Assembly (NCBI GenBank): GCA_000002445.1
Contig: CM000207.1
Location: 1,120,001-1,184,000 of the forward strand
DNA from: Trypanosoma brucei
Taxonomy: Eukaryota
Direction of reading: 5' to 3'
Length of the DNA: 64,000 bases
Shown: positions 1-64,000 of the stretch, one piece after another
Numbering within the stretch: the stretch's first letter is position 1
How the letters are laid out: each line of letters starts with the position of its first letter
Notes under the pieces: generated by a model
Databases searched by the model: none
Told to the model about the DNA's origin: nothing
Seen by the model: only the letters and a program-made list of their open reading frames with translations
Program-made: the position numbers and the translations under genes

Positions 1-840
1 GCGGGTGCCGCTACGAAAGCGCAACAGCCGTGCGTCCGGAGGGGCAGCACCCTCGCAACACCATCCTCGCCACTCTGGTACAATCCACTTTGTGTGGCGT
101 GCCGGCTGCAGGCGAGCGACCAGTTTCATCGTTATCTGCATAATCCTCACATAGTACAGCCAGACGGCATCGATTCGCTTCCACGCACAAAAGGCGACCA
201 GCAGCAGTGGTTGAACGTTGAACAATGGGACGGTTACAGTGATACTTACCTGAAGCAACATATGCAATACCCGCCAACCAACGAGCATCCCAACAACCAC
301 CTCAATTTTAGTCACAACCTGCTGAGTGAGTGTCTGCGGAGTTGTTATGAGTACTACGGGAAACCTGCTGATCAGCTGCAGAGACTACACGAAGATCCAC
401 TTCACCCGCATTTCCACCAAATGATTGCGGGCATAAAAAAAGACCGGGAGAAGATAGCCGAAGAGCTTGATCGTGTCTACGCGAATCTTCACCCTACTGT
501 GAAGACGGTGTATGACGCTTATCTCGTCCGTCGGTACTACCAACTTGGTGACTGGATTGAGCGTGTTGAGCAAAAGCGCCACGATTTGTTATGTCAGTTG
601 TCACCTGAATATATACGGCAAGCAGAAAGAGCGCGAGGTGTAGCGGCGCACTTCCTCAGTCGTCTGAAACAGCTGCAGTCAGCCTTCACACATAACCCGA
701 CCCTTGGCCTCCTTGATGATGCAATGGAGGGGCAATACACCCATGACGAGTTAGTGATGCTGCGGCAGAAGGCGGCATATTTCCGCAATATGCGTCAACT
801 GGGTGCTAACCAACAGGATGCCGACGTACACACACACTGA
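1..840 (+). CDS. 3' portion of a gene that starts upstream of the window; hypothetical protein. The window shows only the C-terminal ~279 aa.
   Basis: Frame 1 is open from nt 1 with no stop until TGA at 838-840. The listed ORF 94..840 only starts at an internal GTG. Codon usage and GC resemble the downstream genes. No recognisable domain. Confidence 0.4.
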   Translation, partial: AGAATKAQQPCVRRGSTLATPSSPLWYNPLCVACRLQASDQFHRYLHNPHIVQPDGIDSLPRTKGDQQQWLNVEQWDGYSDTYLKQHMQYPPTNEHPNNHLNFSHNLLSECLRSCYEYYGKPADQLQRLHEDPLHPHFHQMIAGIKKDREKIAEELDRVYANLHPTVKTVYDAYLVRRYYQLGDWIERVEQKRHDLLCQLSPEYIRQAERARGVAAHFLSRLKQLQSAFTHNPTLGLLDDAMEGQYTHDELVMLRQKAAYFRNMRQLGANQQDADVHTH

Positions 841-1136
841 GCAAGCGGAGAGGAATGAAGTAACGAAGAAAATAGGGTGTGAGAAAAAAGAGGGGGATGG
901 TCAGGGTAAGTTGTACTTTGCCGCTCGTTTTTTGTCAATGCCATTGCTGCCTATCGTTATCACTGCCCAAGGTATGAACGGTACATCAACTGTAATGTAT
1001 TTGTGGAACATGCTTAACTTTTTAAGGGCTTACTTACCCATTTGCTCTTTTTCACCGAGCGACGTTGTGCGCCTATACCTTTCCCACCTTGTTTTCCTTC
1101 ATTGTACCAAAATGGCGGTTAGAAGACGCCCCGGTA

Positions 1137-3368
1137 ATGACCCCTCGGCGCGTCGCAAAGCTCGTGCAGTTTTCTGGTTCCTACCTGAATACCGAATGGG
1201 CTCGCAAATTTATCCTCGGTTCCTTGCTGCAGCGCTACAATCCTCAATCCTTGACTACTGTTGGTTCCTCTGCTGCGGGGAATTCCGGTGAGGATGCTTC
1301 TCTTGACAAGGAACTGCTTCACCTCCAGCGCTCACTGAGTGAGGTGTGGTCACTTCCGGCTCAACCGCTTGATGCGGTGAGCGAAGGGAGAATTCTTCGA
1401 TTACTCGCACGCTACGCTACGGGTGAGGGGGTCATGTCGATTGAGGCATTGAATGAACTGAGTCATGTGCTGTCGTGCATTCGTGGTTCCCCGCAACGTG
1501 TTGAAGGCCCGATAGATATGGAAGAGTTGCTGCTGGCAATAGGGTACGCTAAACCGGGCGACAACCTTCGGCGTGTGGCGTTCGCGGGAGAGCTGCAATA
1601 CCCTCCAAGCGCGCTTGCACATATGCGGGCACACCTCAGGGACGACATGGAGCGCGACGGTAGCGACCCATTCGACATTCTCCGTGTTGTCACTCACAAC
1701 CCGGCATATGCAATCGATTCTGCGAGCACGTCGGAGGTTGATGACGCGATAGGAGTGTATAAAGATCCCGTGACAGGTGAGGAGTGCTTTGTGGTGTACG
1801 TTTCCGATGCTACCGTCTACTGCCCGTTCGATAGTCCACTGGAGCAACTCACCGCAAGGCTACTGACAACGACAACATACCTTCCGGAAGGTGTTTTTTT
1901 CATGTTACCGAAGCCGATAGTTGATGCTGCAACCCTACGTGAGGACAGGCCTTGCCGCACGTTTGATATTCGGTTTCAGATTGATGAGGTAACTGGAGAA
2001 CTGAAAAACTATAGCGTTGGTGTCGGTTGGCTCCATAAACTTCGCCGCATCACGTACGACGAGGTACAAGCTCTGTATGATGAGGAGGCACAGGTGGGAA
2101 ATCAGCATCATCACACCGAAAGAGAAAGCACTCAGGCTTCTCCTGCTAAACGCGAAGAGGGAAAGAAAGGTATGGTAGCCTCAGGAGGCACATCATCATG
2201 CCGTCCCTCGTGGATGACTGTGGAGGATGAAAGCATCTTACGCCGCATCTACAGAGCTGCACAGAAGCGATATGAAACCAGGCAGTTGCGAGCGGGAGAC
2301 CGTTTCATCCATGCAGACTTGCCTGAGCCGCTCATCAAAGTGGGTGCTGGGGCACAGGTACTTTCGGTGGAGGACCAAATCATTGGCACTAGGGACGCTC
2401 GACTGGCCGTTGCGGAGATGATGATCGCCGCAAATGAGGTTTGCTCTCGTGTGGCGCAGGAAAATCATCTTTCTATACCATTTCGCGGCACGCGAGAGTT
2501 GTCTTTAGACCATGTTGCAGCGAAGTCGTACAGAGAGCCGCAGGGCGTAGTATCTGTCCAATCTCTCGATCCGCAGTACGTTTTTTTCGCGGAGGCGATG
2601 CAACGATCCATTCGGCAGTTGAGCGGAGTCACACGAGCCGTCTACTTCCACACGCCCATTTACCACGCAGGTCTCGACACACATAACTATACGCACAGCA
2701 CTAGTCCATTGAGGCGCTATGCAGATATGTTGGTGCATCATCAATTGAAGGTATGGCTCTGGCGCACTTCGCACTGCAGTAGTGGAGGCGGTGCGTTACA
2801 TTCTGCACAAAAGAGCTCCCCTGTGCTGATTGAGCAACCAATAGCGGAGCATACTATGGCCACACTTTGTTCAATGATCAGTAGTAAGCAGGAGCAGTCA
2901 AGTATTTTGCAGGAAAGCAGTCAACGCTACTGGTTGTTGAAACACATTAAACAAAACATCCTTACGAAAAGTCCCCATCACCGCTTTATTTGTCTTGTTG
3001 GTGACACACGAAGTGTAAAGTGTGCACCTGAGTATGCGCGATTCGTCGTCGAATGCAGTCACGACTCACCATCACAACCTGATGGTGGCGTGCACCGAAC
3101 TGTTCCATGGGCAGGAAGGTGGAAGCAGCGACATCACGAGTATCTTTACGTTTCGGATATCTATATTACAGAATTGCAGTTCGCACATGTGGTTCTCCAC
3201 AGTCTACCCGATGTTGTAGTTGGTGCAGTGGTTGAATGTGAGGTACGCGAGGTGCACCCAACCCAAGGTTATCTCTCACTAGCGATTGTGAAAGTTTGGA
3301 GTGGTGGAGACGAACGACGGTTCGAGCCACTTTGGAAAAAGTGCCTTCTTCCATCTCTGGACTCGTGA
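1137..3368 (+). CDS. RNase II-family 3'-5' exoribonuclease (RNB domain), resembling the mitochondrial degradosome subunit DSS1
   Basis: Long ORF of 767 aa from an upstream GTG/ATG, or 743 aa from ATG 1137. It contains the RNB catalytic signature ...HYTHSTSPLRRYADMLVHHQL... (compare the canonical H-x-T-SPIRRY-D-x-VH-RQL). The N-terminus MTPRRVAKLV... is Arg-rich and resembles a mitochondrial presequence. There is no PIN domain, so it is DSS1-like rather than RRP44-like. Start codon is uncertain (1065 versus 1137). Confidence 0.8.
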   Translation: MTPRRVAKLVQFSGSYLNTEWARKFILGSLLQRYNPQSLTTVGSSAAGNSGEDASLDKELLHLQRSLSEVWSLPAQPLDAVSEGRILRLLARYATGEGVMSIEALNELSHVLSCIRGSPQRVEGPIDMEELLLAIGYAKPGDNLRRVAFAGELQYPPSALAHMRAHLRDDMERDGSDPFDILRVVTHNPAYAIDSASTSEVDDAIGVYKDPVTGEECFVVYVSDATVYCPFDSPLEQLTARLLTTTTYLPEGVFFMLPKPIVDAATLREDRPCRTFDIRFQIDEVTGELKNYSVGVGWLHKLRRITYDEVQALYDEEAQVGNQHHHTERESTQASPAKREEGKKGMVASGGTSSCRPSWMTVEDESILRRIYRAAQKRYETRQLRAGDRFIHADLPEPLIKVGAGAQVLSVEDQIIGTRDARLAVAEMMIAANEVCSRVAQENHLSIPFRGTRELSLDHVAAKSYREPQGVVSVQSLDPQYVFFAEAMQRSIRQLSGVTRAVYFHTPIYHAGLDTHNYTHSTSPLRRYADMLVHHQLKVWLWRTSHCSSGGGALHSAQKSSPVLIEQPIAEHTMATLCSMISSKQEQSSILQESSQRYWLLKHIKQNILTKSPHHRFICLVGDTRSVKCAPEYARFVVECSHDSPSQPDGGVHRTVPWAGRWKQRHHEYLYVSDIYITELQFAHVVLHSLPDVVVGAVVECEVREVHPTQGYLSLAIVKVWSGGDERRFEPLWKKCLLPSLDS

Positions 3369-3570
3369 GAACACCACCGAGGCGGGAACATGCCTCGTTT
3401 CTTCGGATGTGTACGCGTCCGTGTTAATGCGGCGGCGGTGTGTGTGGTGGTTGTTTTGGTGTTGTACAGAACTTGCGCTTGTTAAAGTGCTGCTGTACTG
3501 GTTGGTCTCCCTTGATAATTGTTTTAAGCGCATGCGATTATATACCATGGTATGTGCACTTGCACAGTTT

Positions 3571-3781
<211 letters not shown>

Positions 3782-4363
3782 ATGGGACAACTTATTAGTG
3801 GCCTTTGGTCGGTTTTCAACCCTAATCGGCACTACAAATTGCTCATCCTTGGACTCAACAATGCGGGCAAAACATCAATTTTGTACCACCTGCAACTTGG
3901 ACACAGTATAGCGACACAACCGACACTTGGAGGGAACGTCGAGCAGCTGAGCATTTCGCATGGATCTAATAATAACAAAATCGAAGTTTCTTGCTGGGAC
4001 CTTGGGGGTCAAGAGCAGCTGCGTGACTCCTGGCGCCTTTACTACGATCAAACGGATGCCGTAATATTTGTGGTGGATGCCGCTGACCCCTCCCGCTTTC
4101 CTGCGGCGCGAAGTGTTCTCCATAAAATATTAGCCAATGAACCACAACTCCGCCAGGCGGTGCTTTTGGTGCTGGCTAACAAACAAGATATGGAAGGAGC
4201 GGTGAGTCCCGCCGATCTCATCGAATCATTGGGGTTGGCTGCTGTAAATGATCGAACTTGGACACTGATGGGATGCAGTGCATCAAAAGGTGATTCTCTT
4301 CGGGAGGCTATGTCATGGATTGCGCAAAGAATAGGAGACCGCAGACCTGCGAGCAGTGCGTGA
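3782..4363 (+). CDS. ARF-like (ARL) small GTPase, N-myristoylation-type N-terminus
   Basis: 193 aa. MGQLIS (Gly2). P-loop GLNNAGKTS. Switch II WDLGGQEQLR. NKxD box LANKQD. SAS/CSAS motif near the C-terminal region. Size and motif order are typical of the ARF/ARL family. The specific ARL subtype is not assignable by eye. Confidence 0.85.
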   Translation: MGQLISGLWSVFNPNRHYKLLILGLNNAGKTSILYHLQLGHSIATQPTLGGNVEQLSISHGSNNNKIEVSCWDLGGQEQLRDSWRLYYDQTDAVIFVVDAADPSRFPAARSVLHKILANEPQLRQAVLLVLANKQDMEGAVSPADLIESLGLAAVNDRTWTLMGCSASKGDSLREAMSWIAQRIGDRRPASSA

Positions 4364-4479
4364 GTCAAGTAAAGTGAATTCAGATATTCTCTTAGTGGAA
4401 ACAAATAGTAAAAAGGTAAAAGCATCAAAACCTCTCTTGTATGTTTACCTTTCGAGTGTGTTGAAAATATTATGCCTTG

Positions 4480-4800
4480 TACTTCTCTTTGTTTCCTTCT
4501 GCTTTGCTGCTATGTTATTAGCCCCTCACCTCATTCTCTGTTGTTGTTTTTTTTCCTGTTTCTTCAACGCCACTCGAACATGGGAAAGAATGGGCTTTTA
4601 CACTCTCACTTATCTCCCCTCTTCACTCAGCTTATTCGTTTAGCAACCCCTTCCGTTATCCTTTTCCCTTTTATCGGTCTGTATGCACGCATAATTCTTT
4701 TTTTTTATTGTTGGCTCGTATATGTGTTTACTTCTCTTTGTTTTTATATTATTTTATATTATACACATATATACATATATATATATATATTTCCGCCTAG
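4480..4800 (+). promoter_or_regulatory. Long intergenic polypyrimidine-rich region (trans-splicing / polyadenylation signals) between the ARL gene and the basic-protein gene
   Basis: About 300 nt that are more than 75% C/T on the coding strand (cttgtacttctctttgtttccttctgctttgctgc...tttttttcctgtttcttc...). It ends in (TA)n/(TATACA) repeats at 4760-4790 before ATG 4814. Confidence 0.4.
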
Positions 4801-4813
4801 TCGGCTAGTGGGG

Positions 4814-5365
4814 ATGAAAAACAAAGCGGCATCTCGTCGCGACGAAAAACTCATCAAAGGGACTAATATCATTGTTAAGAATGTTTCCCTTATTGACAAA
4901 CATAGGAACGATCCTCAGGCACTGCTTCACTCCATAGAAGCTGATGACGCCGTTGAGTTGAGGTGGTGGAGAAACGCACTTCGCCCGGAAGCTAATCTCA
5001 TTGAACCCGCTGTTGCGTACTTGCAGGGTATTAAAGTTATTCGACCTGCTACGAACTTTAATACATTTGACATCAAAAAGGCTCGTCTTCGCCGATTAGA
5101 AAAGCAGGAAATTGAGAGAAAGAAATGTCTTGAGAGGCGTAAAAGAGATGTCGCTCCGACGGCTGCCATGAAGGCATCTGCCAATCCGTACCGGGTCCCG
5201 CGTTCCGGTGGATACATAAAACAAAAGGACGACCGCATCATTCAGCGGGGTGAAAAGACCAAAAAAGCAGCCAAGAAAGATATCAAAGAGAGTGGTGGAA
5301 AGACTCAACGTCATAAAAGTAACGGCGAGAAGGGGAAGTTGCAAAAGATAGGCAAAGGTTTGTAA
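4814..5365 (+). CDS. Small lysine/arginine-rich basic protein (183 aa), hypothetical; possibly nucleolar or ribosome-associated
   Basis: First ATG of ORF 4472..5365 that follows the polypyrimidine region. The upstream part of the listed ORF is translated pyrimidine tract. Very basic C-terminal half (KKAAKKDIKESGGKTQRHKSNGEKGKLQKIGKGL). No recognisable catalytic motif. Confidence 0.5.
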   Translation: MKNKAASRRDEKLIKGTNIIVKNVSLIDKHRNDPQALLHSIEADDAVELRWWRNALRPEANLIEPAVAYLQGIKVIRPATNFNTFDIKKARLRRLEKQEIERKKCLERRKRDVAPTAAMKASANPYRVPRSGGYIKQKDDRIIQRGEKTKKAAKKDIKESGGKTQRHKSNGEKGKLQKIGKGL

Positions 5366-5840
5366 TGAGGTAATACGTCCTCATTTTGCCACTTTTGTAT
5401 ATATATATATATGTTTCTCTCGTTGGCTAGTGCTCGGCTTTTTTTATTCGCTGTGGCGTTGAATTGTAATTGAAGTGAACCTTTAACATCGCGGTCGGTT
5501 AATCCAGAGATGGTCGTATAACAGAGGGAGATGTTACCCAAATAATTAAAAAGGAGGGCAGAAGGCTTATGAAGTTGAGCAGAAGTGTTGCGAGAACCTT
5601 CACTGTTGTCCCATCTTTTTTGCCTCCCATCACAGGCGCCACTGGACGCTATAAGTGGTAGCGGCCAACGCCATGAACTCCACCTCTTTGTTCTTTTTAT
5701 CCACTCTTTTGTTGTTGTTGTTTTTTTTTTTGAACTTTTGAAGGCGATGATTTGCGTGTTGCTAAGTTTGCTCTTTCATTTCCCTCTTTTTCCCTTTAGT
5801 GAGCAGGTTCGTTGTGAGTACACAAACTAGTAGGCGAAGA

Positions 5841-6941
5841 ATGCGATCCGGTCGCAAACTCGGTTGTTTTACTAATCGCCTTCGTCTTCCTTTTTTCAGC
5901 CCATGCTCACAGATAACAGCGCTGACAGCGTCACATCGTTGCAAGTCTTATGTACTTAAGTTCTTGCGAGGTCAGTTGCCAGAAGACCTGAAAGATGTCA
6001 ATGGCGCCCTCGGATGTCTTTACGGCACGCTTCCTGATGTGGATGAGTTCGGACAGTTTGTAATCTCCCCTGATGTTGTAAACAGCTTCCATCAGTTTGG
6101 TTATGTGAAAATGCCAATACCGGTGCTCGATCATCAGCAGATTGATAAACTGGCGGACGAGGTGAACGAGTTGGCCAACAATGTGGAGCACCACCCCAAG
6201 ACGGAGAGATTGTATGCGACTTCCCTAGCGGATTTAACTGGAGGGCCATTATTTTTTTGCCAGGGTCAGTGGCGTGCAGCGTGGGGAATGCATGACCTCA
6301 TTTACCTTCCCACTATTACCGTAGCTGCTTCACAGATCCTCAACAACTCGCTCGTTCGATTGTGGTACGATGAGGTTTTTATGAAGGCGGCGAGAACGGG
6401 GCCATGTGTTCCTTGGCAGCAAAATTATGCGCGTTGGCAACATACAAAACCAGTCAACCACGTCACTGTCATGATTGCGCTCGACACAATGAACAAAGAT
6501 CGTGGGGCTCCCTGCCTTGTGCCTGGTAGTCACCGCTGGAGGGAGGGCGGTTTACTTCCACCCGTCTCATACGACCCAACAAAAGATGAAGCGCACCAAC
6601 TGAACACAATATGGGAAATCATTAATGAAGAAGAGGGTGAAATGCTCATGGACACACCACCCGTTACGGTGGATCTTCGTCGTGGTGAAGCTCTTCTCAT
6701 TCACCCACTGACGCTCTTCGCAACGCATGGTAATCGCTCATTGGATGCTGTGCGTTGCTGCTTTATTCATTACATGGGTGAGAAAACATACGCGGTCCAA
6801 AATGGGCCGCTTCTTCCACATACGACTAAATTCCAGGCGGATGCCATGATTCAGGGCCCATTTTATCCAGTTGTGTTTGATCCGGCAATGACTGAGGAAT
6901 TAACCATGCTTCCCACAGCGCCATCCGAAGAGGAGGCGTAA
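5841..6941 (+). CDS. Phytanoyl-CoA dioxygenase (PhyH)-like Fe(II)/2-oxoglutarate oxygenase family protein
   Basis: 367 aa from the first ATG. The listed ORF starts at GTG 5799. ...APCLVPGSHRW... matches the PhyH-family PGSH motif. An N-terminal FHQFGY-type segment and a distal His (LFATHGNRS) fit the double-stranded beta-helix oxygenase layout. A polypyrimidine tract lies at 5690-5800. Confidence 0.65.
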   Translation: MRSGRKLGCFTNRLRLPFFSPCSQITALTASHRCKSYVLKFLRGQLPEDLKDVNGALGCLYGTLPDVDEFGQFVISPDVVNSFHQFGYVKMPIPVLDHQQIDKLADEVNELANNVEHHPKTERLYATSLADLTGGPLFFCQGQWRAAWGMHDLIYLPTITVAASQILNNSLVRLWYDEVFMKAARTGPCVPWQQNYARWQHTKPVNHVTVMIALDTMNKDRGAPCLVPGSHRWREGGLLPPVSYDPTKDEAHQLNTIWEIINEEEGEMLMDTPPVTVDLRRGEALLIHPLTLFATHGNRSLDAVRCCFIHYMGEKTYAVQNGPLLPHTTKFQADAMIQGPFYPVVFDPAMTEELTMLPTAPSEEEA

Positions 6942-8034
6942 CGTTTGGGGGTTCCAAATGGCCAGTTATGAGTTTTACTTTTTGTTTTTTCCCCCCGGCC
7001 ATGTGTTGTGTTTTGCCGCGATGGAGCGGCAGCGGAGTGGTCTTAGCGAAACTTGTCACCATCATTGAGGACCTCAGGTTATTAATACCAAATGCATGTT
7101 GGCTAACGGTACCGCTTTAGGCTTGTGCGCAGTCATCACAAATCCTTTCCCCGCTTTACGGAAACGTGCATGAACTCTGATACCTTTAGCTAACGGGAAT
7201 GGAGTATGCATATAGGGAAACCATCGTGCGGCATGTTGCACACAGCCAGCCGTTTACGTGTATTTACCCTTCACTTTACCCTGTTGCAACCTCTCCGCGC
7301 ATTTTGTGAAGAGCGTAAAGGGTGGTTAGTTTTGTGTGTGAGAAGATGAAATATATGCTGCAGCGCTGGCGCCGCAGTTGCTGAATGAATGTATCATGTT
7401 GGATTTGATTTGTTGTTATGTTATGTTTGTTTGTTTGCTTCTCTTACCCTTCACGTTACCCCCTTTTAAGCCACGTAGCACACAACACCAACACGTGAGT
7501 CCAACTCAGGAAGAGGGAAAGTTAAGAATGTGTAATACGAGTTGCATCGCCTTTCACCAAAACGCTGGTCCAATGCGGGGACGTGTTAAGTCGCGATTGT
7601 TGTCACAAACATGTTCAGATTAGCGGGGACGAACTGTGAAGGGTGACTCAGTACAGAGATAACTGCTGTTGACAACATAATGGGAGTGACGTGTGTCCCT
7701 GAAAAGCACCGCATTATGGTACGGGCGAGGAATTGCACATTCTCACCGTTACTGGCAGACGGTTTTGCCATCATCTGGTAAGCCTTCCAAGTGTCCGTGT
7801 GAGCTTATGCCGCTGACCAGTTGCAGAGAAGTTTAACAAAACAATTGGGTCTTTTCGGTTGCGGCAGCACCATCAACGGTAAAGGAAAGAAAGGCACGTA
7901 TGGACGTGGTGTTAAGCGTAAATACCAGCACGGAAAATGTGCGCATATGCAAGCGCCAGGTTCTCTCTTTTTCCCCTTCTTCCATTTGCACGCATGGGTG
8001 CCGACAGGATGGTAAATTGAAGACTTTCATAATA

Positions 8035-8077
8035 TTGTTGTTGTTGTTGTTGTTGTTGTTTTTGGGGGGGGGGGGGG
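8035..8077. repeat. (TTG)8 followed by T5 and a G14 homopolymer
   Basis: Read directly: ttgttgttgttgttgttgttgttg ttttt gggggggggggggg at 8035-8077. It lies in the gene-free convergent zone. Confidence 0.9.
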
Positions 8078-8791
8078 ACGTTAGAAAAAAATCCCCGGTC
8101 GAAAAATGGGACTTTGTGCCGTCCTGAGGGTGAAAGAGTTCAAAACTTGTTTAACAAAGAAAATTGAGTTGGGGCATTGTAATGAAGTGGTGATACAAGC
8201 AGGCAGACTTTGGATAAAAGATGTTACTGGTGTGAGGGTAAGGACGCTGGTGGCGTGGGAAACTGAATTACTGAAAGGCAACGGCGAGTAAAATACAGGC
8301 GAGAGAAGGAGAGTGTCCTGAGCTGTGGTTCTACGATAAAGTAAACATTGTGTAGCAGAGGGAATGTTACCATCCTGTAATATTTTGAGTGCATTGCGAC
8401 CATATGTCTTAATGCAGTGCATGTTGTGTTTGTGCAAAACTTCCCGTCGTCACAGCACACCGTCACCAACTAATTTAGTAAATAGAAATATGAGGAGGAG
8501 GGGGAAATGTGGCGGTGAAAGGTTGGAGATTTTGCTCGTAGTTTCGATGTTATTGTTGGTGACGTGTTTAAATCGTTACGGTGTTATGGGTCGCGTCTGG
8601 TTTAAGGGTGGGGAGAAAAATTTAACGGCGGTTGGTGAAGACGAGTATCTAAAGTTTGTGCCAAACGCAACGGCAAATATGTGGAAATAGAGGAATTACT
8701 TTGTTGTTGCCGGTATACAGTCTGTGGATAATGTGGAGCGGTACAGGCGTAGGTTTCTACAGCGAGAGAGACGTGTTGGAAATACAGTGGT

Positions 8792-9609
8792 GTGGCCGCA
8801 GAGAGAAATGATTTCATTGGAGACTTCCTTCCCTTATATTTACTCTCCCCTCACCAACAAAATGATTACAGGTTCTCAAACTTCTCGAAGTTGGAGGCAT
8901 TAAGTTTTCAGGGCATTGTTGTACTGCCAACACGTGATGTGTACCCGGGGACGAGGAAGCAGATCGGTGATTATTCGAGTTGGGGGCGGAAAGTGGAGGT
9001 GATTATGAGTAATAAAACATATTTGTGGTCCAAATTTTCGTTAGAATTCTTCATCCCCACACCGTACATAATGAAAGGTGATGATGACGCTTTCATTAGG
9101 GTGACACACCACCTTTCTAATTTACGGATGATGCCACGGAAAGGTTTAAATATGGGAAAGTGCAGTGAAGCCAGTGGTGGAATGTCTGAAGATAAACCTG
9201 TTTCATTTATCGCGGGTTACTGCAACACGCTATCGAGAGATGTTGCACAGGCAGTAGTGAGCTATAAGCCCCCTTGGAACGCCTGGTTAACACACACTAC
9301 TTTTTCTGGAATTTCAATACGTTTTACGAGCCGGCGATGTTTAACGAAGATGCCATGGTCAGAACGGTACACACGGAGAAGGTGAACTATACAAGACTGG
9401 TGGCAATTGACATGAGAGAATGTCACTGTGCTGGACACTTCAGGTCCCATGAGGTAGATCTGATATGGGGCAAAGTTATCGTCTTGCACCACGTAAGAGA
9501 AGAGGTTTATGATCAGTTAAAGGAAGCGCTCCCTGAAAGTTGCATCTCGCCTCGTCCAGTGGACCTCATGTGGATAACGGACAGTTTTGCTGCTGCGAGC
9601 TGCGAATAA
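8792..9609 (+). pseudogene. Frameshifted remnant of a beta-1,3-glycosyltransferase-family gene (GT31-like; UDP-Gal/UDP-GlcNAc-dependent glycosyltransferase family, expanded in trypanosomes)
   Basis: Two overlapping ORFs in different frames (8792..9385 in frame 2, 9274..9609 in frame 1) read through as one protein. It contains ...IMKGDDDAFIRV..., which matches the conserved (K/T)DDD-v-f-v motif of galactosyltransferase family PF01762. There is no N-terminal TM/stem region and no intact ORF, hence a pseudogene. It lies downstream of the last intact plus-strand gene. Confidence 0.4.
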
Positions 9610-12600
9610 TTTGAGCCCCACCGCCTAGTGATTTCGCGCGCGAGCGGCCTTACAAAATGTTGGAGTGGCAACACAGCGGAAGGTGCGGCGACTGTTTCCC
9701 TTTATAACCGAGAAACAATCACAGGTGTATGTTATTCCGAATCCGCTCTGGAGCTAAAAGCTGTAGAAGCATTAACGAACCGTGGTGGGAATGTGAAGGG
9801 TGCGTTACGCATCTGAAATGATCCCAGCTTTCTAGTTTCTATGGGGTCCTTGGCAGCGGGCAGGTGGTGTTTTCGTGACTGCATTCGCTTTGCTGGGGTA
9901 TATTATTACGGAGCGCCCACGCAGCCTAAACGTTGAAGCCCGCATTGTGCGTTGCTGCACGGGACGCATCGTGGTGGACAGTTTTTGCAGGTTTGTGGTA
10001 CCCGGGGTTAAGGAGGGATCACATTTACGGCACTGTGCTTTGCACTTTCGCCTTCAGGATACTTTAAGAAGGGCCTGTTGTAAGAAAAAATGTTCCTATC
10101 CGCCGTGTCACTCGCACACGCGCTGGCGATGACACAATTTATCAGACTCGGGGTGGATGAGCTGGATTGTCGTGCCTCCACAGCCCCCAATGGTTTGCGG
10201 ACGGCTGCGAGGGAACACCTCATTACCTTACTTTTCTGTAGGATTCAAAGAGCTGTTGATTACGGGACCTATCCAATAACTGCTGTTTGCCCGAAAGTTA
10301 CCGAACGTCTGCAAGCAGACGCGCTTATGCTGATGTCCCTGGATGCACGGCCCTGCCATTTTAACTTTCCAGGTGTGCCATCCACTTTGTGGTCTTTCTG
10401 TGCGATGCACCGGTTTGCGCGTCCTTTGCAGGAGAGTTGTGCATTCCCAGCTCTCTCATTCCGTTATGGCCTCATCGGTGACGAATATAATTTGTACCGG
10501 AAATGGTAGGGGTCCGTTGTGGTGCACAGAAGTTTGATAAATTTTTTGCGATGTTCTTTTTTTTTTTCATTGTTAAGTGAGCATTGCAGGCATCGATTAA
10601 CTTCATTACCTTTAAAACGAAGGAACTTGTATTGTTTTCTGAGTGGAAACTGTTTGACATGCTGCATAGCGCTGCCCATGCACTTTACTTGTCTAAGGCA
10701 TATTAGGACTCGTGACGGCAGCTTGCCATGTGTGGAGGCGACGCTGCGGTCGAAAGAAAGGTTATAGAAGTTGAACGAGAGTGCCTTGATATGCTTTACC
10801 AGTTTTCGGACGTGCAGTCTGCGCCGGCGCCTACACAGAAACCCCGAACAGCGACGGCTGAGTACGGGATACTCATCGAAACCATTGAGTACCTTGAAAC
10901 CCTGCATTCCTACTTAGCGCGCGGCTCTCAGGAAGGGAAGAACTCCCGCCACACTGTTGTGAAGTCGGTGGTGCGCGATCTAAGGGGTTTCAAGGCAGCC
11001 AGGAATCTATAGCGCACTGCACGATTCTCCGCGGCCCAAGTTGCAACGTGCGATTCACAGCCGCAACCCGTACATAGTGCCCCTCGCACTCATGTTGTAA
11101 TTGGTAACAAATTTATAGTTTAAGGCCCCACCGGAAAGAGACGAGCGAGCTAACCTGCCAAGCTATCCGTGTACGCTTGCCATAAGCGTACCTGCAGCGG
11201 CATTTGCTTCGCATTGGACCTTCAGTGGGTAATATTCGTCGCTTTTTTTTTTGTCTGACTGCTTTGAGTGACGGAGCGCATGTGTACCAGCATTCATTTC
11301 TTGTGGACTCACATGTCCGTGAAACATTTGTATATGAATACTTAAGTTTGTTGGAACTTCTTTTCTTGTCCCTCTGATACCTGAAAGCTTCGAACGCGGT
11401 TACAGCTGATCATCGACAAAGCGACACCACTCCATCCGGTGCAGCTGGTGGGACATTGTTTTCTTTGTCACAGCGAGCCTGGAGACCTTGTGAAGCAGCG
11501 GTGTCGCTCCATAACTTGCAAATGATTTCTCTAATTTTTCTTTTGCTCTGCTTTAATACCTCCATTTTCCCCGAGAGTCAAAGCGCCCTTGTGCCGTCAT
11601 CTTTCCGCCCGTGTGCTTAATCTCGTCTTCGGGACATTAACCATCTAAATTTCGCCCTTTGCATTACTTGAGCTTCCGTAAAACACCAACGTGAGTTGTA
11701 GTGGTCTCCCTTCGTAGTGCGTGACAGCGTTCGGGGATTGTGATACTGACATCTCGTATCCCGTTAGGTTCTCCATAGAAAGTGAAGGGATCGATAACGC
11801 GACGGCACGGTACGAATGTTGTGGCTCCGATGTGGGCATGACGTGCGCCGTAGTACGGTTGTCGCTCGCCGTTTAGCCGTGCCAATGCCTTCTTCGGGTA
11901 AATCTTCGGTGTTCGGGTGTGACTTCTTTTCTCGTTCTATCGGTGAAGGCACATCTTCAGCTGCATGTAAACAGTGGGAAGAAGAAACCCCATCCAACAT
12001 CCCGCGACTGCATAACATACCCAGGTCACCCACATCTCTAATGTCCAGTCAGTTGCCTAACCTGAGTGTCTTCTAGCCAATATTGAGAACTCGCCCGGCA
12101 AGCAAAGGGTGCCAACACCTGTTCTCGTGGCTTTGGTTCCACTAGATTTTACTTTCCCCAGAGAAGTAATTGGCCCAAACATGTACACTCACGGGATTTT
12201 GTGAGCGGCACCCTTGCTCAACTGATATGCTTGAGATGTGTCAACATTGACTTATGCTGAGGTAGATGAGACACCGGAGGTCGGTCGTTTTTCTGCAGCC
12301 TTGGGTGTCTCAGTTTCTTGTTTCCCGACGATGAAGCTTTAACAGTTGCTCTTGCGTGCCGATGATTGTGTGTCGTTTCTTCAGTTTTCCACCTTGTTCC
12401 ATCGCCTCCGTCCGCGATGACTGATCGAAAGTCGGTGCCGCGTCGCGCTGTTTCCTAAAGAAACAGAGGGATTTCTGCACCAGACTCGGTGCCCCGCTAG
12501 CTCACTACCAGATTTGTCTGCTTCCCTTGACATGACACATCACAAGAACCTTCTCGTTAAAAAAGAGGCAAAGAAGGTCGGAAAGCAGGTGCAACTTTCG

Positions 12601-13102
12601 ACATCCGCTTCGTTATGGTGTTGCAGACTGTTTCATACTGTTAGGGATGTGGATAGTTGTTCGGTTTACATTTTTTGCGAATGCTTAATCGCATACACTG
12701 TACTGACGTGGAAACAACTAGGTGAATGAACAGTGTTGGAACTTGGGATGCACACGATCACACAAGCACTGGACAAAACTGTGGCTGATTTGGGAATCAA
12801 CGGTTCATACCGGATGCTCGCGCCCAACACAAAACTGTTTCACTACACGTCATGTTTCACGTCTGAAAAATATGCGGGTGGAAACGCCTACCTGCTGCGG
12901 CCGATCCTCCAATTGGCAATGCGAAGGCACCGGGAAAGAGGTTTGGAATAACTCAAAACAAAACTGCTCGATTAAATAAGGGGGGATAATACATTGCTTG
13001 TTGGGGATGGATTTACGGTTTTGTAAAAAAAAAAAAAAGAGCGCGTGGGCGCCACAAGTTTATACACTATTTGTATCAAGTTTTGCTGTCTGCCGCTATG
13101 GC

Positions 13103-14566
13103 TCATAACAGTAAAAATAACGCCAGTGGCGTTTGGAGGTTGTTCACACGGCTTCGGATAGCTCGTCTTCGCGTCGCGGCCACGCATGCATCTCCATTCC
13201 ACTCACATCCCATTTCCGCTTTTAGGCCGGCACATGTTTGCTCCCGCTTGTAATCGTTGCATTCAAGTAAAGGGGAACTGTCCCCCCCGTCTCCTTCGTC
13301 GTTTTTTACTGCGGCACCAACGACGGACTCCGATATGCCTTCTCTATTACCGTTGCTTTGTTCGAGTCTGGGTGAGCCCGGCCATTTATTTCTACCCTCC
13401 GCACCTCTGCTTCCTGAGTGAGGGCTGCCACCCCCCCTGCCGGGTCTGATTTTTGTGTGTTTCGTGTTTAAGGCCATTATTTCGTCTTCTAACTCACTTA
13501 ACCTCGCGTCGATGGCGCTTAGTTGGTCTATAGCATCGGCTGCCGCCTTCATTTTCTCCAGCCACGGTAGGGTCGGATTATTTCGCTTGACGTTGCTTAC
13601 ACTGTATTGCACGCAGCGTCCCTGCCCGGTTTTGATGATTCCAGTACAACCTGTGGCCAAATTACCCTCAAACTTGCCTAGCACTGTCAAATCCATGCCC
13701 CTTGTACTCGAGGGCCGAAGCCGCTTGAGAAGCAGATTCATTGCGTCCGAAAGACTTTTCCTCGAAAGCTCGGCATTACTGCCAATTTTCTCGCATTGGT
13801 GTTTGAGATATCCCCATCTTTCTTCTCCAGCCTGACTGGGTATCCACGTGTCGCTATTGCCCCCTTTTTCGCATTCCGCGCAGCAACCCTGGTCGCTTTC
13901 AACGGCACTTCCCGATGCACCACATAGACACAATAAGTCAATACTCAATGCCAAACCAGCCAAACTTCCTGCAAATATCCCTCGGCCGCAAACATCCTTG
14001 CGACCGTATGTTCCCCTCATTACCTCCCCATTTTGTTGTCCGGACCCATAGAGTGCCTCTATCAGATTTTTTTCTATTGATGTCTCCTTCAATATTCTCC
14101 ATAATCCATCATTATCTTTCATGCAATCCTCGGCACGTTCTGCGGCATTTGCTACCTTTCTCTTATCTTCTTTACTCAAGGCACTCCCGGTCCATACCGC
14201 ATATTTGTCCTTTTCAGGACCCCCAAGCTTGCTCCTTGCTCCTGTCCAAAATTTCCGGTGCCCCTCATTTGTTTCGTGAGAATGTTTTCTGTCGTCCGCT
14301 ATTTCTTCCCAATCTTTAGTTGCTCTCTCCAAATCAGAAAAACTCTGATACTCTACGGCCAAGCTTATAGCTCCAATGTTTGCTGCTGTGTCTTCGACTC
14401 GCGCAAGAAGTGCCGCGTGGTCTTCGGAGTTGCTCGCCAAATTAATTAAACCACACAACGCCCTAAAGTCGCCCTCATTTTCTGCACCCTTTGCAACTAG
14501 TGCCGCGCGCGGAATCAAAGGCAGCGTTACTATCGACACAAAAATAGCCCACCTCCCGATCAACAT
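13103..14566 (-). CDS. Variant surface glycoprotein (VSG), B-type N-terminal domain, with Cys-rich C-terminal domain and hydrophobic GPI-signal tail
   Basis: 487 aa from ATG. The listed ORF starts at GTG 14584. Signal peptide MLIGRWAIFVSIVTLPLIPRAALVA. B-type hallmark ...GSLAGLALSIDLLCLCGASG.... C-terminal block CNDYKREQTCAGLKAEMGCEWNGDACV followed by ...LALFLLL. The length is typical of T. brucei-type VSGs. Confidence 0.8.
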   Translation of the reverse strand: MLIGRWAIFVSIVTLPLIPRAALVAKGAENEGDFRALCGLINLASNSEDHAALLARVEDTAANIGAISLAVEYQSFSDLERATKDWEEIADDRKHSHETNEGHRKFWTGARSKLGGPEKDKYAVWTGSALSKEDKRKVANAAERAEDCMKDNDGLWRILKETSIEKNLIEALYGSGQQNGEVMRGTYGRKDVCGRGIFAGSLAGLALSIDLLCLCGASGSAVESDQGCCAECEKGGNSDTWIPSQAGEERWGYLKHQCEKIGSNAELSRKSLSDAMNLLLKRLRPSSTRGMDLTVLGKFEGNLATGCTGIIKTGQGRCVQYSVSNVKRNNPTLPWLEKMKAAADAIDQLSAIDARLSELEDEIMALNTKHTKIRPGRGGGSPHSGSRGAEGRNKWPGSPRLEQSNGNREGISESVVGAAVKNDEGDGGDSSPLLECNDYKREQTCAGLKAEMGCEWNGDACVAATRRRAIRSRVNNLQTPLALFLLL

Positions 14567-16964
14567 GCGCACTTTTTCAACCACCGCTTTTCTTTACAAA
14601 CTCTAGTCCCTTTAAATGGCTCTTTGAACACACCTCCACAAAGTTTACCAAGAAGTAAAAAATGAGTGAAAACGGAGCAGAAGATGCCTGCCGCGTTGAG
14701 CAGTGCACTCACTTGCCTGTGCGCATTGTGATGGCCATACTGTTTTCAACGCCCACTAAAAAATGACCATTCCTCTCATTATTTAAGCGAATGAACTATA
14801 TATTTACAAAACATTTTTGCATGTATTAGTTTATATCAAAAGTGCCAATTTTCTAACCAGAACAAGGGGATGCACAACTGCGAAAACAGCGTTACTAAAA
14901 TAAAATTAGGTAGCAAACGCAGAATCTGATTTGGTGCATGCAGGTGCTGGGGAATTTGTGATATTTTCCAGTTTGAATTCTTAAGAATTGTACACCTTTG
15001 CTTTCGGTAAAAATTCTCAACTTCTTTCAGCTTGGCTTTTGCATCCTATTTAGCTTTAGCTTTAGCGTTTCGTTGGTATTTTTGATTTTCCACTATCTGT
15101 AATTCTGGATTCGTTACCCGCTACGACTGCAACAAATCCACGCCTCTACCTTCCATTAAAAGTTCATCTATATACTGAATTGGCTTTTGATTTTTTTCTT
15201 TAGTTAGCACCTTGCTTCTCAATTTCGAATTTCCTCCACCACACTTCCCATACCTACATCAACTGACTTCTAATTTGAAAGTTATTTTCTCACCATCTTC
15301 TAGTTTATCCGGGCGTGGTTTTGTCCATTTTCAACTCTGCCCTCTCTAATTTTGGAATGGGTTGTAAAAGCCACTTCTGACGGGTTCAAATTGTTTGGAC
15401 CGTCGACACTCGACGCCATTTTGACGAAACTTCCAATGAAAGCCGGTTCTTTCCTTGATTTTCGGCCAAAAACGACGAAATTCGTTGCCTTTGTTGAGCG
15501 CCCGCCTCGCGTGACATCAAAGATTTTAATTTCCTCCACAATCTTATGACCACTTGCTCCTATAACCAAGCACTTTGACTCACCTTGACAGTTCCTTTCG
15601 ACAACCTCCCACCCGCTGGCGGCCAGATCTCCTACACAGAAACGGTTGTGTCCTTGTTCTCTCTGTGGAAACATATTTATTCTTTCATCAATATTCCTCC
15701 CGTTTACAGTGCCAGTTTTGTTTCCTCTTTTCGTAAAGCTTCTGACTCCCCAGTTTCGCCAGTGATCCTCTAATCACCATAATTCATGCGAGGTCACACA
15801 CCCTGATAAAATTAAGGCATCTTTACCATGCCAACTTTAACATGTCAAGGAAGGTTTAGGACATTTACAACGAGCCCTTAGTTTATTCTATCTGTTCACA
15901 AACCCTCACTCAAAGTCCCTGTTTTGATATACCACAGACCTTTGTGGAGCCGCCTGAGTTTAGAGGAATTTCCGATCCAGCGATGGTATTTCTTATCCCT
16001 GCACCGGTTGAACAAGTGAGGAATTCGTCATAAAAGGTGGCGCATTCGAATGTGATGATATTCAATCCGCAGTTTAAACCACCAGCATTGCCTAATTTTC
16101 CGAAGCGAAGTTTTTTCCGGGACAAAACATACGCATAACTTCTTTATGATTTTCCCTAAACAAGAAAGAATCAAATTTGATGTTGTCATAATTTTTCAAT
16201 AATAATAACAAAGAAAAGATATTAGCACTCTCTGAGGTTCGCTCACTTAAATTTTAAATGCAGATATTAATAGTGGTAAGTCTCGTGAGCCACTCTTTCA
16301 CTTTCTAAGAGTAGAGCAAACGACTCCAGCTCCTGAAGGTGTTTTGGAAAAGCAGCTCTCTCCGCAACCTCTTTTTGAAATTGTGAAGTATGATATTCCT
16401 AGATCTATTAGGAATACACGACCTCCGATGCTGAAACAAACAAAAACATTGCTTACTTACTAGCCATTAGCCCCGTAGTTAAAAACCTTTACTAGAGTTT
16501 TAATAAGTCATCTTTTTGACTCAAAAGAGGTAACGTGTCATGTGTATGATATCAATCACTACACTTGATGCGAACTCATCCTCACGCACTACATACAGAG
16601 TGCCTGCAGAGTCAGGAAACTTTGTGTAAAAACAACAAAAAACCTCCGCGTTTCTTCCTTAAGTTTGTAGACAATATTTTGAAGTAATTATATTGTGGGC
16701 TAAAACTGATCCATAATTACTTCCTTTCTCTCCAGCTCCACCTTCTCGTCGCACCATAATTGCCTTTAGAAGAGGTAATAAATCACCTGTTTTTCTCAAG
16801 TACAACTGCGACGTTGTCGTTATGGTTTGTTTTTCCCTTCTAGAACGTTAATCATCCACATTCCATGTAACCTTTACCTTTATAAAATATGACACTAAAA
16901 TCCACTATTATCCACATTTATATTGTTATTATTAACATAAAGAAGCCACGCGTGTTAGATTGCG

Positions 16965-18110
16965 TTATATCAATAGCAACAAATACACCAACAGAGGTGA
17001 AATGATTTGAGTTTCATTTTTTGGTCGAAGTGGCTTTTGTGATTGTCGTGACGATTCTGTAGTGTTTGTTTCTCTTGAACTAAACGGATCAGTGTCCGTA
17101 GTAGTTTGCGTATTTGTATTTGCATTTGTACCTGATGTTACGGATGCCTCGCTCTCTGCTGCTGTTTGAGGGTGTTGTGGGTGTGGCTGAGCTGGGAGTG
17201 GTTTATTTTTTTCTTCCACATTTTGCTCCGGGGGTTGCACAACAGGTTGTGAAACCCTAGGTTGTTGGTGCGTTTTCCCTCCTTCTGGATTATTTTCTTT
17301 CGATACTGGCGGCCCCTCATTCTTTCTTGCCTCGTTTTGAGGGTTGGCCAGTTTTTCGATAAGTTTTTCCAGTCGTGTAAGCCACTCGACGTTCAGCCTT
17401 CCCGTTTCCTCACCTCCCAGTTTGTACATAACACAAGGGGCGTCCCTCAGATTATCTGAAGCTCCGCAGGATTGAGTGATTGGTGGACTTCCGTGTCCAA
17501 AGCGCTTTGTTTCGCTGTTTCCCGTTCCTCTTTCCCTTTCCTTTAGTTTTGTTGAAAGATTCTCCTTCATTGTTTTCAAAGTTTTGGCATCAGGTCTCGC
17601 AGCGTAAATTGCTGTGGAACATTTTTCCATAACGCTTTTCCAATGCTGTTCTGCTTGTGTTCCGTTGCTCCAGCTTTATTCACCATTTTGCCATATGTTG
17701 CTTTCATAGCACAGATTGACCATTTCGCCTTTACCATTTTGTGGCTTGCACAAACACAGAAGATCTACTGCCAACGCTTTACCTGCAAAAACAACTTCAC
17801 TCGACGTCACTGCATCTACGTAACCGCAGTCATTATAGCGTCGATCTTTTCCATTCCAATTAAGGGAGCCATCACTTCCATCTCCGTACAATATTGTGTT
17901 TATGGTAGTGTTATATTCGTTTTCATTGTCGCCTACTTCATCCTCGTTTTGTTTAACCAACTCTCGTATTCCCAGTGTTAAATTTAAAAAACTGCATAGT
18001 GTGTCAAATTCTTCTTTATTCTTTACGGAGCCGTCTGGGGATGCCTGACAACTCACTTCTTTTATCACCAAAACCAGGCATATCAAAAACCTAACTGAGT
18101 ATTTCCACAT
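16965..18110 (-). pseudogene. VSG-like (B-type) surface protein gene inactivated by a nonsense mutation; the intact paralogue is 38886..40031
   Basis: Copy 2 encodes an uninterrupted 381-aa protein (...NIWQNGEESWSNG...). In copy 1 the minus-strand codon GAA (Glu) is TAA, so plus-strand 17676-17678 reads tta where the partner has ttc at 39596-39598. This splits the gene into ORFs 17676..18110 and 16965..17630. Only 3 other amino-acid differences separate the copies. Confidence 0.8.
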
Positions 18111-19013
18111 TTTCTTGGCTTTCCCGTCTAACTCCTAAGTTTCAGAGGAAGAATTTGTTCAGCGAGTTTCGCAAACATTAAAACATATTTTTGATCTTCA
18201 AATAGAAGCGCAAATTTATATTATACATGCACCATCATACAAGTAATGCACCACGTTAGAATGTGAAAACATTCAGTTAAATTACTGATGGGTAAGCATC
18301 ATTCGCTGCTGGGGCAAATCATTGTTGCATTCAGAGTCGACAACTAATCAATTATGTGCAATTTTGCTTTGCAACAAAAGAAATGCTTATTTTCTTGATG
18401 TGCGTGTTTACTCTTCACCCCTGCGGATCACCATTAACAGGAGCAAACCCTCTTCTTCATCACTTTAAAAACAGAAAAAATGCATCACATACTAGTTCTC
18501 ACACGCTCCAAAAAATTTCGCTTTATAATGTACTTTTTAGAAAGGTTTTCATGGTCCACATGGCTTCAGTGGTCATTCAATTTCACGACAGGTTACCTCT
18601 CTACACAGATCGCGCAGTGCACCACTCCAATAGTCCCTTTTTTACTTCATACCCTTCATAGACTCTGACCCTGTGAAGAGGGGGAGTAGAAGCATGCTCA
18701 CTCGTGGATCGCGTCCGCAGAAAAAATAAAAATATTCTATTACTATATACGCGGACTACGCTACAAGTATAGAATCCTATAATCCATTATGAATGTGTTT
18801 TCTGTTCTTTAGACCGAGGTGTACGCATTTACACCTTCCTACAGTCAAGCTATACGCACAAATCATAGAACGAAATGATAAATTGTAACGGGGGTAAAAC
18901 GTAATGGATGTGTCTCCAAACACGATTATCATCGAATCAATATAGCTAAAGTGATGTGGACTCCAAGTTAGTAATCCCAAAAACAAAACCATTGCACAAA
19001 ATACAACATTGAA

Positions 19014-20129
19014 TCACATAACCAACATTTCTGCAAAAAATATTAGACCTATTATGGCGTGTTGCTTCCTCATTTTGAATCCTTCTTCATCTATAACATC
19101 GTCTTCATCCTCACCTCCCTTGCGCTTCTTCCCACTCTCCTTGAAATATCTACGCACTATCGGGCTCTGAGTTAACAATTCTTTTAGTTTATTTTCATGC
19201 TTTGCAAAGGATGTAAGGGTTGGCTGTACATCACGGTACTGTTTTGTAATACTTTCATATCCTCTTCTAACCAAAGTGTAGTTCTTGATCAGTTCGCGCA
19301 CCATGTCACTAGATTTCAGAATAACGGCAGAATCTTTTTTGTAGGTAACAAACCCTCCAGTAGTCCCCACTATGAAAGATCCAGGTCCTCCATTTGCAAC
19401 CTTTTCCGTGCCCATGATCCAGCACTTTGTGCTGTTATCGGCTGTTAGTTCGACTTCTCGGTTAGCTGTGTATTTTTTAAGCACAGACAATATACCATCA
19501 TCTGAATTATCCTCAGTGAAAGACATATTACATTTGTTTGGGGCTTCCGCTGCTTCGTATTTGCAATTACCTTCCCCACCACTTCCACATCCATTCTCAC
19601 CTCCCGAAGAGCCTGCTTCCTTCACCAAACAACACCATTTACTTTCTTCATCCTTCGTTTTCTCAAACAATACTACCAAATCCCTCAATACTTGTCCAAT
19701 TGACAGTGATGCATTCACAACATGATAGGAGACTCTCACAATGTCTAAGAAACTAGCATCCATTACCTGAAGAGCATTATCCATATTATTCATTACTTTT
19801 TCCATTTCCACATATGTTTTCTTTACATTTTTCATCTCACTTCCATTAACAACCCCTATCTTCTCCAGACCCTGCACTATTGCTTTCCATGTTCTCCCCT
19901 TTACACCATGCCGATGCCGCCATTCCCGAAACTTATCTACCATTCCTGTCGCATTTTGGTGCTTCTTCAGAATCTCAGCACTCACAACCCTTAAGGCATG
20001 ACTGAGGTTACACAATGTTTCAGCTCCCTTGAGAGTCATAGCCTTTCCAGAAGGTTGCCCCTCCACTGTCCCAGTGACAATGCCAAACACTGTCAGGCAC
20101 ACTGCAAGAAAAAGTGATATCACCTTCAT
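19014..20129 (-). CDS. VSG-like surface glycoprotein (371 aa), signal peptide plus C-terminal hydrophobic tail
   Basis: ATG start verified. Signal peptide MKVISLFLAVCLTVFGIVTGTVEG. A Cys-containing central block (CCLVKEAGSSGGENGCGSGGEGNCKYEA). C-terminal acidic stretch then hydrophobic AIIGLIFFAEMLVM. Same family organisation as the neighbouring B-type genes. A paralogue lies at 40935..42050 with 6 aa differences. Confidence 0.65.
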   Translation of the reverse strand: MKVISLFLAVCLTVFGIVTGTVEGQPSGKAMTLKGAETLCNLSHALRVVSAEILKKHQNATGMVDKFREWRHRHGVKGRTWKAIVQGLEKIGVVNGSEMKNVKKTYVEMEKVMNNMDNALQVMDASFLDIVRVSYHVVNASLSIGQVLRDLVVLFEKTKDEESKWCCLVKEAGSSGGENGCGSGGEGNCKYEAAEAPNKCNMSFTEDNSDDGILSVLKKYTANREVELTADNSTKCWIMGTEKVANGGPGSFIVGTTGGFVTYKKDSAVILKSSDMVRELIKNYTLVRRGYESITKQYRDVQPTLTSFAKHENKLKELLTQSPIVRRYFKESGKKRKGGEDEDDVIDEEGFKMRKQHAIIGLIFFAEMLVM

Positions 20130-20296
20130 TATTTATCTAAAAACGAAACAAGTTTACTTGAGGCAATTTAATACAGTATATCTCATTAGAAACTAACACG
20201 CACATGAACACACATATGCATACATACACACCATTTTAAATGCAACAAAGACGCAAAAAAAACATAACATAACATATTTGGTAATGTAATATTAAA

Positions 20297-21715
20297 CTAA
20301 AAGATAAGAATAAGAGATAAGAATAATAACAATATAAACCCCCACGTTTCCATATTCAAATGAGTAAGTCCATCATTATTTACCTCAGTATTATCACCTT
20401 CGCTGTCACCCTTTACTCGGCTACTTTTCCATAGCTCTGCATCACCACCTAGTTTCACCTCAAGAAATATTTCCTCGGCCTCGTGTTGATACTCTTCCAA
20501 CTCATGAAGATGACTGTCAGCTTCTTTTGAATATTTATCCATTTCTTGCAGTTGCTCGGTAGCGTTAGTAAGACGATTGTACCATGGAATTCCACCATTT
20601 TCAAGTGTGTACTTGTAACTGACACATGTGAATCCAGCAGTATGACCCGTGCATGTCCGATTTTCGTTTTTATCAGTTCTCACATAACCAAAAATACCCT
20701 TCACCTGATATTTATCCTGTTCCAAATTCACTAAGGCATCAAACTGAGCTAATGCACTTTTCAAAGTCTTTACATTCGATGCAACGTTTTTGTACACACA
20801 AGCTTTACTAATCACATCCCATGCCTCAGTGTAATTGTATGTTATGTTGTCTGGGCTGCAGGGGCTGCTATTGGCCTCACAGTAATTTGCCATCATTGTC
20901 CAACTTCCATTTTTTGGTCTTCTTATTTCATCTTTACAAGGACAATTGAACCCATTATAAACACTATCACTATATTTGCCCTTACCGCTCTCTTCTTTTT
21001 TTTTATCTTCATTATCTTCATTATCTTCTTCCTCTTTCTCGTCTCTTTTCTGCCTCATATCTTCAGTCACATTTATAGCCTCTCCCACACATAGACAGAA
21101 AAAGTCATTGATTAGTGTCTTTCCAACCAGCTTGTCTCCATAAGAACCGCAACTCGTGCCTGCATTATCAATACTATTGAACAGCAGTGACTTGTTTCCC
21201 CTCATGGCTTTCTCTAGAGTTTTATTCTCATTTCGTGCCACATCCACAGCGTCTCCATACACAGCTTTCAACATATTGTCTTCGGCAGAACGACTTGCAT
21301 TTAACGCTTTTGTCCTATTCACTTCTATTTCTTCCTTCAGCTTTTTCGCCTTTTCAAGCAGTTGTATCATCAACTGATATGCTGTCGTGCTGTTAGATGA
21401 ATTGCTCGAGCCTTTATTACTTCCAGCGGCCCCCACCACACTGACCATTTCCTCCAACTCATTCAGAATATTAGCTTCTTTCTCACGGTTCTTGAAAGAG
21501 GGTTGTGGTGCTTCTGCCTGCGTAATTCGGTAAATTTTGCACAGTGTCTCGAACTCACCGACGTTATGGTATTTGTAACTATCGTCGATGTAATCCGTAA
21601 TGCTTCCCCAGTCAACCATATCAGGCCGCCATTTGTACGACCCCATATCTCCCTGAAAGGAAGGAGATAAAACAGCTGCAAAAAGCCCAACAGCGAACAC
21701 TATTTCACACCTCAT
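20297..21715 (-). CDS. Variant surface glycoprotein (472 aa), B-type N-terminal domain, GPI-signal-like C-terminus
   Basis: ATG verified. Signal peptide MRCEIVFAVGLFAAVLSPSFQG. B-type hallmark GKTLINDFFCLCVGEAINV. Multiple N-glycosylation sequons. C-terminal WGFILLLFLSLILIF. A paralogue lies at 42219..43637. Confidence 0.8.
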   Translation of the reverse strand: MRCEIVFAVGLFAAVLSPSFQGDMGSYKWRPDMVDWGSITDYIDDSYKYHNVGEFETLCKIYRITQAEAPQPSFKNREKEANILNELEEMVSVVGAAGSNKGSSNSSNSTTAYQLMIQLLEKAKKLKEEIEVNRTKALNASRSAEDNMLKAVYGDAVDVARNENKTLEKAMRGNKSLLFNSIDNAGTSCGSYGDKLVGKTLINDFFCLCVGEAINVTEDMRQKRDEKEEEDNEDNEDKKKEESGKGKYSDSVYNGFNCPCKDEIRRPKNGSWTMMANYCEANSSPCSPDNITYNYTEAWDVISKACVYKNVASNVKTLKSALAQFDALVNLEQDKYQVKGIFGYVRTDKNENRTCTGHTAGFTCVSYKYTLENGGIPWYNRLTNATEQLQEMDKYSKEADSHLHELEEYQHEAEEIFLEVKLGGDAELWKSSRVKGDSEGDNTEVNNDGLTHLNMETWGFILLLFLSLILIF

Positions 21716-24700
21716 TGTGGCTGTTTTTTTTACTTTTATCAGTTAAACAAATTGGAGAAAAACCTCATCATCGCAGTCATTATTGTTATTGGTAGACGCA
21801 CTCAACAGACGTATACAATGAAAAATATTGAAATTAATAAGTGCCTGGCTCAAACCAACTACAACAGGACCCAACAAAGAGTAAATCACATTCCAAAACA
21901 CATTTACATGAGTTCCCTCTCGTCATGCTGGATATCAACATAAAGTTCCTTTACAACTGTTTTGTTTCTCCAATATCTTCCTCCACCAAATTAACCTCCA
22001 CTACCTTAACTACCATTCTGGCTTGTCCCAATTTTCTAACTGAGTTGCGCTTCTATTTTCTGTATTTCCTCGTTAGTGACTTATCCACTACCCTAATGTG
22101 TACCTGCACTTTCATACTATTTTTTTTTCACATCCTGTACCAACTCCTTTAAACTCTGCTTCTGAGTCCCATTTAGCATATCCCGCTCTTTTCATAAGCA
22201 CATTGAAAATACTCTTCGTTACTCTTTTTGTGAGCATGTGCAGCTTCCCGTCCTCCATTTTCTTAGACGACACATTGTTTAATATAAAAGTTGTATCTTA
22301 AAAATACCATCAGTGGACACTTATTATTGAAGCCCTTGTTATACGGTGACGTTACGGGATATAATGTCAGTCACCAACACAAAAAAAACGGCTCCAGAAT
22401 AACAAGAGACCCTCTTTGTCACCACCCTCGTTAGAATTATTTACCACAATCAAAGATGTCACCATTCTTATAGATACGCTGGTGACAAAAAAGGAGGTCA
22501 CATACGTAACCATTTATCCTCTCAGTGAACTCTCATCACCTTTACTCCACACAAGTTCGTTACATTAGCAAAAAACAAACGGCAAAAACGCTACTTGGGT
22601 TAGCTCAAAATCAAACACTCCATCCTTACAGCAAATACAGAGAGCATTCACACACTCCATTCCCCCACAAAATACAGATGGTGGAGACAGCCACAGTTAT
22701 CACAACTCACAATTAAGATAACTCAAGCAAAGACACTCCAACGAAATAGACGACCAATAACACGAAACATGTGAGCACGGACATGCAACGTCTTGCATGT
22801 ATTTTATTATGGAGTAGGGGGAACGTATCCGAAAGTATTTGCTACACAGTAAAATTAGTAGTATTAGCCACGGCGCTATCGAGATGTGTCGAGCAGTACC
22901 GAATCACAGTTGTTGTGGATTTCGTTGAAATGTGGGTAGAAAAGAGGTAATGTTGGATAACGTGGCAACAAGCACGGAAGATGGATGGCCAGTAGTAGAG
23001 GCAAACATGTTAAATCTACCTTACTGGAACCGTTACTCTAAATGTGACAGAACACAGTGCCTTCATTTGCAACACTTATCACCGCACATATTTTCTTCCT
23101 TGCTCGACACATCGGCTTCCAGCCAAACACAAATATGGGAGACTACTGCAACGGTTTCCATTACTAACACTGTGTTTTTTCTGATTCCAGCGGCTTTTCA
23201 TACACGACCATGCAAAAAAACCAGCCCTTCAAACTATTCAACCGGCAATAATAAAGTGCACTAGGATAGTGCATTTTACTAGCTATTCCGAAAGATGTTC
23301 TGCCCTTGCTGTTGAGCTTACTGTAGCAATTTATCGCAGTGTTTCGTACCACCTTATCAAACGTAGTCAACTGCACATCCTCTACCATTTCGCTCCCGTT
23401 TTACTTAATTGGTATTCTTGTTACAATGCTGGATCCTTGACATTACCTGTTTCTTTTGCTGTTATCATTTAGGAAGGTTGAGACCCGTCATGTCCCTTTT
23501 GTGAATCCCATCCGTGACCAAATCAATTACAAACGGAGTGCCATGAATGCTTCTCGCTGTGTCCCCACTGTTGTGACAATAACACTTGTAATGCATGTCA
23601 GTCTAACAGCGTTTTATAACCTTTGAGCAGATTTCAATGGGCCCAATATAGACCACAAGGTGGGTAGCTATTGCATTGGCGTCTTCGTTCCGTCAACTCC
23701 TTTTTCCTGACTCAACAAGTCTCACCCAATCGAGTGCCAGCGCGCCAAAGCAACTGCATACTGTTCATTAGGTAGATCATTCCGCAAAGTTTTTTTTGGT
23801 CAGTCTGCTATATAGAGTGGACCGTCTAGGAAGGCTCTTTGTTTTTACCTCCTGCAAGGAAGGGTGAGAAACGCGCTCTCGTACGCCATTGCCTCTCGCT
23901 GCCTGCTCATGCATTCGAATTATTAAAAAGGTGCGCTCAGACATTCTCCCTGGTCCTACTCAACCAATGTCAGAAATGTCGGGTAAGATTTGTGTTTGAG
24001 GGTTGTGAGCAATCTTTGTTGAGGAAACTACCTGTCTACTGCCACCGCAACATCTGGCTGCTTGCAGGTTTATTTCCCCTTCCCGTGTTTCTGGCGCTGT
24101 GCAAATGCAAACACTTTCTCGTCTCCGAAGAGCAAGGTCTCACACTTCACTTGAATGGGCACTTCACCTTCGCCAGCAATCCCAGTTAGTGGCACTAACA
24201 AACCGCTTCAAGGAATACATTTGCTTTTGATAATTGTGCCACTTACTACGCCACTCTACAAGAAACACAAAACACAAACTAAACATGACGGCTTGAAACG
24301 ATAACGTTAAGACATGGTCACTGGGGAAGGGGTAAAGAAGACACATTATCTGCGATCAGGTTCACCTTACTAGCATGCATTTGTAGAATCATGTATATCG
24401 TGAATTCAACCACTGAAACAAAGAAAACTGCAGACCATTTACCAGCGCCTTCATGTTACAGTGCACCTATTATTATTAAGCTCAGAATAATGCGACGGCT
24501 AAGATTATTTGCAGCACGCATGCTCTTGTGGTTTAATTAAATCTGTCGTGGAAGCAAACCCGCAAAAGTAATGAAAAAAATATATAAGCAATGCACCCTT
24601 TAAACAAGTTGCGTTTCTTAAATGAAAAAACATCGGTGAGGCACCGTTTTTACCGTCATGAATTTCCTCGTTCAGATTATCACGCTTTTGAAACTTGTTT

Positions 24701-25330
24701 CCAATTGACTTAAGTTCTTTACATATCTTTACCTTTAGCAATTCACTCACTTATTGAGTATTCGTCCCTTCAAATCCTTTATGCGCTTCAGTTATCCGCA
24801 TTGATTAAACACATTTTTAGGTTAGAAATATAATCTCACATTTGACTGCTGAAACAATCACTCTCTTCCACGCAGCGCAAGCCTACGTTTCCGTTAAGCC
24901 GCTCTGCAGTATGTTAACCCTTGCGTGTTCAGTGACTCTTATTATACATCTTTAAAGAAACTCCTCATTGCGGTTTTTTGATAGTATTAACCTCATATTT
25001 CCTTTTCCTATTTAAAATCAATTATTTGAGATCGTAAATCGTTTGTTGTATCACATTTCTGCATTTTTTAATGGTTGTACTTTTCCGCTTACACGATAAA
25101 TAGCCTTAATTTCTTTTCCTCTCTTGCGACTTTTAATTTTAGCATGTTCGCTCTTACTAATTCAGAGTTATTCGACCATCTTACAATGACTTGCCACAAC
25201 AGCCCATGCACATATCCCTTAATGAAAACACTTGCAAGTTAGTTACTGATTCACAGCCTTACTTCGACCTATGCGGCGTTCACTTTATTCAGCAGTTGTG
25301 ACCTGATGCATCAGCGTAAAGCAACAGACA

Positions 25331-26119
25331 TTAGAAGATTATGAAGCTCAGTACTGTGGATAGTATCATCGCGTGTCTTTTGTGACCTACACCGTTCCTT
25401 CTTTGTTCACTCTCTTTAGAAGACGAGGTCTCATTTGTACCGCTTGTCACTACATCTGAAGGTCTACTCACTTCTGGTTCGGACGCTGCGCTTCGCAGTG
25501 GCGATGCAACATACCTGTCATCCTGCCCCGTCACTTGTGGTGGCGGGACAAATTTTTGCGTTTCTTCTTCATTACCTTGCCTGTTCTCCCTTCTTGTTTT
25601 AGTTTCACCTTCATCTCCCATCTTTTTTTTTGCCTGAACCCTCTGATGGTCGCTAGTGACGGCAGCAGCGCCCACATAATTCGCTTGCGGGAGTTCGTTA
25701 GATGACTTCACACTCGATTCTGGACTTCCATGGGGTTGACCATCATCAAGTTCCGTGGCCACTTCAGGAGACTTCTCCTGAGGCTTTGAAGTTTGGTGAC
25801 TGCTCCCATTGCCACCGTTTGAACTCGAGTCTGTAGACCGCGGCCCCAATGGCTTTTGTGTGCTGGTTTCTTCTTGGAGTTGTGACTGGGGTTGTTGGAT
25901 AGCGGAAGCTGTTACGGGTGGATTCTGTTGGTGAGTAGAGCTGCGCCGGTTTGCTGTCACAGTCCCACATTCCAGAACTCCAGTGGTGGGAGAGGTACGG
26001 TATTCAGTGCATGAATCCCTGCTCATAGTGACATCCACTGCGCTCACAACCCGCTGTTCAACGCCAGCCACGCACAACATTAGAATCAAAAATAGGCTCG
26101 TTGCAATCATGAGCATCAT
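25331..26119 (-). CDS. Small Ser/Thr/Pro-rich secreted or membrane-anchored protein (262 aa); member of a 3-gene local family
   Basis: ATG verified. Signal peptide MMLMIATSLFLILMLCVAGVEQ. Long low-complexity S/T/P/Q-rich middle. C-terminal basic patch plus hydrophobic tail GHKRHAMILSTVLSFIIF, which resembles the C-termini of ORFs 34308..35084 and 47379..48164. Confidence 0.55.
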   Translation of the reverse strand: MMLMIATSLFLILMLCVAGVEQRVVSAVDVTMSRDSCTEYRTSPTTGVLECGTVTANRRSSTHQQNPPVTASAIQQPQSQLQEETSTQKPLGPRSTDSSSNGGNGSSHQTSKPQEKSPEVATELDDGQPHGSPESSVKSSNELPQANYVGAAAVTSDHQRVQAKKKMGDEGETKTRRENRQGNEEETQKFVPPPQVTGQDDRYVASPLRSAASEPEVSRPSDVVTSGTNETSSSKESEQRRNGVGHKRHAMILSTVLSFIIF

Positions 26120-29011
26120 TTTCCCTCCTTAAAAAAATTGATCCTGCGAAAAAGAAGTACAAATCCTTTACAAACTAAAATTATAACTATAAAACTTATC
26201 AACGTACGCAAGTACGTATATTCTTTTTTCCTCTTAAAAACACTCCTATCACCACGATGCTATTCGGTCGAAGATATAATCAAGTCAACAATTTTCTACT
26301 GAGGCAAAAGCTATTGAATGAACTTGTTTAAACGAATGTCATCATCAACGCTCAGTTGCTTCCCAACAGCTAGGGCACTTGGACAATCAAATAGTATACG
26401 ATGCAAGTCTTTCTGCTGGTTGATACTTACATTCAATGAAGGTCTCCATTGCCAATTGCACATAATACTTTTAATAGTTTTGCCCCCATAATTTTCACCG
26501 ATAATCTTTTTTACATTCTTTTCAGATCACGGGATGCGCTCCTAACTTTTCCCTTATTACGTTACGACTGCTTGGACCCCCAGACTGCTTTTAGAACCAT
26601 TAGTGGATAAAGAAATTTATATATCATTTACAGATACGCACTCACGAACAATATTGCTTGCCAATAGAACATTTTTCATCAAACATGCCGACACCCACTG
26701 CAGAAGCACGAACATAAAAAATAAAAAAGAAATTTGAAATGTAAAATAACATATTCCTTACCTGTTTCCTCTCCACTCTTTTTTGCTAATATGCACAAAT
26801 CGAATATTAAAATGCACCCACAAAGTCCCCCAGTTCGTACCCCGCAGCCATAAAGACAGTGGGCAACAACTTGAAATAAATGATACCGTTACGTGTATGG
26901 CCAGGTTAACTAATTATGAACTCATATGGGGGAAAAAATAACAACAGCCAATTCGACACCAAACACTTTATTGAAAAATTAGAAGGCATATCGCATCCCA
27001 TTAGACTGCCATATGATCTGCGTGTGATTATTTCTACAACTTTGTATAATGTTAGTGCACCTCCTCTCGACATAAATACCATTCCGCTTTGTTTTTTAAG
27101 CTGTCGAACGTTTCGCTCCCCCGCTTACCATACAAAATTAAACATCTTCTTTCTTTAGATTTTTAACTCCTCTGCTTTCCGCGTTTTGAATAGCAGAAAA
27201 TAACATAAAACGGTTATTTTGTATCGGAAAATCCCCTGTGACGTATTGATTCCGTCATTTGCTTCTAAGACCGAGAGAGGGAGACGAATATGATAGCCCG
27301 CGTTCAGTCTCCACTTATCCCCCATGTTTTATGTTTGCAAGTGCAACATCTGTGATTCGGGGAGTCTCCGTTCTAACGAAAAGATTGCAAAGCTTAGAAA
27401 GGTTTAAACAGTAGAAGTAAAAGATTCAAAAAAATGAGCACACGATAGCAAGAAGAAAACTTAACATTAGGTAGTCGAACGCTTTCAGAAACAAATTTTT
27501 TTTAAAATGCAAATACAGTCTACAACTTACCATTAAAGCCAAATTTGGAACTATGGTACATACAGGCAGACACACATGCTGCTTGTCATTCCGTCTATTT
27601 TTCTTTTCACGGGAAAGATTACTTGGAAAGGTCTATGAAGATTTCTTTTACTTGCACTACCCTTTAACATCGTTTCATTGACCTTCATCTCTGTACGTTG
27701 AACCATCAAAACACCTTTCGCTCCTCTTCTCCAGTTCCCCCTCAGGTGCTTCAATGATTCCTCTTTTCTCAACACTACTGAGACCTTTGAAAGCAGAAAG
27801 TAAAAAGTTTTTTTCACCACTTCTTCACCCTATACTGCAGCTGATTGAATAAAAGTGTACATTCAGTATCCCTTTTTTATTATTTTTTATTTGTACCTCT
27901 GAATCAGTGTTTTTCTTTTATTTACTGTCGTTTCCATTACTAAATCTTGGTTGTTCCACACACCAATTAAACTTTGTCAGGCGTTTCCAGAATTTCTGTC
28001 ACTTTTCAGTTTCAAAATTTTCGCGGATTTTTGTTTCTGAGAGCATTGACCGCCTTGGTAACGCCATACTTCGCTTATTTAGTTTCCCGCATTTCTGACG
28101 CCTGAATCATCAGCACCGCAAGGTACATTTGAAGCTTATAATACTTTTCACTTCCAACCTCTGACGTTCACCAGTTTCCCTACGATCGCTCTACCATCGT
28201 ACCATTTCCGATATATCTCCGCAAGAAAAAAAAATACAACAAAAGACTGGATTAGCACATTTTACACGGCTAAAATAACCACCGGAAACACGAACGAAGC
28301 TTCGAAGTGCGTCCTTGCAGCTTTTTCCACAGAACCCACAGAGGGTACAAGCTTCCCTGCCAGTCCCCTGGGAGCCACCATCGTAATACGGCAACCACAA
28401 TCTAACTATGCGCACCACCTTTTCCACCGTGTATTCTACAACGTCTTTACAGTCCTAAACACACACAGTGGATCACGAAGACAGGCAATCAGAGAGAATT
28501 TTACTTCGTACACACATGATACATACCAGCATTCGAGAAGTCATAAAACAACCACCGCAGAAAGTTTAGACTCTTTTCTATGGAAACAAAACATATCAAA
28601 AAAACAAACGCAAAGCACATGGGTGTGTGAAAACTCGCACAAAAGCATGTATGCAAACATATTGGTGAATGTGAGGAGATGCATATAAACATTTTCGTTA
28701 GATTGCAGAATTGATACTATTTAAATTATCAGTAAGATTGACGTCAAAAAGCAAGTAAGGGAAGTTGCTGTGGACCTCGTTAAATTGAGAGTAGAGGGAG
28801 GTGATATTTGACATCATGTCCAGCAGTACGGAAGGCTACTGTCCGGCTGCAAAAGGTGCGATGAGGGGTGCAAATATTTTTTGTACTTCGACTATGAGCC
28901 GAAAAAAGCGGCGTCATTTTGAGGCCATTGCAACATATTACACGAATTGATTGTTGCACCATTTATATACAACTTGCCTCTCGGTAGATTGAAGCATTTT
29001 TTCAAAGAACC

Positions 29012-29720
29012 CTATATTACATTTATTTCAAGGCAACCATCTTTATATTTTTGGAGGCTGTTATCGGTCGCATTGACTTCCAGTGAGCAAGTATGATCGC
29101 CACACTTGACTGGGAGCTCCCCTGCACCTTTAATTTTTCCGTCTTTACACTTCTCAGTTTCCCCATTTCTGTCCTCTATAGCTTTGACGTCGTCCCACAC
29201 AGTCCTAGCAATTTACGCAATAGCTGTGTAATATTTATTTGCTGTTATGAGGGCTTCAGGTAATTTTTTTCCTCACTGCCCTTACACTTTCATTTACCTC
29301 TGCGAATAATCCACCTACCTTAGCTACAAGATCTCCCATTTCATTTCCATAGGATATAAGTTTTTCCAATTTTTTACTTTCCTTTCCCACTGCACCGCTA
29401 ACAACACTCAAATATTTGGTGCTTTCACCTGTTTTACTTTCCATATCATCTAATATGCGAGATGCATTTGCGTACACTTCTTCATTCACGAGCAACCTGC
29501 ACTCTCCACCTGTATATAATGTATTTAATGCATTCGAAAGGCACTTGAGGTAGCATACAGTCTCGTGTAAATTCTGGAAAGAATGATCATCCACCGATGT
29601 ACATCTATCCGTGGTACCAAAGCAGACCACGAGAAGAGGCAACATTAACCGAACCCTCATCTTAACCTTCACTGTGAACTTTTCTATGCGGATATAAACA
29701 GAACGACACATACATTTCAA
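29012..29720 (-). pseudogene. Degenerate VSG gene fragment (N-terminal segment plus Cys-rich C-terminal-domain segment, middle missing)
   Basis: ORF 29256..29720 encodes a signal peptide (MRVRLMLPLLVVCFGTTDRCTS) and a short helical N-terminal stretch. ORF 29012..29200 encodes EKCKDGKIKGAGELPVKCGDHTCSLEVNATDNSLQKYKDGC, which looks like a VSG C-terminal domain (CKD...C...C). There is no continuous ORF of VSG length. Confidence 0.4.
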
Positions 29721-32700
29721 ACAAGATCGGAGTGTACCGCATGCTCAGTGTGCTGATAACCGAGCGGTTACTGACAATATCACAAAAATTACGTAGCCGC
29801 AACTGTACCACTTACAGCTGGTTTGATAACCTCACGTTTCTTCACGGAAACAAAAAGATGCAGCGATATCGTTGGTTCTTACATTTAATTCTATAATATG
29901 TCCAGTTGCACAATTCAAGGTGAAATTGTCCATAACCTTTCCATGAAGTCACAAAATGAAACACCGTGTTAATAGTTAAATACCTGTACAACTTATCATT
30001 TCCAAGCACAGCATCTTCTGACGGGAAATAAACTCACACCATGCTCTTCACACATATCGTCAAATATGATCAAGGTGAAACTTGTGAAGTATGATTTTTT
30101 CCCCACGGTCACCATTTACAGCGAAGGTAGCCCCACCAAGAAAGCGGAATTAACATTTGATGCCTACAACAGAAGCCAGATGTAAATCTTCACGGGATGG
30201 CAATGCAAGGAAGTTGGGGATTTACTGCAGTCATGGCATTCTCATTCGAGGCCTCGAACGGGTCACAGCTTTTGAACACCTGTATAATAACAGCACTATT
30301 TGGAAGAAGAGGAGAAGCGTAAACATTAGTGTGAATATATCATTGGCAACTTGAACAAACTGCTACGAGGTTCAGAAAAGCGTGCAAAAAGCAAAGAAAT
30401 ACTCCTCGCAATGGCACACGAAACTGAAGTACCTGGAAGAGGTAGGTGCCATCAACGGTGCATCAATGGTGATGTATCATTTGATTCTGTGGAAGTCTTC
30501 ATCATCCTCCCTCAATAATTATCGATAAAATACACCACAGCGAAGAAACTGCGACCACACACATGCATGCCGCCTTCAAACTTCAAAACCTTCCTCTTAA
30601 ATTCTTACATAAAGTATTCCCCTCACGTTTCTTCCAGTCTTCTCCTATCTTTATTACCAGTTTCCGGCCAGAGGAGTCCAAACTGGAGCCTGCTTCATTG
30701 CGTCTGTCAACTTTTTCATGGCAGACAATGACTCGAATAAAAAACGAATATCCGCCACCTCGGCATCTTCAAGCAAATGTAGCTCACATAAGCAAAAAAA
30801 ATCTCCCTACGTGTCGTTGTACGCTTCCTTTCCCCCCACTTCCAACCAGTTTGCACCTTAGACGATATTTATGAAGTAAGAACGAGAAAGTAGCAGTACT
30901 TTTGCGACGAAATGTGAATATGGAGACAGACGTGATTCCATTCCGAGGCCGTTGACAGCACATGATGCAGAAGTCTTTCGGAGAGAATTAGATATGAAAA
31001 CACCAAACATAATCAATATTAACCTTCAAACAAATACAATCCGATCAGTTTCCTGACACGTGCCGCCCCTGTTGTAATGTCGGGGTTGCTGTGAGAACTA
31101 GAAAGATACTTAAAGCCACGTTCAGTTGCAATAATTGTGAGGGCTGTTGCACGTGATGTTGTTAACACAAATTCTATGACAATAACGCACCACCGCAGAA
31201 CCATTCCTTACGGCCGACTCTCTCAGTTTCCTGTTTCCCATAAATAACGCGAACAAATCAAACAAACATTTTCTTCGTGTCAGAAGGGCAAGGAGGCTCT
31301 TTCAACCTCGCCTCAACACTCATCCACTCACCCAGCGACAGTTCTTCAAAGGGGCTACAGCACCAATTAACACGACGTTTGTTAGGTTGAGGCAATTGTT
31401 GCAAAGTAGCATACTGAGACTTCCGTTGATTCTTATTTCGCCACCGCACTCGTCCTCTTCGCTCATTTCATCAATCAGCATTTTAATCATATTAAGAATC
31501 CACAAGATGCTGTCAACAAGCTTGAGGTGCCCACGCTAACCCCTCGAGTCTCAAATGCGTTAAATCAAGTACCCGATAAACAATTAGTGTATACCACTTA
31601 CCTCGTTACTGCAAAAAAAAAAAGGAGTCATAAAGCAGCTTCAGCCCCCCTTCTCGCATTGTTTACTCAAAGTTCCCCTACTCACAAAACTCAACCGTTC
31701 CATCAGCACCAAATGACATTAGAGCCTTTCACCCCTCAGACCTCCAGAAACCCTGACTAGTCCACTCCCCTTCGCCGTGGTACTCCGAAAATTCATAGGA
31801 CGCTAATATATCTTTGTTCGTTGGAATGCGCCTTTCTGACCACCAAGTCCTCCCGCCAGACTGTCAACATCTAGATTACACAGTCTTCCCATTTTACTTT
31901 CTGTATGTTGGATTGACGTAAATTCACCAGCACGGAGCATCCATCTAGTCTTTTAAGTCCAACCTACACACACACCGTGGGTACCGTGACAATTGCCCAG
32001 TACAAAACTCAACAAACTGAGTGACTGCGCAGTTGAATCTATGCCAGTTTTTCTCCAGCTGAGTGGCTGCAATACTTACATCAGGCAGAATTGCTCTCAA
32101 AATTCATACCTCTCGCTCACAAAACAACTCATAGAGTAGTGATCTTCGTTCTACAAAAAAAACAAGTAGGTGCACACTCCCCAACACAGCAACACGGAAC
32201 ATTCATTTATAGCACATGCTGAAAACCTTTTCATCATATTTCGTAAAAGGGTTAGTGAACTGCTTCAGAAATAGTCCGTATGCACATCCTCCTCCCACGA
32301 CCACCAGACTTCTTCGTCAAACACTATGCCGTCCACCCCTCACCACCATTTTTGATCGAAGAAACCTTTAGGCCACCATTCCATACTCCTCGCCTCCCCA
32401 ATCGTTTTGCGTTTTCAACTTGATGCGCCCGTGGCTTAACTCAAACACCTGCCCCCAAAAACAACGAGGCTGCAGCGTGTATGCACACATATATTAACCT
32501 CATTGCAACTTTGCATATTTTTAAGTAGAATCGGTGACAAAGGAACACACGCGTAATATGGAAACTGGACGAAATAAGTATGTCGGAGGAGCGTGTATGG
32601 TAGAGCAAATATGAATCGCCAACAAGTACCGGGAGCGCATCATAGATAAGGGGGAAAACGCAACGTGATGGCGATCGGTGCTGTCACTTCTTATTCGAGG

Positions 32701-34307
32701 AGAAGAGGCTCCCTTGCTGGATGTTCATTGCTTTTGTCTCCCATAAGGAAGTTCAAGTACAGAAGCCTCCCGTCCACCTTCGCTTCGCTGCCGGCTTTTG
32801 CATTTAAATCACATCAACTGCTCGCTCATATATTTCCCTGCTCACGTTCCCTCTATTCTCGGAAATACTACCTGCCTACACCCGATACAAACTGTGGCTC
32901 CTCTCCACTTTTGTCGCTCATTTCCTCATTTGCAGTGCTGCGTAAGTACACGAAAACTACCCACCGTCCCCTTCTTTCCAGTTACTACACACTCGAATTG
33001 CCTCGATTAAAAATATCATGCCTTCAGTAGCTACAGCACTCCACAAGGTCATACAGCCGATTCCAGTCCCCTTTACCAGGCTTGTTGTTGAACTCTCCAG
33101 CCTTGGCGTAGCACACCACATGAAACTTTACGACGCACATCTCACCTTCACTATCCGGCTAGGTTGCTTATTTTAAGAATTTGCTTAAAGTGATAAATTT
33201 TATATTTACCTTCCTAACAAAGTCACGCAACATCACGGCAACATCTCAAAAATAATATATAAAAAAAGTCAAAGCTTAATAGTGGGAGGAAGAAGCGGGT
33301 GAGAGACGATAATAGCAGTTTTCGGGTCCGCAGTGCCGACACATACCGTAGAATTTTATGGAAAAATCAGCTTCGAAAATAAAAGCGCTCGCAATGCATC
33401 TACCAGTGTCTCCTAGTCACGATTTTACCATTACTGCGTTCTGCGGTTAGGGTTACGTCTAGCCCTGTTAAAAGCAACTATGCAGTCATGGTTTAATCAA
33501 ATGTACTGTGGCGACAAGAAGAAAATATCAAAGAAAATACCCGGAGAGGTGTCTGTTTCAATAAGCTACCTCCTTTAATTAATCATAAATTGCTCAAGTG
33601 TTGCGTATCAATCATTCATCGCCTCATGCACATTCGTCCACTTCCCACACTCTTGATTAATTTAATTTTTTCGCATACCTGTACCTTGTACAAGTCATTG
33701 ATTCGTCGATTACTCATCATCGAAATCATTTAATGTTTTCGTCCATCACCCGTATCAAAGAATGTCTTATGGTTATAACTTTAATCCCGTATTTAGTCGT
33801 TGAATTTCTCAGTTTCTTCCCCACAATTTAAATTTAAAATTTCACTAAGACCCTCCTCCTTAACCCATTTACATCTTCGCTGTGACGGTTTCCGATTCGG
33901 AACCAAAGTGGTCCTTTTTTTTTTGAATACTTCATGTGATGCGGATTTCTCAGTTCCATTAAGGTTAAGTTCATTTTAATAAAAACATTCGTAAGATCAT
34001 TGACCGTTTCTGTTTTTGTCGTGGGGCTTTTTTTTTTACAACGCTATTTTGGGCCATTTTATACGCTTTAAAATATTGAGTTACAGTTCCTGTCTTACAA
34101 TTATTCGAATTACCAATGTATGTTAATTATTTTTTATATTAAAGTTATTCATCCATCGCATTCAATGCCGCTATAGAACTTCTTAAACAAGCCCTTTTGT
34201 AATAACTGCTGCAAGGTAGTTACGTATTTTTCACCAGTCTTTGTACTTGACGCTTGTTGCTCAGTTAAACGATTTTAAGTGCATATATGGGTTTGCAGAA
34301 ACTGGTG

Positions 34308-35084
34308 CTAGGAACATATGAAGCTAAGCGCAACAGAGAGTATCATCATGCTTCCGCTATGCCACGCACCATTACCGCTTCGTGTAGTGCTTTCTGCGGA
34401 CTCCCACACATCTACAATGTCTGCGGCCACCGCCACTGCATCGCTTTGACCTGACCCCGAACTCACCCCCTGTGGCGACGGCCGCGTCACGTGCCCACGG
34501 TTGTGAGCTGTTACAAGTTGCGTTGAAACAACCCTTTCTCCTTCCCCACCTTCTCTGCGGTTGTTTTCCGCGCCTTCTTGCTTTACAACTCCCAATTTTT
34601 GTTCTTCTTGGCTCACTTTCTGTTCGCCGTGGTGAGCTGCCTGGTGCACCGCCGGCTCAGAGACCCGGGGGCTTTCAGATGGCTGCGAAGTTTCACTTCC
34701 CCTTCCGCTGCTATCTTGACGATCACCTGGTTTTACATTCACTTCAGAAGAGTGATTCTCAACATTGGAAGCCGGACGGTTAGTTCCACTGTCAGTGGTT
34801 GGACTCGATATGCCACTCCCCTGGGCCTCTTGCATTTGGTTTGTAACTGTGTTCATATTTGGCGGATTTTTGTTACGAAGCAAGGGAGTTGGAACGGGCC
34901 GTGGGCTTACAGTGTTTGGGCGGCTTGCGCCCACATTCCAAGTACGGCACTGTTCTTTTCCATTGGAGTAATCCCAGTAGTCGCACCTCTGATCCGTGAC
35001 TGAAACCCCAATCGAAGCTTCCGATTTAATCAATAGCGCAAGTAATATAAGCGTCAAAAATAGTGTTTGTATAAACATGAACAT
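34308..35084 (-). CDS. Small Ser/Thr/Pro-rich secreted or membrane-anchored protein (258 aa), paralogue of 47379..48164
   Basis: ATG verified. Signal peptide MFMFIQTLFLTLILLALLIKSEAS. Conserved N-terminal Cys motif CDYWDYSNGKEQCRTWNVGA (partner: CDDYWAPFGGELQCRTWNTGA). S/T/P-rich body. C-terminal hydrophobic tail MMILSVALSFICS. Confidence 0.6.
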   Translation of the reverse strand: MFMFIQTLFLTLILLALLIKSEASIGVSVTDQRCDYWDYSNGKEQCRTWNVGASRPNTVSPRPVPTPLLRNKNPPNMNTVTNQMQEAQGSGISSPTTDSGTNRPASNVENHSSEVNVKPGDRQDSSGRGSETSQPSESPRVSEPAVHQAAHHGEQKVSQEEQKLGVVKQEGAENNRREGGEGERVVSTQLVTAHNRGHVTRPSPQGVSSGSGQSDAVAVAADIVDVWESAESTTRSGNGAWHSGSMMILSVALSFICS

Positions 35085-35344
35085 CGTTTTCTTCCAGGGA
35101 TGGAGCTACAAAAATTATACGAAACACTACTAAGAAACAAAAAAAATGGTCAATACGTATAATATGATGTATGGTAAGCTATTAATATAAATTCAAAGTT
35201 AGAGTGAATACACACAAACTTAAATACCATAAGCCATTCCAATTACGTCCCCCGCCGAAAAGGCGCTATAAACGCCACAAGGGTCCCTTCCATTGCTTCC
35301 AATACCTTTTCACCATATTTTTGTGATATCGTATAGCAACATTA

Positions 35345-37676
35345 ATGCATTCAAGTAGTTCCCTTACCCGTATTTTTTTTTGATCCCCCTCAGACGCCTC
35401 ACATAATTCCTCATTTTCCATATTCTGATGGTCAGGGCAACAATAAACAAAATTAGTTCAGATAATATATCTTTTGACAACTTCACCCTCCCACCAACCA
35501 AATGAAAAAACATACATATATTTCTTTTAGTAATTTTTTTTGATACTTGATCTGACGTTATTGGTCCTTTTGTTAGCACTTCCATTATTATCTGTAGGCG
35601 GTTCCCCGCTTCTACAACACGTTTTGACATTACTGTAGTTTCGATAGTTTGCTATATATATAGCTATCATTTTGCTTTCCTTATCCAAACGCTCATATCA
35701 TGTTTCCAAAATTAGGTCTCGCCCATTCGGTCTCATACTTCAATTGACTCAAGTATAATCGTAATAATGTTCAGGGTTTGTGTGCACGTAGCGCGGTTCG
35801 TTTGGCATCTTTGCTTTTCCGGATTTCACAGCAACAACTTCAAAGCCTCTATTTATTTCAACTTGAAATGGTCACGAATTTTATTCACTATTTATTTTCG
35901 TTTCTCTTCCCTTTGCTTTTCCTGTCCTCAACTTTCATTGCTCTCCATAGGTGCGAGTGGTTCATTTCCATAGCATCGAAGTTATCCACCTCAGTTAAAT
36001 TCTAAAGTAGAAAAACACATTGCCTCTCCGTTCCTTCCATCTCGTTTTCTGGTCTTATGCGCTAGCGTTTTTTTTATTTTCTTCATTGACGTTGAAAATT
36101 AAAAATATATGTATTAATGATGGAATGGCTTATAAAGCAACAAAAATAAGAATATCCATGGAGACCGCGAATTTATTTCGGCGAAACTCCTTTGTTCTTC
36201 TGGTGGTCTTGTCGTAGTTCCAGTGGTTTCTGTAGCTGTGGCGCTTGTAGTTGTTTGTGTATTTGTATTTCCATTTTTTTGTGGTTCGCCTGATCCCTTG
36301 GTTGGTGAGTTTTCCCTTGGGCTTCGCTTCGTCCGTGTATTTGTGTTAGTGTCTGTCTCTGTGCTTGTGGTTGTAGTAGCCGCTGTGTCGGCGTCTGTGA
36401 TTGCATTTTTGCTCATTTCTTCGACCCTCTCCACCAGGTCCTCGAGCTCACTGAGCCATTTGATGCCTCTTGTACTGTCTTGATTGGGTCTCTTCGGATA
36501 CATCACACAAATGCCATTGGTTTGTGTTTCCTGTCCATCGCAGACATTTGGCTCGCTAACTTCGTTCCCTCCGTAGGTGTAGTACCTGCGCCCACTTGAG
36601 CCTTTGCGTTTTTTTATGCCCGTCTCGAGGCGTTTTCTCTTATCTTGAAACTCAGTCCTCGTTGGTGGAACACCAATACGTCCACTTTCGCACTTATTTT
36701 GTAGTTCGCTCCATGTATTTTTGTGGTTGCTTGAGCTTCTCCATGTTTGAGAAATATATCGTTCCTTGTTTCCAGTGTAACAGAGGTCTCCGGGTGGTGA
36801 CGTTCCGTCTCTTCCTTCGCACAAACAAATAAGATCTTTTACAAGTGCCTCTCCTGCTAAGGAAACTCGTCCACCACTGTCCTGTCCGCAGTCCATTTCT
36901 CTGTATCGTTTCCATCCGATTTCATTCACATTTTCAGCATTTGCCCCAAACAATATATCATTAACCTTTTTCTGTAGAGAAGCCACATTTACTGCCGACT
37001 TTCCTTTCAACTGTAGTGACGAGTTTATTCGTTGTGTTAAACTAACAAATCCACATAACGTTTTGAACTCCTCTTCATTAACGATGGTTCCTCCTGCAGT
37101 AGTTGCAAGAGCCAAAGACACACCCACAATTAATCCCAGTGACTCCTTCCACATTTTCATTAACATTCCTTCAATTACCTTCCTTAAAGGAGAACACAAA
37201 CAACGAAAAAAAACCATATGCCTCCATCTTCATTCCCAAATAAATCGTACACGTAACCCAATCAATAACACTTTTACCTGGAAAACCTCCTTTTATTTTC
37301 GGTGCACTGAATTGAATTGAAGGGAACTGCATCTCTTGCGGAGCATGTGTCCCGTTTCCTTTTTTAAGCATCATAAAGGATGGGAGATACGCAATTAACA
37401 CGTTAATGCACATACACCAAACATAATCCTCTTTCCATTACCTCTGCTAATACCCTTCAAGCAAAGGCAAGAAAAAACTTGCTATTCTAACACAATAATT
37501 AACTATATCTGTCTTGATAGCACCTTACACGTGAATACTAGAAGCTGAATAATCATGCATTATTATCCTCACTCTCCGGAGAGCAGTAAAAAGGGCCATC
37601 AAAAGAACTCAAAGGTAGAAACCCGAATAGTCAAGCGTTAGAATTTTCGATTCCTCCTCAAAAGTTGTGCTAACAG
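35345..37676. repeat. Segmental duplication module B, copy 1 (about 2.3 kb; partner at 48422-50748, offset 13,076 bp)
   Basis: ORFs 36114..37217 and 49190..50293 differ by a single amino acid. Flanking non-coding sequence, including ORFs 35364..35630 / 48440..48706 and 37171..37413 / 50247..50489, is essentially identical. Similarity stops at 37676 / 50748. Confidence 0.9.
36114..37217 (-). CDS. VSG-like (B-type motif) surface glycoprotein with Thr-rich C-terminal stalk and hydrophobic tail (367 aa as listed; true start probably the internal MWKESL... near 37154)
   Basis: Signal-peptide-like KMWKESLGLIVGVSLALATTAGG. B-type hallmark LAGEALVKDLICLCEGRDG. A stalk dominated by T/N/D/E (TTTTSTETDTNTNTRTK...NTNTQTTTSATATETTGTTT). 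C-terminal SPWIFLFLLLY. The N-terminal 21 residues of the listed ORF look like a spurious extension. Confidence 0.7.
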   Translation of the reverse strand: MVFFRCLCSPLRKVIEGMLMKMWKESLGLIVGVSLALATTAGGTIVNEEEFKTLCGFVSLTQRINSSLQLKGKSAVNVASLQKKVNDILFGANAENVNEIGWKRYREMDCGQDSGGRVSLAGEALVKDLICLCEGRDGTSPPGDLCYTGNKERYISQTWRSSSNHKNTWSELQNKCESGRIGVPPTRTEFQDKRKRLETGIKKRKGSSGRRYYTYGGNEVSEPNVCDGQETQTNGICVMYPKRPNQDSTRGIKWLSELEDLVERVEEMSKNAITDADTAATTTTSTETDTNTNTRTKRSPRENSPTKGSGEPQKNGNTNTQTTTSATATETTGTTTRPPEEQRSFAEINSRSPWIFLFLLLYKPFHH

Positions 37677-38885
37677 CACTCAGACTTACACAACAACATC
37701 GTAGCCTATAGGTCACACACCCTGATAAAATTAAGGCATCTTTACCGTGCCAACTTTAACATGTCAAGGAAGGTTTAGGACATTTCTAACGAGTCCTTAG
37801 TTTATTCTATCTGTTCACAAACCCTCACTCAAAGTCCCTGTTTTTAGATACCACAGACCTTTGTGGAGCCGCCTGAGTTTAGAGGAATTTTCGATGCAGC
37901 GATGGTATTTCTTATCCCTGCATCGGTTGAACAAGTGGGGAATTCGTCATAAAAGGTGGCGCATTCAAATGTGATGATATTCAATCCGCAGTTTAAACCA
38001 CCAGCATTGCCTAATTTTCCGAAGTGTAGTTTTTTTCGTGGCAAAACATACACATAACTTCTTTATGATTTTCCCTAAACAAGAAAGAATCAAATTTGAT
38101 GTTGTCAATTTTTTAGTAGCAATAATGAGAATATATTGGTGACCCCTGAGGGTCCGCCCACTTAAATTTTAAATGCAGATATGGATAGTAGCAAGTCTCT
38201 TGAGCCTGCGTTTTCACTACCTAAGAGTAGAGCAAACGACTCCAGCTCCTGAAGGTGTTTTGGAAAAGCAGCTCTCTCCGCAACCTCTTTTGGAAAATGT
38301 GAAGTGTGATATTCCTAGATTCATTAGGAATACACAACCTCCGATACTGGAACAAACAAAAACATTGCTTACTTACTAGCCATTAGCCCCATAGAAATCT
38401 TCACAAGAGCTTGAGCACGTCACCCTTTTTGACTCAAAAGAGGTAACGTGTCATGTGTCTGGTCTCGTTCACTACACTTGATGCGAGCTCATCTTCATGC
38501 ATTACATACAGGGTGCATACAGAGTCAGGAAACTTCGTGTAAAAACAACAACAACAACAACAGACCTCCGCGATTCTTCCTTAAGTTTGTAGACAATATT
38601 GTGAAGTAATTATATTGTGGGCTAAAACTGATCCATAATCACTTCTTTCTCTCCAGGTCCACTTTCTGGTCGCACCATAATTGCCTTTAGAAGAGGTAAT
38701 AAATCACTTGTTTTTCTCGAGCACAACTGCGACGTTGTCATTATGGTTTGTCTTTCCCTTCTAGAATTTTAGTCATCCACATTCCAAATAAGTGTTACCT
38801 TTATAAAATATGACACTAAAATCCACTATTATTCATACTAATAATGTTATTATTAACATAAAGAAATCACGCGTGTTAGATTGCT

Positions 38886-40031
38886 TTATATCAACAGCAA
38901 CAAAATCACCAACAGAGGTGAAATAACTTGAGTTTCATTTTTTGGTCGAAGTGGCTTTTGTGATTGTCGTGACGATTCTGTAGTGTTTGTTTCTCTTGAA
39001 CTAAACGGATCAGTGTCCGTAGTAGTTTGCGTATTTGTATTTGTGTTTTTGCCTGATGTTACGGATGCCTCGCTCTCTGCTGCTGTTTGAGGGTGTTGTG
39101 GGTGTGGCTGAGCTGGGAGTGGTTTATTTTTTTCTTCCACATTTTGCTCCGGGGGTTGCACAACAGGTTGTGAAACCCTAGGTTGTTGGTGCGTTTTCCC
39201 TCCTTCTGGATTATTTTCTTTCGATACTGGCGGCCCCTCATTCTTTCTTGCCTCGTTTTGAGGGTTGGCCAGTTTTTCGATAAGTTTTTCCAGTCGTGTA
39301 AGCCACTCGACGTTCAGCCTTCCCGTTTCCTCACCTCCCAGTTTGTACATAACACAAGGGGCGTCCCTCAGATTATCTGAAGCTCCGCAGGATTGAGTGA
39401 TTGGTGGACTTCCGTGTCCAAAGCGCTTTGTTTCGCTGTTTCCCGTTCCTCTTTCCCTTTCCTTTAGTTTTGTTGAAAGATTCTCCTTCATTGTTTTCAA
39501 AGTTTTGGCATCAGGTCTCGCAGCGTAAATTGCTGTGGAACATTTTTCCATAACGCTTTTCCAATGCTGTTCTGCTTGTGTTCCGTTGCTCCAGCTTTCT
39601 TCACCATTTTGCCATATGTTGCTTTCATAGCACAGATTGACCATTTCGCCTTTACCATTTTGTGGCTTGCACAAACACAGAAGATCTACTGCCAACGCTT
39701 TACCTGCAAAAATAACTTCACTCGACGTCACTGCATCTACGTAACCGCAGTCATTATAGCGTCGATCTTTTCCATTCCAATTAAGGGAGCCATCACTTCC
39801 ATCTCCGTACAATATTGTGTTTATGGTAGTGTTATATTCGTTTTCATTGTCGCCTACTTCATCCTCGTTTTGTTTAACCAACTCTCGTATTCCCAGTGTT
39901 AAATTTAAAAAACTGCATAGTGTGTCAAATTCTTCTTTATTCTTTACGGAGCCGTCTGGGGATGCCTGACAACTCACTTCTTTTATCACCAAAACCAGGC
40001 ATATCAAAAACCTAACTGAGTATTTCCACAT
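38886..40031 (-). CDS. VSG-like (B-type motif) surface glycoprotein with Thr-rich C-terminal stalk and hydrophobic tail (381 aa), the intact copy
   Basis: ATG verified (MWKYSVRFLICLVLVIKEVSCQ, a signal peptide). FAGKALAVDLLCLCKPQNG. C-terminal NTNTNTQTTTDTDP... then ISPLLVILLLLI. It is the uninterrupted paralogue of pseudogene 16965..18110. Confidence 0.75.
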   Translation of the reverse strand: MWKYSVRFLICLVLVIKEVSCQASPDGSVKNKEEFDTLCSFLNLTLGIRELVKQNEDEVGDNENEYNTTINTILYGDGSDGSLNWNGKDRRYNDCGYVDAVTSSEVIFAGKALAVDLLCLCKPQNGKGEMVNLCYESNIWQNGEESWSNGTQAEQHWKSVMEKCSTAIYAARPDAKTLKTMKENLSTKLKERERGTGNSETKRFGHGSPPITQSCGASDNLRDAPCVMYKLGGEETGRLNVEWLTRLEKLIEKLANPQNEARKNEGPPVSKENNPEGGKTHQQPRVSQPVVQPPEQNVEEKNKPLPAQPHPQHPQTAAESEASVTSGKNTNTNTQTTTDTDPFSSRETNTTESSRQSQKPLRPKNETQVISPLLVILLLLI

Positions 40032-40934
40032 TTTCTTGGCTTTCCCGTCTAACTCCTAAGTTTCAGAGGAAGAATTTGTTCAGCGAGTTTCGCAAACATT
40101 AAAACATATTTTTGATCTTCAAATAGAAGCGCAAATTTATATTATACATGCACCATCATACAAGTAATGCACCACGTTAGAATGTGAAAACATTCAGTTA
40201 AATTACTGATGGGTAAGCATCATTCGCTGCTGGGGCAAATCATTGTTGCATTCAGAGTCGACAACTAATCAATTATGTGCAATTTTGCTTTGCAACAAAA
40301 GAAATGCTTATTTTCTTGATGTGCGTGTTTACTCTTCACCCCTGCGGATCACCATTAACAGGAGCAAACCCTCTTCTTCATCACTTTAAAAACAGAAAAA
40401 ATGCATCACATACTAGTTCTCACACGCTCCAAAAAATTTCGCTTTATAATGTACTTTTTAGAAAGGTTTTCATGGTCCACATGGCTTCAGTGGTCATTCA
40501 ATTTCACGACAGGTTACCTCTCTACACAGATCGCGCAGTGCACCACTCCAATAGTCCCTTTTTTACTTCATACCCTTCATAGACTCTGACCCTGTGAAGA
40601 GGGGGAGTAGAAGCATGCTCACTCGTGGATCGCGTCCGCAGAAAAAATAAAAATATTCTATTACTATATACGCGGACTACGCTACAAGTATAGAATCCTA
40701 TAATCCATTATGAATGTGTTTTCTGTTCTTTAGACCGAGGTGTACGCATTTACACCTTCCTACAGTCAAGCTATACGCACAAATCATAGAACGAAATGAT
40801 AAATTGTAACGGGGGTAAAACGTAATGGATGTGTCTCCAAACACGATTATCATCGAATCAATATAGCTAAAGTGATGTGGACTCCAAGTTAGTAATCCCA
40901 AAAACAAAACCATTGCACAAAATACAACATTGAA

Positions 40935-42050
40935 TCACATAACCAACATTTCTGCAAAAAATATTAGACCTATTATGGCGTGTTGCTTCCTCATTTTGAA
41001 TCCTTCTTCATCTATAACATCGTCTTCATCCTCACCTCCCTTGCGCTTCCTCCCACTCTCCTTGAAATACCTACGCACCATCGGGCTCTGAGTTAACAAT
41101 TCTTTTAGTTTATTTTCATGCTTTGCAAAGGATGTAAGGGTTGGCTGTACATCACGGTACTGTTTTGTAATTCTTTCGTATCCTCTTCTAACCAAAGTGT
41201 AGTTCTTGATCAGTTCGCGCACCATGTCACTAGATTTCAGAATAACGGCAGAATCTTTTTTGTAGGTAACAAACCCTCCAGTAGTTCCCACTATGAAAGA
41301 TCCAGGTCCTCCATTTGCAACCTCTTCCGTGCCCATGATCCAGCACTTTGTGCTGTTATCGGCTGTTAGTTCGACTTCTCGGTTAGCTGTGTATTTTTCA
41401 AGCACAGACAATATACCATCATCTGAATTATCCTCAGTGAAAGACATATTACATTTGTTTGGGGCTTTTACTGCTTCGTATTTGCAATTACCTTCCCCAC
41501 CACTTCCACATCCATTCTCACCTCCCGAAGAGCCTGCTTCCTTCACCAAACAACACCATTTACTTTCTTCATCCTTCGTTTTCTCAAACAATACTACCAA
41601 ATCCCTCAATACTTGTCCAATTGACAGTGATGCATTCACAACATGATAGGAGACTCTCACAATGTCTAAGAAACTAGCATCCATTACCTGAAGAGCATTA
41701 TCCATATTATTCATTACTTTTTCCATTTCCACATATGTTTTCTTTACATTTTTCATCTCACTTCCATTAACAACCCCTATCTTCTCCAGACCCTGCACTA
41801 TTGCTTTCCATGTTCTCCCCTTTACACCATGCCGATGCCGCCATTCCCGAAACTTATCTACCATTCCTGTCGCATTTTGGTGCTTCTTCAGAATCTCAGC
41901 ACTCACAACCCTTAAGGCATGACTGAGGTTACACAATGTTTCAGCTCCCTTGAGAGTCATAGCCTTTCCAGAAGGTTGCCCCTCCACTGTCCCAGTGACA
42001 ATGCCAAACACTGTCAGGCACACTGCAAGAAAAAGTGATATCACCTTCAT
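40935..42050 (-). CDS. VSG-like surface glycoprotein (371 aa), paralogue of 19014..20129
   Basis: Identical length. 6 amino-acid differences from copy 1, mostly charge-changing (E/K, S/R, K/R). Confidence 0.65.
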   Translation of the reverse strand: MKVISLFLAVCLTVFGIVTGTVEGQPSGKAMTLKGAETLCNLSHALRVVSAEILKKHQNATGMVDKFREWRHRHGVKGRTWKAIVQGLEKIGVVNGSEMKNVKKTYVEMEKVMNNMDNALQVMDASFLDIVRVSYHVVNASLSIGQVLRDLVVLFEKTKDEESKWCCLVKEAGSSGGENGCGSGGEGNCKYEAVKAPNKCNMSFTEDNSDDGILSVLEKYTANREVELTADNSTKCWIMGTEEVANGGPGSFIVGTTGGFVTYKKDSAVILKSSDMVRELIKNYTLVRRGYERITKQYRDVQPTLTSFAKHENKLKELLTQSPMVRRYFKESGRKRKGGEDEDDVIDEEGFKMRKQHAIIGLIFFAEMLVM

Positions 42051-42218
42051 TATTTATCTAAAAACGAAACAAGTTTACTTGAGGCAATTTAATACAGTAT
42101 ATCTCATTAGAAACTAACACGCACATGAACACACATATGCATACATACACACCATTTTAAATGCAACAAAGACGCAAAAAAAAACATAACATAACATATT
42201 TGGTAATGTAATATTAAA

Positions 42219-43637
42219 CTAAAAGATAAGAATAAGAGATAAGAATAATAACAATATAAACCCCCACGTTTCCATATTCAAATGAGTAAGTCCATCATTA
42301 TTTACCTCAGTATTATCACCTTCGCTGTCACCCTTTACTCGGCTACTTTTCCATAGCTCTGCATCACCACCTAGTTTCACCTCAAGAAATATTTCCTCGG
42401 CCTCGTGTTGATACTCTTCCAACTCATGAAGATGACTGTCAGCTTCTTTTGAATATTTATCCATTTCTTGCAGTTGCTCGGTAGCGTTAGTAAGACGATT
42501 GTACCATGGAATTCCACCATTTTCAAGTGTGTACTTGTAACTGACACATGTGAATCCAGCAGTATGACCCGTGCATGTCCGATTTTCGTTTTTATCAGTT
42601 CTCACATAACCAAAAATACCCTTCACCTGATATTTATCCTGTTCCAAATTCACTAAGGCATCAAACTGAGCTAATGCACTTTTCAAAGTCTTTACATTCG
42701 ATGCAACGTTTTTGTACACACAAGCTTTACTAATCACATCCCATGCCTCAGTGTAATTGTATTTTATGTTGTCTGGGCTGCAGGGGCTGCTATTGCCCTT
42801 ACAGTAATTTGCCATCATTGTCCAACTTCCATTTTTTGGTCTTCTTATTTCATCTTTACAAGGACAATTGAACCCATTATAAACACTATCACTATATTTG
42901 CCCTTACCGCTCTCTTCTTTTTTTTTATCTTCATTATCTTCATTATCTTCTTCCTCTTTCTCGTCTCTTTTCTGCCTCATATCTTCAGTCACATTTATAG
43001 CCTCTCCCACACATAGACAGAAAAAGTCATTGATTAGTGTCTTTCCAACCAGCTTGTCTCCATAAGAACCGCAACTCGTGCCTGCATTATCAATACTATT
43101 GAACAGCAGTGACTTGTTTCCCCTCATGGCTTTCTCTAGAGTTTTATTCTCATTTCGCGCCACATCCACAGCGTCTCCATACACAGCTTTCAACATATTG
43201 TCTTCGGCAGAACGACTTGCATTTAACGCTTTTGTCCTATTCACTTCTATTTCTTCCTTCAGCTTTTTCGCCTTTTCAAGCAGTTGTATCATCAACTGAT
43301 ATGCTGTCGTGCTGTTAGATGAATTGCTCGAGCCTTTATTACTTCCAGCGGCCCCCACCACACTGACCTTTTCCTCCAACTTCTTCAGAATCTCTCCTTC
43401 CTTCTCACGGTTCTTGAAGGGGGGTTGTGGTGCTTCTGCCTGCGTAATTCGGTAAATTTTGCACAGTGTCTCGAACTCACCAACGTTATGGTATTTGTAA
43501 CTATCGTCGATGTAATCCGTAATGCTTCCCCAGTCAACCATATCAGGCCGCCATTTGTACGACCCCATATCTCCCTGAAAGGAAGGAGATAAAACAGCTG
43601 CAAAAAGCCCAACAGCGAACACTATTTCACACCTCAT
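42219..43637 (-). CDS. Variant surface glycoprotein (472 aa), paralogue of 20297..21715
   Basis: Identical length. About 10 amino-acid differences. Six of these fall within a 20-residue window (QPSFKNREKEANILNELEEM versus QPPFKNREKEGEILKKLEEK). Confidence 0.8.
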   Translation of the reverse strand: MRCEIVFAVGLFAAVLSPSFQGDMGSYKWRPDMVDWGSITDYIDDSYKYHNVGEFETLCKIYRITQAEAPQPPFKNREKEGEILKKLEEKVSVVGAAGSNKGSSNSSNSTTAYQLMIQLLEKAKKLKEEIEVNRTKALNASRSAEDNMLKAVYGDAVDVARNENKTLEKAMRGNKSLLFNSIDNAGTSCGSYGDKLVGKTLINDFFCLCVGEAINVTEDMRQKRDEKEEEDNEDNEDKKKEESGKGKYSDSVYNGFNCPCKDEIRRPKNGSWTMMANYCKGNSSPCSPDNIKYNYTEAWDVISKACVYKNVASNVKTLKSALAQFDALVNLEQDKYQVKGIFGYVRTDKNENRTCTGHTAGFTCVSYKYTLENGGIPWYNRLTNATEQLQEMDKYSKEADSHLHELEEYQHEAEEIFLEVKLGGDAELWKSSRVKGDSEGDNTEVNNDGLTHLNMETWGFILLLFLSLILIF

Positions 43638-46600
43638 TGTGGCTGTTTTTTTTACTTTTATCAGTTAAACAAATTGGAGAAAAACCTCATCATCGCAGTC
43701 ATTATTGCTATTGGTAGACGCACTCAACAGACGTATACAATGAAAAATATTGAAATTAATAAGTGCCTGGCTCAAACCAACTACAACAGGACCCAACAAA
43801 GAGTAAATCACATTCCAAAACACATTTACATGAGTTCCCTCTCGTCATGCTGGATATCAACATAAAGTTCCTTTACAACTGTTTTGTTTCTCCAATATCT
43901 TCCTCCACCAAATTAACCTCCACTACCTTAACTACCATTCTGGCTTGTCCCAATTTTCTAACTGAGTTGCGCTTCTATTTTCTGTATTTCCTCGTTAGTG
44001 ACTTATCCACTACCCTAATGTGTACCTGCACTTTCATACTATTTTTTTTTCACATCCTGTACCAACTCCTTTAAACTCTGCTTCTGAGTCCCATTTAGCA
44101 TATCCCGCTCTTTTCATAAGCACATTGACAATACTCTTCGTTACTCTTTTTGTGAGCATGTGCAGCTTCCCGTCCTCCATTTTCTTAGACGACACATTGT
44201 TTAATATAAAAGTTGTATCTTAAAAATACCATCAGTGGACACTTATTATTGAAGCCCTTGTTATACGGTGACGTTACGGGATATAATGTCAGTCACCAAC
44301 ACAAAAAAAACGGCTCCAGAATAACAAGAGACCCTCTTTGTCACCACCCTCGTTAGAATTATTTACCACAATCAAAGATGTCACCATTCTTATAGATACG
44401 CTGGTGACAAAAAAGGAGGTCACATACGTAACCATTTATCCTCTCAGTGAACTCTCATCACCTTTACTCCACACAAGTTCGTTACATTAGCAAAAAACAA
44501 ACGGCAAAAACGCTACTTGGGTTAGCTCAAAATCAAACACTCCATCCTTACAGCAAATACAGAGAGCATTCACACACTCCATTCCCCCACAAAATACAGA
44601 TGGTGGAGACAGCCACAGTTATCACAACTCACAATTAAGATAACTCAAGCAAAGACACTCCAACGAAATAGAAGACCAATAACACGAAACATGTGAGCAC
44701 GGACATACAACGTCTTGCATGTATTTTATTATGGAGTAGGGGGAACGTATCCGAAAGTATTTGCTACACAGTAAAATTACTACTATTAGCCACGGCGCTA
44801 TCGAGATGTGTCGAGCAGTACCGAAGCACAGTTGCCATAGATTTCGTTGAAAAGTAGGTAGAAAAGAGGTAATGTTGGATAACGTGGCAACAAGCACGGA
44901 AGATGGATGGCCAGTAGTAGAGGCAAACATGATAACTCTACCTTACTGGAACCGTTACTCTAAATGTGACAGAACACAGTGCCGTCATTTGCAACACTTA
45001 TCACCGCACATATTTTCCTCCTTACTCGACACATCGGCTTTCAGTCAAGCACAAATAGGGGAGATTATTGCTATGATTCCCATTACTAACGGTGTGGGTT
45101 TTCTTGCCGTGAGTAGTGAGTAGCACACGTCCATTGCAGAATTCTAAACCCTCAATTGATTTAACCGGTCACTTATGGGATGCGATTTGGCGTGCAGTTT
45201 ATTGGTAATTCTCAGAGATGCACTGCCTTTGGTCGTGAGTCTACGATAACAATTTACTGCAAACGTTTGTACCACCTTATCAAACGTAGTCAACTGCACA
45301 TCCTCTACCATTTCGCTCCCGTTTTACTTAATTGGTATTCTTGTTACAATGCTGGATCCTTGACATTACCTGTTTCTTTTGCTGTTATCATTTAGGAAGG
45401 TTGAGACCCGTCATGTCCCTTTTGTGAATCCCATCCGTGACCAAATCAATTACAAACGGAGTGCCATGAATGCTTCTCGCTGTGTCCCCACTGTTGTGAC
45501 AATAACACTTGTAATGCATGTCAGTCTAACAGCGTTTTATAACCTTTGAGCAGATTTCAATGGGCCCAATATAGACCACAAGGTGGGTAGCTATTGCATT
45601 GGCGTCTTCGTTCCGTCAACCCTATTTCCTGACTCAACAAGTCTCGCCCAATTGAGTGCCACCGCACCAAAGCAACTGCATACTGTTCATTAGGTAGATC
45701 ATTCCGCAAAGTTATTTCGGTCACCTCGCCACGCAGACTAGCCAGCCCCAGAGGGTTTGTTGTTTTTACCTTCTGCTGAGGAGGTTGAAAATCACGTTCT
45801 CGTACGCCCTTTTCCCCCGCTGCCTGCTCATGCATTCGAATTATTCAAATGGTGCGCTCAGACATTCTCTCTGGTCCTACTCAACTAGTATCAGAAGTGT
45901 CGGTTAAGATTTGTGAGTGAGAGTTCTGAGCAGCTTCTTTCCAGGATACTGCTTGTCTACAGTCGCTACAACTTTTGGTTGCTTTCAGGCTTAAACACTA
46001 CTTCCTTTGTTTCCACCACTGTGCAAATGCAAACGCATTCTTGTTTCCCCCTTCCCTGTTCCACAGTATCCGGCGCGCTCCTAAGAATTGAATTGCCTGT
46101 ATCCCATGGTTACGGCACTTCCTTGGGTCGTACAATTGGTCCAGACAGTCTCTGCTAGTCTTGTTGCAGGTTTCTACCTCGGAAGAGTACGGTCTAACAC
46201 TCTGCTTGATTGGGCACCTCACTTTCGCCAGAAACTACAGTTACTGGCATAACCAATTAGCTTCAAGTAATACGCTTATATTGGTATTCACGAGATTTAT
46301 TACGCGTAAGTTGAAGTACTCATTAACAAGCGATAAGTAGAGTAAAGTTATAATCTTAAAGTCCAGTAGTGTCAAAAAAAGATAGTATATCCGCGGCCAG
46401 GTTAATCTTGCCAGTACACGTAGAATTATGCAAATAATAAAGTAATCAACCAAAAGAAAAAGTGCTAGCAATGTATTTTTCAGCGTCTTCTCGTTAAAAT
46501 TTTATTATTTCTGCGCTTAAGTTTGCGAGTTTCAATACAGTTTGCAGCAATTGTGCTACTATCTTAGTCAAATGGGTTTTGCAATCAACGCTTACAAAAA

Positions 46601-47378
46601 AAAATATATATATATATAACCAATGACACCCCAGTGGTGCTCGCTCCAATGAGCTGTGTTCGTTAATTAAATCATTGTAGTGGAGGTGTTGTTACCATCT
46701 TCGTTAATTCCTTCCTTCACATCCGCGTGCATTTGTGTTCTATTTACCGTTATTGACCTTTCTAGCATATCAATTCCTCGTAAATTTCGTGCACTTAGCA
46801 ATTTATTAGCATTTGGATCATTCATGTTTTTATCCGATATTCACACACACTAAAAAATATCTTAAGTTTATCGATAGGATTTCACACATGCTTAAAGAGA
46901 TAGTTAGCTTCTTTAGAAAGATTTAAATTTGCAATGCTATTAAGCTAATCCTCACACTAACTTCTATTACATTTTTGAAAAATTCAACTGTGTGTTACTT
47001 TCTTAATACCAATGAAGTTAAATTTTCTTACCTCATTTGCAGTAACATTTTTCAGTTCGTTTACTCTTTTTGATATCGTATTTATAGTCCTTTTATTATT
47101 AGTGCATTTTACCTTATACACTCGAGAATTTTAACTTGATTTTTTCCATTCCAACTATTCTCCTTAGTTTTGCACATTACCGATAAATATGTTGATGCTA
47201 TCCACACCTTTTGCAGCAACGCCATTTTAAATAGTATGTGGTTGCAACGTTCCGGAAGTGTGTCTCTTGTAAAAGAAGTTGCCATTTGGCCACTGATTCT
47301 CAATCTGTCCCTTGTGTTATGTATTACCAATTTCACTGAAAGCTTGCACACTTTTTCACGGATATGGGGCAATGAGTT

Positions 47379-48164
47379 TTAAAGGCACACAAGGCTCAGT
47401 GCTGTGGAGAGTATCACTACATGCATTTTGTGTGCAGTGCTCTTCCTCACCTGTGTATTGTTTTCTTTTGACTCCTGCTCATTCATATTGCTTGTTGCCA
47501 GTTCCTCTGTATTTTCTTGCTCAGCCCCCAACACCGCCCTCCGTGCCGGCGGCTGCGCCACGCTCCCGTTATCAGGACCTGTTAATTCCTTTCGAGAAAT
47601 TGCATTTCCTTCGTTTACACGTTTTCTGCTATGTGCTTCCATGCTTTGTTGTCCCCCCACGGTGTCAACTTCCTGTTCGTGAACCGTTTTATCGACATGC
47701 TGTTCGACAGAGTCAGGTGGTGACGGTGCAGCTCCACCAGAAATTGGGGATCTTGAAAGGGGTTTTAGTACCTGACCTTCGCTCCTGCTGCCGACCGCAG
47801 CATCATTTGGTTGCACGGTCACTGTGGGAGATACTTCTTGAGAGCCAGGAGCCCGTTGACTAGTTCTCTCTGCGGCTGAACCCGACACGGCACTCTCCCC
47901 CATTTCTTGCCGCTGGGGATCAACGCTCGTCTTGCCAGGTGCAGGTGTGCCACGAGGTGACGAAACTGAAGCTGCTGGCGGGCTCACACCGCTAGGGTGG
48001 GTTGCGCCTGTATTCCAAGTCCGGCACTGCAGTTCTCCACCGAATGGGGCCCAGTAGTCGTCGCACCGAGGACCAACGGCTGAAACCTCCACCGAAACTT
48101 CCGATTCAACCAATAGCGCGACCAATATTAGCATCACAAATAGGACTGTTGTAAGCCTGAACAT
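47379..48164 (-). CDS. Small Ser/Thr/Pro-rich secreted or membrane-anchored protein (about 261 aa from MFRLTTVLF...), paralogue of 34308..35084
   Basis: The internal ATG at 48164 gives the signal peptide MFRLTTVLFVMLILVALLVESEVS, aligned with the partner's MFMFIQTLFLTLILLALLIKSEAS. The listed ORF extends to 48245, probably spuriously. Conserved Cys motif. C-terminal HKMHVVILSTALSLVCL. Confidence 0.55.
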   Translation of the reverse strand: MFRLTTVLFVMLILVALLVESEVSVEVSAVGPRCDDYWAPFGGELQCRTWNTGATHPSGVSPPAASVSSPRGTPAPGKTSVDPQRQEMGESAVSGSAAERTSQRAPGSQEVSPTVTVQPNDAAVGSRSEGQVLKPLSRSPISGGAAPSPPDSVEQHVDKTVHEQEVDTVGGQQSMEAHSRKRVNEGNAISRKELTGPDNGSVAQPPARRAVLGAEQENTEELATSNMNEQESKENNTQVRKSTAHKMHVVILSTALSLVCL

Positions 48165-48421
48165 TATTTTCTTGCAAGATTTCGCGAAACAAATTATGCA
48201 AAACACTATTAGAAAAAACGCGGCCAACACATGTGGGTACAACACATAAAAAAATTATAATCATATTTGGATTTCGAGCGAACACACACAAACCAAAACA
48301 CTACATTTCATTCCGGTTATCCTATGCCGTTAAAAAGACAATCAAACTCTGCATGTGCCTCATCCACCTTCTTCAGGACATGCCCGCATCATTTCCGTGA
48401 GGCATTACCTAAGCGCATTAA

Positions 48422-50748
48422 TGCATTCAAGCCTTTCCCCTACCCGTGGTTCTTATGATCACCCCTCAGACACCTCACATAATTCCTCATTTTCCATATT
48501 CTGATGGTCAGGGCAACAATAAACAAAATTAGTTCAGATAATATATCTTTTGACAACTTCACCCTCCCACCAACCAAATGAAAAAACATACATATATTTC
48601 TTTTAGTAATTTTTTTTGATACTTGATCTGACGTTATTGGTCCTTTTGTTAGCACTTCCATTATTATCTGTAGGCGGTTCCCCGCTTCTACAACACGTTT
48701 TGACATTACTGTAGTTTCGATAGTTTGCTATATATATAGCTATCATTTTGCTTTCCTTATCCAAACGCTCATATCATGTTTCCAAAATTAGGTCTCGCCC
48801 ATTCGGTCTCATACTTCAATTGACTCAAGTATAATCGTAATAATGTTCAGGGTTTGTGTGCACGTAGCGCGGTTCGTTTGGCATCTTTGCTTTTCCGGAT
48901 TTCACAGCAACAACTTCAAAGCCTCTATTTATTTCAACTTGAAATGGTCACGAATTTTATTCACTATTTATTTTCGTTTCTCTTCCCTTTGCTTTTCCTG
49001 TCCTCAACTTTCATTGCTCTCCATAGGTGCGAGTGGTTCATTTCCATAGCATCGAAGTTATCCACCTCAGTTAAATTCTAAAGTAGAAAAACACATTGCC
49101 TCTCCGTTCCTTCCATCTCGTTTTCTGGTCTTATGCGCTAGCGTTTTTTTTATTTTCTTCATTGACGTTGAAAATTAAAAATATATGTATTAATGATGGA
49201 ATGGCTTATAAAGCAACAAAAATAAGAATATCCATGGAGACCGCGAATTTATTTCGGCGAAACTCCTTTGTTCTTCTGGTGGTCTTGTCGTAGTTCCAGT
49301 GGTTTCTGTAGCTGTGGCGCTTGTAGTTGTTTGTGTATTTGTATTTCCATTTTTTTGTGGTTCGCCTGATCCCTTGGTTGGTGAGTTTTCCCTTGGGCTT
49401 CGCTTCGTCCGTGTATTTGTGTTAGTGTCTGTCTCTGTGCTTGTGGTTGTAGTAGCCGCTGTGTCGGCGTCTGTGATTGCATTTTTGCTCATTTCTTCGA
49501 CCCTCTCCACCAGGTCCTCGAGCTCACTGAGCCATTTGATGCCACTTGTACTGTCTTGATTGGGTCTCTTCGGATACATCACACAAATGCCATTGGTTTG
49601 TGTTTCCTGTCCATCGCAGACATTTGGCTCGCTAACTTCGTTCCCTCCGTAGGTGTAGTACCTGCGCCCACTTGAGCCTTTGCGTTTTTTTATGCCCGTC
49701 TCGAGGCGTTTTCTCTTATCTTGAAACTCAGTCCTCGTTGGTGGAACACCAATACGTCCACTTTCGCACTTATTTTGTAGTTCGCTCCATGTATTTTTGT
49801 GGTTGCTTGAGCTTCTCCATGTTTGAGAAATATATCGTTCCTTGTTTCCAGTGTAACAGAGGTCTCCGGGTGGTGACGTTCCGTCTCTTCCTTCGCACAA
49901 ACAAATAAGATCTTTTACAAGTGCCTCTCCTGCTAAGGAAACTCGTCCACCACTGTCCTGTCCGCAGTCCATTTCTCTGTATCGTTTCCATCCGATTTCA
50001 TTCACATTTTCAGCATTTGCCCCAAACAATATATCATTAACCTTTTTCTGTAGAGAAGCCACATTTACTGCCGACTTTCCTTTCAACTGTAGTGACGAGT
50101 TTATTCGTTGTGTTAAACTAACAAATCCACATAACGTTTTGAACTCCTCTTCATTAACGATGGTTCCTCCTGCAGTAGTTGCAAGAGCCAAAGACACACC
50201 CACAATTAATCCCAGTGACTCCTTCCACATTTTCATTAACATTCCTTCAATTACCTTCCTTAAAGGAGAACACAAACAACGAAAAAAAACCATATGCCTC
50301 CATCTTCATTCCCAAATAAATCGTACACGTAACCCAATCAATAACACTTTTACCTGGAAAACCTCCTTTTATTTTCGGTGCACTGAATTGAATTGAAGGG
50401 AACTGCATCTCTTGCGGAGCATGTGTCCCGTTTCCTTTTTTAAGCATCATAAAGGATGGGAGATACGCAATTAACACGTTAATGCACATACACCAAACAT
50501 AATCCTCTTTCCATTACCTCTGCTAATACCCTTCAAGCAAAGGCAAGAAAAAACTTGCTATTCTAACACAATAATTAACTATATCTGTCTTGATAGCACC
50601 TTACACGTGAATACTAGAAGCTGAATAATCATGCATTATTATCCTCACTCTCCGGAGAGCAGTAAAAAGGGCCATCAAAAGAACTCAAAGGTAGAAACCC
50701 GAATAGTCAAGCGTTAGAATTTTCGATTCCTCCTCAAAAGTTGTGCTA
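48422..50748. repeat. Segmental duplication module B, copy 2
   Basis: See copy 1 at 35345-37676. Confidence 0.9.
49190..50293 (-). CDS. VSG-like surface glycoprotein with Thr-rich stalk (paralogue of 36114..37217, 1 aa difference)
   Basis: Identical ORF apart from R versus S (NQDSTRGIKW / NQDSTSGIKW). Confidence 0.7.
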   Translation of the reverse strand: MVFFRCLCSPLRKVIEGMLMKMWKESLGLIVGVSLALATTAGGTIVNEEEFKTLCGFVSLTQRINSSLQLKGKSAVNVASLQKKVNDILFGANAENVNEIGWKRYREMDCGQDSGGRVSLAGEALVKDLICLCEGRDGTSPPGDLCYTGNKERYISQTWRSSSNHKNTWSELQNKCESGRIGVPPTRTEFQDKRKRLETGIKKRKGSSGRRYYTYGGNEVSEPNVCDGQETQTNGICVMYPKRPNQDSTSGIKWLSELEDLVERVEEMSKNAITDADTAATTTTSTETDTNTNTRTKRSPRENSPTKGSGEPQKNGNTNTQTTTSATATETTGTTTRPPEEQRSFAEINSRSPWIFLFLLLYKPFHH

Positions 50749-50749
50749 A

Positions 50750-53150
50750 CAGTATTTGGGTTTGAAATGTTCATATCGTAGCCTTTAGGATGCGGCCCAT
50801 ACCGCGGTGGTTACAACATTCAAAAGTCCTGCGAGACTTAACGAGTTGGCACAAAAAAAGTCAACCGAACCATACGCATCGCCACTGGAAGCGGAGGCAA
50901 TAGGCGGAGCGTACACGCAGCTCAAAAAGCATGAAATTTCTTAACCTCATATGGTCGTCGCGGACGTTTCTCGTGCTAACAGCACAGAGCACTCCAGGGA
51001 AACCAGAGGCCACAAGACACGTTTGCAGTATATAATCAAAGCGATAATAGCAAACGTGCTTGGGCACTCAGATCTTGCTAAGGCATACACAGGACACTTA
51101 CTGGTACTCCGTACCGAGCGGCAACCACCAAAGCGCGCCGAAAACGTCTCACCAGAAACAGGAAGCCCGGAATACGTAGAGTAACAATAACATCAACAAG
51201 CACTTCAATACCGCCTAGCCAATTAAAGTTTCATCAAAGTATTTGGCGAATACGGAATAATAGCGGCCAACGCCCATATTATATCGTGCATCACACATGG
51301 GTAGTTTATATCAGAGCACTGCCCAGGATGGAATAGGCCTTTCAACAGTAATTTCCATACCCACCAAAACCAGAATTTGAGCCACCGTCCCGGAGGGTTA
51401 GTGAGGTAGGAGGGTGGTCTAACGTTGGGCAACCGCGCGATACACCATTATTGGATCTCATTCGACCCGCCGTCACGCATACCGCATGACACAACGCACA
51501 CGACGAGGGTGGGATGGACGTAAGTGAAGAGGATAGCTGAAAAATATGGGTCTTATTCCAAAAAACGAAGTTCACCATGAGCTGGAGATGGGAAGCAAGA
51601 GAGAGGCTACCGCGTGTATGGTAAGCTCAATCCGCCGTAGCGAGTGAATGAATCAACGTACGGAGAAGCGGACCCATTGGAACCAGGTACGCACCCTTTT
51701 AGCTGAAGAAATCCAACACTACCAGTTTCCCGCTTTGGATACCAACACCAAATTTAACGAGCCCAAGAGATTGCGTCTCTCATAATTACGCGAGAGCTTA
51801 CAACAAACCCTTCCTTCAGAGTCACCGCCGACGAATTAGCAGCACTACGCACCTTCAACGGAATCGAATTCCGCATGACGAGATATAACCCCATGGTGGG
51901 TATTGAGCTGATTCTGATGGCGCTTAGAAGCGGCTTCCAAAAACACCTGCAACGTGTGAAAGAGAAAAGAAGGACGCTTCCACCATTGCCTATCTGCAGC
52001 TGATGCATCCCATTCTCAGATTTGGGTTGCCTCTGATCTTCTCAAAAATCACGACCATGGGAGCTGCCGCAACTTTATCATCGAAGGCTGGTCGAATTGC
52101 TTTGAATTCGCAACGATCCTATTGGTGCGGGCAGCAACAGGAAGAAGGGTCAATTTAAGAAATTTGGAGAGTCCCTAATACCTTTCGATAAAACTAAGGC
52201 AAACATAAGTGCCTACATACGCTAGTTCACGGTACGACCATGAACAAGAGGAACATCTCGGCAAAGGAATCGCCGAGTGGGGCCGATACAAATTAAATAC
52301 ATGAGACAATTCCGCAAACGCCGAAGGCAACGATCACGAGCGCCGAGATGCCAAAACTTGAATCTTACGCGAGGTCGCAGCAGAACGGTCTTTCCTCAAA
52401 GGGGAGGAAGCGACAGCACCAATAGAGCGGCACTCGCGTGTCTAAATAATGAGGGCCCAGCGCCAGCCAAGTGGTCGCTTAAGAAATATCCTGCTCATTG
52501 TACCAAGTGTGGAAAAGAGGCACGAATTTTGCTAGTCGTTGGTGTGATAAAATGGACCGGGAGTTCTTGTCGCCTCTCGAGTGCGTACAAAAAAAAAAAA
52601 ATTGCCCACCGAAACGGAGTCGTGGACATAATGAAATCCGAAATGTTGTCGGAAAGGGGGCCGTAAGGCATTGATATTCCGAGAAATCAACACAGTCGGC
52701 GGATCCATCAACTTCGTTTAGCCCACTTTTGATAAAGTTCAGCAATGGAACCAATAAAACGATTGGGAAACTGTCCAAAGCGCCAACATCATAAATGCAG
52801 ATGGTAGCCAACAGGAGTGTTTTTCTACCACTATGCGATGACACCCTTCTTTGCGCGTTGCAGAAATAAATGGGAAGCCGGTGTGTCGATTGCGTTGAGG
52901 AATCGTCGACGGCTTTCCGAAGTTTATATCCATCTCGCCACTGAGGAGTTGAGGGATCCGTTGGAAGCCGGTTCGAAGTTATTTTGTTGCGGTTCAACGA
53001 TGACGCGGAGCTCAGCGACGTTGGGAGATTTAAAAAAAAAAAACGTGCGCCCACCATTTCCACATTGCTGCAGTCTTCTTATTCTCCTATTATATTTGTT
53101 ACAGCTACATTTACCAGCGCAATGAAGTAATACTTTTTGATATTATCGCC
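50750..53150. other. Complex, GC-normal, apparently non-coding block; candidate degenerate retroelement (ingi/RIME/DIRE-like) or other unannotated element
   Basis: There is no convincing ORF. Only 129-aa and 194-aa ORFs without motifs are present. Its composition differs sharply from the AT-rich low-complexity DNA that begins at 53.2 kb. Internal A-runs occur at 52585-52600 and 53030-53043. There is no similarity to the VSG modules. The family cannot be assigned by eye. Confidence 0.2.
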
Positions 53151-53199
53151 CCCGACACTTCAGTAAACACAAACAAATAATCACCAAAACATCAACTCC

Positions 53200-53784
53200 C
53201 CAAACTTCTCTTTTTTTTTTTGGCCAACACCGCATAATAGCGGTCAGGGAATCATGTCGAACTCTTCGGAATATCCAACGTTGCAACATCACGGCAAACA
53301 CTTCCGCACACAACAGCTCCGCCGTAACTGTCAGCCCGCCCGTGTGCATTTGACTCCTTTCATGCAAGGCGATATATGGAAGTAACGTTGTGTTCCCGCC
53401 ACCAGGAGTTTTTTTTTCTTCTTTTTCTCATATAAAAAATAAAAATCTGGTCTTAACTCCTTCCGCAGGTTACTTCACCTCACTGTGTTCATTGGATTTT
53501 ATTTTATCTTATTTATTTTTTTTGCCTTTACCTTTTCCCATGTCCACATTCCCACTTTACCGCCAGATGAGACAACATTAGCTTCATTTAACCTCCGCAT
53601 GATTAACAAATAACACACACACACACAAAAAAAAAAAGAAAAGATAACCCGATAAAACCGATGTCGTACACCAATAATTTAATAAATGCAAAGAGGAATT
53701 TAAAGTAAACTGGGACAAATCGCCATCAGATTATTGCATTATTTCCCACCTTCCAACTCGAACCCGCTGTTCTGAACTAAGTTT

Positions 53785-53816
<32 letters not shown>

Positions 53817-56800
53817 TCGCAATGAATGATTTGTAAAAACGCACCATTTCTATAAATTGAGCCCCTTCCCGTACGTGTTTTTCTCCTTTTTTTTTGCAAA
53901 ATATTTACCATCATTAAAAAGGAGATGAGAACAGTACAAAATAGAAAGTTTTTTTAAAAAAAATGAGCATAAACGAACATAATTCCCACTTAAATTATTA
54001 TACATAATTCCACCCCTTTCCCTAAAATGGAATGATTAATATTTATATTTACCTCCGCTTCGTGTATAAATTAAGAACTTATTTCAATTATTTTTTTTTT
54101 CAGCGGCATTTTTTTTTTTTTAGTTACCGAATAAAACATGCGCTTCGTGACACGTTGTTTTGTTACCTTCATTCAACTTATTAGTGATTTTCGAGATGTC
54201 CTTTATTTATTTCTGCCATATAATTTGAAGGTTTCTTTACAAAATTAAATATACACATGCAAATCACAATTCCACTGATAAGACAACAGTTGTAATGTAA
54301 AATTAATGACTCCTAATGATGCCCCCTTTTCTTTTCTTTTTTTTTCCAAATACATATTTTAATAAATAAATTAATTAATTTACTTATTTATATGTTTTAC
54401 ATACGCATATGTATTCATATTCATTTGTGGCTTGTCATAAAAAACCCGCTCCTCTCTTCTAATAAACTATATAAAATATAAAATTAACTTGACTTAAATA
54501 AACTTAATCTAAACTATTCCTTGACTCATCACACATCTCATTACCCTTTTTTAAAAAAAAATATAAATAAATAAATAAATATATATATATTGATTCCTGT
54601 GTGCGTGTGTGTGTGTGCGTGTGTAATGGAAAAAAAATTAAATAAGAAAAGAAACGAAAAGGAAAAAGGAAAAAAAGGGAAAAGGAAAATTGATTTAAAA
54701 TACCGAATGAAATAATAGCAATAATAATAATAATAATAATTTTTTTAAAAAAAAGGTGATCAGTTGGGGGTGAAGGGACAGTTACAAAAAAATACTAAAA
54801 AAAAACATTTTTTTATATGAAATTATAATGACACCCTCCCATAAGTTTTCCTTATTCTTTTTTTTCCCCCCCTTTTATGCGCTCACACGATAATACACAA
54901 CGTAACGTCAGTACTTAAATGTTGGCATCCGTTTGAAAGCACAAAATAAGAGGTTTAAAAGAAAATTATTATTTTTTTTTTTTAAAAAAAGAAAAGAATG
55001 AAAAAATAATTAAAAAAATAATAAAAGGAAAGGAAAGTAGGGAAGGAAAAAAAAAAAGAAGAAAGGGATGGAAAGATGGGTGTTGAAGTGACGCTAAAGA
55101 AAAGAAAAGAAAAGAAAATAAATAAATAAATAATAGAAATAACTGAAAGAAAAAAAAAGTGGATGCGTGAGAGAGAGTGCGCGTGCGTGTGTACGTTGGG
55201 TTCCTCACGACTAAAATTAGGAGAAGGGAAACAAATAAATAAATAAATATAAATGTTTCGTTCATATTTAAATTTACCATGTTCGTTACGCCTTCCTATT
55301 TCAGTTCATTTATCTATTCATTCATTTCTTTATATATTTTCATTTACAATAATAATAATAATAAATGAATGTTTTTTTTTATTTTATTTTATTATCTTTA
55401 TTTTTATTATTTTCTGTTTTGTCACGTTCTTTTATTTTTTTTCTTTCTTTCTTTCCTTCTTTCCTTTTTGTTTTTGTTTTGTTAAACAAAAATTTAACAC
55501 TCCTGCACCGTTCCTTCATTCCGATTCCGTCCCGTTCACACACTTTTTCCGTTTACTTTTTGATATTATTTTTTCTTATTATTTTTTTTTGTAATTTATT
55601 TTCCTCATTTATCCAACGGGATCATTTCCCGCCCCTTTCGTTTCATTTTTAGCATTAAAAAAAAAAAAATAAAAATACAAAAAAAAAAATAAATCGAACC
55701 GAAGAGATGAGGCAACAAAATCACAAAAAGAACAAACAAACAAACAAACAAAAAGGCAAGGAAATAAAAATAAAAGTAAGGAAGACAAGAGGGATGATTA
55801 TTATTTAAATAAAATAATTTTTTTCATTAAAAAAAAAAAGGTATTGTTCCACACAGCTTTTGGAAAGTTTTTACGCGGAAATAATACGTAAAAACGTGGA
55901 AACACGAAAAAAAAAACAAGAAAAATAACATAACATAAAATAATATATAAAATAATAAATCAGTGCACAGGCTTACGTCATGCAACTGAAGAAAGAGAAA
56001 CAAAGAGGAAAACATAAATAAACAAAAAAATATTACATTTTTAATGTTTGAAAAAAAAAATGTAAATGTAAATGTAAAATTAACAGATTTGCCGCACTTC
56101 GTGATGTTTACACACATAAATAAAAGCGGATGGGACGGATTGTGCATATGTTGGATCACCACGTGTGTTACGTTGAAGTTAGTTCATTAATTAAAATTAT
56201 TAATCATTTAAAAGGAGAAAGAGAATTAATTTTTTTAAAATAAAAATAAATAAAAATAAATAAAAATAAAATAAAATAAACAAAACAAACAAACAAACAG
56301 GAGGGATTGTACCGTTACTTGTTGATAACCATAGTAACAATAATATTAATAATAATATTAATAATTGTTTAACCATAGTTACTAATAATTGTTAATAAAA
56401 GCAGGGCTGGCGGTAACGAGTAAATGAATGAATGGAGATTGCAAAAAATTTGAGAGGTGCGCACATTTGTGGGCGCGGGGGGGAGGGGGGGGGGAAAAAA
56501 ATAAATAAAAATACGTCCACACGAGTACACGCAAGTGACTTTTTCTCTTTCCCTCTTTTGTTTTTTTTATTTATTATTCATTCTTTGTCTTCTTCCCCCA
56601 CTCTCTCTATCTCTCTCTCTCTCTGCACACACACACACACAAAAAAAAAAAGAAACAAAAACGTAAAGAAAAAAACAAAAAGTGACCCGTCCCCTCATCG
56701 TTAATTTTACTCCACCGTTTTCTTCCTTCCGCTCCTCAAATACTCGCGTTACACCGATTAAATTTTTTTTTCCTACCCTTTTTCTTTTTTAAAAAAAAAA

Positions 56801-57050
56801 ACTCTCTTCCAGTTTCTTTCTCCTTCTTTCATTCTTTCTTCTTGTCGTTTCCCTTTGTTAGCCGCTACCCTATACAACTTCTTAATCCGTCTTCCTTTTT
56901 TTCTATTTTTTCTTTTTAAAAAAAAAAAATAAGAAAAACCTTTTAACCAATTCAATAAACGTTTTGCTCTCATTTATTTTTTATTTTATGCCTTTTTTTT
57001 TCTTTTTCATTCATTCATTCATTCTTTCATTTATTCATTTATTACCTCCT
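53200..57050. repeat. Extremely AT-rich low-complexity / microsatellite-rich region
   Basis: Long A and T homopolymers. (ATA)n at 53786-53816. (AAAT)n and (ATAA)n runs. (CAAA)n at 55731-55750. (AAATAA)n at 56235-56275. (TC)n / (CA)n at 56598-56640. Strand-asymmetric blocks: T-rich top strand at 55.25-55.65 kb and A-rich top strand at 55.65-56.5 kb. Confidence 0.9.
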
Positions 57051-57061
57051 CTTAGGGACAG

Positions 57062-58450
57062 TTATGATTCTGGAAGAGCCGTCATAACCGCCAAAGCCAA
57101 CATGGAGCCGGCAAAGAGGCCGAGTAAAAGGGCCAAATTCCCACAAATGGCGGCAAGGGAGCGTTGACCCGCAGTTGTTAAAGAGCCGGTACGTGGCGCA
57201 TAAATCATAGACATACCACCAAAATAACCATTTGTGAGACCCCAAAGAAGACAAAGAATATAAGGGAGTGCGGAACCGGGAATGATGCCGCGCACGCACA
57301 ACACAAGCAGTGGAATGATCAACAAACGAGCGAACGTTCCGATAAGGACCACGATGGGCGATGGGCGCAGCTGCTTGAACTGAAGTACGAGGCGGGAGAG
57401 AAAGTCACCGAAGTTAAACATAGCGGCGGTGAGAGTTATGTACCATCCATCTTTCACTTCAACGGCGAAAAATACACCGGGGAAGACGAGGAGGGTAGCA
57501 AAAAATACGAAGAAACACGAGACCAACATGGGCCAAATGCGCTTCACCACAAACCACAAATTAGCATCGAGCATTTGTTGTGCGTTGGTGGTGCCATCAA
57601 CCTGATCGGTATCCTTCATCTTGTCCGGATCTTCGCTGACGTTCAGGACATTCATCTTGGAAGTTGACTTCTCCACCCGTTCGCCCTCCTCTCCGGCATT
57701 AGCTTCTTGGTCTGTAATGGTCTCTTGAACAGGTTCGTTACTTTCCACTGCGCTCTCTTTCGCTGCAGCATGCCTAAACTCAGCGGCGTATTTTATCGCA
57801 TAAGGATTCTTCGTTAGCAGAGCCAAAAGAACACAGGCGATCACCTGAATAAATATGACAATACCAAAGTATATCCTCGACTGAGTTAACATGCTCTCGA
57901 AGCTATCATCCATCGAAGCTTTAATAATGATAGACATGAGGGAAGTAATGAGCCCGGAAACACCAAGACCCCACACAATAGCCCCATAAAACCTCGTTGG
58001 AAACGGTCCTACCAGTGCCGCATTACTCGAGTCGCAAAGTGTTTTGGAAACACCACCAACCAAAGCAATAATTATAATAGTTGCTTTGGCGCCTGCTTCA
58101 CTGGTATGGCACACGGTGATAAGTATAAGCGCAATAAGTTCTACAAGAGGAATAGTGAGGCCAAAGATAAGCCGGATCCGGATGGGGATTCGCCTTCCAA
58201 CATTCGTCAGCATAAAAGTTTCCAGAAGCACCTGAGCACTAAACACTGCGGCGTTGTAGTACGTGAGTATGTTGTTCCAGAAATTCTCATTCTCTGTTTG
58301 AGCGTCCGAGCTGCCTTGTGCATACTTGTAGTATTCCGTAAAGAAGGCTGGTATGGAGTAAATGGCATTTGTCACCATCATCACCGACATCCCAAAAAAG
58401 ATGAAGGTGACATAGACGACGAACTCAGAAAACGACTCAAACCCGAGCAT
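57062..58450 (-). CDS. Equilibrative nucleoside transporter (ENT/SLC29) family protein, trypanosome nucleoside/nucleobase transporter (AT/NT-type)
   Basis: 462 aa. ATG verified. About 11 predicted TM helices. The large hydrophilic acidic loop between TM6 and TM7 (ESAVESNEPVQETITDQEANAGEEGERVEK...DPDKMKDTDQVDG) is typical of ENTs. The N-terminus MLGFESFSEFVVYVTFIFFGMSVMMVTNAIYS and motifs such as GAIVWGLGVSGL resemble kinetoplastid NT/AT1 transporters as I remember them. The exact orthologue cannot be assigned without a search. Confidence 0.85.
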   Translation of the reverse strand: MLGFESFSEFVVYVTFIFFGMSVMMVTNAIYSIPAFFTEYYKYAQGSSDAQTENENFWNNILTYYNAAVFSAQVLLETFMLTNVGRRIPIRIRLIFGLTIPLVELIALILITVCHTSEAGAKATIIIIALVGGVSKTLCDSSNAALVGPFPTRFYGAIVWGLGVSGLITSLMSIIIKASMDDSFESMLTQSRIYFGIVIFIQVIACVLLALLTKNPYAIKYAAEFRHAAAKESAVESNEPVQETITDQEANAGEEGERVEKSTSKMNVLNVSEDPDKMKDTDQVDGTTNAQQMLDANLWFVVKRIWPMLVSCFFVFFATLLVFPGVFFAVEVKDGWYITLTAAMFNFGDFLSRLVLQFKQLRPSPIVVLIGTFARLLIIPLLVLCVRGIIPGSALPYILCLLWGLTNGYFGGMSMIYAPRTGSLTTAGQRSLAAICGNLALLLGLFAGSMLALAVMTALPES

Positions 58451-58695
58451 GATTCTTGCTTAAATGACTCAGCTAGATGGTGAAGCGCACCCCTACAAAT
58501 AGCATAAGACAACATAAACATAAAAGCAAAACAAATAATTAAAAAAAAAAGTGGAAACATAACAACGTCAATAGGCAACAAGAGTGTGAGATTAGTACAA
58601 TATCCATTATGCACATGATTCCGTAAGGAAATGATATGACAAGCAAAACACACCAAAAACTCAAGCACACACAAACACACAGGCAGACACATGCA

Positions 58696-58696
<1 letters not shown>

Positions 58697-58730
<34 letters not shown>
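58697..58730. repeat. (AT)n dinucleotide microsatellite
   Basis: atatatatatatatatatatatatatatatatat read directly, upstream (in mRNA sense) of the ENT gene. Confidence 0.9.
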
Positions 58731-58732
<2 letters not shown>

Positions 58733-59299
58733 AAACACTAGACAAAGGGGATACACAAAGAGGAGTACCAATTGTACTCACACGCACACGCATCGTGGAA
58801 CCAAGTGCATAAAAACATTATCCTTTCCATTCACTGGGCTCATCCCCCCCGCCCCATTTTCCCCCCCCCCTAAAAGAGGGGAAAATAAAAGGAAAAAAGA
58901 AAACGATGAAAGGAACTTCAATAAAACCCACGAAGAACACGCAGTGGAAGATGAATGAGGTTTACTGCCGAACTGTTCTCTCGTTGTAAATATACCAAAA
59001 CGCTCAAGCACTTTCGTCAGTTTGGCACCGCAGTAATAATGCGCGCAACGCAAGTAGAGAATAGTAAACAAAAAAAAAAAAGAAGGACAAATGGAAAAAA
59101 AAAGAGGGAAAAACACACCCAACAAAAAGAGAGAGAGAGAAAAAAAAGAGAAAGGAACAACTAACACTCTTCTGATTTCAAAATGGACGTAGACAAGAGA
59201 TGTGAAAGATACCTTTTAAAGGGCAGAACCCAAAACGAAACAAAACAACAGAGAAACAAACAAATGAATACTAAGGGACTGACCCTTGCGTTCTTTTGC

Positions 59300-60814
59300 C
59301 TACTTGGCACGTAGGTGCTGTTCAATCCACTCCAATTGCTCATCATCCAAACTATCCGCGTACGCACTGCTGCTCATTTCCCATGAACCATCATCATTAT
59401 CATAAGCAAAATGACCGTGATCTGCGCTGTATTCGCTTTGAGACGCCAACACGGAGGAGAATTCATCTCCTTGTGCATCTATATTGAGAGAGGATGAAGA
59501 TGGCATGCGGTGACGTAGCAGGCGACGCGTTGCTACGGAGGGACCATTCACATCCCAATAACCCCCTGCGCAGTGGAAAAGTTCAACATTACTTGCACCT
59601 GCGTTGGATGAACCAAAGATACATTCCTGCCATTCCTGTCCAACAGATGCGGCATCTTCCTCTTCTTCACCCATCTGAAGCATATGGAGCATTTTTGCCT
59701 CATCTTGGGCTTCCGCGTCGGTGAATGGAATGCGCAGGTGTCGAATACCATCACCTTCACAACTATCTTCAACCCCTTCGGTTGTGTAGGGAATATCTTC
59801 AACACTGTCATCTTTCCCATCGCCGCATTGAACACACTGCTGGCAGCGTAACGTATCAAAGGTTGGCGACGATGTAACTGGTTTAACTGAAGCAGGGATT
59901 ATAGAACTGGTACTGCCAACTTTCGGCGTATCTGGGGACAAGCAACTCTCAGAGGTGGCAAGAGCCCCACCACCTCTGAATCCTGGTGGATGATACACCA
60001 TTCCACCTCTTAATACAAGTGGAGTGCATGGAAACTCCAGTGAATGCGATTGTGCTCTCACATCCTCAACACTGCATGGGCTAACAATGCTGTCAATATA
60101 CCGCTTTGATCCTTCGCAGGGAAACAAAGGAACACCATGTTCACACGTTGCTTGTGCCAAAGCGGGTGACTGAGGAGCAGTTCGCGAGAGAGGAAGAAAA
60201 GGTGCCGCATGTACGGACAGCCCTTTCCGACTCATTTCTGTTCGTAGAACCTCCCTATCGTCACCACTTCCAGGGCCGCTCGTTACACTTTGCGTTGTGA
60301 TACCGCCATGTAGCCCCGTGGCTTGAAGAATCTGCGTAGGAGATAACAACGTACTAAACGCAGAAGCGCTCAGCGAGGAGGCCGGGGCGGCTTCTTCCGT
60401 TTCCTTCACTTCCTTAGCTGAACTCGAGAGGTCATCTGGCTTGAGTTGCTGAAGTGAGTTGAGTCTCCGTGTGGGCGTGAGTGGAACGTTACTTCTTTCC
60501 TTACTGACAGCAGCGGATTCACAATAAGGTGGGGATGCGAGACACACTGCGGCGGAAGTGTCGCTGGTGCTGATTTCAGTTGATTTACTGATATCCAAAG
60601 GGTTTCCTCGACTTGCACGCGTTGCAGCGCGCTTTTGCGTTGATTTCGGTGCCGAATTCCCTGCACGGCCTTGTTTACCTTTTGAAGCAGCTGCTAATGA
60701 ACGTGACTGCCGGTGTTGGGGACGTCGGGCGGCTGGTCCTGAGCGTGGGTTTGCTTGTGTTTGAACCTTTGTTTGGCAATAAGGCGTCTTGTGTGTGGTT
60801 GTCGGTTGGTTCAT
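59300..60814 (-). CDS. Hypothetical protein (about 504 aa from the first ATG), Ser/Ala/Thr-rich, predicted largely disordered
   Basis: Long minus-strand ORF. The listed start at 60874 is GTG. The first ATG gives MNQPTTTHK.... GC content is clearly higher than the flanking AT-rich DNA. There are no recognisable catalytic motifs. A few Cys pairs (CQQCVQC, CEGDG). Confidence 0.5.
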   Translation of the reverse strand: MNQPTTTHKTPYCQTKVQTQANPRSGPAARRPQHRQSRSLAAASKGKQGRAGNSAPKSTQKRAATRASRGNPLDISKSTEISTSDTSAAVCLASPPYCESAAVSKERSNVPLTPTRRLNSLQQLKPDDLSSSAKEVKETEEAAPASSLSASAFSTLLSPTQILQATGLHGGITTQSVTSGPGSGDDREVLRTEMSRKGLSVHAAPFLPLSRTAPQSPALAQATCEHGVPLFPCEGSKRYIDSIVSPCSVEDVRAQSHSLEFPCTPLVLRGGMVYHPPGFRGGGALATSESCLSPDTPKVGSTSSIIPASVKPVTSSPTFDTLRCQQCVQCGDGKDDSVEDIPYTTEGVEDSCEGDGIRHLRIPFTDAEAQDEAKMLHMLQMGEEEEDAASVGQEWQECIFGSSNAGASNVELFHCAGGYWDVNGPSVATRRLLRHRMPSSSSLNIDAQGDEFSSVLASQSEYSADHGHFAYDNDDGSWEMSSSAYADSLDDEQLEWIEQHLRAK

Positions 60815-60899
60815 TTTTTCAGTGGCGAAATAATACAATGATGATTCCGTGAAATCTATTTCTCTCCCACACACGCTAACTTTTGTCCGTCTTTTTTTT

Positions 60900-61548
60900 T
60901 TCTTTTTACCTTTTGTCCAACGCCCAAAGCGCCTTTGGATTCTTCACTGCAACACCTCCCCCAATAGGGAAATGTGCGGATATATATATATGAGTGTGGT
61001 AAAAGTGATCGGATGGGTCCTTTTTTTCCTTTTTTTTTTGTGAAGAAACGAGGTCAACAATATTCAAATTCCTTTTATTTCTTCTTCTTTTCTCCTCCCC
61101 TCCCCTTCCAGCTTCCTTCAGATGAATGGTTAAAAAGAAGAGGACTGCCTGTTGTTTCAGTTTTTCCTTCACTTCACTTCACTTCACCAGGTGAACACCG
61201 TCTTTTGGGTGCCTTTTTTTTTCCCTTCTTTTTGTTGTTGTTCGTGTTTGTGATGTTGGCTGTTTGCCGCCGCAACGGCTTGCGCTAAACCGTGGCTTTA
61301 CTAATAAAGAAATTATGGAAAAGTGAAGACGATGGTATCAGCACGGAAAATATATATTTAAAAATAAATAAATATAAATATATATATATATATCAACTCA
61401 GACAATAGAAGGGAGAGGCACACACACAGAGAAAGAGAGAGAAAAAAAAAAGAAAAAAGAAAAAAAGAAAAAATAAAAAGAAGGAGGGGAAAAATACGAA
61501 GCAAAATTAAGAAGATGCAATGGTGACGCTTGTATGCGTTGTCACTGG

Positions 61549-61580
<32 letters not shown>

Positions 61581-63780
61581 TAAACTGTTGTGGTAATAAT
61601 AGCAGTGTATCAGGGCAAAGTAATTCATTTTTCTTTCTTTTTTTTTTAATTATTATTATATATTATTATTTCTCTCCCTAAAAGGGAAAAATAATAATAA
61701 TAATAAAAAGAGAAAATGTTCAAATTTCTTTGCTTAGAAACGCGATTCAACAGACGATGGCGCACGAGAACATGCACATCGGCACAAACACAAATATAGC
61801 GCACAAGAGCCACGACAAAAAAGAAAAAAAACGGACAACGAAAGACAACAGCCAAAAAAGTAAAAAAAAAAAAGATAGCGACCGAGATCACTAAATTATG
61901 TGCACTCCGGCTTTCAACGTGACCACTGCAGCTGACGTCGCTAAGTGCTGTAAAAAAAAAAAAAGCGGGTTGGCGATTACTGATGCAAATGAAAACCCCC
62001 CCTTTAAAAAAAAAAAAACAAAATAAACACGCAAAAACCGTCATCATTACTAAATCCATCATCACCACCAATCTTCTAACGTCGAAAAATAAAATAAAAT
62101 AGAAAAGAGATATCTATCCATCATATGATTCTTCTCGACAACGTTTTTCATTCATTCATTCTTTCTTTTCCTTTTCTTTTCCTTTTCTTCTCTCCCTCCC
62201 ATCACCCATCTTTATTTATTTTATTTTATTTTATTTCTTGTTTCATTTCTTTCTTTCATTCTCCACGTACCTATTGAAGGTACAGCATGTAATGGTGTTT
62301 TTTTTTTTTTAAATAAAGCAACAAAAATAAACGTCCACAGATTTCTTTCTTTTTTTTTTTTTGACTGAGTGGTGCCGTAACGGTGTGTTTCACTTTTATA
62401 TATTTTTATTCCTTCGAATTTTTATTGTAATTACAAGTTGCAACCAACTGAGACGCACCTCCCACAAATTCATCACGGGTAACGTCATTCCTTTTATATA
62501 TATAAATATATAAATCCTTCTCATTCAAAGCCATGCAAAACAACAACAACAACACAACAAAAAACAAAGAAAAATTGTTGTAACAATAATAATAATAATA
62601 ACAATAATAATAAAAATGGTAAACCAAAAATATTGAACCCGTAGAAGAAAAGCAAATAAAAAAAACACACACACAAACACATATGGAGACACACGCAAAG
62701 CAAAAGCAGATATGACAATAACACAACAACAAAATGTCGTGTGCTTTTCGTGTTAAATAAAATTCATGGCATGCAACAGTCCTCACGGAACAAAAGAAAA
62801 AAAAGAACAAAAAAGAAAAGAAAAGAAACACCGGTAAAATAATATCAAACCAAAAATAAAAAATTAATGGCAACATTTTCAGTCGCTGGTTTTGTCGTCT
62901 TTTATTTTATTTTATTTTCCTTTTCTCTTTTATTTTCCTTCTGTTCATTGTGTTTCTCTTTTTTGTTTCTTTTTTTTTTTTTTACCTTCAGGCCTTCTGT
63001 ATATATATAAATATCCTTCGTGAATCCTTCAGGGTGTCTCCATTATTTATTTTCCCCATTTGTTTCTTTGTTAGATGGTGTGAAGGACGTTAGGGACGTA
63101 ATAAAAATCATAAATTCTAAAAAAAGAAAATTGAAAATTCACAACACTTGCGTAGCGAATACTCTTGTCTTCGTTATCCCACAACAATAACAAAAAAAAC
63201 GATCAATAAATAAATAAGCAAAACAAATCTTCATCTTCCTCTCGTGCACTTACGCGATTGACCCTTGAAGAAAACAAGAAAGAAACCGAAAAAAAAAAAC
63301 AAACTAGCCATATGATTCTTCATGGATACCCTTCATATACATATACATGTAAATACATACATTCCTTTTCCTTTTTTCCCCCCACCCCACCTCTTTTTCC
63401 CCTTCTCTCACTGTTGTGAGCTTTTATTATTATTACTATTATTATTATTATTACTGTTATTATTATTTTCCTTCATCGGCTTTACACAATCAAAAACTTA
63501 TAATCGACTTCAAGGCCTTTTTAAATTCCCCATCATCACTTGTTGCATTGTACTTTTAATCGTATCTTCCATCTCTACAACTCTGCTTGTATCCGAACGT
63601 TTGTATACATCTCTCCCTCTATATATTTATTTATTTATTTGGATTGTGATTAAAATAAAGACAAGGTAAAAAAGGCGAAAAAAAAACAACAACAACAAAA
63701 AAAAAACAAAAAAGAGAAACATTCCTCCCTCCCACCCACCCACTCACTCACTCACCACGTCATTGATATGACATTTTGTT
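60900..63780. repeat. AT-rich low-complexity intergenic region with multiple microsatellites
   Basis: (CAA)10 at 61551-61582. (GA)/(A)-rich block at 61430-61490. (ATT)/(AAT) runs. (TATTAT)n at 63425-63465. Poly-A/T tracts throughout. Confidence 0.9.
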
Positions 63781-63791
63781 TTTGTTTTTGT

Positions 63792-64000
63792 TTACAACGA
63801 CTCCCGAAGCTCTGCAACAATCGCTTTCGCCTCCTCATCGGAAGGACTTTCCTTAAGGGCGGCTTCTGCCACTTCTAACGCCTCTTGCATTTTTCCGCCA
63901 TCCGCAAGTATGGCAGCTTTTGCTTTCAAAAGTGTTGCAACGGTCCGACCCCCGACATTACCGGCCGCATCCGCCTCCTCCGGTGGTGGGTTGCAAATAA
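63792..64000 (-). CDS. 3' end of a minus-strand gene that continues beyond the window; the C-terminal 69 aa are visible; hypothetical (helical, Ala/Glu/Leu-rich, TPR-like feel)
   Basis: Reverse-complement frame is open from the window edge to TAA (plus-strand tta at 63792-63794): ...ADAAGNVGGRTVATLLKAKAAILADGGKMQEALEVAEAALKESPSDEEAKAIVAELRESL*. There is an abrupt rise in GC relative to the upstream AT-rich DNA. It is not in the ORF track because there is no start codon inside the window. Confidence 0.4.
   Translation of the reverse strand, partial: ICNPPPEEADAAGNVGGRTVATLLKAKAAILADGGKMQEALEVAEAALKESPSDEEAKAIVAELRESL

What the first reader, a model, noticed from the sequence alone, without database searches (positions are those of the whole stretch)
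15792..46270. Nested segmental duplication of a 3-gene VSG/VSG-like cassette with a homogenised core and diverged flanks
Module A (15792-24210 and 37711-46270) is duplicated with a 21.92 kb offset. The gene-bearing core (about 16990-22750) is nearly identical between the copies, including non-coding spacers. The 1.2-1.5 kb on both sides is only about 90% identical, with indels (for example ORF 15910..16125 versus 37844..38053, and 22932..23264 versus 44872..45123). A simple recent duplication should give uniform identity across the unit. A sharp identity step suggests an older duplication whose core has since been overwritten by gene conversion. Antigen-gene arrays in trypanosomes are known to undergo this kind of concerted evolution and mosaic formation. 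Here the conversion tract boundaries are visible to within about 100 bp.
Basis: seen in the sequence. Interest (0 to 1): 0.6.

Follow-up and report, generated by a model that had tools for sequence, protein, structure and literature searches.

The report
Gene-converted tandem surface-gene duplication, trypanosome
Two neighbouring copies of a block of surface-protein genes on Trypanosoma brucei chromosome 9 have almost identical middles but old, diverged edges, which is a clear but expected example of gene conversion keeping duplicated genes alike.

Summary
Window 15791-24126 and 37710-46048 align at 95.8%. A two-breakpoint fit gives a core (17009-22858 / 38930-44780) with 37 differences in 5850 bp (0.63%) and flanks with 12.9% differences.

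The window is T. brucei brucei TREU927 chromosome 9, a chromosome-internal "VSG/ESAG island". The three genes are a VSG-related (VR) gene, an ESAG11-like gene and an ESAG2-like gene, not archive VSGs.

The layout is tandem, not nested: unit 1 is A1-X-B1 and unit 2 is A2-Y-B2. Module B holds a second, younger homogenised tract (35397-37676 = 48473-50752) with 1 difference in 2280 bp.

Every junction also occurs in another genome (DAL972, T. b. equiperdum IVM-t1 or T. equiperdum OVI), so a simple mis-assembly is unlikely. Flank differences are old, split evenly between the copies and partly shared across strains. Array genes are 84-92.5% identical between strains, against 99.1-99.6% for neighbouring housekeeping genes.

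The best explanation is an old tandem duplication followed by at least two homology-driven gene-conversion events (concerted evolution). This mechanism is well known for T. brucei tandem arrays, and the duplication itself was probably noted in 2010. Interest is low to moderate.

The parts
15791..37712 (-). Tandem unit 1 = module A1 + spacer X + module B1
   Evidence: Self-BLAST; architecture inferred
37710..50789 (-). Tandem unit 2 = module A2 + spacer Y + module B2
   Evidence: Self-BLAST. OVI contig L009 matches 45589-50069 at 99.84%
15791..17008 (-). A1 left flank (3'UTR/intergenic downstream of VR_A1 plus its last ~15 codons). About 88-90% identical to A2 37710-38929, with indels
   Evidence: old shared variants
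17009..22858 (-). A1 homogenised core (gene-conversion tract), paired with A2 38930-44780. 37 differences in 5850 bp
   Evidence: Two-breakpoint ML fit; difference list
38930..44780 (-). A2 homogenised core
16965..18110 (-). VR_A1, a VSG-related gene, pseudogene. In-frame TAA at codon 145 (17676-17678), derived relative to A2, DAL972 and IVM-t1
19014..20129 (-). ESAG11-like gene, copy A1 (EAN76756), 371 aa
   Evidence: Exact protein match
20297..21715 (-). ESAG2-like gene, copy A1 (EAN76757), 472 aa, VSG_B domain
22859..24126 (-). A1 right flank (upstream of ESAG2). Mosaic: 95% to 23102, a 62% patch at 23119-23345, an identical island at 23346-23697, then 65-90%
   Evidence: The A1-type patch is present in OVI contig L003 and the A2-type in IVM-t1
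24127..34309 (-). Spacer X of unit 1. Contains ESAG9 (25331-26119, EAN76758; probably Tb09.160.5400, by gene order only) and an ESAG1 pseudogene fragment (29256-29720). Window 24558-33516 is absent from IVM-t1
   Evidence: OVI contig L003 matches 22872-28297 at 98.2%
34308..35084 (-). ESAG9_B1 (EAN76760), 258 aa. Only 31% aa identity to ESAG9_B2, but 95% nt identity to the syntenic IVM-t1 gene
35397..37676 (-). B1 homogenised core, paired with 48473-50752. 1 difference in 2280 bp; abrupt edges with 35-57 bp diverged margins
36114..37217 (-). VR_B1 (Tb09.v1.0290, EAN76761), 367 aa, VSG_B domain
37710..37713 (.). Tandem junction. B homology ends and A homology begins here. Collinear with the B'|A junction of IVM-t1
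38886..40031 (-). VR_A2 = VR16 (Tb09.v1.0300, EAN76762), intact, 381 aa, VSG_B domain
40935..42050 (-). ESAG11-like gene, copy A2 (EAN76763)
42219..43637 (-). ESAG2-like gene, copy A2 (EAN76764)
46049..47382 (-). Spacer Y of unit 2
   Evidence: present in OVI contig L009
47379..48164 (-). ESAG9_B2 (EAN76765), 261 aa. Identical protein in T. equiperdum OVI
48473..50752 (-). B2 homogenised core
49190..50293 (-). VR_B2 (Tb09.160.5440, EAN76766), 367 aa. Differs from VR_B1 by one residue (R250S)

Best explanation
The window is a chromosome-internal VSG/ESAG 'island' on T. brucei TREU927 chromosome 9. It lies at the 3' end of a minus-strand polycistron, between housekeeping genes. An ancestral unit [VR_A - ESAG11-like - ESAG2-like - ESAG9 - VR_B] was duplicated in tandem long ago, before the TREU927, T. 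equiperdum OVI and IVM-t1 lineages separated. The copies then diverged by about 10-13% in sequence and by large indels: spacer X is 10.2 kb and spacer Y is 1.3 kb. Later, homology-driven non-reciprocal recombination between the misaligned paralogues (interlocus gene conversion, or equivalently a double crossover) overwrote two separate segments. One is a 5.85-kb tract covering almost all of VR_A, ESAG11, ESAG2 and 1.1 kb upstream; the copies now differ there by 0.63%. The other is a younger 2.28-kb tract covering VR_B and its UTRs; the copies differ there by 0.04%. The tracts end where homology decays, with no specific recombination signal. Since conversion, the A cores have picked up point changes, two clustered micro-patches and a nonsense mutation that inactivates VR_A1. 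Shown here: the identity step, the two tracts, the age and symmetry of the flank differences, junction support in other genomes, and within-genome similarity far above between-strain similarity. Inferred: non-reciprocity, the direction of transfer, and the enzymology.
For: Identity step: 0.63% differences inside against 12.9% outside, 2*delta-lnL 592 against <=19.5 in shuffles. Second tract with a different period (13,076 bp against 21,921 bp) and a lower divergence, 1 in 2280. At the A-core rate about 14 differences would be expected in the B core, so one event cannot explain both tracts. Flank differences are old and symmetric: 47 unique to A1, 39 unique to A2, 22 shared with DAL972/IVM-t1, 2 other. 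The A2-type 23119-23345 patch is 95% identical to IVM-t1, and the A1-type patch is in OVI contig L003. The B|A junction at 37710-37713 is collinear in the IVM-t1 assembly. L|A is contiguous in DAL972. A1-flank to X and A2-flank to Y to B2 are each carried by OVI contigs at 98.2% and 99.84%. Concerted-evolution signature: array CDS are 84-92.5% identical between strains, while flanking housekeeping CDS are 99.1-99.6%. In VR_A, DAL972 and IVM-t1 are 93-99% alike, but both TREU927 copies are 76-90% from them. Copy number and arrangement differ in all three assembled genomes. Gene conversion and unequal crossing-over are established homogenising forces in T. brucei tandem arrays (PMC1855330).
Against: The direction and non-reciprocity of the transfer cannot be shown, because derived states in the core split 15:14 between the copies. 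The right A boundary is graded rather than sharp, and the right flank contains a 352-bp identical island and a 62% patch, so more events or third-party donors are needed than the simple model supplies. The origin of the TREU927-specific core haplotype is unknown. I had no read-level or long-read data for TREU927 itself, so I cannot prove that the two units lie in cis on one homologue. The old gene identifiers suggest that a 13-kb repeat period was added during finishing (inference).
Confidence: 0.75

Rival explanations
1. Repeated unequal crossing-over between already mosaic, strongly diverged haplotypes (sister chromatids or homologues), with no discrete conversion event. A unit carrying the present cores was re-duplicated recently, and later crossovers in the flanks swapped in older flank haplotypes.
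For: Copy number and order of the A and B modules differ among TREU927, DAL972 and IVM-t1, as unequal crossing-over would produce. Between-strain informative sites are strongly clustered, 297 runs against 511 +/- 13, which shows frequent recombination among haplotypes. Both flank types circulate in other strains.
Against: A single crossover gives one breakpoint per hybrid copy. Here each tract has two breakpoints, and the two tracts have different periods and ages, so several precisely placed crossovers are needed, which in effect is conversion. Spacers X and Y differ by 8.8 kb even though they lie between the two identical tracts.
Confidence: 0.1
2. Assembly artefact. Either the near-identical cores are consensus sequence shared between repeat copies, or two allelic haplotypes of the diploid TREU927 were joined in tandem when a 13-kb segment (genes Tb09.v1.0290-0330) was inserted into contig Tb09.160 during finishing.
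For: Identifiers show VR_B1 and VR_A2 carrying 'v1' numbers and VR_B2 carrying Tb09.160.5440, which fits one B period being added late (the identifiers of the genes between them and the interpretation are inferred). The 0.63% core difference is within the range plausible for allelic variation. The B cores are essentially identical.
Against: All four kinds of junction are found in other genomes: L|A in DAL972, B|A in IVM-t1, A1-flank to X and A2-flank to Y to B2 in OVI. OVI carries both unit-specific contexts, and its short-read contigs break exactly at the edges of the identical tracts (22872 and 45589), as expected for true repeats. The cores keep 37 differences, including a nonsense mutation, so they were resolved separately. 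Microarray probe sets for Tb09.v1.0300 and Tb09.v1.0290 each detect one additional gene (PMC2771046).
Confidence: 0.08
3. A recent duplication of the whole 8.3-kb module, after which the flanks of one copy were overwritten by ectopic conversion from paralogues elsewhere, or mutated rapidly.
For: In the right flank patch 22859-23340, A1 is usually the outlier: 50 sites where A2 = DAL = IVM. That fits local replacement of A1 sequence by an outside donor. Micro-patches of clustered changes exist even inside the core.
Against: In the left flank the unique states are symmetric (47 against 39) and 22 sites are shared across strains, so both flank versions are old. The A1-type and A2-type flanks each occur in other strains. 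Tandem A/B adjacency predates the strain split. No closer ectopic paralogue was found for any ESAG11 segment of the TREU927 core.
Confidence: 0.07

Closest known systems
Concerted evolution of T. brucei tandem gene arrays by gene conversion and unequal crossing-over (Jackson 2007, PMC1855330)
   Same: Paralogues within the genome are far more alike than syntenic copies in other strains. There are discrete recombination breakpoints. Homogenised coding regions sit beside diverged UTR and intergenic sequence. Structural heterogeneity (spacers X and Y) limits how far homogenisation spreads. Sequence mosaics are present.
   Different: This is a multigene unit (three genes in one tract) with only two copies, separated by 13-22 kb, rather than a head-to-tail single-gene array. 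That survey's text does not name these genes; its ESAG and GRESAG4 arrays appear to be other loci.
[quoted passage not shown] 2010, PMC2854126; Supplementary Fig. [quoted passage not shown]
   Same: Chromosome 9, an internal island, a segmental duplication in T. b. brucei of an atypical or VSG-related gene together with insertion or deletion of ESAGs, and a single copy in DAL972. This matches what I see.
   Different: The figure is not held in the library, so I could not confirm that it shows this locus. [quoted passage not shown] Here the syntenic genes are 84-92.5% identical and mosaic between strains, and homogenised within TREU927.
Segmental (mosaic) VSG gene conversion in antigenic variation
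   Same: Homology-dependent, patchy copying between VSG-fold genes; VR_A, VR_B and ESAG2 carry the Pfam VSG_B domain.
   Different: There are no 70-bp repeats and no conserved VSG 3' 16-mer. The location is chromosome-internal, not subtelomeric or in an expression site. The genes are VR/GRESAG, not archive VSGs. The outcome here is homogenisation of germline paralogues, not creation of an expressed mosaic.
Phosphoglycerate kinase and hexose transporter arrays of T. brucei, classic chimaeric or converted tandem copies (cited in PMC1855330)
   Same: Gene conversion between neighbouring paralogues with visible tract limits; retained differences in the flanks could allow differential regulation.
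   Different: Those are housekeeping or metabolic genes with known isoform functions. Here the products are surface glycoprotein-like proteins of unknown function, and one converted copy is already a pseudogene.

Membership tests
Concerted evolution by interlocus gene conversion in a tandem duplication | Paralogues within one genome are more similar to each other than to syntenic copies in related genomes | tested here: met
   Cores are 99.4% (A) and 99.96% (B) identical within TREU927, against 84-92.5% identity to DAL972 and IVM-t1. Flanking housekeeping CDS are 99.1-99.6%.
Concerted evolution by interlocus gene conversion in a tandem duplication | A discrete tract with two breakpoints, embedded in older and more diverged homology | tested here: met
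   A core 17009-22858 has 0.63% differences against 12.9% in homologous flanks. B core 35397-37676 has 35-57 bp diverged margins.
Concerted evolution by interlocus gene conversion in a tandem duplication | The duplication is older than the homogenised tract (flank variants are old) | tested here: met
   Left-flank sites split 47 unique to A1, 39 unique to A2 and 22 shared across strains. The B|A junction is shared with IVM-t1. Both unit contexts are present in OVI.
Concerted evolution by interlocus gene conversion in a tandem duplication | Non-reciprocal transfer with an identifiable donor and acceptor | not testable with these tools
   Derived states in the core split 15:14. Answering this needs population haplotypes or an experiment.
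VSG-archive segmental gene conversion (antigenic variation) | 70-bp repeats upstream and the conserved VSG 3'UTR 16-mer as recombination boundaries | tested here: not met
   No match to the 16-mer with up to 2 mismatches, or to the 70-bp repeat core with up to 3 mismatches, anywhere in the window. VR genes are reported to lack 70-bp repeats (PMC2771046).
VSG-archive segmental gene conversion (antigenic variation) | Subtelomeric or expression-site location; canonical VSG genes | tested here: not met
   The array is flanked by an RNB-domain protein, an ARF-like protein and an adenosine transporter. The products are annotated VSG-related, ESAG11, ESAG2 and ESAG9.
Pfam VSG_B (PF13206) domain proteins | Significant match above the gathering threshold | tested here: met
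   VR_A2 8e-26, ESAG2 3.7e-24, VR_B 1.6e-34 and the 493-aa VSG 2.9e-73. ESAG11 and the ESAG9 proteins have no Pfam hit.
Retroelement (ingi/RIME)-mediated segmental duplication | A retroelement at the duplication boundaries | tested here: inconclusive
   No reverse-transcriptase or other retroelement Pfam hit in ORFs of at least 75 aa in 24.1-34.3 kb, and no shared motif at the tract edges. No ingi or RIME reference sequence was available for a direct search.
Assembly artefact (collapsed or expanded repeat) | Junctions and copy-specific sequence unsupported by any independent genome | tested here: not met
   All junction types were found in DAL972, IVM-t1 or OVI. The cis arrangement in TREU927 itself was not testable.

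The most novel reading that the evidence does not exclude
This chromosome-internal VR/GRESAG island may be a hypervariable, recombination-driven surface-protein locus. On this reading, strains carry deeply diverged mosaic alleles (array genes 84-92.5% nucleotide identity between strains; VR_B about 72% and ESAG11 about 83% amino-acid identity, against about 99% for neighbouring genes) that are reshuffled in 50-500 bp patches and at the same time homogenised within each genome. That would be a Pol II-transcribed, non-telomeric counterpart of VSG mosaic formation, producing population-level diversity in proteins usually treated as invariant. It would contradict the published view that such islands escape frequent gene conversion.
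Probability: 0.3. Interest if true: 0.5.

Novelty: new member of a known kind. Interest (0 to 1): 0.3.

Why it matters
The locus is a clean, well-delimited example of concerted evolution in a multigene surface-protein unit. Two conversion tracts of different age sit next to unconverted 3'UTR and intergenic sequence and highly diverged ESAG9 genes. It therefore shows where homogenisation stops: at the decay of homology and at structural heterogeneity. In practice it matters for annotation and expression work, because VR16/VR_B, ESAG11 and ESAG2 reads or probes cannot tell the two copies apart, and one VR copy is a pseudogene. It also flags that this island is 10-20 times more diverged between strains than its neighbours. 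That could be relevant to strain-specific host-parasite interactions, and to the stumpy-enriched ESAG9 genes embedded in it. It does not reveal a new mechanism.

Tried and rejected
(1) Ectopic donor for the TREU927 core. A sliding comparison of ESAG11 with nine paralogues, plus BLAST of A2 against two IVM-t1 paralogous loci (L005 and L008, about 80%), found no paralogue closer than the DAL972 syntenic copy, except at aa 300-330, where DAL972 itself is the outlier. TREU927 paralogous loci could not be fetched.

(2) Positive selection on post-conversion differences. pN/pS is about 0.5 for VR_A, ESAG11 and ESAG2, so there is no excess of replacement changes.

(3) Recombination signals at the edges. 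There is no VSG 16-mer, no 70-bp repeat core, and no k-mer longer than 9 nt shared among the four tract edges.

(4) tRNA and Rfam scans of the window found nothing.

(5) Homologue search with VR_A returned only the query and a 41% relative, so VR_A orthologues in DAL972 and IVM-t1 are unannotated. I recovered them from the DNA instead.

(6) OVI contig L010, found through ESAG11, turned out to be a different ESAG11-ESAG1 locus and not the A core.

(7) Retroelement involvement: there are no RT-like ORFs in spacer X, only an ESAG1 pseudogene fragment.

(8) Confirming that Jackson 2010 Fig. S1 shows this locus: the figure is not held as text.


Full report
**1. What the sequence is**

Ten ORF products of the window are exact matches to annotated proteins of Trypanosoma brucei brucei TREU927 on a 3.06-Mb record, which is chromosome 9. 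All array genes lie on the minus strand. In window order they are:
- a putative VSG (13103-14566)
- VR_A1 (16965-18110, split by a stop codon)
- ESAG11-like (19014-20129)
- ESAG2-like (20297-21715)
- ESAG9 (25331-26119)
- an ESAG1 pseudogene fragment (29256-29720; Pfam ESAG1 2.6e-21)
- ESAG9_B1 (34308-35084)
- VR_B1 (36114-37217; Tb09.v1.0290)
- VR_A2 (38886-40031; Tb09.v1.0300, called VR16 in PMC2771046)
- ESAG11-like (40935-42050)
- ESAG2-like (42219-43637)
- ESAG9_B2 (47379-48164)
- VR_B2 (49190-50293; Tb09.160.5440)

The array is bracketed by housekeeping genes: an RNB-domain protein and an ARF-like protein on the plus strand at 1-9.4 kb, and an adenosine transporter at 57062-58450. VR_A, VR_B and ESAG2 carry the Pfam VSG_B domain; ESAG11 and the ESAG9 proteins have no Pfam hit. 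This is therefore a chromosome-internal "VSG/ESAG island" at the 3' end of a polycistron next to a convergent strand-switch region. It is not part of the VSG archive.

**2. The observation**

Self-BLAST finds exactly two direct repeats:
- A: 15791-24126 against 37710-46048 (95.8%, 8355 columns)
- B: 34310-37712 against 47383-50789 (86.6%)

A global alignment of the A copies has 359 differing columns in 8352. A two-breakpoint likelihood scan puts a core at 17009-22858 (A2 38930-44780) with 37 differences in 5850 columns (0.63%), against 322 in 2502 (12.9%) outside. The fit gives 2*delta-lnL = 592, while shuffled columns never exceed 19.5. Identical runs reach 1336 bp.

The left edge lies between 17006 and 17130, inside the last codons of VR_A. 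The right side is more complicated:
- 22751-23102: about 5% divergence
- 23119-23345: a 62%-identity patch
- 23346-23697: a 352-bp identical island
- from there to 24126: 65-90% identity

**3. A second tract and the true architecture**

Module B shows the same pattern. Window 35397-37676 equals 48473-50752 except for one base (36468, which gives R250S in VR_B). The edges are abrupt, with 35-57 bp strongly diverged margins. The adjacent ESAG9 genes are only about 50% identical in nucleotides and 31% in amino acids.

B1 ends exactly where A2 begins, at 37710-37713. The region is therefore a tandem duplication of a larger unit. Unit 1 is A1 + X (10.2 kb) + B1, and unit 2 is A2 + Y (1.3 kb) + B2. 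It is not a nested duplication.

The two homogenised tracts have different periods (21,921 and 13,076 bp). They also differ significantly in divergence: 0.63% against 0.04%, where about 14 differences would be expected in B at the A rate and 1 is seen. One event cannot explain both.

**4. Is it real?**

I assembled the syntenic region of T. b. gambiense DAL972 (FN554972.1, 895866-930751; L001 + L004) and of T. b. equiperdum IVM-t1 (CM010680.1, 636931-679163; L002 + L006 + L007). I also recovered two T. equiperdum OVI contigs.
- DAL972 has left context - A - VR_B - right context: a single A and no ESAG9.
- IVM-t1 has left context - a fragment of A's right flank - B' - A - short X' - ESAG9_B1-like + VR_B - right context.
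- The B'|A junction of IVM-t1 is collinear, base for base, with the TREU927 B1|A2 junction.
- OVI contig L003 matches 22872-28297 at 98.2% (A1 flank to X).
- OVI contig L009 matches 45589-50069 at 99.84% (A2 flank to Y to ESAG9_B2 to VR_B2).
- Both OVI contigs end at the edges of the identical tracts, as short-read assemblies do at true repeats.

Every junction type in the window therefore exists in another genome, and both unit-specific contexts coexist in OVI. The remaining caveat concerns TREU927 itself. The old gene identifiers seen here (Tb09.v1.0290 for VR_B1 and Tb09.v1.0300 for VR_A2, against Tb09.160.5440 for VR_B2) suggest that one 13-kb period was added during finishing. Without reads I cannot prove that the two units lie in cis rather than on two merged haplotypes.

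**5. Age of the flanks against the cores**

I polarised the A1/A2 differences with DAL972 and IVM-t1. Of the 110 left-flank differences:
- 47 have A1 as the unique state
- 39 have A2 as the unique state
- 22 are split between DAL972 and IVM-t1, so they are polymorphisms shared across strains
- 2 match neither copy

This pattern indicates an old, symmetric divergence. It does not fit a recent overwriting of one flank.

In the 23119-23345 patch the A2 version is 95% identical to IVM-t1, and the A1 version is found in OVI. Inside the core, derived states are split 15:14, so both copies have mutated since homogenisation. The changes include:
- a derived nonsense codon in VR_A1 (17676-17678)
- a derived cluster of 8 changes in 40 bp in ESAG2_A1 (21460-21499)
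- a CCG>TTA change in ESAG11_A2 (19547-19549)

pN/pS between the copies is about 0.5 in all three genes.

**6. Concerted-evolution signature**

Flanking housekeeping CDS are 99.1-99.6% identical between TREU927 and DAL972 or IVM-t1. Array CDS are only 84-92.5% identical. VR_B proteins of other strains are 72-75% identical to the TREU927 protein.

In VR_A, DAL972 and IVM-t1 are 93-99% alike, but both TREU927 copies are 76-90% from them. Among 831 informative sites in the core, the pattern types (TREU927-unique, DAL972-unique, IVM-t1-unique) form 297 runs, against 511 +/- 13 expected. The between-strain history is therefore itself a recombinational mosaic. IVM-t1's own B' and B share short 100% tracts.

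Within-genome identity far above between-genome identity, together with old flanks and shared junctions, is the standard signature of interlocus gene conversion or unequal crossing-over.

**7. Mechanism**

The best-supported model has three parts: an old tandem duplication, divergence that included large indels in the spacers, and then at least two homology-driven conversion events.

There is no VSG-type recombination signal. This agrees with the report that VR genes lack 70-bp repeats (PMC2771046). The four tract edges share no motif longer than 9 nt. The tracts appear simply to end where homology decays: the B tract fills almost the whole shared B segment.

I considered three rivals:
- Serial unequal crossovers between mosaic haplotypes. 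This is mechanistically close, but needs several precisely placed exchanges.
- Assembly or haplotype-merge artefact. This is largely countered by the junction evidence.
- Recent duplication with overwritten flanks. This is contradicted by the symmetry and age of the flank variants.

**8. Relation to what is known**

Concerted evolution with gene conversion, mosaics and limits set by structural heterogeneity was described genome-wide for T. brucei tandem arrays in PMC1855330.

[quoted passage not shown] Its Supplementary Fig. [quoted passage not shown] This is probably the same locus, but the figure is not held, so I could not verify it.

I found no paper describing the conversion tracts themselves. 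[quoted passage not shown] The data for this island point the other way, and that is the most novel aspect.

**9. Verdict**

The finding is real and correctly interpreted in its essentials. It is an instance of a well-known process at a locus whose duplication was probably already noted. Novelty: new member of a known kind. Interest: 0.3.

Noticed in passing
window 17676-17678 (within VR_A1, 16965-18110, minus strand): In-frame TAA at codon 145 of VR_A1. A2, DAL972 and IVM-t1 all have GAA, so one copy was inactivated by a single recent nonsense mutation inside the homogenised tract.
   Followed up: yes
window 15791-50789 compared with DAL972 (L001 + L004) and IVM-t1 (L002 + L006 + L007): Array genes are 84-92.5% identical between strains, while adjacent housekeeping CDS are 99.1-99.6%. 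The phylogenetic signal switches every few hundred bp (297 runs against 511 expected). This conflicts with the published statement that VSG/ESAG islands escape frequent gene conversion.
   Followed up: partly
window 21460-21499 (ESAG2_A1) and 19547-19549 (ESAG11_A2): Clustered multi-nucleotide differences inside the otherwise identical core: 8 changes in 40 bp derived in A1, and CCG>TTA derived in A2. They suggest micro-conversion from an unknown donor or multi-nucleotide mutation events.
   Followed up: partly
window 23119-23345: A 227-bp patch that is only 62% identical between A1 and A2, lying between about 95% sequence and a 352-bp identical island. The A2 version matches IVM-t1 (95%) and the A1 version matches OVI contig L003. 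The donor is unknown.
   Followed up: partly
window 29256-29720 (minus strand); spacer 24558-33516: An ESAG1 pseudogene fragment (Pfam ESAG1 2.6e-21) lies in an 8.9-kb stretch of spacer X that is absent from IVM-t1. Otherwise this stretch contains only short ORFs.
   Followed up: partly
window 9400-13100: Plus-strand genes end near 9.4 kb and minus-strand genes end at 13.1 kb, so this is a convergent strand-switch region directly beside the array. GC skew is high at 8-10 kb. There is no tRNA or Rfam hit.
   Followed up: partly
window 53700-56400: An AT-rich region (GC about 26%) with several simple repeats ((TAA)10, A-rich 10-23 bp units), between the array and the adenosine transporter gene.
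   Followed up: no
L007/L006 (IVM-t1 B' and B modules; aligned to window 36316-36404 and 37198-37388): The two VR_B-type modules of IVM-t1 are 50-90% identical overall but share short 100% tracts. Patchy conversion therefore also operates in that genome.
   Followed up: partly
window 17100-17140 and 36200-36300 (C-terminal coding regions of VR_A and VR_B): VR_A and VR_B are only about 25% identical, yet both carry a C-terminal NTNTQTTT low-complexity motif. The left edge of the A tract falls in the repetitive DNA that encodes it.
   Followed up: no
window 36114-48164 (genes from Tb09.v1.0290 onward): Old systematic identifiers suggest that one 13-kb repeat period was inserted into contig Tb09.160, between about .5430 and .5440, during finishing of chromosome 9. 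This is an inference from the identifiers seen for VR_B1, VR_A2 and VR_B2 plus gene order, and it bears on the assembly-artefact question.
   Followed up: partly

What the first reader, a model, noticed from the sequence alone, without database searches (positions are those of the whole stretch)
21420..21510. Tightly clustered substitutions inside otherwise identical VSG paralogues, the signature of a micro gene-conversion patch or local diversifying selection
The 472-aa VSG copies (20297..21715 versus 42219..43637) differ at about 10 residues. Six of these lie within 20 amino acids (residues about 70-90: QPSFKNREKEANILNELEEM versus QPPFKNREKEGEILKKLEEK). Over those 20 codons the DNA is much less similar than the surrounding near-identical sequence. 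Compare 21440-21500 with 43360-43420, where there are about 9 nucleotide differences in about 60 bp, all non-synonymous. This region is likely to be surface-exposed N-terminal domain.
Basis: seen in the sequence. Interest (0 to 1): 0.6.

Follow-up and report, generated by a model that had tools for sequence, protein, structure and literature searches.

The report
Short divergent patch in duplicated ESAG2
Two almost identical copies of a trypanosome surface-protein gene (ESAG2, a VSG relative) differ mainly in one 53-base stretch that looks like a tiny copied-in or mis-repaired piece of DNA, not like selection on single mutations; this is an ordinary kind of mosaicism for this gene family, though no source sequence was found.

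Summary
The cluster is real. The two 472-aa ORFs differ at 15 nt and 9 aa. Ten of the nt differences and 6 of the aa differences lie in 53 bp (21447-21499, codons 73-90); uniform simulations never reached this (0 of 10^6). The genes are not VSGs. They are chromosome-internal ESAG2 copies of T. brucei TREU927 (XP_827087.1 and XP_827094.1), each followed by ESAG11, inside an 8.3-kb segmental duplication.

The changes are not all non-synonymous. In the patch Sd=3 and Nd=7, with pS 0.32 against 0.007 outside it and omega 0.43, so dN/dS gives no support for diversifying selection. Outgroups show that copy A carries seven unique derived bases, six of them in 20 bp (21460-21479). Copy B is family-typical there. 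No donor for the A variant was found in any data I could reach.

Clustered differences are general across the duplicated core and are enriched in coding sequence. A second orphan patch sits at the same codons in a T. equiperdum ESAG2. Codon 81 is a published site of diversifying selection.

The best reading is short-tract ectopic conversion or templated repair from an unsampled paralogue, possibly retained by selection. It is a new instance of known ESAG2 mosaicism and of modest interest.

The parts
21447..21499 (-). The patch in ESAG2 copy A (codons 73-90, CDS nt 217-269). It holds 10 of the 15 nt differences between the two copies.
21460..21479 (-). Core block of the patch (CDS 237-256). It carries six bases unique to copy A compared with copy B and all 8 sampled paralogues: AAA GAA GCT AAT ATT CTG AAT G, against the family-typical AAG GAA GGA GAG ATT CTG AAK A.
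43369..43421 (-). Matching stretch in ESAG2 copy B. Its centre is family-typical. Unique derived bases occur only at CDS 217 (S73P) and 269 (M90K).
20297..21715 (-). ESAG2 copy A, 472 aa, identical to XP_827087.1 / EAN76757.1 (T. b. brucei TREU927).
42219..43637 (-). ESAG2 copy B, 472 aa, identical to XP_827094.1 / EAN76764.1.
19014..20129 (-). ESAG11 copy A (371 aa), immediately downstream of ESAG2 as in bloodstream expression sites. It differs from copy B at 11 nt and 7 aa.
40935..42050 (-). ESAG11 copy B (371 aa).
15791..24126 (.). Segmental duplication, unit 1. It carries ESAG2, ESAG11 and a small VSG_B-domain gene.
37710..46048 (.). Segmental duplication, unit 2. It is 95.9% identical to unit 1 overall and about 99.4% identical in the core.

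Best explanation
The patch records a very short ectopic gene-conversion or templated-repair event in one of two recently homogenised ESAG2 paralogues.

Shown:
- The two ESAG2-ESAG11 units are a segmental duplication whose core is about 99.4% identical.
- Copy A carries an anomalous 20-38 bp tract in codons 73-86. Copy B keeps the family-typical sequence there.
- Synonymous and non-synonymous positions are both changed.
- The changed residues 81, 82, 85 and 86 sit on the polar face of the first long helix of a class-B VSG-like domain.

Inferred:
- The tract was copied from a diverged ESAG2-like sequence that is not in protein databases, most plausibly a pseudogene.
- The direction could be the reverse. 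The A/B ancestor may have carried the odd tract, and copy B was then restored by conversion from an ordinary paralogue. TREU927 XP_001218906 (P0024) has the identical peptide FKNREKEGEILKKLEEM.
- Retention at this spot may have been helped by selection, because codon 81 is the published hot spot of diversifying selection in ESAG2.
- The changes at 21499 (S73P) and 21447 (M90K) in copy B are separate point mutations or stem-lineage changes.
For: (1) Clustering is far beyond chance: 0 of 10^6 simulations reached it.

(2) Silent sites diverge along with replacement sites inside the patch: pS 0.32 and pN 0.16 in the patch, against 0.007 and 0.003 outside it; omega 0.43. Three codons carry two changes each (TCT/CCC, GCT/GGA, AAT/GAG).

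(3) Polarisation used the syntenic T. b. gambiense copy and up to seven other paralogues. Seven bases are unique to copy A within 38 bp, and copy B matches the family there. In the 53 bp, ordinary paralogues differ from each other at 1-9 sites, while copy A differs from all of them at 9-13.

(4) Clustered differences are general in the duplicated core. Of 40 differences, 27 have a neighbour within 10 bp, against 5.1 expected. With the patch removed the figure is 18 of 30, against 2.9 expected. Neither was reached in 10^5 simulations.

(5) Differences concentrate in coding sequence, where dispersed paralogues share homology: 34 in 3681 bp of CDS against 3 in 2055 bp of non-coding (Fisher p=2e-4). 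Synonymous sites alone are 12-fold richer in differences than non-coding sites (p=6.5e-5).

(6) Published work reports dense recombination breakpoints in ESAG2, with a mean GARD tract of 129-161 bp (PMC2533676).

(7) Divergence from the gambiense copy is mosaic, 3-19% per 250 bp.
Against: - No donor for the copy A variant was found in any accessible data: 27 family proteins from TREU927, DAL972, Lister 427 BES and T. equiperdum; about 40 BES ESAG2 proteins in the supplement of PMC2533676; 8 paralogous DNA loci; and the 64-kb window at 12-mer level and with up to 3 mismatches in 21 nt.
- The A tract is more divergent than any sampled paralogue, so an ordinary family member cannot be the donor.
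- CDS positions 222 and 228 lie inside the patch. Copies A and B share C there, while every sampled paralogue has T. A continuous 53-bp tract from a typical donor is therefore excluded, and the event must be 20-38 bp long or patchy.
- TREU927 genome DNA outside this window could not be searched.
Confidence: 0.5

Rival explanations
1. Non-templated clustered mutagenesis. An error-prone repair event at a break in this stretch, such as translesion synthesis or microhomology-mediated repair, introduced several substitutions at once. Purifying selection then kept only versions that preserve the frame and the hydrophobic face of the helix.
For: - No template was found anywhere that could be searched.
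- The A tract is an outlier to the whole family.
- Multi-nucleotide clusters are common across the duplicated core, including three consecutive bases at 19547-19549 and four changes in 8 bp at 17123-17130.
- Changed residues avoid the hydrophobic positions I83, L84, L87 and V91.
Against: - Seven substitutions in 38 bp, with no indel and mixed transitions and transversions, is denser than I would expect for a multi-nucleotide mutation event. This rests on my own knowledge, not on a tool result.
- The excess of differences in coding sequence over non-coding sequence is not predicted by a sequence-blind repair process.
- No hairpin or quasi-palindrome is present that could drive template switching.
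Confidence: 0.2
2. Local diversifying selection fixing successive point mutations in an exposed epitope or ligand-contact helix of ESAG2.
For: - Codon 81 has the highest omega in this region in all three published BES ESAG2 repertoires (4.5, 4.3 and 6.6). Codon 84 reaches 3.1 in T. b. gambiense (PMC2533676, Suppl. Table 3).
- Residues 81, 82, 85 and 86 lie on the polar face of helix 77-99.
- ESAG2 is on the cell-body surface membrane (PMC4587319).
- Net charge of residues 78-90 differs by 3 between the copies, read directly from the sequence.
- A second lineage changed the same codons, including the same E82N change.
Against: - Omega in the patch is 0.43 and pS is about 40 times background. 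Selection on protein does not raise silent divergence.
- Codons 73, 82, 86 and 90 are under purifying selection in BES ESAG2, with omega 0.07-0.8.
- Clustered differences also occur in non-coding sequence and in ESAG11.
Confidence: 0.12
3. The patch is a remnant of older divergence. The two units are old duplicates, a long A-to-B conversion recently homogenised the core, and this stretch escaped it, for example through patchy heteroduplex repair.
For: - The edges of the duplication are 5-30% diverged while the core is about 0.6% diverged.
- Derived states of both copies are interleaved within the patch.
Against: - This does not explain why copy A's tract is more divergent than any paralogue. 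A special event in A's history is still needed.
- Residual islands should not favour coding sequence.
Confidence: 0.1
4. Sequencing or assembly artefact in the reference, such as a miscalled stretch or a mis-recruited read in one copy of a near-identical repeat.
For: - The copies are embedded in an 8.3-kb repeat whose core is about 99.4% identical, which is hard to assemble.
- No independent assembly of this strain could be checked.
- The exact proteins were not on record in the contig index.
Against: - All 10 differences are substitutions, the frame is intact, and the hydrophobic heptad is preserved.
- A mis-placed Sanger read from a paralogue that is 80-90% identical would carry differences over hundreds of bases, not 53 bp flanked by 60 and 210 identical bases. 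This is inference.
Confidence: 0.08

Closest known systems
Recombination mosaicism of ESAG2 in bloodstream expression sites (Young et al. 2008, PMC2533676; Hertz-Fowler et al. 2008, PMC2567434)
   Same: It is the same gene family. The pattern is the same: short tracts of differing ancestry inside otherwise similar genes, with a published mean tract of 129-161 bp. The same hypervariable codon 81 is involved.
   Different: Here the copies are chromosome-internal, not telomeric. The tract is much shorter (20-53 bp). [quoted passage not shown]
Segmental (mosaic) gene conversion of VSG genes from pseudogene donors in T. brucei antigenic variation
   Same: Short stretches of a VSG-fold surface-protein gene are replaced using diverged, often pseudogene, donors. 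Both silent and replacement sites change.
   Different: This is not an expressed VSG in an expression site, and there are no 70-bp repeats or telomeric repeats in the window. It is a germline difference between two paralogues, not a switch event. The comparison rests on my general knowledge of VSG switching and was not tested here.
Interlocus micro-conversion in multigene families (for example MHC, or CYP21A2/CYP21A1P in humans)
   Same: Tracts tens of bp long carry several linked substitutions in otherwise near-identical duplicates. Pseudogene donors introduce residues that are unusual at conserved sites.
   Different: In those systems the donor is known. Here it is only inferred.

Membership tests
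ESAG2 family (Fam2 of the trypanosome cell-surface phylome) | Significant full-length similarity to annotated ESAG2 proteins | tested here: met
   Identity is 68-98% over 97-100% of the length to 14 ESAG2/GRESAG2 clusters, with E down to 0. Both copies are exact matches to RefSeq 'ESAG2, putative' entries.
ESAG2 family (Fam2 of the trypanosome cell-surface phylome) | b-type VSG-derived N-terminal domain | tested here: met
   Pfam VSG_B scores 84 bits against a cutoff of 25. The best PDB matches of the AF2 model are class-B VSGs (VSG615, mVSG1954, VSG11, VSG3), with E from 2e-5 to 1e-2. The derivation from b-VSG is stated in PMC3605285.
ESAG2 family (Fam2 of the trypanosome cell-surface phylome) | Located in a telomeric bloodstream expression site (the literal meaning of 'expression site-associated') | tested here: not met
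   The array is flanked by housekeeping genes: RNB exoribonuclease, PhyH dioxygenase and a nucleoside transporter. There are no 70-bp, 50-bp or telomeric repeats. These are therefore chromosome-internal 'genes related to ESAG2'.
ESAG2 family (Fam2 of the trypanosome cell-surface phylome) | ESAG11 immediately downstream, as in the conserved BES order ...ESAG2-ESAG11-ESAG1 | tested here: met
   The downstream 371-aa ORF matches ESAG11 at 62-98% identity. The BES gene order comes from PMC2567434.
Canonical variant surface glycoprotein (VSG) | VSG C-terminal domain, and closest relatives that are VSGs | tested here: not met
   Only VSG_B was detected and no VSG C-terminal domain family. All 15 homologue clusters are named ESAG2 or GRESAG2, and none is named VSG.
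Canonical variant surface glycoprotein (VSG) | Upstream 70-bp repeats, or a position in a subtelomeric array or expression site | tested here: not met
   No such repeats occur in the window, and the flanks are housekeeping genes.
Gene-conversion tract | Differences clustered beyond chance and flanked by identity | tested here: met
   Ten of 15 differences lie in 53 bp, never reached in 10^6 simulations. The flanks are identical for 60 bp and 210 bp.
Gene-conversion tract | Silent-site divergence raised together with replacement divergence inside the tract | tested here: met
   pS is 0.32 in the patch against 0.007 outside it, with omega 0.43.
Gene-conversion tract | An identifiable donor that carries the tract's variants | tested here: not met
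   No sequence carries the copy A variant in any data I could reach. The rest of the TREU927 genome, including pseudogenes, could not be searched with these tools.
Site under diversifying selection | dN/dS above 1 in the region | tested here: not met
   Omega is 0.43 in the patch and 0.49 for the whole gene.
Site under diversifying selection | Overlap with codons shown to be positively selected in the family | tested here: inconclusive
   Codon 81 has published omega values of 4.3-6.6. Codons 73, 82, 86 and 90 have omega 0.07-0.8 (PMC2533676, Suppl. Table 3).

The most novel reading that the evidence does not exclude
ESAG2 codons about 78-86 form a recurrent, site-specific replacement hot spot. 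The same 20-23 bp was rewritten independently in TREU927 chr9 copy A (CDS 237-256) and in the T. equiperdum chr11 orthologue (CDS 233-255). Both events changed codon 82 from GAG to AAT, both altered codon 81, and neither has a detectable donor. This would imply a targeted diversification process, either templated from a hidden donor class or a local hypermutation, centred on the positively selected codon 81 of a surface protein with a VSG-like fold.
Probability: 0.08. Interest if true: 0.7.

Novelty: new member of a known kind. Interest (0 to 1): 0.3.

Why it matters
ESAG families are the little-understood companions of VSG in host adaptation. It is already known that ESAG2 genes recombine and that codon 81 is under diversifying selection. 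This locus adds a clean case: two copies otherwise about 99% identical, with outgroups, in which a 20-50 bp tract changed as a unit in a chromosome-internal copy. It also shows that divergence between the duplicated units consists mainly of such micro-clusters concentrated in coding sequence.

If a donor is found, the case documents micro-conversion between dispersed ESAG2 genes or pseudogenes and core-chromosome copies. If no donor exists anywhere in the genome, the recurrence at the same codons in T. equiperdum would deserve attention as a possible local mutagenic process.

Tried and rejected
- **Exact look-up of both ESAG2 proteins in the contig index.** Neither was on record, and the same held for the TREU927 paralogues P0005 and P0011. 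TREU927 DNA outside the window was therefore not available.
- **Donor search in the window.** No k-mer of 12 or more, and no 21-mer with up to 3 mismatches, matched the A variant. A 15-mer from copy B's patch recurs in ESAG11, but it is family-typical sequence, so I rejected it as a template.
- **Donor search in paralogues.** I checked 27 proteins, 8 DNA loci including an unannotated ESAG2-like gene upstream of a T. equiperdum ESAG11, and the published ESAG2 alignment. None carries the A variant.
- **Positive selection.** Rejected on dN/dS.
- **Hairpin or quasi-palindrome template switching.** DNA folding z-scores were about 0 for both copies.
- **Polypurine tract as a fragile site.** Copy B has a 16-nt purine run at CDS 232-247, but the gene has longer runs elsewhere without differences, and the patch is not exceptional in purine content. 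This was not pursued.
- **Structured RNA on either strand.** There were no Rfam matches in the window.
- **General hot spot in the family.** Among 28 close protein pairs, only the A/B pair and the T. equiperdum chr11 pairs are strongly enriched at residues 71-92. The region is not a universal hot spot.
- **Collection scans.** I did not scan the viral, metagenome or bacterial collections, because they cannot contain trypanosome paralogues.

Full report
**1. What is at the coordinates**

The ORFs 20297-21715(-) and 42219-43637(-) both encode 472 aa. They lie in an 8.3-kb segmental duplication, 15791-24126 vs 37710-46048, which is 95.9% identical overall. Its core (about 17200-22900) is roughly 99.4% identical, and its edges are far more diverged.

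A gap-free comparison gives 15 nucleotide and 9 amino-acid differences. Ten nucleotide differences fall at window 21447-21499, which is CDS 217-269 or codons 73-90. They produce S73P, A81G, N82E, N85K, E86K and M90K. One purely silent change (K79 AAA/AAG) and silent third-position steps in codons 73 and 81 sit among them.

In 10^6 uniform placements of 15 differences, the largest number in any 53-bp window was 8. The cluster is real and not due to chance.

**2. What the genes are**

Pfam finds only VSG_B (84 bits). All homologues are ESAG2 or GRESAG2 proteins of T. brucei subspecies. The two ORFs are exact matches to XP_827087.1 (copy A) and XP_827094.1 (copy B). Both are 'ESAG2, putative' of T. 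b. brucei TREU927, on a 3.06-Mb chromosome record.

The syntenic T. b. gambiense locus is on FN554972.1. By accession order this is chromosome 9, which is my inference.

The ORF immediately downstream (19014-20129 and 40935-42050) is ESAG11. This reproduces the ESAG2-ESAG11 order of bloodstream expression sites (PMC2567434).

The array is flanked by housekeeping genes: an RNB exoribonuclease, a PhyH dioxygenase and a nucleoside transporter. There are no 70-bp or telomeric repeats. These are therefore chromosome-internal ESAG2-related genes, not VSGs and not expression-site copies.

An AlphaFold2 model (mean pLDDT 64, but 84-94 over residues 60-170) best matches class-B VSG N-terminal domains. 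This agrees with the published derivation of ESAG2 from b-type VSG (PMC3605285).

**3. Selection test**

| Region | Sd | Nd | pS | pN | omega |
|---|---|---|---|---|---|
| Whole gene | 5 | 10 | 0.018 | 0.009 | 0.49 |
| Patch, codons 73-90 | 3 | 7 | 0.32 | 0.16 | 0.43 |
| Outside the patch | 2 | 3 | 0.007 | 0.003 | 0.37 |

These are Nei-Gojobori counts. Silent divergence rises about 40-fold in the patch, together with replacement divergence. A stretch with a different history, imported or rewritten, gives that pattern. Selection on point mutations does not.

**4. Which copy changed**

T. b. gambiense DAL972 has a single syntenic unit (L001), 88-91% identical to the window. I used it, five other gambiense paralogues and two T. 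equiperdum genes as outgroups.

- Copy A carries unique derived bases at CDS 219, 237, 242, 243, 244, 246 and 256. At 243, two paralogues (L002, L003) also have T.
- Copy B is unique only at 217 and 269.
- Position 255 is polymorphic in the family.
- At positions 222 and 228, inside the patch, A and B share C while all sampled paralogues have T.

The anomalous block is therefore essentially CDS 237-256 (window 21460-21479), plus position 219.

In the 53 bp, ordinary paralogues that differ by 14-24% gene-wide differ at only 1-9 sites from each other. Copy A differs from every one of them at 9-13 sites, while copy B differs from them at 5-9. Copy A's tract is thus an outlier to the whole sampled family.

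**5. Donor search**

The A-specific peptide and DNA are absent from all of the following:
- 27 ESAG2 family proteins from TREU927, DAL972, Lister 427 BES and T. equiperdum;
- the roughly 40-sequence BES ESAG2 alignment in the supplement of Young et al. 2008;
- eight paralogous DNA loci, including an unannotated ESAG2-like gene found upstream of a T. equiperdum ESAG11;
- the 64-kb window.

Copy B's central tract is identical to several paralogues, but that is the ancestral, family-typical state and says nothing about a donor. The direction of the event therefore stays open. Either A was overwritten from an exotic donor, or the A/B ancestor had the exotic tract and B was restored from an ordinary paralogue. 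TREU927 P0024, for example, has the identical peptide across residues 74-89. TREU927 DNA outside the window could not be reached.

**6. Context: the process is general at this locus**

Of the 40 A/B differences in the core (16965-22700), 27 have a neighbour within 10 bp, against 5.1 expected. With the ESAG2 patch removed, 18 of 30 do, against 2.9 expected. Neither value was reached in 10^5 simulations. Examples are three consecutive bases in ESAG11 (19547-19549, AE to VK) and four changes in 8 bp at 17123-17130.

Differences are also concentrated in coding sequence: 34 in 3681 bp against 3 in 2055 bp of non-coding, p=2e-4. With the patch removed the result still holds (p=0.005). Synonymous sites alone are 12-fold richer in differences than non-coding sites (p=6.5e-5).

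A sequence-blind mutation process, or protein-level selection, would not raise silent coding divergence above intergenic divergence. Ectopic exchange with dispersed paralogues, which share homology mainly in coding sequence, would. The mosaic 3-19% divergence from the gambiense copy points the same way.

**7. Relation to published work**

Young et al. 2008 (PMC2533676) found dense recombination breakpoints in ESAG2, with a mean tract of 129-161 bp. They also found site-wise diversifying selection. In their Supplementary Table 3, which uses the same residue numbering as here, codon 81 has omega 4.5, 4.3 and 6.6 in T. b. gambiense, T. b. brucei and T. equiperdum. Codon 84 has 3.1 in gambiense and codon 85 about 1. 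Codons 73, 82, 86 and 90 have 0.07-0.8.

So one of the six changed residues is a known hypervariable site, and four are normally conserved.

In the model the patch spans the end of loop 67-76 and the first two-thirds of helix 77-99, which pairs with helix 107-153. On a helical wheel, residues 81, 82, 85 and 86 lie opposite the hydrophobic stripe formed by I83, L84, L87, V91 and V94. The net charge of residues 78-90 differs by three between the copies. ESAG2 localises to the cell-body surface membrane (PMC4587319). Selection may therefore have influenced which rewritten tract survived, even though it did not generate the pattern.

**8. An unexpected parallel**

The T. equiperdum IVM-t1 chr11 ESAG2 (P0021, L007:3001-4368) is 97% identical to its TREU927 and gambiense orthologues. 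It nevertheless has 16 nucleotide changes in CDS 211-255, thirteen of them in 233-255. These give 7 amino-acid changes at residues 71-84 (REREGEIV to RGKETNTI). The cluster is again beyond chance (0 of 2x10^5 simulations). pS is 0.69 in the patch against 0.03 in the rest of the gene.

Like copy A, it changes codon 82 from GAG to AAT and rewrites codon 81, and it has no detectable donor. The two rewritten blocks coincide almost exactly (237-256 and 233-255).

Across 28 close protein pairs the region is not a general hot spot. I cannot exclude a polishing artefact in that long-read assembly. This parallel remains unexplained.

**9. Verdict**

'VSG' should read ESAG2. Diversifying selection is not supported by dN/dS. 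A micro-conversion or templated-repair origin is the best-supported mechanism (confidence about 0.5), but it lacks its decisive proof, a donor.

The rivals are:
- non-templated clustered mutagenesis (0.2);
- selection on serial point mutations (0.12);
- an island that escaped homogenisation (0.1);
- artefact (0.08).

It is a further instance of known ESAG2 mosaicism, at a core-chromosome locus and on an unusually short scale. Interest is modest (0.3). The recurrence in T. equiperdum is the only element that could raise it.

Noticed in passing
L007:3211-3255 (T. equiperdum IVM-t1, CM010682.1), compared with L003:1211-1255: A second orphan patch sits at the same ESAG2 codons. It has 16 nt and 7 aa changes in 45 bp of an otherwise 97% identical orthologue. 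It includes the same GAG to AAT change at codon 82, has pS 0.69 in the patch, and has no donor in the available data.
   Followed up: partly
window 17676-17678 (-), within 16965-18110; intact counterpart 38886-40031: The small VSG_B-domain gene downstream of ESAG11 has a premature TAA at codon 145 in unit 1 (GAA in unit 2). The unit-1 copy is therefore probably a pseudogene. I did not determine which family this gene belongs to.
   Followed up: partly
window 16965-22700: Differences between the two duplicated units are about 6 times denser in coding than in non-coding sequence. Synonymous sites are 12 times richer in differences than intergenic sites. This is the reverse of what neutral divergence would give.
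   Followed up: yes
window 19962-19976 and 41883-41897 (ESAG11) vs 43380-43394 (ESAG2 copy B); also L002:1244 and L002:2724: The 15-mer GAGATTCTGAAGAAG (EILKK) occurs both in the ESAG2 patch region and in the neighbouring ESAG11-type gene, in TREU927 and in a gambiense locus. This could be chance, deep homology or past exchange between the two gene families.
   Followed up: no
window 35340-37676 vs 48416-50752: A second duplicated segment is 99.5% identical and carries a 367-aa VSG_B-domain ORF. The array has the layout [unit][spacer][367-aa gene][unit][spacer][367-aa gene]. The gambiense DAL972 assembly shows only one unit.
   Followed up: partly
L001:10001-11420 (T. b. gambiense FN554972.1): The syntenic gambiense ESAG2 is cut to 363 aa by a single-base insertion relative to the TREU927 copies. 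It is only about 89% identical to them, with mosaic divergence of 3-19% per 250 bp. That is far more than I would expect between these subspecies, judging from my own knowledge.
   Followed up: partly
window 25331-26119, 34308-35084, 47379-48245 (all -): Three ORFs of 258-288 aa have a signal-peptide-like start, a Ser/Thr/Pro/Gln-rich body and similar hydrophobic C-termini. None has a Pfam match. They look like a small family of mucin-like surface proteins interspersed in the array.
   Followed up: no
window 19547-19549: Three consecutive bases differ between the two ESAG11 copies (AE vs VK at residues 194-195). All three changes are derived in unit 2 relative to the gambiense copy.
   Followed up: partly

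What the first reader, a model, noticed from the sequence alone, without database searches (positions are those of the whole stretch)
25331..48164. Local three-member family of small Ser/Thr/Pro-rich secreted proteins interleaved with the VSG-like modules
ORFs 25331..26119, 34308..35084 and 47379..48164 share the same architecture. Each has a cleavable signal peptide, a paired-Cys N-terminal motif (CDYWDYSNGKEQCRTWNVGA / CDDYWAPFGGELQCRTWNTGA in two of the three), a long S/T/P/Q-rich probably O-glycosylated body, and a conserved C-terminus of a basic patch plus a hydrophobic tail ([HK]..[MV]ILS[TV].LS...). Their bodies are highly diverged, around 50% identity or less. Each sits immediately upstream (in transcription order) of a VSG-like module, so the array is built of S/T-protein plus B plus A units. 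Their position and size recall the ESAG9-type small secreted proteins found among VSG arrays. That comparison is only an analogy. The family identity is unknown to me.
Basis: partly seen in the sequence, partly recalled or inferred. Interest (0 to 1): 0.55.

Follow-up and report, generated by a model that had tools for sequence, protein, structure and literature searches.

The report
Known ESAG9 genes, T. brucei chromosome 9
The three small secreted-protein genes are the already annotated and studied ESAG9 genes of a chromosome-internal cluster on Trypanosoma brucei chromosome 9, which are switched on in the transmissible "stumpy" bloodstream stage, so the finding is real but not new.

Summary
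Three minus-strand ORFs at exactly the stated coordinates share a hydrophobic N-terminal leader, a Cys pair, a low-complexity S/T/P/Q-rich body and a basic-then-hydrophobic C-terminus.

The window is Trypanosoma brucei brucei TREU927 chromosome 9. The three products are exact matches to XP_827088, XP_827090 and XP_827095, all annotated "ESAG9, putative".

An exhaustive profile search of 1.84 billion proteins found 24 representatives. All 20 I could name are ESAG9 or ESAG9-like proteins of T. brucei, T. b. gambiense or T. equiperdum. ESAG9 is a dispersed, T. brucei-specific family (cell-surface phylome Fam2, 15 copies) with predicted signal peptide and GPI signal. The three chromosome-9 genes are 5- to 30-fold up in stumpy forms, and the family is repressed in slender forms by REG9.1.

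- Identity is 26–31%, not about 50%.
- Each gene has a closer relative elsewhere, so this is not a local family.
- The "VSG-like modules" are ESAG2, ESAG11 and VSG-related genes.
- The ESAG9 + B + A unit holds for two of the three genes.
- O-glycosylation is unsupported.

Novelty: already known. Interest is low.

The parts
25331..26119 (-). ESAG9 #1 (262 aa). It is XP_827088/EAN76758. By order of identifiers it is most likely Tb09.160.5400 = Tb927.9.7340.
   Evidence: Exact-sequence look-up names it ESAG9, and T. equiperdum carries an identical protein. Leader spans about residues 1-23, Cys pair is 37/51, and the tail is HKRHAMILSTVLSFIIF. Its best relatives are the ESAG9-like P0030 and P0028.
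34308..35084 (-). ESAG9 #2 (258 aa). It is XP_827090/EAN76760. It is most likely Tb09.160.5430 = Tb927.9.7370 (inferred from identifier order).
   Evidence: name it ESAG9. The T. equiperdum copy matches at 256/258 residues. Its best relative is T. equiperdum P0014, at 44% identity and E 2e-52.
47379..48164 (-). ESAG9 #3 (261 aa). It is XP_827095/EAN76765. It is most likely Tb09.v1.0330 (inferred from the run v1.0290, v1.0300 ... 160.5440).
   Evidence: names it ESAG9. An identical protein lies on T. equiperdum contig L002, which is 99.8% identical in DNA over 4.5 kb. Its best relative is T. b. gambiense P0016, at 39% identity and E 1.5e-40.
42219..43637 (-). ESAG2 (472 aa, VSG_B fold), directly downstream in transcription order of ESAG9 #3. 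A second copy lies at 20297..21715, downstream of ESAG9 #1.
   Evidence: Pfam VSG_B E 3.7e-24. Annotated ESAG2. The two copies are 98% identical at protein level.
40935..42050 (-). ESAG11 (371 aa). A second copy lies at 19014..20129.
   Evidence: Annotated ESAG11. It has no VSG Pfam hit. The two copies are 98% identical.
36114..37217 (-). VSG-related gene Tb09.v1.0290, directly upstream of ESAG9 #2. Its twin Tb09.160.5440 at 49190..50293 lies directly upstream of ESAG9 #3.
   Evidence: Pfam VSG_B E 1.6e-34. The two are 99.7% identical.
38886..40031 (-). VSG-related gene Tb09.v1.0300. A copy interrupted by a stop codon lies at 16968..18110.
   Evidence: Pfam VSG_B E 8e-26. tblastn gives 98.4% identity to 16968-18110, but the open frame there is only 221 aa.
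28895..29720 (-). Frameshifted ESAG1 pseudogene in the 8.2-kb spacer between ESAG9 #2 and ESAG9 #1.
   Evidence: Pfam ESAG1 (PF03238) scores E 2.6e-21 on the 154-aa ORF and 5.1e-55 on the stitched frames.
37710..46048 (.). Segmental duplication D (ESAG2 + ESAG11 + VR0300), 95.8% identical to 15791..24126. It ends about 1.2-1.3 kb downstream of the ESAG9 stop codons.
   Evidence: Self-BLAST.
35453..37680 (.). Segmental duplication V (VSG-related gene plus its flanks), about 100% identical to roughly 48530..50752. It ends about 370 bp upstream of the ESAG9 start codon.
   Evidence: Windowed identity profile. Self-BLAST.

Best explanation
The three ORFs are the three chromosome-internal ESAG9 genes (also called GRESAG9; cell-surface phylome Fam2) of T. 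brucei TREU927 chromosome 9.

**Genomic setting.** They sit in an RNA polymerase II polycistron together with ESAG2, ESAG11, VSG-related genes and an ESAG1 pseudogene.

**Protein architecture (shown here).**
- An N-terminal signal peptide.
- A short Cys-bracketed hairpin, with family consensus C..YW.......C.
- A long, intrinsically disordered, hypervariable, hydrophilic body with 1-2 N-glycosylation sequons.
- A conserved C-terminal signal: small residues, then a basic HK[RM]H patch, then a hydrophobic tail of about 12 residues. This has the form of a GPI-addition signal.

**Most likely mode of action (from the literature and by inference).**
- The genes are transcribed constitutively as part of the polycistron.
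- Their mRNAs are kept low in proliferating slender forms through 3'UTR elements and the RNA-binding repressor REG9.1.
- The mRNAs accumulate when parasites become stumpy.
- The proteins enter the secretory pathway, are N-glycosylated, reach the flagellar pocket or surface, and are at least partly shed into the surroundings.
- There they presumably act on the host or on the tsetse midgut at transmission.

**Status.** The biochemical function is unknown in the field. Gene identity, architecture, family restriction and stage regulation are shown. The release route (GPI-anchored then shed, versus directly secreted) and the target are inferred.
For: **Identity.**
- Exact matches to GenBank proteins named ESAG9 on the 3,057,547-bp TREU927 contig.
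- Neighbours are named ESAG2, ESAG11, VSG-related and adenosine transporter.

**Family.**
- A profile of the three found 24 representatives at E<=1e-3 among 1.84 billion proteins.
- Of these, 20 could be named. Each carries an ESAG, ESAG9 or ESAG9-like name from at least one source (GenBank or UniRef), and all are from T. brucei, T. b. gambiense or T. equiperdum.
- The 20-sequence alignment shows the leader, the C..YW..C motif and the ENSTQ...HKRHA.ILSA.L tail as family-wide features.

**Architecture.**
- Hydropathy, Cys positions, composition and sequons.
- AlphaFold2 gives a leader helix, a hairpin at residues 40-51 (pLDDT about 79), a body at pLDDT about 40, and a C-terminal helix.

**Literature.**
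- Jackson 2013 Table S1 lists Fam2, exemplar Tb09.160.5400 (ESAG9): SP yes, GPI yes, TMH 0, 15 copies in T. brucei, 0 in T. congolense, 0 in T. vivax. Microarray signal is 6579 in slender, 43669 in stumpy and 645 in procyclic forms.
- Jensen 2009 reports Tb09.160.5400, Tb09.160.5430 and Tb09.v1.0330 up 6.6-, 5.4- and 30.5-fold in stumpy forms.
- Rico 2017 and the 2024 REG9.1 paper describe 3'UTR control, REG9.1 repression, co-regulation of distant family members and extracellular release. They also state that function is unknown and that some members are predicted to be GPI-anchored.

**Conservation.**
- Identical (#1, #3) or 256/258-identical (#2) proteins occur in T. equiperdum OVI, with collinear flanks.
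Against: - The assignment of each ORF to a particular Tb09/Tb927.9 identifier rests on identifier and accession order and on one matching fold-change value. It does not rest on a direct look-up.
- No signal-peptide or GPI predictor was available. Those calls rest on hydropathy and on Jackson 2013.
- The primary papers on secretion and on the 3'UTR element (Barnwell 2010, Monk 2013) are not held in the library. Shedding and N-glycosylation are therefore cited second-hand or from memory, and they were shown for other family members, not for these three.
- These genes are not in a telomeric expression site, so they are strictly ESAG9-related chromosome-internal copies.
- T. equiperdum is so close to T. 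brucei that identity there says little about selection. The non-coding flanks from 24250 to 27750 are also identical.
Confidence: 0.93

Rival explanations
1. Decaying, non-functional ORFs: relics of expression-site material that was copied into a chromosome-internal site.
For: The cluster does contain decayed genes. There is a frameshifted ESAG1 and a VSG-related copy with an in-frame stop. The ESAG9 bodies are extremely diverged and of low complexity, and no Pfam model matches them.
Against: - All three frames are intact, and the family-wide leader, Cys pair and C-terminal signal are retained.
- Their mRNAs are among the most abundant in stumpy forms. Tb09.160.5400 ranks 28th of all genes.
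- Family members are co-regulated by a dedicated repressor.
Confidence: 0.02
2. Stably GPI-anchored stumpy-stage surface-coat components, a mucin-like O-glycosylated layer, rather than released proteins.
For: - The C-terminus has the shape of a GPI signal: small residues 17-20 from the end, a short basic spacer and a 12-13 residue hydrophobic tail.
- Jackson 2013 scores Fam2 as GPI-positive.
- The body is S/T/P-rich and disordered.
Against: - The literature describes extracellular release of ESAG9 members and their absence from stumpy proteomes.
- Only 'some' or 'many but not all' members are predicted to be GPI-anchored.
- From general knowledge, mucin-type O-glycosylation is a T. cruzi feature and is not established for T. 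brucei bloodstream forms.
- S+T is only 18-25% of the body, and 22-25% of residues are charged. That is unlike a true mucin.
Confidence: 0.2
3. Divergent homologues of the Trypanosoma cruzi MASP (mucin-associated surface protein) family.
For: The architecture is the same: a conserved signal peptide and a conserved C-terminal signal flank a hypervariable centre. [quoted passage not shown]
Against: The exhaustive profile search returned no T. cruzi protein at E<=1e-3 among the 20 of 24 representatives that could be named. Similarity confined to signal sequences and low-complexity composition can arise by convergence.
Confidence: 0.1

Closest known systems
ESAG9 / GRESAG9 family of Trypanosoma brucei (cell-surface phylome Fam2; characterised members ESAG9-EQ Tb927.5.4620 and ESAG9-K69)
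   Same: - The window genes are members of this family.
- They share the leader, the C..YW..C motif, the hypervariable body and the HKRH plus hydrophobic C-terminus.
- Distribution is limited to Trypanozoon.
- They are stumpy-enriched and belong to the REG9.1-regulated family.
   Different: - They are chromosome-internal, in a Pol II unit, rather than in a telomeric VSG expression site.
- The experimentally dissected 3'UTR element and the secretion assays were done on other members (Tb927.5.4620 and K69), not on these three.
T. cruzi MASP (mucin-associated surface proteins)
   Same: Conserved N-terminal signal peptide and C-terminal GPI-type signal, a hypervariable low-complexity centre, and multigene dispersal among other surface-protein genes.
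   Different: No detectable sequence homology in the exhaustive profile search. MASP has hundreds to thousands of copies and is expressed in T. cruzi trypomastigotes. ESAG9 has about 15 copies and is stumpy-specific.
[quoted passage not shown]
   Same: T. brucei-specific, 230-270 aa, signal peptide, stumpy-enriched and de-repressed by REG9.1 knock-down.
   Different: They carry a transmembrane helix and are unrelated in sequence. None lies in this window.

Membership tests
ESAG9 (Fam2) | Significant sequence similarity to recognised ESAG9 proteins | tested here: met
   Exact identity to proteins deposited as ESAG9. Profile hits run from E 2.8e-48 down to 7e-5 against T. equiperdum, T. b. gambiense and T. 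brucei ESAG9 and ESAG9-like proteins. Pairwise BLASTP to family members reaches 2e-52.
ESAG9 (Fam2) | N-terminal signal peptide | tested here: met
   The hydrophobic core spans about residues 1-23 (Kyte-Doolittle up to 3.5) and is followed by small residues. AlphaFold2 predicts a helix at 2-27. Jackson 2013 Table S1 gives SP = y for Tb09.160.5400. No dedicated predictor (SignalP) was available.
ESAG9 (Fam2) | C-terminal hydrophobic or GPI-addition signal and no internal transmembrane helix | tested here: inconclusive
   Each has a 12-13 residue hydrophobic tail preceded by a basic patch and small residues, and none has an internal hydrophobic segment of TM length. Jackson 2013 gives GPI = y and TMH = 0. 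No GPI predictor or experiment was available, and the literature says only some members are predicted to be anchored.
ESAG9 (Fam2) | Restricted to the T. brucei group (Trypanozoon) | tested here: met
   All 20 named representatives among the 24 hits from 1.84 billion proteins come from T. brucei subspecies or T. equiperdum. Jackson 2013 lists 0 copies in T. congolense and T. vivax.
ESAG9 (Fam2) | mRNA enriched in stumpy bloodstream forms and repressed via the 3'UTR by REG9.1 | not testable with these tools
   Literature only. The three chromosome-9 ESAG9 genes are up 5.4- to 30.5-fold in stumpy forms. Family-wide de-repression follows REG9.1 RNAi. The 34-nt element of Monk 2013 could not be retrieved. 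The three 3' flanks share only short blocks.
ESAG9 (Fam2) | Location in a telomeric VSG expression site (the strict sense of 'ESAG') | tested here: not met
   The cluster is flanked by housekeeping genes (RNB exoribonuclease, Arf GTPase, PhyH and a nucleoside transporter) inside a 3.06-Mb chromosome contig. The literature accepts chromosome-internal ESAG9 copies as family members. This criterion therefore affects the name (GRESAG9), not membership.
T. cruzi MASP | Sequence homology to MASP N- and C-terminal conserved regions | tested here: not met
   No T. cruzi protein reached E<=1e-3 in the exhaustive search with the three-sequence profile (names). A direct profile-profile test against a MASP alignment was not possible.
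VSG (a- or b-type) | VSG N-terminal domain fold | tested here: not met
   The ESAG9 proteins have no Pfam VSG hit, and AlphaFold2 predicts a disordered body. The neighbours ESAG2 and the VR genes do hit VSG_B.

The most novel reading that the evidence does not exclude
The ESAG9 genes are old, mutually very divergent 'islands' that sit exactly at the edges of two young duplication or gene-conversion tracts. Block V is about 100% identical and ends about 370 bp upstream of the start codon. Block D is 96% identical and ends about 1.2 kb downstream of the stop codon. If this pattern is real and not an assembly artefact, it suggests that homogenisation is excluded or selected against across ESAG9 and its 3'UTR. 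The three co-located, co-expressed paralogues would then be kept different on purpose. One possible reason is that they act as obligate heteromeric partners, since release of one ESAG9 is reported to need co-expression of another family member (my recollection of Barnwell 2010).
Probability: 0.1. Interest if true: 0.4.

Novelty: already known. Interest (0 to 1): 0.1.

Why it matters
There is little new here. The genes are annotated, belong to a named family, and have published expression, regulation and secretion data.

ESAG9 itself still matters. It is a T. brucei-specific, stumpy-stage released protein family whose biochemical function is unknown, and it is used as a marker of transmission competence.

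This re-analysis adds three small things:
- A map of how the chromosome-9 cluster is built: two young duplications flank old, divergent ESAG9 genes.
- The point that the Cys-bracketed hairpin is the only part of the protein predicted to fold.

Tried and rejected
- **Pfam scan of the three proteins.** No family matched. This is uninformative, because there is no ESAG9 model.
- **Word-indexed homology searches.** The single-sequence search returned only the query itself. The search with the 20-sequence alignment returned two proteins. The low-complexity bodies saturate the candidate list. The exhaustive profile search was what worked.
- **Primary ESAG9 papers.** Barnwell 2010 (by DOI and PMC id) and Monk 2013 are not held. 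I therefore could not search for the 34-nt 3'UTR element. An alignment of the three 800-nt 3' flanks shows only short shared blocks in A-rich sequence. I draw no conclusion from it.
- **Purifying selection.** I compared TREU927 with the T. equiperdum contig. The CDS is identical, but so are the flanks from 24250 to 27750. The 104 differences cluster inside the duplicated block, so the test has no power.
- **dN/dS between the window paralogues.** Not attempted, because 53-58% DNA identity means synonymous sites are saturated.
- **Bacterial-type promoter/terminator scan of the strand-switch region.** It gave counts no higher than shuffles and does not apply to a trypanosome.
- **Antisense ORF 47312..47863 (+).** Its 183 aa overlap ESAG9 #3. 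I treat it as a chance frame.
- **tRNA scan of the window.** None found.

Full report
**1. What is in the sequence**

Three minus-strand ORFs of 262, 258 and 261 aa lie exactly at the coordinates given: 25331..26119, 34308..35084 and 47379..48164. The mechanical ORF of the third extends to a GTG at 48245, but the ATG at 48164 gives the deposited 261-aa protein.

The three align end to end. They are related beyond chance, with BLASTP E-values of 5e-7, 5e-9 and 1e-25. They are nevertheless very divergent: 26-31% protein identity and 53-58% DNA identity in global alignments.

A simple feature analysis confirms the described architecture:
- a strongly hydrophobic leader of about 23 residues;
- a pair of cysteines 12-14 residues apart, at 37/51, 34/46 and 34/47, so all three have it and not just two;
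- a body with 34-42% S+T+P+Q, 22-25% charged residues and about 2% aromatics;
- one or two N-x-S/T sequons;
- a C-terminus made of a basic or small patch (HKRH, HSGS, HKMH) followed by a 12-13 residue hydrophobic tail.

AlphaFold2 on the three-sequence alignment gives a mean pLDDT of 48. It predicts a leader helix, a small β-hairpin between the two cysteines (pLDDT about 79), a body at pLDDT about 40 with no secondary structure, and a C-terminal helix. In other words, the protein is a disordered chain between two targeting signals.

**2. What it is**

The single-sequence search returned the query itself, named 'expression site-associated gene 9 (ESAG9) protein, putative [Trypanosoma brucei brucei TREU927]', on a contig of 3,057,547 bp. 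Exact-sequence look-up shows that all three ORFs are deposited proteins: XP_827088/EAN76758, XP_827090/EAN76760 and XP_827095/EAN76765. All three are called ESAG9.

The neighbouring ORFs are deposited under these names:
- ESAG2 at 42219..43637 and 20297..21715;
- ESAG11 at 40935..42050 and 19014..20129;
- VSG-related genes Tb09.v1.0290 (36114..37217), Tb09.v1.0300 (38886..40031) and Tb09.160.5440 (49190..50293);
- an adenosine transporter at 57062..58450.

Pfam agrees. ESAG2 and the VSG-related genes match VSG_B, ESAG11 matches nothing relevant, and the transporter matches Nucleoside_tran.

A profile of the three proteins, scored against every one of 1.84 billion representative proteins, found only 24 sequences at E<=1e-3. 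The 20 I could name are all ESAG9, ESAG or ESAG9-like proteins of T. brucei TREU927, T. b. gambiense or T. equiperdum. It comprises the leader (M....LFLTL), V.VS....C..YW.......C, and ENSTQ...S.AHKRHA.ILSA.L....S. The 'analogy' to ESAG9 is therefore membership.

**3. Not a local family**

Each window gene has a closer relative encoded elsewhere than either of its neighbours:
- #1 is closest to the ESAG9-like P0030 and P0028 (E about 1e-16, against 5e-9 for #3);
- #2 is closest to T. equiperdum P0014 (44% identity, E 2e-52, against 1e-25 for #3);
- #3 is closest to T. b. gambiense P0016 (39% identity, E 1.5e-40).

Jackson et al. 2013 count 15 Fam2 (ESAG9) genes in T. brucei and none in T. congolense or T. 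vivax (PMC3605285 Table S1).

**4. Structure of the cluster**

Self-comparison shows two young duplications.

Block D (15791-24126 = 37710-46048) is 95.8% identical over 8.36 kb. It carries ESAG2, ESAG11 and the VSG-related gene v1.0300. The left copy of that gene has an in-frame stop.

Block V (35453-37680 = about 48530-50752) is essentially 100% identical. It carries the other VSG-related gene.

The ESAG9 genes lie just outside both blocks. Identity falls from 100% to 56-77% within about 370 bp upstream of the ESAG9 start, and to about 50% across the coding body. Block D ends about 1.2 kb downstream of the ESAG9 stop, beyond which only 57% similarity remains.

In transcription order (right to left) the array reads:

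VR – ESAG9#3 – ESAG2 – ESAG11 – VR' – VR – ESAG9#2 – 8.2-kb spacer – ESAG9#1 – ESAG2 – ESAG11 – ψVR' – a 493-aa VSG_B gene.

The spacer has no ESAG2, ESAG11 or VR homologue, but it holds a frameshifted ESAG1 pseudogene (Pfam PF03238, E 5e-55 on stitched frames). 'A' is ESAG11, which Jackson et al. regard as ISG-like rather than a-type VSG.

The cluster is chromosome-internal. Housekeeping genes (RNB exoribonuclease, Arf GTPase, PhyH dioxygenase) lie on the plus strand at 1-9.4 kb and converge on the array.

**5. Which gene is which (inference)**

Identifier order is v1.0290, v1.0300, [ESAG11], [ESAG2], [ESAG9], 160.5440, and GenBank accessions are consecutive. Jensen et al. list the chromosome-9 ESAG9 genes as Tb09.160.5400, Tb09.160.5430 and Tb09.v1.0330.

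This makes #1 = Tb09.160.5400, #2 = Tb09.160.5430 and #3 = Tb09.v1.0330. Tb09.160.5400 equals Tb927.9.7340, because both carry the same 6.63-fold value. Tb927.9.7370 is named as an ESAG9 locus used as a stumpy marker.

**6. How it works**

Evidence from the literature:
- All eight annotated ESAG9 genes of strain 927 rise in stumpy forms. The three chromosome-9 genes rise 6.6-, 5.4- and 30.5-fold, and Tb09.160.5400 is the 28th most abundant signal overall (PMC2771046).
- Fam2 is scored signal-peptide positive, GPI positive and without transmembrane helices. Signals are 6579 (slender), 43669 (stumpy) and 645 (procyclic).
- Stage control is post-transcriptional, through the 3'UTR. The RRM protein REG9.1 represses ESAG9 mRNAs in slender forms, and its depletion de-represses even distantly related family members. 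ESAG9 proteins are described as released extracellularly (PMC5380359; PMC3827541; PMC10919850).
- Function is still called unknown in 2024.

From these I infer the following sequence of events:
- constitutive polycistronic transcription;
- mRNA destabilisation or translational repression in slender forms;
- accumulation in stumpy forms;
- ER entry through the leader;
- disulphide closure of the N-terminal hairpin;
- N-glycosylation;
- processing of the C-terminal signal, for which plausible omega sites lie 17-20 residues from the end;
- export through the flagellar pocket and shedding.

Gene identity, architecture and phylogenetic restriction are shown here. Regulation is shown in the literature for these loci at the mRNA level. 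The anchoring and release route and the extracellular target are inferred.

From memory (Barnwell et al. 2010, not held in the library), ESAG9 proteins are N-glycosylated, and release of one member required co-expression of another.

**7. Rivals**

*Decaying ORFs.* This is contradicted by intact frames, retained signals and very high stage-specific mRNA levels.

*Stably anchored mucin-like coat.* This is possible for some members, but it is at odds with reported release and with the composition, which is highly charged and has only 18-25% S+T. Mucin-type O-glycosylation is not established in T. brucei bloodstream forms (general knowledge).

*Homology to T. cruzi MASP.* This has been suggested in the literature, but no T. 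cruzi protein reached significance in the exhaustive search. The resemblance is architectural.

**8. Conservation**

T. equiperdum OVI encodes identical #1 and #3 and a 256/258-identical #2. They lie on contigs collinear with the window at 98.1% and 99.8% DNA identity. Because the flanks are equally conserved, this shows presence outside the strain but not selection.

**9. Verdict**

Novelty: already known. Interest: low.

The only mildly unusual point is that old, divergent ESAG9 genes sit precisely between young, nearly identical duplication tracts. This could reflect exclusion of gene conversion, or it could simply reflect the history or the assembly of this region, which carries 'v1' patch identifiers.

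Noticed in passing
window 28895-29720 (-): A frameshifted ESAG1 pseudogene lies in the 8.2-kb spacer between ESAG9 #2 and ESAG9 #1. The 154-aa ORF at 29256..29720 matches the start of Pfam ESAG1. Stitching two further frames raises the match to E 5e-55.
   Followed up: yes
window 16968-18110 (-): The left copy of VSG-related gene Tb09.v1.0300 is 98.4% identical in translation but open for only 221 aa (16965..17630). It therefore carries an in-frame stop and is probably a pseudogene.
   Followed up: partly
window 35453-37680 and about 48530-50752: A 2.2-kb block containing a VSG-related gene is essentially 100% identical in two places, with sharp edges. The genes between carry 'Tb09.v1' identifiers. 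The block could be a very recent gene conversion or a product of assembly patching.
   Followed up: partly
window 57062-58450 (-): This is an adenosine/nucleoside transporter gene (Pfam Nucleoside_tran). By accession order it is probably Tb09.160.5480, which Jensen 2009 also lists as 2.3-fold up in stumpy forms. Stumpy-enriched genes may therefore be clustered here.
   Followed up: partly
window 9400-13100: Plus-strand housekeeping genes (RNB exoribonuclease at 1065..3368, Arf GTPase at 3782..4363, PhyH at 5799..6941) meet the minus-strand ESAG array here. GC skew changes sign around 10-12 kb. This looks like a convergent strand-switch region. No tRNA gene is present.
   Followed up: partly
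window 13103-14584 (-): A 493-aa ORF has a full-length VSG_B domain (E 2.9e-73) and is the last gene of the minus-strand unit. With the mechanical GTG start, the exact sequence is not in the protein collection. I did not work out whether it is an intact VSG or a VSG-related gene.
   Followed up: no
window 54000-56500: A very AT-rich stretch (GC 0.26 against about 0.42 around it) has many weak dispersed self-matches to other AT-rich intergenic pieces at 58.7, 61.4 and 62.9 kb. It lies downstream of the transporter gene and may be a long 3'UTR or intergenic low-complexity DNA.
   Followed up: no
window 3614-3720: A perfect (TG)n microsatellite of 53 copies lies between the RNB and Arf genes.
   Followed up: no
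window 52479-53063 (-) and 59300-60874 (-): Two ORFs of 194 aa and 524 aa have no Pfam match. The 524-aa sequence with its mechanical GTG start is not in the protein collection. I did not identify either.
   Followed up: no

What the first reader, a model, noticed from the sequence alone, without database searches (positions are those of the whole stretch)
36114..40031. Short VSG-like proteins carrying a Thr-rich stalk between the B-type domain and the GPI signal
The 367-aa and 381-aa proteins carry the B-type VSG N-terminal hallmark (D-L-[LI]-C-L-C) but are about 100 aa shorter than the neighbouring 472-487-aa VSGs. In place of a Cys-rich VSG C-terminal domain they have a low-complexity stalk of Thr/Asn/Asp repeats (NTNTQTTTDTDP, TETDTNTNTRTK, TTTSATATETTGTTT) before the hydrophobic tail. 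This chimeric architecture, a VSG fold head plus a mucin-like stalk, is not the canonical VSG. It suggests a distinct VSG-related subfamily, possibly with a non-variant function.
Basis: partly seen in the sequence, partly recalled or inferred. Interest (0 to 1): 0.5.

Follow-up and report, generated by a model that had tools for sequence, protein, structure and literature searches.

The report
Known VSG-related (VR) surface genes
These two genes are already-annotated members of the Trypanosoma brucei "VSG-related" (VR) family: a shortened coat-protein head on a floppy threonine-rich tether.

Summary
Both ORFs exist as described. Each has the D-L-[LI]-C-L-C motif, a Cys-free low-complexity C-terminal region and a hydrophobic tail. 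They are 100% identical to annotated T. brucei TREU927 chromosome 9 proteins. The 367-aa ORF is EAN76761 (Tb09.v1.0290). The 381-aa ORF is EAN76762 (Tb09.v1.0300, "VR16"). Both are named "VSG-related, putative". The stalk is family-wide: 24 paralogues/orthologues share ...NAQTTTSTE..RPPEEQKSS + hydrophobic tail, and it is as conserved as the head.

About 100 aa are missing from the head's helical bundle, and the C-terminal part is only about 20 aa shorter than in a canonical VSG. T. congolense VSGs have the same short-head, Cys-free-tail layout, as the literature already notes. The "neighbouring VSGs" are ESAG2 (472 aa) and one VSG (487 aa). The array is a chromosome-internal ESAG2/ESAG11/ESAG9/VR cluster. 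In the 381-aa protein most of the linker is Pro/Gln-rich, and only the last ~45 aa are Thr/Ser-rich.

Published data show bloodstream-enriched mRNA and surface-proteome detection. Mucin-like O-glycosylation is untested. Verdict: already known, low interest.

The parts
36114..37217 (-). VR gene Tb09.v1.0290 (EAN76761/XP_827091), a 367-aa ORF including the stop codon. The true start is probably M18-M22 (nt 37166-37154), because all homologues begin MLMKMWKES or MWK.
36405..37085 (-). Short class-B VSG head of the 367-aa protein (ORF aa 45-271). It has 8 Cys and includes KDLICLC.
36189..36404 (-). Thr-rich, Cys-free stalk of the 367-aa protein (ORF aa 272-343), predicted disordered. It ends in the family-conserved RPPEEQ[KR] motif.
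   Evidence: 35% Thr, P = 3e-13. pLDDT ~32 over model residues 263-334. Mean pairwise identity 0.50 against 0.53 for the head.
36117..36188 (-). C-terminal tail SFAEINSRSPWIFLFLLLYKPFHH. It is a putative GPI-addition signal, but has only a 9-aa hydrophobic run and a KPFHH extension compared with the family consensus SSxKIILQxLWIFLFLLFV.
38886..40031 (-). VR gene Tb09.v1.0300 = VR16 (EAN76762/XP_827092), a 381-aa ORF including the stop codon.
39267..39965 (-). Short class-B VSG head of the 381-aa protein (aa 23-255). Its 8-Cys spacing is nearly identical to that of the 367-aa protein, and it includes VDLLCLC.
   Evidence: Pfam VSG_B E 8e-26, profile positions 144-343. Cys positions. BLASTP to VR367 gives 24% identity, E 3e-28.
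39087..39266 (-). Pro/Gln/Glu/Asn-rich first part of the 381-aa linker (aa 256-315). It has 2% Thr and no Cys.
38952..39086 (-). Thr/Ser/Asn-rich second part of the 381-aa linker (aa 316-360). It includes NTNTNTQTTTDTDP and one NxT sequon (N349).
38889..38951 (-). C-terminal tail LRPKNETQVISPLLVILLLLI (aa 361-381): a second NxT sequon (N365) and the terminal hydrophobic run, a putative GPI signal. It is the best-conserved region against the T. b. gambiense homologue P0030 (67% identity).
49190..50293 (-). Second copy of the 367-aa VR gene (Tb09.160.5440, EAN76766). It differs by one residue and lies in a 2.3-kb duplication that is 99.5% identical.
16965..18110 (-). Paralogous copy of the 381-aa VR gene with an in-frame TAG at codon 145 (G433T), probably a pseudogene. 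It lies in an 8.3-kb duplication that is 95.9% identical.

Best explanation
The two ORFs are the annotated T. brucei TREU927 chromosome 9 genes Tb09.v1.0290 and Tb09.v1.0300 (VR16). They belong to the VSG-related (VR) family: chromosome-internal, non-switching descendants of b-type VSGs. Each encodes four parts. First, a signal peptide. Second, a compact class-B VSG head that lacks about 100 residues of the long helical bundle. Third, a 70-105-residue Cys-free, intrinsically disordered spacer, which is Thr-rich in VR367 and Pro/Gln-rich then Thr/Ser-rich in VR381. This spacer takes the place of the structured Cys-knot C-terminal domain. Fourth, a hydrophobic C-terminal tail that most likely directs GPI addition. 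This short-head, unstructured-tail layout is the one T. congolense uses for its VSGs. The genes sit in a Pol II polycistronic unit among ESAG2, ESAG11 and ESAG9 copies next to a convergent strand switch. Their mRNAs are enriched in bloodstream forms, and a VR protein from this cluster is found on the bloodstream-form surface. Inferred, not shown: the flexible stalk tethers a half-height head within the VSG coat as a low-abundance invariant surface protein. Its ligand or function is unknown.
For: Identity: 100% matches to EAN76761 and EAN76762, named 'VSG-related, putative', with locus names Tb09.v1.0290 and Tb09.v1.0300. Jensen 2009 calls Tb09.v1.0300 'VR16' and reports both probe sets 4.2-4.4-fold higher in cultured bloodstream forms than in procyclic forms.

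Stalk: it has no Cys and is strongly Thr-enriched. pLDDT is about 32. It is shared and conserved across 24 family members.

T. congolense parallel: full-length colinear hits are T. congolense IL3000 VSGs. They show the same Pfam range and have no tail Cys. [quoted passage not shown]

Context: the neighbours are ESAG2, ESAG11, ESAG9 and an adenosine transporter. Plus-strand housekeeping genes lie up to 6.9 kb and minus-strand genes from 13.1 kb. The VSG 3'UTR 16-mer is absent and there is no 70-bp repeat array.

Protein: Gadelha 2015 reports that VR proteins are enriched in the bloodstream-form surface proteome. Its supplement lists Tb927.9.7380 'VSG-related' with 26 peptides, 60.4% coverage, fluoresceinated, and signal only in labelled samples.
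Against: GPI anchoring is not shown. The TREU927 367-aa copy has a short 9-aa hydrophobic run followed by KPFHH, and close homologues carry different frameshifted C-termini. I could not map Tb927.9.7380 to one ORF with certainty. Gene order places it at EAN76761 or EAN76762, and the 60.4% coverage fits 230/381 but not any integer count over 367, so this is only an inference. The model of the 381-aa protein is of low confidence (mean pLDDT 48). One paralogue carries a premature stop. No function or ligand is known. The consensus sequences I used for the 16-mer and the 70-bp repeat core were recalled from memory.
Confidence: 0.85

Rival explanations
1. They are decaying relics of old VSG genes, transcribed passively within a polycistron and without a selected function.
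For: One paralogue of the 381-aa gene has an in-frame stop. C-termini in the 367-aa subclade differ by frameshift-like extensions. The 381-aa type has very few relatives. Copy number differs between strains according to the literature on related families.
Against: The ORFs are intact, and all 8 head Cys plus about 30 other residues are invariant across 26 sequences from T. b. brucei, T. b. gambiense and T. equiperdum. The stalk is as conserved as the head. The mRNA is stage-regulated, and a VR from this cluster is detected at 60% coverage in the surface proteome.
Confidence: 0.08
2. They are genuine variant antigens: short VSGs of T. congolense style that T. brucei can deploy in antigenic variation.
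For: Many homologues are deposited under the name 'variant surface glycoprotein' in the Lister 427 and EATRO1125 VSG catalogues. The same architecture serves as the variant coat in T. congolense.
Against: They lie in a chromosome-internal array among ESAG-related and housekeeping genes. There is no 70-bp repeat array and no VSG 3'UTR 16-mer. They lack a T. brucei-type CTD. The literature treats VR genes as non-ES, non-array genes.
Confidence: 0.04
3. They are secreted or shed soluble proteins rather than membrane-anchored ones, at least the 367-aa TREU927 allele, because its C-terminal signal is defective.
For: The 9-aa hydrophobic run followed by KPFHH is atypical compared with the family consensus. 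The neighbouring ESAG9 family is known for extracellular release (recalled from the literature on ESAG9, not tested here).
Against: The family consensus tail looks like a 17-aa VSG-type GPI signal. The 381-aa protein ends in a clean hydrophobic run. Surface labelling captured a VR from this cluster.
Confidence: 0.1

Closest known systems
T. brucei VSG-related (VR) family (Marcello & Barry 2007; VR16 = Tb09.v1.0300)
   Same: The sequences are identical to the annotated members. The location is chromosome-internal near a strand switch, the head is b-type, there are no 70-bp repeats, and the mRNA is enriched in bloodstream forms.
   Different: Nothing differs; the two ORFs are members. The family is heterogeneous. 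Other VRs have long heads (P0035, 453 aa) or Cys-containing tails (P0037, 490 aa; the in-window 487-aa gene clusters with these).
T. congolense b-type VSGs (IL3000 repertoire, e.g. CCD13942, CCD13070)
   Same: The overall architecture is the same: the head aligns colinearly with no ~100-aa offset, the Pfam VSG_B range is the same (~141-344), the C-terminal region is Cys-free and rich in Ser/Thr/Pro/Glu, and the tail is hydrophobic. One example (P0158) has 25% Thr in its tail.
   Different: The species differs, and those proteins are the variant coat there. Sequence identity is low. A shared origin of the short head was not resolved by my NJ bootstrap analysis. The CxC context (CFAESL..C.CTPG) and the GPI-signal motifs also differ.
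Fam1 (Tb927.6.1310) of the cell-surface phylome
   Same: It is a T. brucei-specific, b-VSG-derived protein of about 347 aa with a signal peptide and GPI signal. It lacks the canonical CTD, is arrayed in tandem at a strand-switch region, and is expressed in bloodstream forms.
   Different: Jackson 2013 lists it as a family separate from VR. I did not compare it directly with these ORFs.
ESAG2 (the 472-aa neighbours, EAN76757 and EAN76764)
   Same: It is derived from b-type VSG, is invariant, lacks a Cys-rich CTD and has a hydrophobic tail. It lies in the same array.
   Different: It has a long head (148 aa from first Cys to CxC) with an acidic insert, and a short acidic linker rather than a Thr-rich stalk. 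BLASTP finds only patchy similarity to VR367.
Canonical class-B T. brucei VSGs (VSG3, VSG11, VSG615, mVSG1954)
   Different: These have about 100 more residues in the helical bundle, a structured CTD with 4 or 8 Cys, conserved 17/23-aa GPI signals, a subtelomeric or expression-site location, 70-bp repeats and the 3'UTR 16-mer.

Membership tests
T. brucei VR (VSG-related) family | Sequence identity to annotated VR genes | tested here: met
   100% identity to EAN76761 (Tb09.v1.0290) and EAN76762 (Tb09.v1.0300, VR16) (VR16 naming).
T. brucei VR (VSG-related) family | Homology to the VSG N-terminal domain (b-type) | tested here: met
T. brucei VR (VSG-related) family | Chromosome-internal location near a strand-switch region, not in a subtelomeric array or expression site | tested here: met
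   The window holds an RNB-domain protein and other plus-strand genes up to 6.9 kb. Minus-strand genes run from 13.1 kb and include an adenosine transporter.
T. brucei VR (VSG-related) family | No upstream 70-bp repeats | tested here: met
   The repeat-core search found only isolated hits with 1-3 mismatches, two of them inside the VR381 coding sequences, and no array. The core consensus was recalled from memory.
Canonical T. brucei b-type VSG | Full-length N-terminal domain of about 350 aa | tested here: not met
   Only profile positions 144-343 of 352 are matched. About 100 aa are missing relative to the in-window VSG and to VSG1954.
Canonical T. brucei b-type VSG | Cys-rich C-terminal domain (4 or 8 Cys) | tested here: not met
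   No Cys occurs after the head in either protein, whereas complete canonical b-VSGs in the comparison set have 4 or 8.
Canonical T. brucei b-type VSG | Conserved 16-mer in the 3'UTR | tested here: not met
   No match with up to 2 mismatches anywhere in the window. The consensus was recalled from memory.
Canonical T. brucei b-type VSG | GPI-addition signal | tested here: inconclusive
   Hydrophobic C-terminal tails are present. The family consensus resembles a 17-aa VSG signal, but the 367-aa allele has a 9-aa run plus KPFHH. No GPI predictor or experiment was available.
T. congolense-type VSG architecture | Short head plus Cys-free unstructured C-terminal region | tested here: met
   Colinear profile alignments to T. 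congolense IL3000 VSGs. The Pfam range is the same. The first-Cys-to-CxC distance is 75-92 aa and the tails have no Cys.
T. congolense-type VSG architecture | Common descent (monophyly) with T. congolense VSG lineages | tested here: inconclusive
   The NJ tree places them near each other, but the deep nodes have 0-49% bootstrap support. Only the VR367-type clade is solid at 100%.
Mucin-like O-glycosylated stalk proteins | Disordered region rich in Thr/Ser/Pro | tested here: met
   35% Thr, low sequence entropy and pLDDT of about 32.
Mucin-like O-glycosylated stalk proteins | Dense O-glycosylation of the stalk | not testable with these tools
   No predictor or glycoproteomic data were available.

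The most novel reading that the evidence does not exclude
The conserved Thr-rich disordered stalk is densely O-glycosylated in bloodstream T. brucei. These VR proteins would then be mucin-stalked invariant receptors that hold a half-height VSG head at a defined depth in the coat. Such a glycosylation mode and surface-protein design has not been established for bloodstream T. brucei.
Probability: 0.1. Interest if true: 0.5.

Novelty: already known. Interest (0 to 1): 0.12.

Why it matters
It matters little for discovery. The genes are annotated, named (VR16) and measured on expression arrays, and the family has been detected in a surface proteome. The useful residue is descriptive. The short-head VR subfamilies keep, inside T. 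brucei, the T. congolense style of VSG: a compact head on an unstructured, conserved, Thr-rich tether. The function of these invariant surface proteins remains unknown.

Tried and rejected
The word-indexed profile search with alignment A1 did not reach beyond the family. The full HMMER search of representatives was needed instead.

Marcello & Barry 2007 and Jackson 2012 are not held in the library. VR family definitions therefore rest on secondary citations.

The afdb50 fold library was unavailable.

The AF2 model of the 381-aa protein was too poor to use for fold search (mean pLDDT 48).

NJ bootstrapping could not resolve whether the short head is ancestral, shared with T. congolense, or a secondary deletion within the VR lineage. 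The long-headed chromosome 1 VR (P0035) often joins the short-headed clades.

The 70-bp-repeat core hits at 39092 and 17171 lie inside the Pro/Gln-rich coding region and were rejected as repeats.

I considered that the 472-aa neighbours were canonical VSGs and rejected this: they are ESAG2.

I considered true tandem repeats in the stalk and rejected this.

Literature searches on the gene IDs found only Jensen 2009 in main text.
Full report
**Observation.** Both carry the b-type hallmark (KDLICLC and VDLLCLC) and hit Pfam VSG_B (E 1.6e-34 and 8e-26). The quoted Thr-rich peptides are present. Neither protein has a Cys after the head. Thr makes up 35% of the 72-aa stalk of the 367-aa protein (P = 3e-13) and 27% of the last 45 aa of the 381-aa linker (P = 1e-5). 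The first 60 aa of the 381-aa linker are instead Pro/Gln/Glu/Asn-rich with 2% Thr. The stretches are low-complexity rather than tandem repeats.

**Identity.** The 367-aa protein is 100% identical to EAN76761/XP_827091 (Tb09.v1.0290). The 381-aa protein is 100% identical to EAN76762/XP_827092 (Tb09.v1.0300). [quoted passage not shown] Jensen et al. 2009 (PMC2771046) call Tb09.v1.0300 'VR16'. They place it in an expression group that is higher in bloodstream than in procyclic forms, and they list both probe sets as 4.2-4.4-fold up in cultured bloodstream forms. The finding is therefore a rediscovery of the VR family. That paper and Jackson et al. 2013 (PMC3605285) attribute the family to Marcello & Barry 2007. 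[quoted passage not shown]

**Where the missing 100 residues are.** It lies in the head instead.
- Pfam matches only profile positions ~144-343 of 352.
- BLASTP aligns VR367 residues 59-248 with residues 169-356 of the in-window 487/493-aa VSG.
- A family profile aligns positions 42-254 with residues 123-337 of solved VSG1954.
- The distance from the first conserved Cys (EFKTLC) to the CxC motif is 76-80 aa in both ORFs, against 160-195 aa in canonical T. brucei b-VSGs.
- The region after the head is about 97 aa in VR367 and about 118 aa in the 487/493-aa VSG, so the C-terminal part accounts for only about 20 aa of the difference.

Both ORFs share the same eight-Cys framework with nearly identical spacing. 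They are 24% identical to each other (E 3e-28).

**The stalk is a family trait.** The 367-aa type has about 27 relatives of 329-360 aa in T. b. brucei, T. b. gambiense and T. equiperdum. An alignment of 26 sequences (A1) gives the consensus ...NTKPSTGENSPAKG..PQKNGNPNAQTTTSTE..TT.RPPEEQKSS.KIILQSLWIFLFLLFV. Mean pairwise identity is 0.50 in the stalk and 0.53 in the head, so the stalk is under similar constraint. The motif NTQTTT[SD] is shared with the 381-aa type. That type has only one detectable close homologue (P0030, T. b. gambiense, 41% identity), and more distant ones are found by full HMMER search (P0034 and P0036). The TETDTNTNT insertion, and with it the highest Thr content, is specific to the subclade that contains the window copy.

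**T. congolense parallel.** Full HMMER search of 1.84 billion representatives gave 273 hits. Those that align colinearly from the N-terminus without the ~100-aa offset, outside the VR families, are T. congolense IL3000 VSGs. They show the same Pfam range, the same short head, and Cys-free C-terminal regions rich in Ser/Thr/Pro/Glu. One example, P0158, has 25% Thr. A quick NJ tree groups the two VR types near each other and near T. congolense VSGs, but only the VR367-type clade is well supported (100% bootstrap) and the deep nodes are unresolved. A long-headed VR with a Cys-free tail (P0035, chromosome 1) often joins them. Whether the short head is ancestral therefore remains open.

**Context.** Exact look-ups name the neighbours:
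- the 472-aa ORFs are ESAG2;
- the 371-aa ORFs are ESAG11;
- the 258-aa and 262-aa ORFs are ESAG9;
- the 487-aa ORF is 'VSG, putative';
- the 462-aa ORF is an adenosine transporter.

The array contains an 8.3-kb duplication (15791-24126 and 37710-46048, 95.9% identical) and a 2.3-kb duplication (35340-37676 and 48416-50752, 99.5% identical). These give a second copy of the 367-aa gene at 49190-50293 (Tb09.160.5440) and a copy of the 381-aa gene at 16965-18110 with a TAG at codon 145. Plus-strand genes end at 6.9 kb and minus-strand genes begin at 13.1 kb, so the array abuts a convergent strand switch. The VSG 3'UTR 16-mer is absent, and no 70-bp repeat array was found. Both consensus sequences were recalled from memory.

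**Protein-level evidence from the literature.** Gadelha et al. 2015 (PMC4587319) report VR proteins enriched in the bloodstream-form surface proteome. Their supplementary table lists Tb927.9.7380 'VSG-related' with 193 PSMs, 26 peptides, 60.4% coverage and fluorescein modification, with signal only in the labelled samples. Three mappings fix the gene order: Tb927.9.7320 is ESAG11, Tb927.9.7340 is ESAG9 and Tb927.9.7470 is NT10. By this order Tb927.9.7380 is EAN76761 or EAN76762. The value 60.4% fits 230/381 but no integer count over 367, which favours VR16. This is an inference.

**Mechanism.**
- Shown here: the genes' identity as VR family members, the truncated class-B head fold, the conserved Cys-free region predicted to be disordered, the hydrophobic tails, and the internal non-VSG genomic context.
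- From the literature: bloodstream-enriched mRNA and surface association.
- Inferred: GPI anchoring. This is less certain for the 367-aa allele, whose tail is WIFLFLLLY+KPFHH and probably arose by a small indel at the stop codon. Also inferred is that the flexible stalk replaces the CTD as a spacer placing a half-height head within the VSG coat.
- Untested: O-glycosylation of the stalk.

The rival explanations are a decaying relic, a true variant antigen and a secreted protein. They are weighed in their own sections and are less likely.

**Verdict.** Novelty: already known. Interest: low.

Noticed in passing
window 16965-18110 (-): The paralogous copy of the 381-aa VR gene is 98% identical at the DNA level. 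It carries a single in-frame TAG at codon 145 (G433T), which leaves a 221-aa downstream ORF. It is probably a pseudogene or a strain or assembly variant.
   Followed up: yes
window 37154-37217 (-): The annotated 367-aa ORF starts 17-21 codons upstream of where every homologue starts (MLMKMWKES or MWK). The extension MVFFRCLCSPLRKVIEG would bury the signal peptide, so the annotated start is probably too far upstream.
   Followed up: partly
window 15791-24126 vs 37710-46048; 35340-37676 vs 48416-50752: These are segmental duplications (8.3 kb at 95.9% identity and 2.3 kb at 99.5%). They build the ESAG11-ESAG2-ESAG9-VR array and are not a simple tandem repeat of one unit.
   Followed up: partly
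window 20297-21715 and 42219-43637 (-): The ESAG2 copies (472 aa) carry a highly acidic insert (EDMRQKRDEKEEEDNEDNEDKKKEESGK) just after the CxC motif. They have 12-13 N-glycosylation sequons and no Cys-rich CTD. The two copies differ at a few residues.
   Followed up: no
window 13103-14566 (-): The 487-aa 'VSG, putative' (EAN76754) is the last gene before the convergent strand switch. It has a full VSG_B domain, a 4-Cys CTD and no N-glycosylation sequon. It clusters with other long-headed proteins annotated as VR (P0037, P0039) rather than with canonical VSGs, and it lacks the 3'UTR 16-mer.
   Followed up: partly
window 29256-29720 (-): A 154-aa ORF with a signal-peptide-like start (MRVRLMLPLLVVCFG...) lies between the two ESAG9 genes. 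It may be a fragment of an ESAG- or ISG-like gene.
   Followed up: no
window 54001-56000 and 62001-64000: These segments are markedly AT-rich (GC 0.26 and 0.33, against about 0.41 elsewhere). They flank the adenosine transporter and the 524-aa ORF. TRF (min_score 80, run over 50500-64000) found no tandem repeat in 54001-56000 and only a short 18-bp repeat at 63424-63467.
   Followed up: partly
P0002-P0004, P0009, P0017, P0021, P0022, P0026 (homologues of the 367-aa protein): Several family members from other strains have different C-terminal extensions beyond the hydrophobic tail (for example ...FISHSIINTHIFNF and ...LFYRLPHH). This suggests recurrent small indels or stop-codon changes at the extreme 3' end of these genes.
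   Followed up: no

What the first reader, a model, noticed from the sequence alone, without database searches (positions are those of the whole stretch)
57062..58450. ENT-family nucleoside transporter gene isolated in AT-rich low-complexity DNA, downstream of a VSG array; candidate drug-transporter-type locus
A 462-aa equilibrative nucleoside transporter sits alone between about 4 kb and about 3 kb of extreme low-complexity AT-rich sequence. It is about 7 kb from a VSG-like gene array. In African trypanosomes, ENT paralogues of exactly this size, such as the P2/AT1-type aminopurine transporter of about 463 aa, mediate uptake of melaminophenyl arsenicals and diamidines. From memory, at least one sits near VSG-related genes. 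Loss or mutation of such a gene is a classical resistance mechanism. The repetitive flanks could promote deletion or recombination of the gene.
Basis: partly seen in the sequence, partly recalled or inferred. Interest (0 to 1): 0.5.

Follow-up and report, generated by a model that had tools for sequence, protein, structure and literature searches.

The report
Known trypanosome nucleoside transporter TbNT10
The gene is TbNT10, an already well-studied purine nucleoside importer of Trypanosoma brucei. It is not the P2/TbAT1 carrier that takes up arsenical and diamidine drugs, and the AT-rich DNA beside it is mostly its own long regulatory 3' untranslated region.

Summary
The 462-aa ORF at 57062-58450 (- strand) is real and is an ENT-family transporter (Pfam PF01733, 112.7 bits). 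It is 100% identical to the T. brucei TREU927 chromosome 9 protein EAN76770/XP_827100. Both published TbNT10 (Tb927.9.7470 = Tb09.160.5480 = AT-B) qPCR primers match inside it exactly. An AG splice acceptor lies exactly 42 nt upstream of the ATG, which is the published 5'UTR length.

It is not P2/TbAT1-type. It is 55-56% identical to TbAT1, against 68% to the chromosome 6 paralogue and to TcoAT1/NT10. It falls in the P1 clade in 186 of 200 bootstraps and next to TbAT1 in none. The TbAT1 locus has different neighbours. Published work shows P1-type adenosine/inosine/guanosine uptake. The null mutant is unchanged in sensitivity to melarsen oxide and pentamidine and 3.6-fold more resistant to tubercidin and cordycepin.

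The 4-kb AT-rich flank (GC 29%) is real and largely matches the published ~2.7-kb AU-rich 3'UTR. The gene is not isolated: a conserved 504-aa gene lies 849 bp upstream. No long direct repeats flank it. The "VSG array" is a mixed array of one putative VSG with VSG-related, ESAG2, ESAG9 and ESAG11 genes. Verdict: already known, ordinary.

The parts
57062..58450 (-). Coding sequence of TbNT10 (Tb927.9.7470 / Tb09.160.5480 / AT-B), a 462-aa P1-type purine nucleoside transporter of the ENT family
   Evidence: ORF. Pfam PF01733 at 112.7 bits. 100% identical to EAN76770/XP_827100/Q38EK0 of T. brucei TREU927 chromosome 9. Profile hits to PfENT1 and hENT1 structures. Hydropathy shows TM segments on both sides of a hydrophilic loop at about residues 225-300.
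57762..57898 (-). 137-bp amplicon defined by the published TbNT10 qPCR primers AE647 and AE648
   Evidence: Primer sequences from PMC3493610. Each matches the window once with 0 mismatches, in convergent orientation.
58451..58492 (-). 5' untranslated region, 42 nt
   Evidence: The AG at 58494-58493 is followed by exactly 42 nt before the ATG (sequence). The published cDNA-derived 5'UTR is 42 bases (PMC2686105).
58493..58553 (-). Trans-splice acceptor AG (58494-58493) and the upstream polypyrimidine-rich tract
   Evidence: Read directly from the sequence (ctttttttttttaattatttgttttgcttttatgtttatgttgtcttatgctatttgtAG). The role is inferred from the match to the 42-nt 5'UTR.
54360..57061 (-). Approximate 3' untranslated region (~2.7 kb), AU-rich, with 9 UAUUUUUU motifs. 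The 3' boundary is inferred, not mapped.
   Evidence: Published: 4.2-kb mRNA, 1.4-kb ORF, ~2.7-kb 3'UTR with AU-rich stretches (PMC2686105). Composition. Motif count 9 against 3.1+-1.7 expected. The mRNA is bound by DRBD3 (PMC2504296) and by RBP10 (PMC5568443).
53058..54359 (-). Rest of the AT-rich intergenic stretch, running to the next annotated ORF
   Evidence: Composition. No ORF of note. Function not determined.
59300..60814 (-). Upstream neighbour: conserved hypothetical protein of 504 aa, same strand, 849 bp from the transporter
   Evidence: Exact match to EAN76771/XP_827101, with orthologues in T. b. gambiense and T. equiperdum. Called as a gene in the T. equiperdum locus. No Pfam domain.
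52479..53057 (-). Downstream neighbour: a 192-aa ORF annotated 'hypothetical protein, unlikely'
   Evidence: Exact match to EAN76767. Called in T. equiperdum. Doubtful as a real gene.

Best explanation
The ORF is TbNT10 (Tb927.9.7470, formerly Tb09.160.5480, also called AT-B) on chromosome 9 of Trypanosoma brucei TREU927. It is a plasma-membrane ENT-family carrier with P1-type specificity, taking up adenosine, inosine and guanosine with high affinity for purine salvage. It is the main adenosine carrier of procyclic (insect) forms, and its mRNA rises in stumpy bloodstream forms.

It lies inside a long - strand polycistronic unit. Stage-specific expression is therefore set after transcription. 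The mRNA has a 42-nt 5'UTR and a long AU-rich 3'UTR of about 2.7 kb. That 3'UTR accounts for most of the 4-kb AT-rich flank. The mRNA is bound by the regulators DRBD3 (stabilising in procyclic forms) and RBP10 (repressing in bloodstream forms).

Shown here: gene identity, ENT membership, clade, 5'UTR geometry, flank composition, motif density and gene neighbours. Taken from the literature: substrate profile, knockout phenotypes, UTR lengths and protein binding. Inferred: the 3'UTR end at about 54.36 kb, and the idea that the UAUUUUUU copies mediate RBP10 control.
For: - 100% identity over 462 aa to EAN76770/XP_827100/Q38EK0 on the 3,057,547-bp TREU927 contig.
- Ten other ORFs of the window, all that were looked up, match TREU927 chromosome 9 proteins in the run EAN76750-76771 exactly. 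One of them is named Tb09.160.5440 and lies four accession numbers before the transporter.
- The published TbNT10 primers match exactly.
- The AG acceptor gives exactly the published 42-nt 5'UTR.
- Identity is 68% to TcoAT1 and 55-56% to TbAT1. These mirror the published values of 67% for TcoAT1 against TbNT10 and 54% for TcoAT1 against TbAT1.
- The P1 clade is recovered in 186/200 bootstraps. Of 48 clade-diagnostic columns, 39 are P1-like, 4 are TbAT1-like and 5 match neither.
- Function comes from PMC2686105, PMC3862423 and PMC9960827.
- Regulation comes from PMC2504296, PMC5568443 and PMC2771046.
- UAUUUUUU occurs at 3.3 per kb in the 3' flank, against 0-0.5 per kb in other intergenic regions of the same unit.
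Against: - No published text was found that directly links accession EAN76770 to the gene ID Tb09.160.5480. The link rests on the primers, the 5'UTR, the chromosome and the accession order.
- The 3'UTR end is not mapped. The RBP10 paper counts only 1 UA(U)6 motif in its annotated 3'UTR, against 9 in 2.7 kb here, so that annotated UTR was presumably shorter.
- The opposite strand of the same region also carries 6 copies of the motif. Part of the enrichment therefore reflects A and T runs.
- The published negative drug data for arsenicals and pentamidine are from procyclic forms only.
Confidence: 0.97

Rival explanations
1. The gene is a P2/TbAT1-type aminopurine transporter, or a functional equivalent. 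It would take up melaminophenyl arsenicals and diamidines, and its loss would give drug resistance.
For: - Same family and nearly the same length as TbAT1 (462 vs 463 aa).
- The TbAT1 substrate-pocket residues F19, D140 and F316 are all present.
- VSG-related genes are nearby.
Against: - 55-56% identity to TbAT1 against 64-68% to the P1 paralogues.
- Never sister to TbAT1 in 200 bootstraps, while TbAT1 groups with the chromosome 3 paralogue and the 482-aa paralogue in 200/200.
- F19, D140 and F316 are conserved in nearly all ENTs examined, so they carry no information.
- The TbAT1 locus neighbours are ribulose-phosphate epimerase, galactokinase and GRESAG4, which is not this context.
- The TbNT10 null mutant is unchanged in sensitivity to melarsen oxide and pentamidine (PMC2686105).
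- The orthologue TcoAT1/NT10 does not carry diminazene (PMC3862423).
Confidence: 0.01
2. The low-complexity AT-rich flanks make the gene a hotspot for deletion or recombination, so that it is frequently lost in the field.
For: - Both sides carry microsatellites such as (TTA)n, (TA)n, (CA)n and A or T runs.
- Indels against T. equiperdum cluster at these sites. One stretch of about 250 vs 356 bp at 56299-56549 does not align.
Against: - The longest sequence shared between the two flanks is about 30 nt of (TTA)n. There are also 60-80-nt low-complexity matches at 77-80% identity. With low-complexity filtering the longest shared match is 20 nt.
- The locus is collinear at 96-99% identity with T. 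equiperdum OVI.
- The protein is 99.8-100% conserved in T. b. gambiense and T. equiperdum.
- A deletion between the two AT-rich blocks would also remove the conserved 504-aa gene.
Confidence: 0.04
3. The AT-rich flanks are something other than UTR or intergenic DNA, for example a degenerate mobile element, a replication or chromatin boundary, or a non-coding RNA locus.
For: At GC 0.294, the 3' flank is well below the other intergenic regions of the window, which range from 0.34 to 0.49. Only about 2.7 of its 4.0 kb is accounted for by the published 3'UTR.
Against: - No Rfam family and no tRNA anywhere in the window.
- No repeat family beyond simple sequence.
- The Northern-based 4.2-kb mRNA accounts for most of the flank.
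- Long AU-rich 3'UTRs are ordinary for stage-regulated T. brucei mRNAs (established knowledge).
Confidence: 0.03

Closest known systems
TbNT10 / AT-B (Tb927.9.7470, Tb09.160.5480), T. brucei P1-type purine nucleoside transporter
   Same: Identical: 100% protein identity to the TREU927 chromosome 9 product, exact primer matches, the 42-nt 5'UTR, the AU-rich 3' flank, and the chromosome 9 context next to the ESAG9/VR/ESAG2/ESAG11 array.
   Different: Nothing found. This is the gene itself.
TcoAT1 / TcoNT10 (TcIL3000.9.2500), T. congolense
   Same: 68% identical. It is sister to the window protein in 129/200 bootstraps. It is published as the syntenic orthologue: P1-type, with no diminazene uptake (PMC3862423).
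   Different: 472 aa against 462 aa, in a different species. Synteny was not re-tested here, because no T. congolense contig was retrievable.
TbAT1 / P2 aminopurine transporter (Tb927.5.286b)
   Same: Same ENT family, 463 aa, the same conserved pocket residues F19, D140 and F316, and adenosine as a shared substrate.
   Different: - 55-56% identity and a separate clade, shared with the chromosome 3 and 482-aa paralogues, at 200/200 bootstraps.
- Located at the end of chromosome 5, with different neighbours.
- P2 carries adenine, arsenicals and diamidines, whereas NT10 carries inosine and guanosine and does not affect sensitivity to those drugs (PMC2686105, PMC3862423).
Chromosome 6 paralogue (Tb927.6.220, NT9/AT-D; the name is recalled from memory, not tested) and the NT2-NT7 cluster on chromosome 2
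   Same: 64-68% identity and the same P1 clade, recovered in 186/200 bootstraps. The motifs around D140 and F316 are identical or nearly so.
   Different: Different chromosomes. NT2-NT7 are reported as more highly expressed in bloodstream than in procyclic forms (PMC2771046). NT10 is enriched in stumpy and procyclic forms.

Membership tests
Equilibrative nucleoside transporter (ENT/SLC29) family | Sequence match to the family model above the curated threshold | tested here: met
   Pfam PF01733 at E=3e-32, 112.7 bits against a cut-off of 29.8, covering profile positions 4-305 of 309.
Equilibrative nucleoside transporter (ENT/SLC29) family | Homology to ENTs with solved structures | tested here: met
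   A profile of 23 homologues hits PfENT1 (7wn0, E=3.1e-10) and hENT1 (6ob6, E=9e-7). The single-sequence search found nothing.
Equilibrative nucleoside transporter (ENT/SLC29) family | About 11 transmembrane helices with a large hydrophilic loop between TM6 and TM7 | tested here: inconclusive
   A crude Kyte-Doolittle scan finds 9 clear hydrophobic segments (5 before and 4 after the loop) and a hydrophilic loop at about residues 225-300. Two weaker helices fall below the threshold. No dedicated topology predictor or 3D model was run.
TbNT10 (the specific gene, P1-type) | Sequence identity with the published gene | tested here: met
   100% identical to the TREU927 chromosome 9 protein. The published primers AE647 and AE648 for Tb927.9.7470 match exactly. 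The 42-nt 5'UTR is reproduced.
TbNT10 (the specific gene, P1-type) | Membership of the P1 clade | tested here: met
   The neighbour-joining tree and 186/200 bootstraps group it with the chromosome 2 cluster, the chromosome 6 paralogue and TcoAT1. Of 48 diagnostic columns, 39 are P1-like.
TbNT10 (the specific gene, P1-type) | High-affinity uptake of adenosine, inosine and guanosine, inhibited by inosine | not testable with these tools
   Published only: PMC2686105. Km is 0.41 uM for adenosine and 0.53 uM for inosine, as quoted in PMC9960827.
P2 / TbAT1-type aminopurine and drug transporter | Orthology or closest sequence relationship to TbAT1 | tested here: not met
   55-56% identity. Sister to TbAT1 in 0/200 bootstraps.
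P2 / TbAT1-type aminopurine and drug transporter | Synteny with the TbAT1 locus on chromosome 5 | tested here: not met
   In T. b. gambiense, TbAT1 lies between ribulose-phosphate epimerase/galactokinase and GRESAG4 at a contig end. The window is chromosome 9, between a 504-aa hypothetical gene and the ESAG/VR array.
P2 / TbAT1-type aminopurine and drug transporter | Substrate-pocket residues F19, D140 and F316 | tested here: met
   All three are present (F19, D140, F316). They are equally present in the P1 paralogues and in most other trypanosomatid ENTs examined, so they do not discriminate (residues from PMC4755147).
P2 / TbAT1-type aminopurine and drug transporter | Uptake of adenine, melaminophenyl arsenicals and diamidines, with loss giving resistance | not testable with these tools
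   Published evidence is negative. The NT10 null mutant is unchanged for melarsen oxide and pentamidine (PMC2686105). The orthologue TcoAT1 shows no diminazene uptake (PMC3862423).

The most novel reading that the evidence does not exclude
TbNT10 and the three ESAG9 genes of the adjacent array all appear in a published list of stumpy-upregulated genes. They lie in the last ~45 kb of one - strand transcription unit, which ends at a convergent strand-switch region (~9.4-13.1 kb). The most novel reading not excluded is that position adds to 3'UTR-based control. On this reading, distal-unit chromatin or transcription attenuation would make this a physically linked block of transmission-stage genes. 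No shared complex sequence was found between the NT10 and ESAG9 flanks, so any common control would not act through an obvious common element.
Probability: 0.08. Interest if true: 0.4.

Novelty: already known. Interest (0 to 1): 0.07.

Why it matters
The result matters mainly as a correction. Reading any roughly 460-aa trypanosome ENT as a TbAT1-like drug carrier repeats a mistake documented in the literature. TcoAT1 was taken for the T. congolense diminazene transporter and used as a resistance marker, until it was shown to be the NT10 orthologue with no diminazene uptake (PMC3862423).

For this locus, loss or mutation would not be expected to cause arsenical or diamidine resistance. It could reduce uptake of nucleoside-analogue drug candidates that enter through P1-type carriers (PMC2686105, PMC9960827). 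Nothing new about the biology emerges.

Tried and rejected
- A single-sequence search of the PDB found nothing. A profile was needed.
F19, D140 and F316 are conserved in nearly all ENTs examined. The STIB777R SNP positions lie mostly in variable loops.
- Searches for long direct repeats flanking the gene and BLAST of the 3' flank against the rest of the window gave only microsatellites and low-complexity matches. No sequence is shared with the ESAG9 flanks.
- The paper defining the 34-nt ESAG9 3'UTR element (PMC3672941) is not held, so that element could not be searched for.
- The REG9.1 paper does not mention NT10 or this locus.
- A literature search for the accessions Q38EK0, XP_827100 and EAN76770 found nothing.
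- Rfam and tRNA scans of the whole window were empty.
- ORFs in the higher-GC stretch at 50.3-53.1 kb look like noise.
- No T. congolense contig was available, so synteny could not be re-tested directly.

Full report
**Observation.**
- It matches the Pfam Nucleoside_tran model at 112.7 bits against a cut-off of 29.8, over almost the whole profile.
- A profile built from 23 homologues reaches the solved ENT structures PfENT1 (7wn0, E=3e-10) and hENT1 (6ob6, E=9e-7).
- A simple hydropathy scan shows blocks of hydrophobic segments on either side of a hydrophilic loop at about residues 225-300.
- The flank at 53058-57061 is 4.0 kb with GC 0.294. It is the most AT-rich and most compressible intergenic stretch of the window.

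The description of the other side is wrong.
- Only 849 bp (GC 0.376) separate the transporter from a 504-aa gene at 59300-60814 on the same strand. That gene is annotated as a conserved hypothetical protein in T. brucei, T. b. gambiense and T. equiperdum.
- The second AT-rich block (60815-64000, GC 0.341) lies beyond that gene.
- So the gene is not isolated.

**Where the window comes from.** Ten other ORFs of the window were looked up by exact sequence, and all ten are annotated proteins of T. brucei brucei TREU927 on a 3,057,547-bp contig. Their accession numbers fall in one consecutive run, EAN76750 to EAN76771.
- The transporter is EAN76770/XP_827100/Q38EK0.
- The VSG-related gene at 49190-50293 is EAN76766, named Tb09.160.5440 by NCBI. 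It lies four accession numbers before the transporter. This fits Tb09.160.5480 for the transporter, by inference from the numbering.

**Identity of the gene.** The literature names Tb09.160.5480 = Tb927.9.7470 as TbNT10, also called AT-B (PMC2686105; PMC3862423; PMC8648117). Three sequence-level checks tie the window ORF to that gene.
1. The published TbNT10 qPCR primers AE647 and AE648 (PMC3493610) each match the window once, without mismatch. They lie in convergent orientation inside the ORF, at 57875-57898 (-) and 57762-57784 (+).
2. The published 5'UTR is 42 bases. In the window, an AG preceded by a pyrimidine-rich tract sits at 58494-58493, leaving exactly 42 nt before the ATG.
3. The window protein is 68% identical to the T. 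congolense protein TcoAT1 and 55-56% identical to TbAT1. The published values are 67% for TcoAT1 against TbNT10 and 54% for TcoAT1 against TbAT1.

**P1 or P2.**
- A neighbour-joining tree places the window protein with the chromosome 2 cluster, the chromosome 6 paralogue and TcoAT1. TbAT1 groups with the chromosome 3 paralogue and a 482-aa paralogue.
- In 200 bootstraps the P1 grouping is recovered 186 times, the TbAT1 grouping 200 times, and a window-TbAT1 pairing never.
- Of 48 columns that are fixed and different between the other P1 paralogues and TbAT1, the window protein has the P1 state in 39, the TbAT1 state in 4 and neither in 5.
F19, D140 and F316 are the modelled substrate contacts of TbAT1 (PMC4755147). 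All three are present, but they are conserved in nearly all trypanosomatid ENTs examined.
- The TbAT1 locus, read in T. b. gambiense, lies at a contig end between ribulose-phosphate epimerase/galactokinase and a GRESAG4 adenylate cyclase. This is unlike the context here.

**What it does (literature).**
- Its mRNA is low in slender forms and higher in stumpy forms. In strain AnTat 1.1 it is highest in procyclic forms.
- A GFP fusion localises to the cell surface.
- The null mutant completes the life cycle. It loses most adenosine uptake in procyclic forms and is 3.6-fold more resistant to tubercidin and cordycepin. It is unchanged in sensitivity to melarsen oxide and pentamidine (PMC2686105).
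- The T. congolense orthologue was once mistaken for a TbAT1 equivalent. It carries adenosine and inosine but not diminazene (PMC3862423).
- P1-type carriers are of interest as entry routes for modified tubercidins (PMC9960827).
- So the locus is a drug-uptake gene only in that narrower sense.

**What the AT-rich flank is.**
- The TbNT10 mRNA is 4.2 kb with a 1.4-kb ORF. Its 3'UTR is estimated at about 2.7 kb and contains AU-rich stretches that caused internal priming. That places the poly(A) site near 54.36 kb by inference, and it accounts for about two thirds of the 4-kb flank.
- The mRNA is bound and stabilised by DRBD3 in procyclic forms (PMC2504296).
- It is also listed among RBP10 targets. 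It rises 1.9-fold after RBP10 RNAi, and its procyclic/bloodstream polysomal ratio is 12 (PMC5568443).
- The RBP10 motif UAUUUUUU occurs 9 times in the first 2.7 kb after the stop codon. A first-order Markov expectation is 3.1+-1.7, and 0.65% of simulations reach 9. Other intergenic regions of the same unit have 0-0.5 copies per kb.
- Two cautions apply. The opposite strand of the same region has 6 copies, so part of the excess reflects A and T runs. The RBP10 paper counts only one motif in its annotated 3'UTR, so that UTR was presumably shorter.

**Deletion hypothesis.**
- No long direct repeats flank the gene. The two sides share about 30 nt of (TTA)n and low-complexity matches of 60-80 nt at 77-80% identity. 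With low-complexity filtering the longest shared match is 20 nt.
- The locus is collinear with T. equiperdum OVI at 96-99% identity, with indels at microsatellites. One stretch of about 250 vs 356 bp at 56299-56549 does not align.
- The protein is 99.8-100% conserved in T. b. gambiense and T. equiperdum.
- Nothing points to an unstable gene, although population data were not available.

**The array.**
- The genes at 13-50 kb are all on the - strand, so the transporter is transcribed before them.
- They are one putative VSG (13103-14566), VSG-related genes, two ESAG11, two ESAG2 and three ESAG9-type genes.
- There are two segmental duplications.
- The unit ends at a convergent strand switch at about 9.4-13.1 kb.
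- ESAG9 genes with chromosome 9 IDs from this neighbourhood, and Tb09.160.5480 itself, appear together in a published table of stumpy-upregulated genes (PMC2771046). I did not pursue this coincidence beyond showing that their flanks share no complex sequence.

**Verdict.** This is a known, well-characterised gene in an ordinary trypanosome gene context. The ENT call was right and the P2/TbAT1-type drug-transporter reading is not supported. Novelty: already known. Interest: low.

Noticed in passing
window 13103-50293 (- strand): The so-called VSG array is a chromosome-internal mixed array. It holds one putative VSG (13103-14566) and VSG-related genes (36114-37217, 38886-40031, 49190-50293, plus a copy split into two ORFs at 16965-18110). 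It also holds ESAG11 (19014-20129, 40935-42050), ESAG2 (20297-21715, 42219-43637) and ESAG9-type genes (25331-26119, 34308-35084, 47379-48245).
   Followed up: partly
window 15791-24126 vs 37710-46048; 35340-37676 vs 48416-50752: There are two segmental duplications inside the array. One is 8.4 kb at 95.9% identity (offset 21,919 bp). The other is 2.3 kb at 99.5% identity (offset 13,076 bp). One VSG-related copy in the first block is disrupted, while its duplicate at 38886-40031 is intact.
   Followed up: partly
window ~9386-13102: A convergent strand-switch region: + strand genes (RNB-domain exoribonuclease, PhyH dioxygenase and others) end at 9385, and - strand genes begin at 13103. GC skew changes sign here. 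No tRNA or Rfam family was found in it.
   Followed up: partly
window 25331-58450: ESAG9 genes of this chromosome 9 neighbourhood (Tb09.160.5400, Tb09.160.5430, Tb09.v1.0330) and TbNT10 (Tb09.160.5480) all appear in one published table of stumpy-upregulated genes (PMC2771046). Four such genes therefore lie within about 35 kb of one transcription unit. The mapping of those IDs to the three ORFs is inferred from numbering. No complex sequence is shared between their flanks.
   Followed up: partly
window 54563-56931 (- strand): There are nine UAUUUUUU (RBP10-type) motifs within 2.5 kb downstream of the NT10 stop codon. The RBP10 paper lists only one motif in its annotated NT10 3'UTR. This implies disagreement about the length of the 3'UTR.
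   Followed up: partly
window 56299-56549 vs L001 11891-12247: A simple-sequence stretch of the NT10 3' flank, with a C-rich run and nearby GT/GA repeats, differs in length between T. brucei TREU927 (~250 bp) and T. equiperdum OVI (~356 bp) and does not align. It might bear on the strain-specific NT10 expression reported in PMC2686105.
   Followed up: no
window 50294-53057: This stretch has a higher GC content (about 0.47) but no convincing ORF. The only annotated feature is a 192-aa 'hypothetical protein, unlikely' (52479-53057). It may be degenerate gene or element remains.
   Followed up: no
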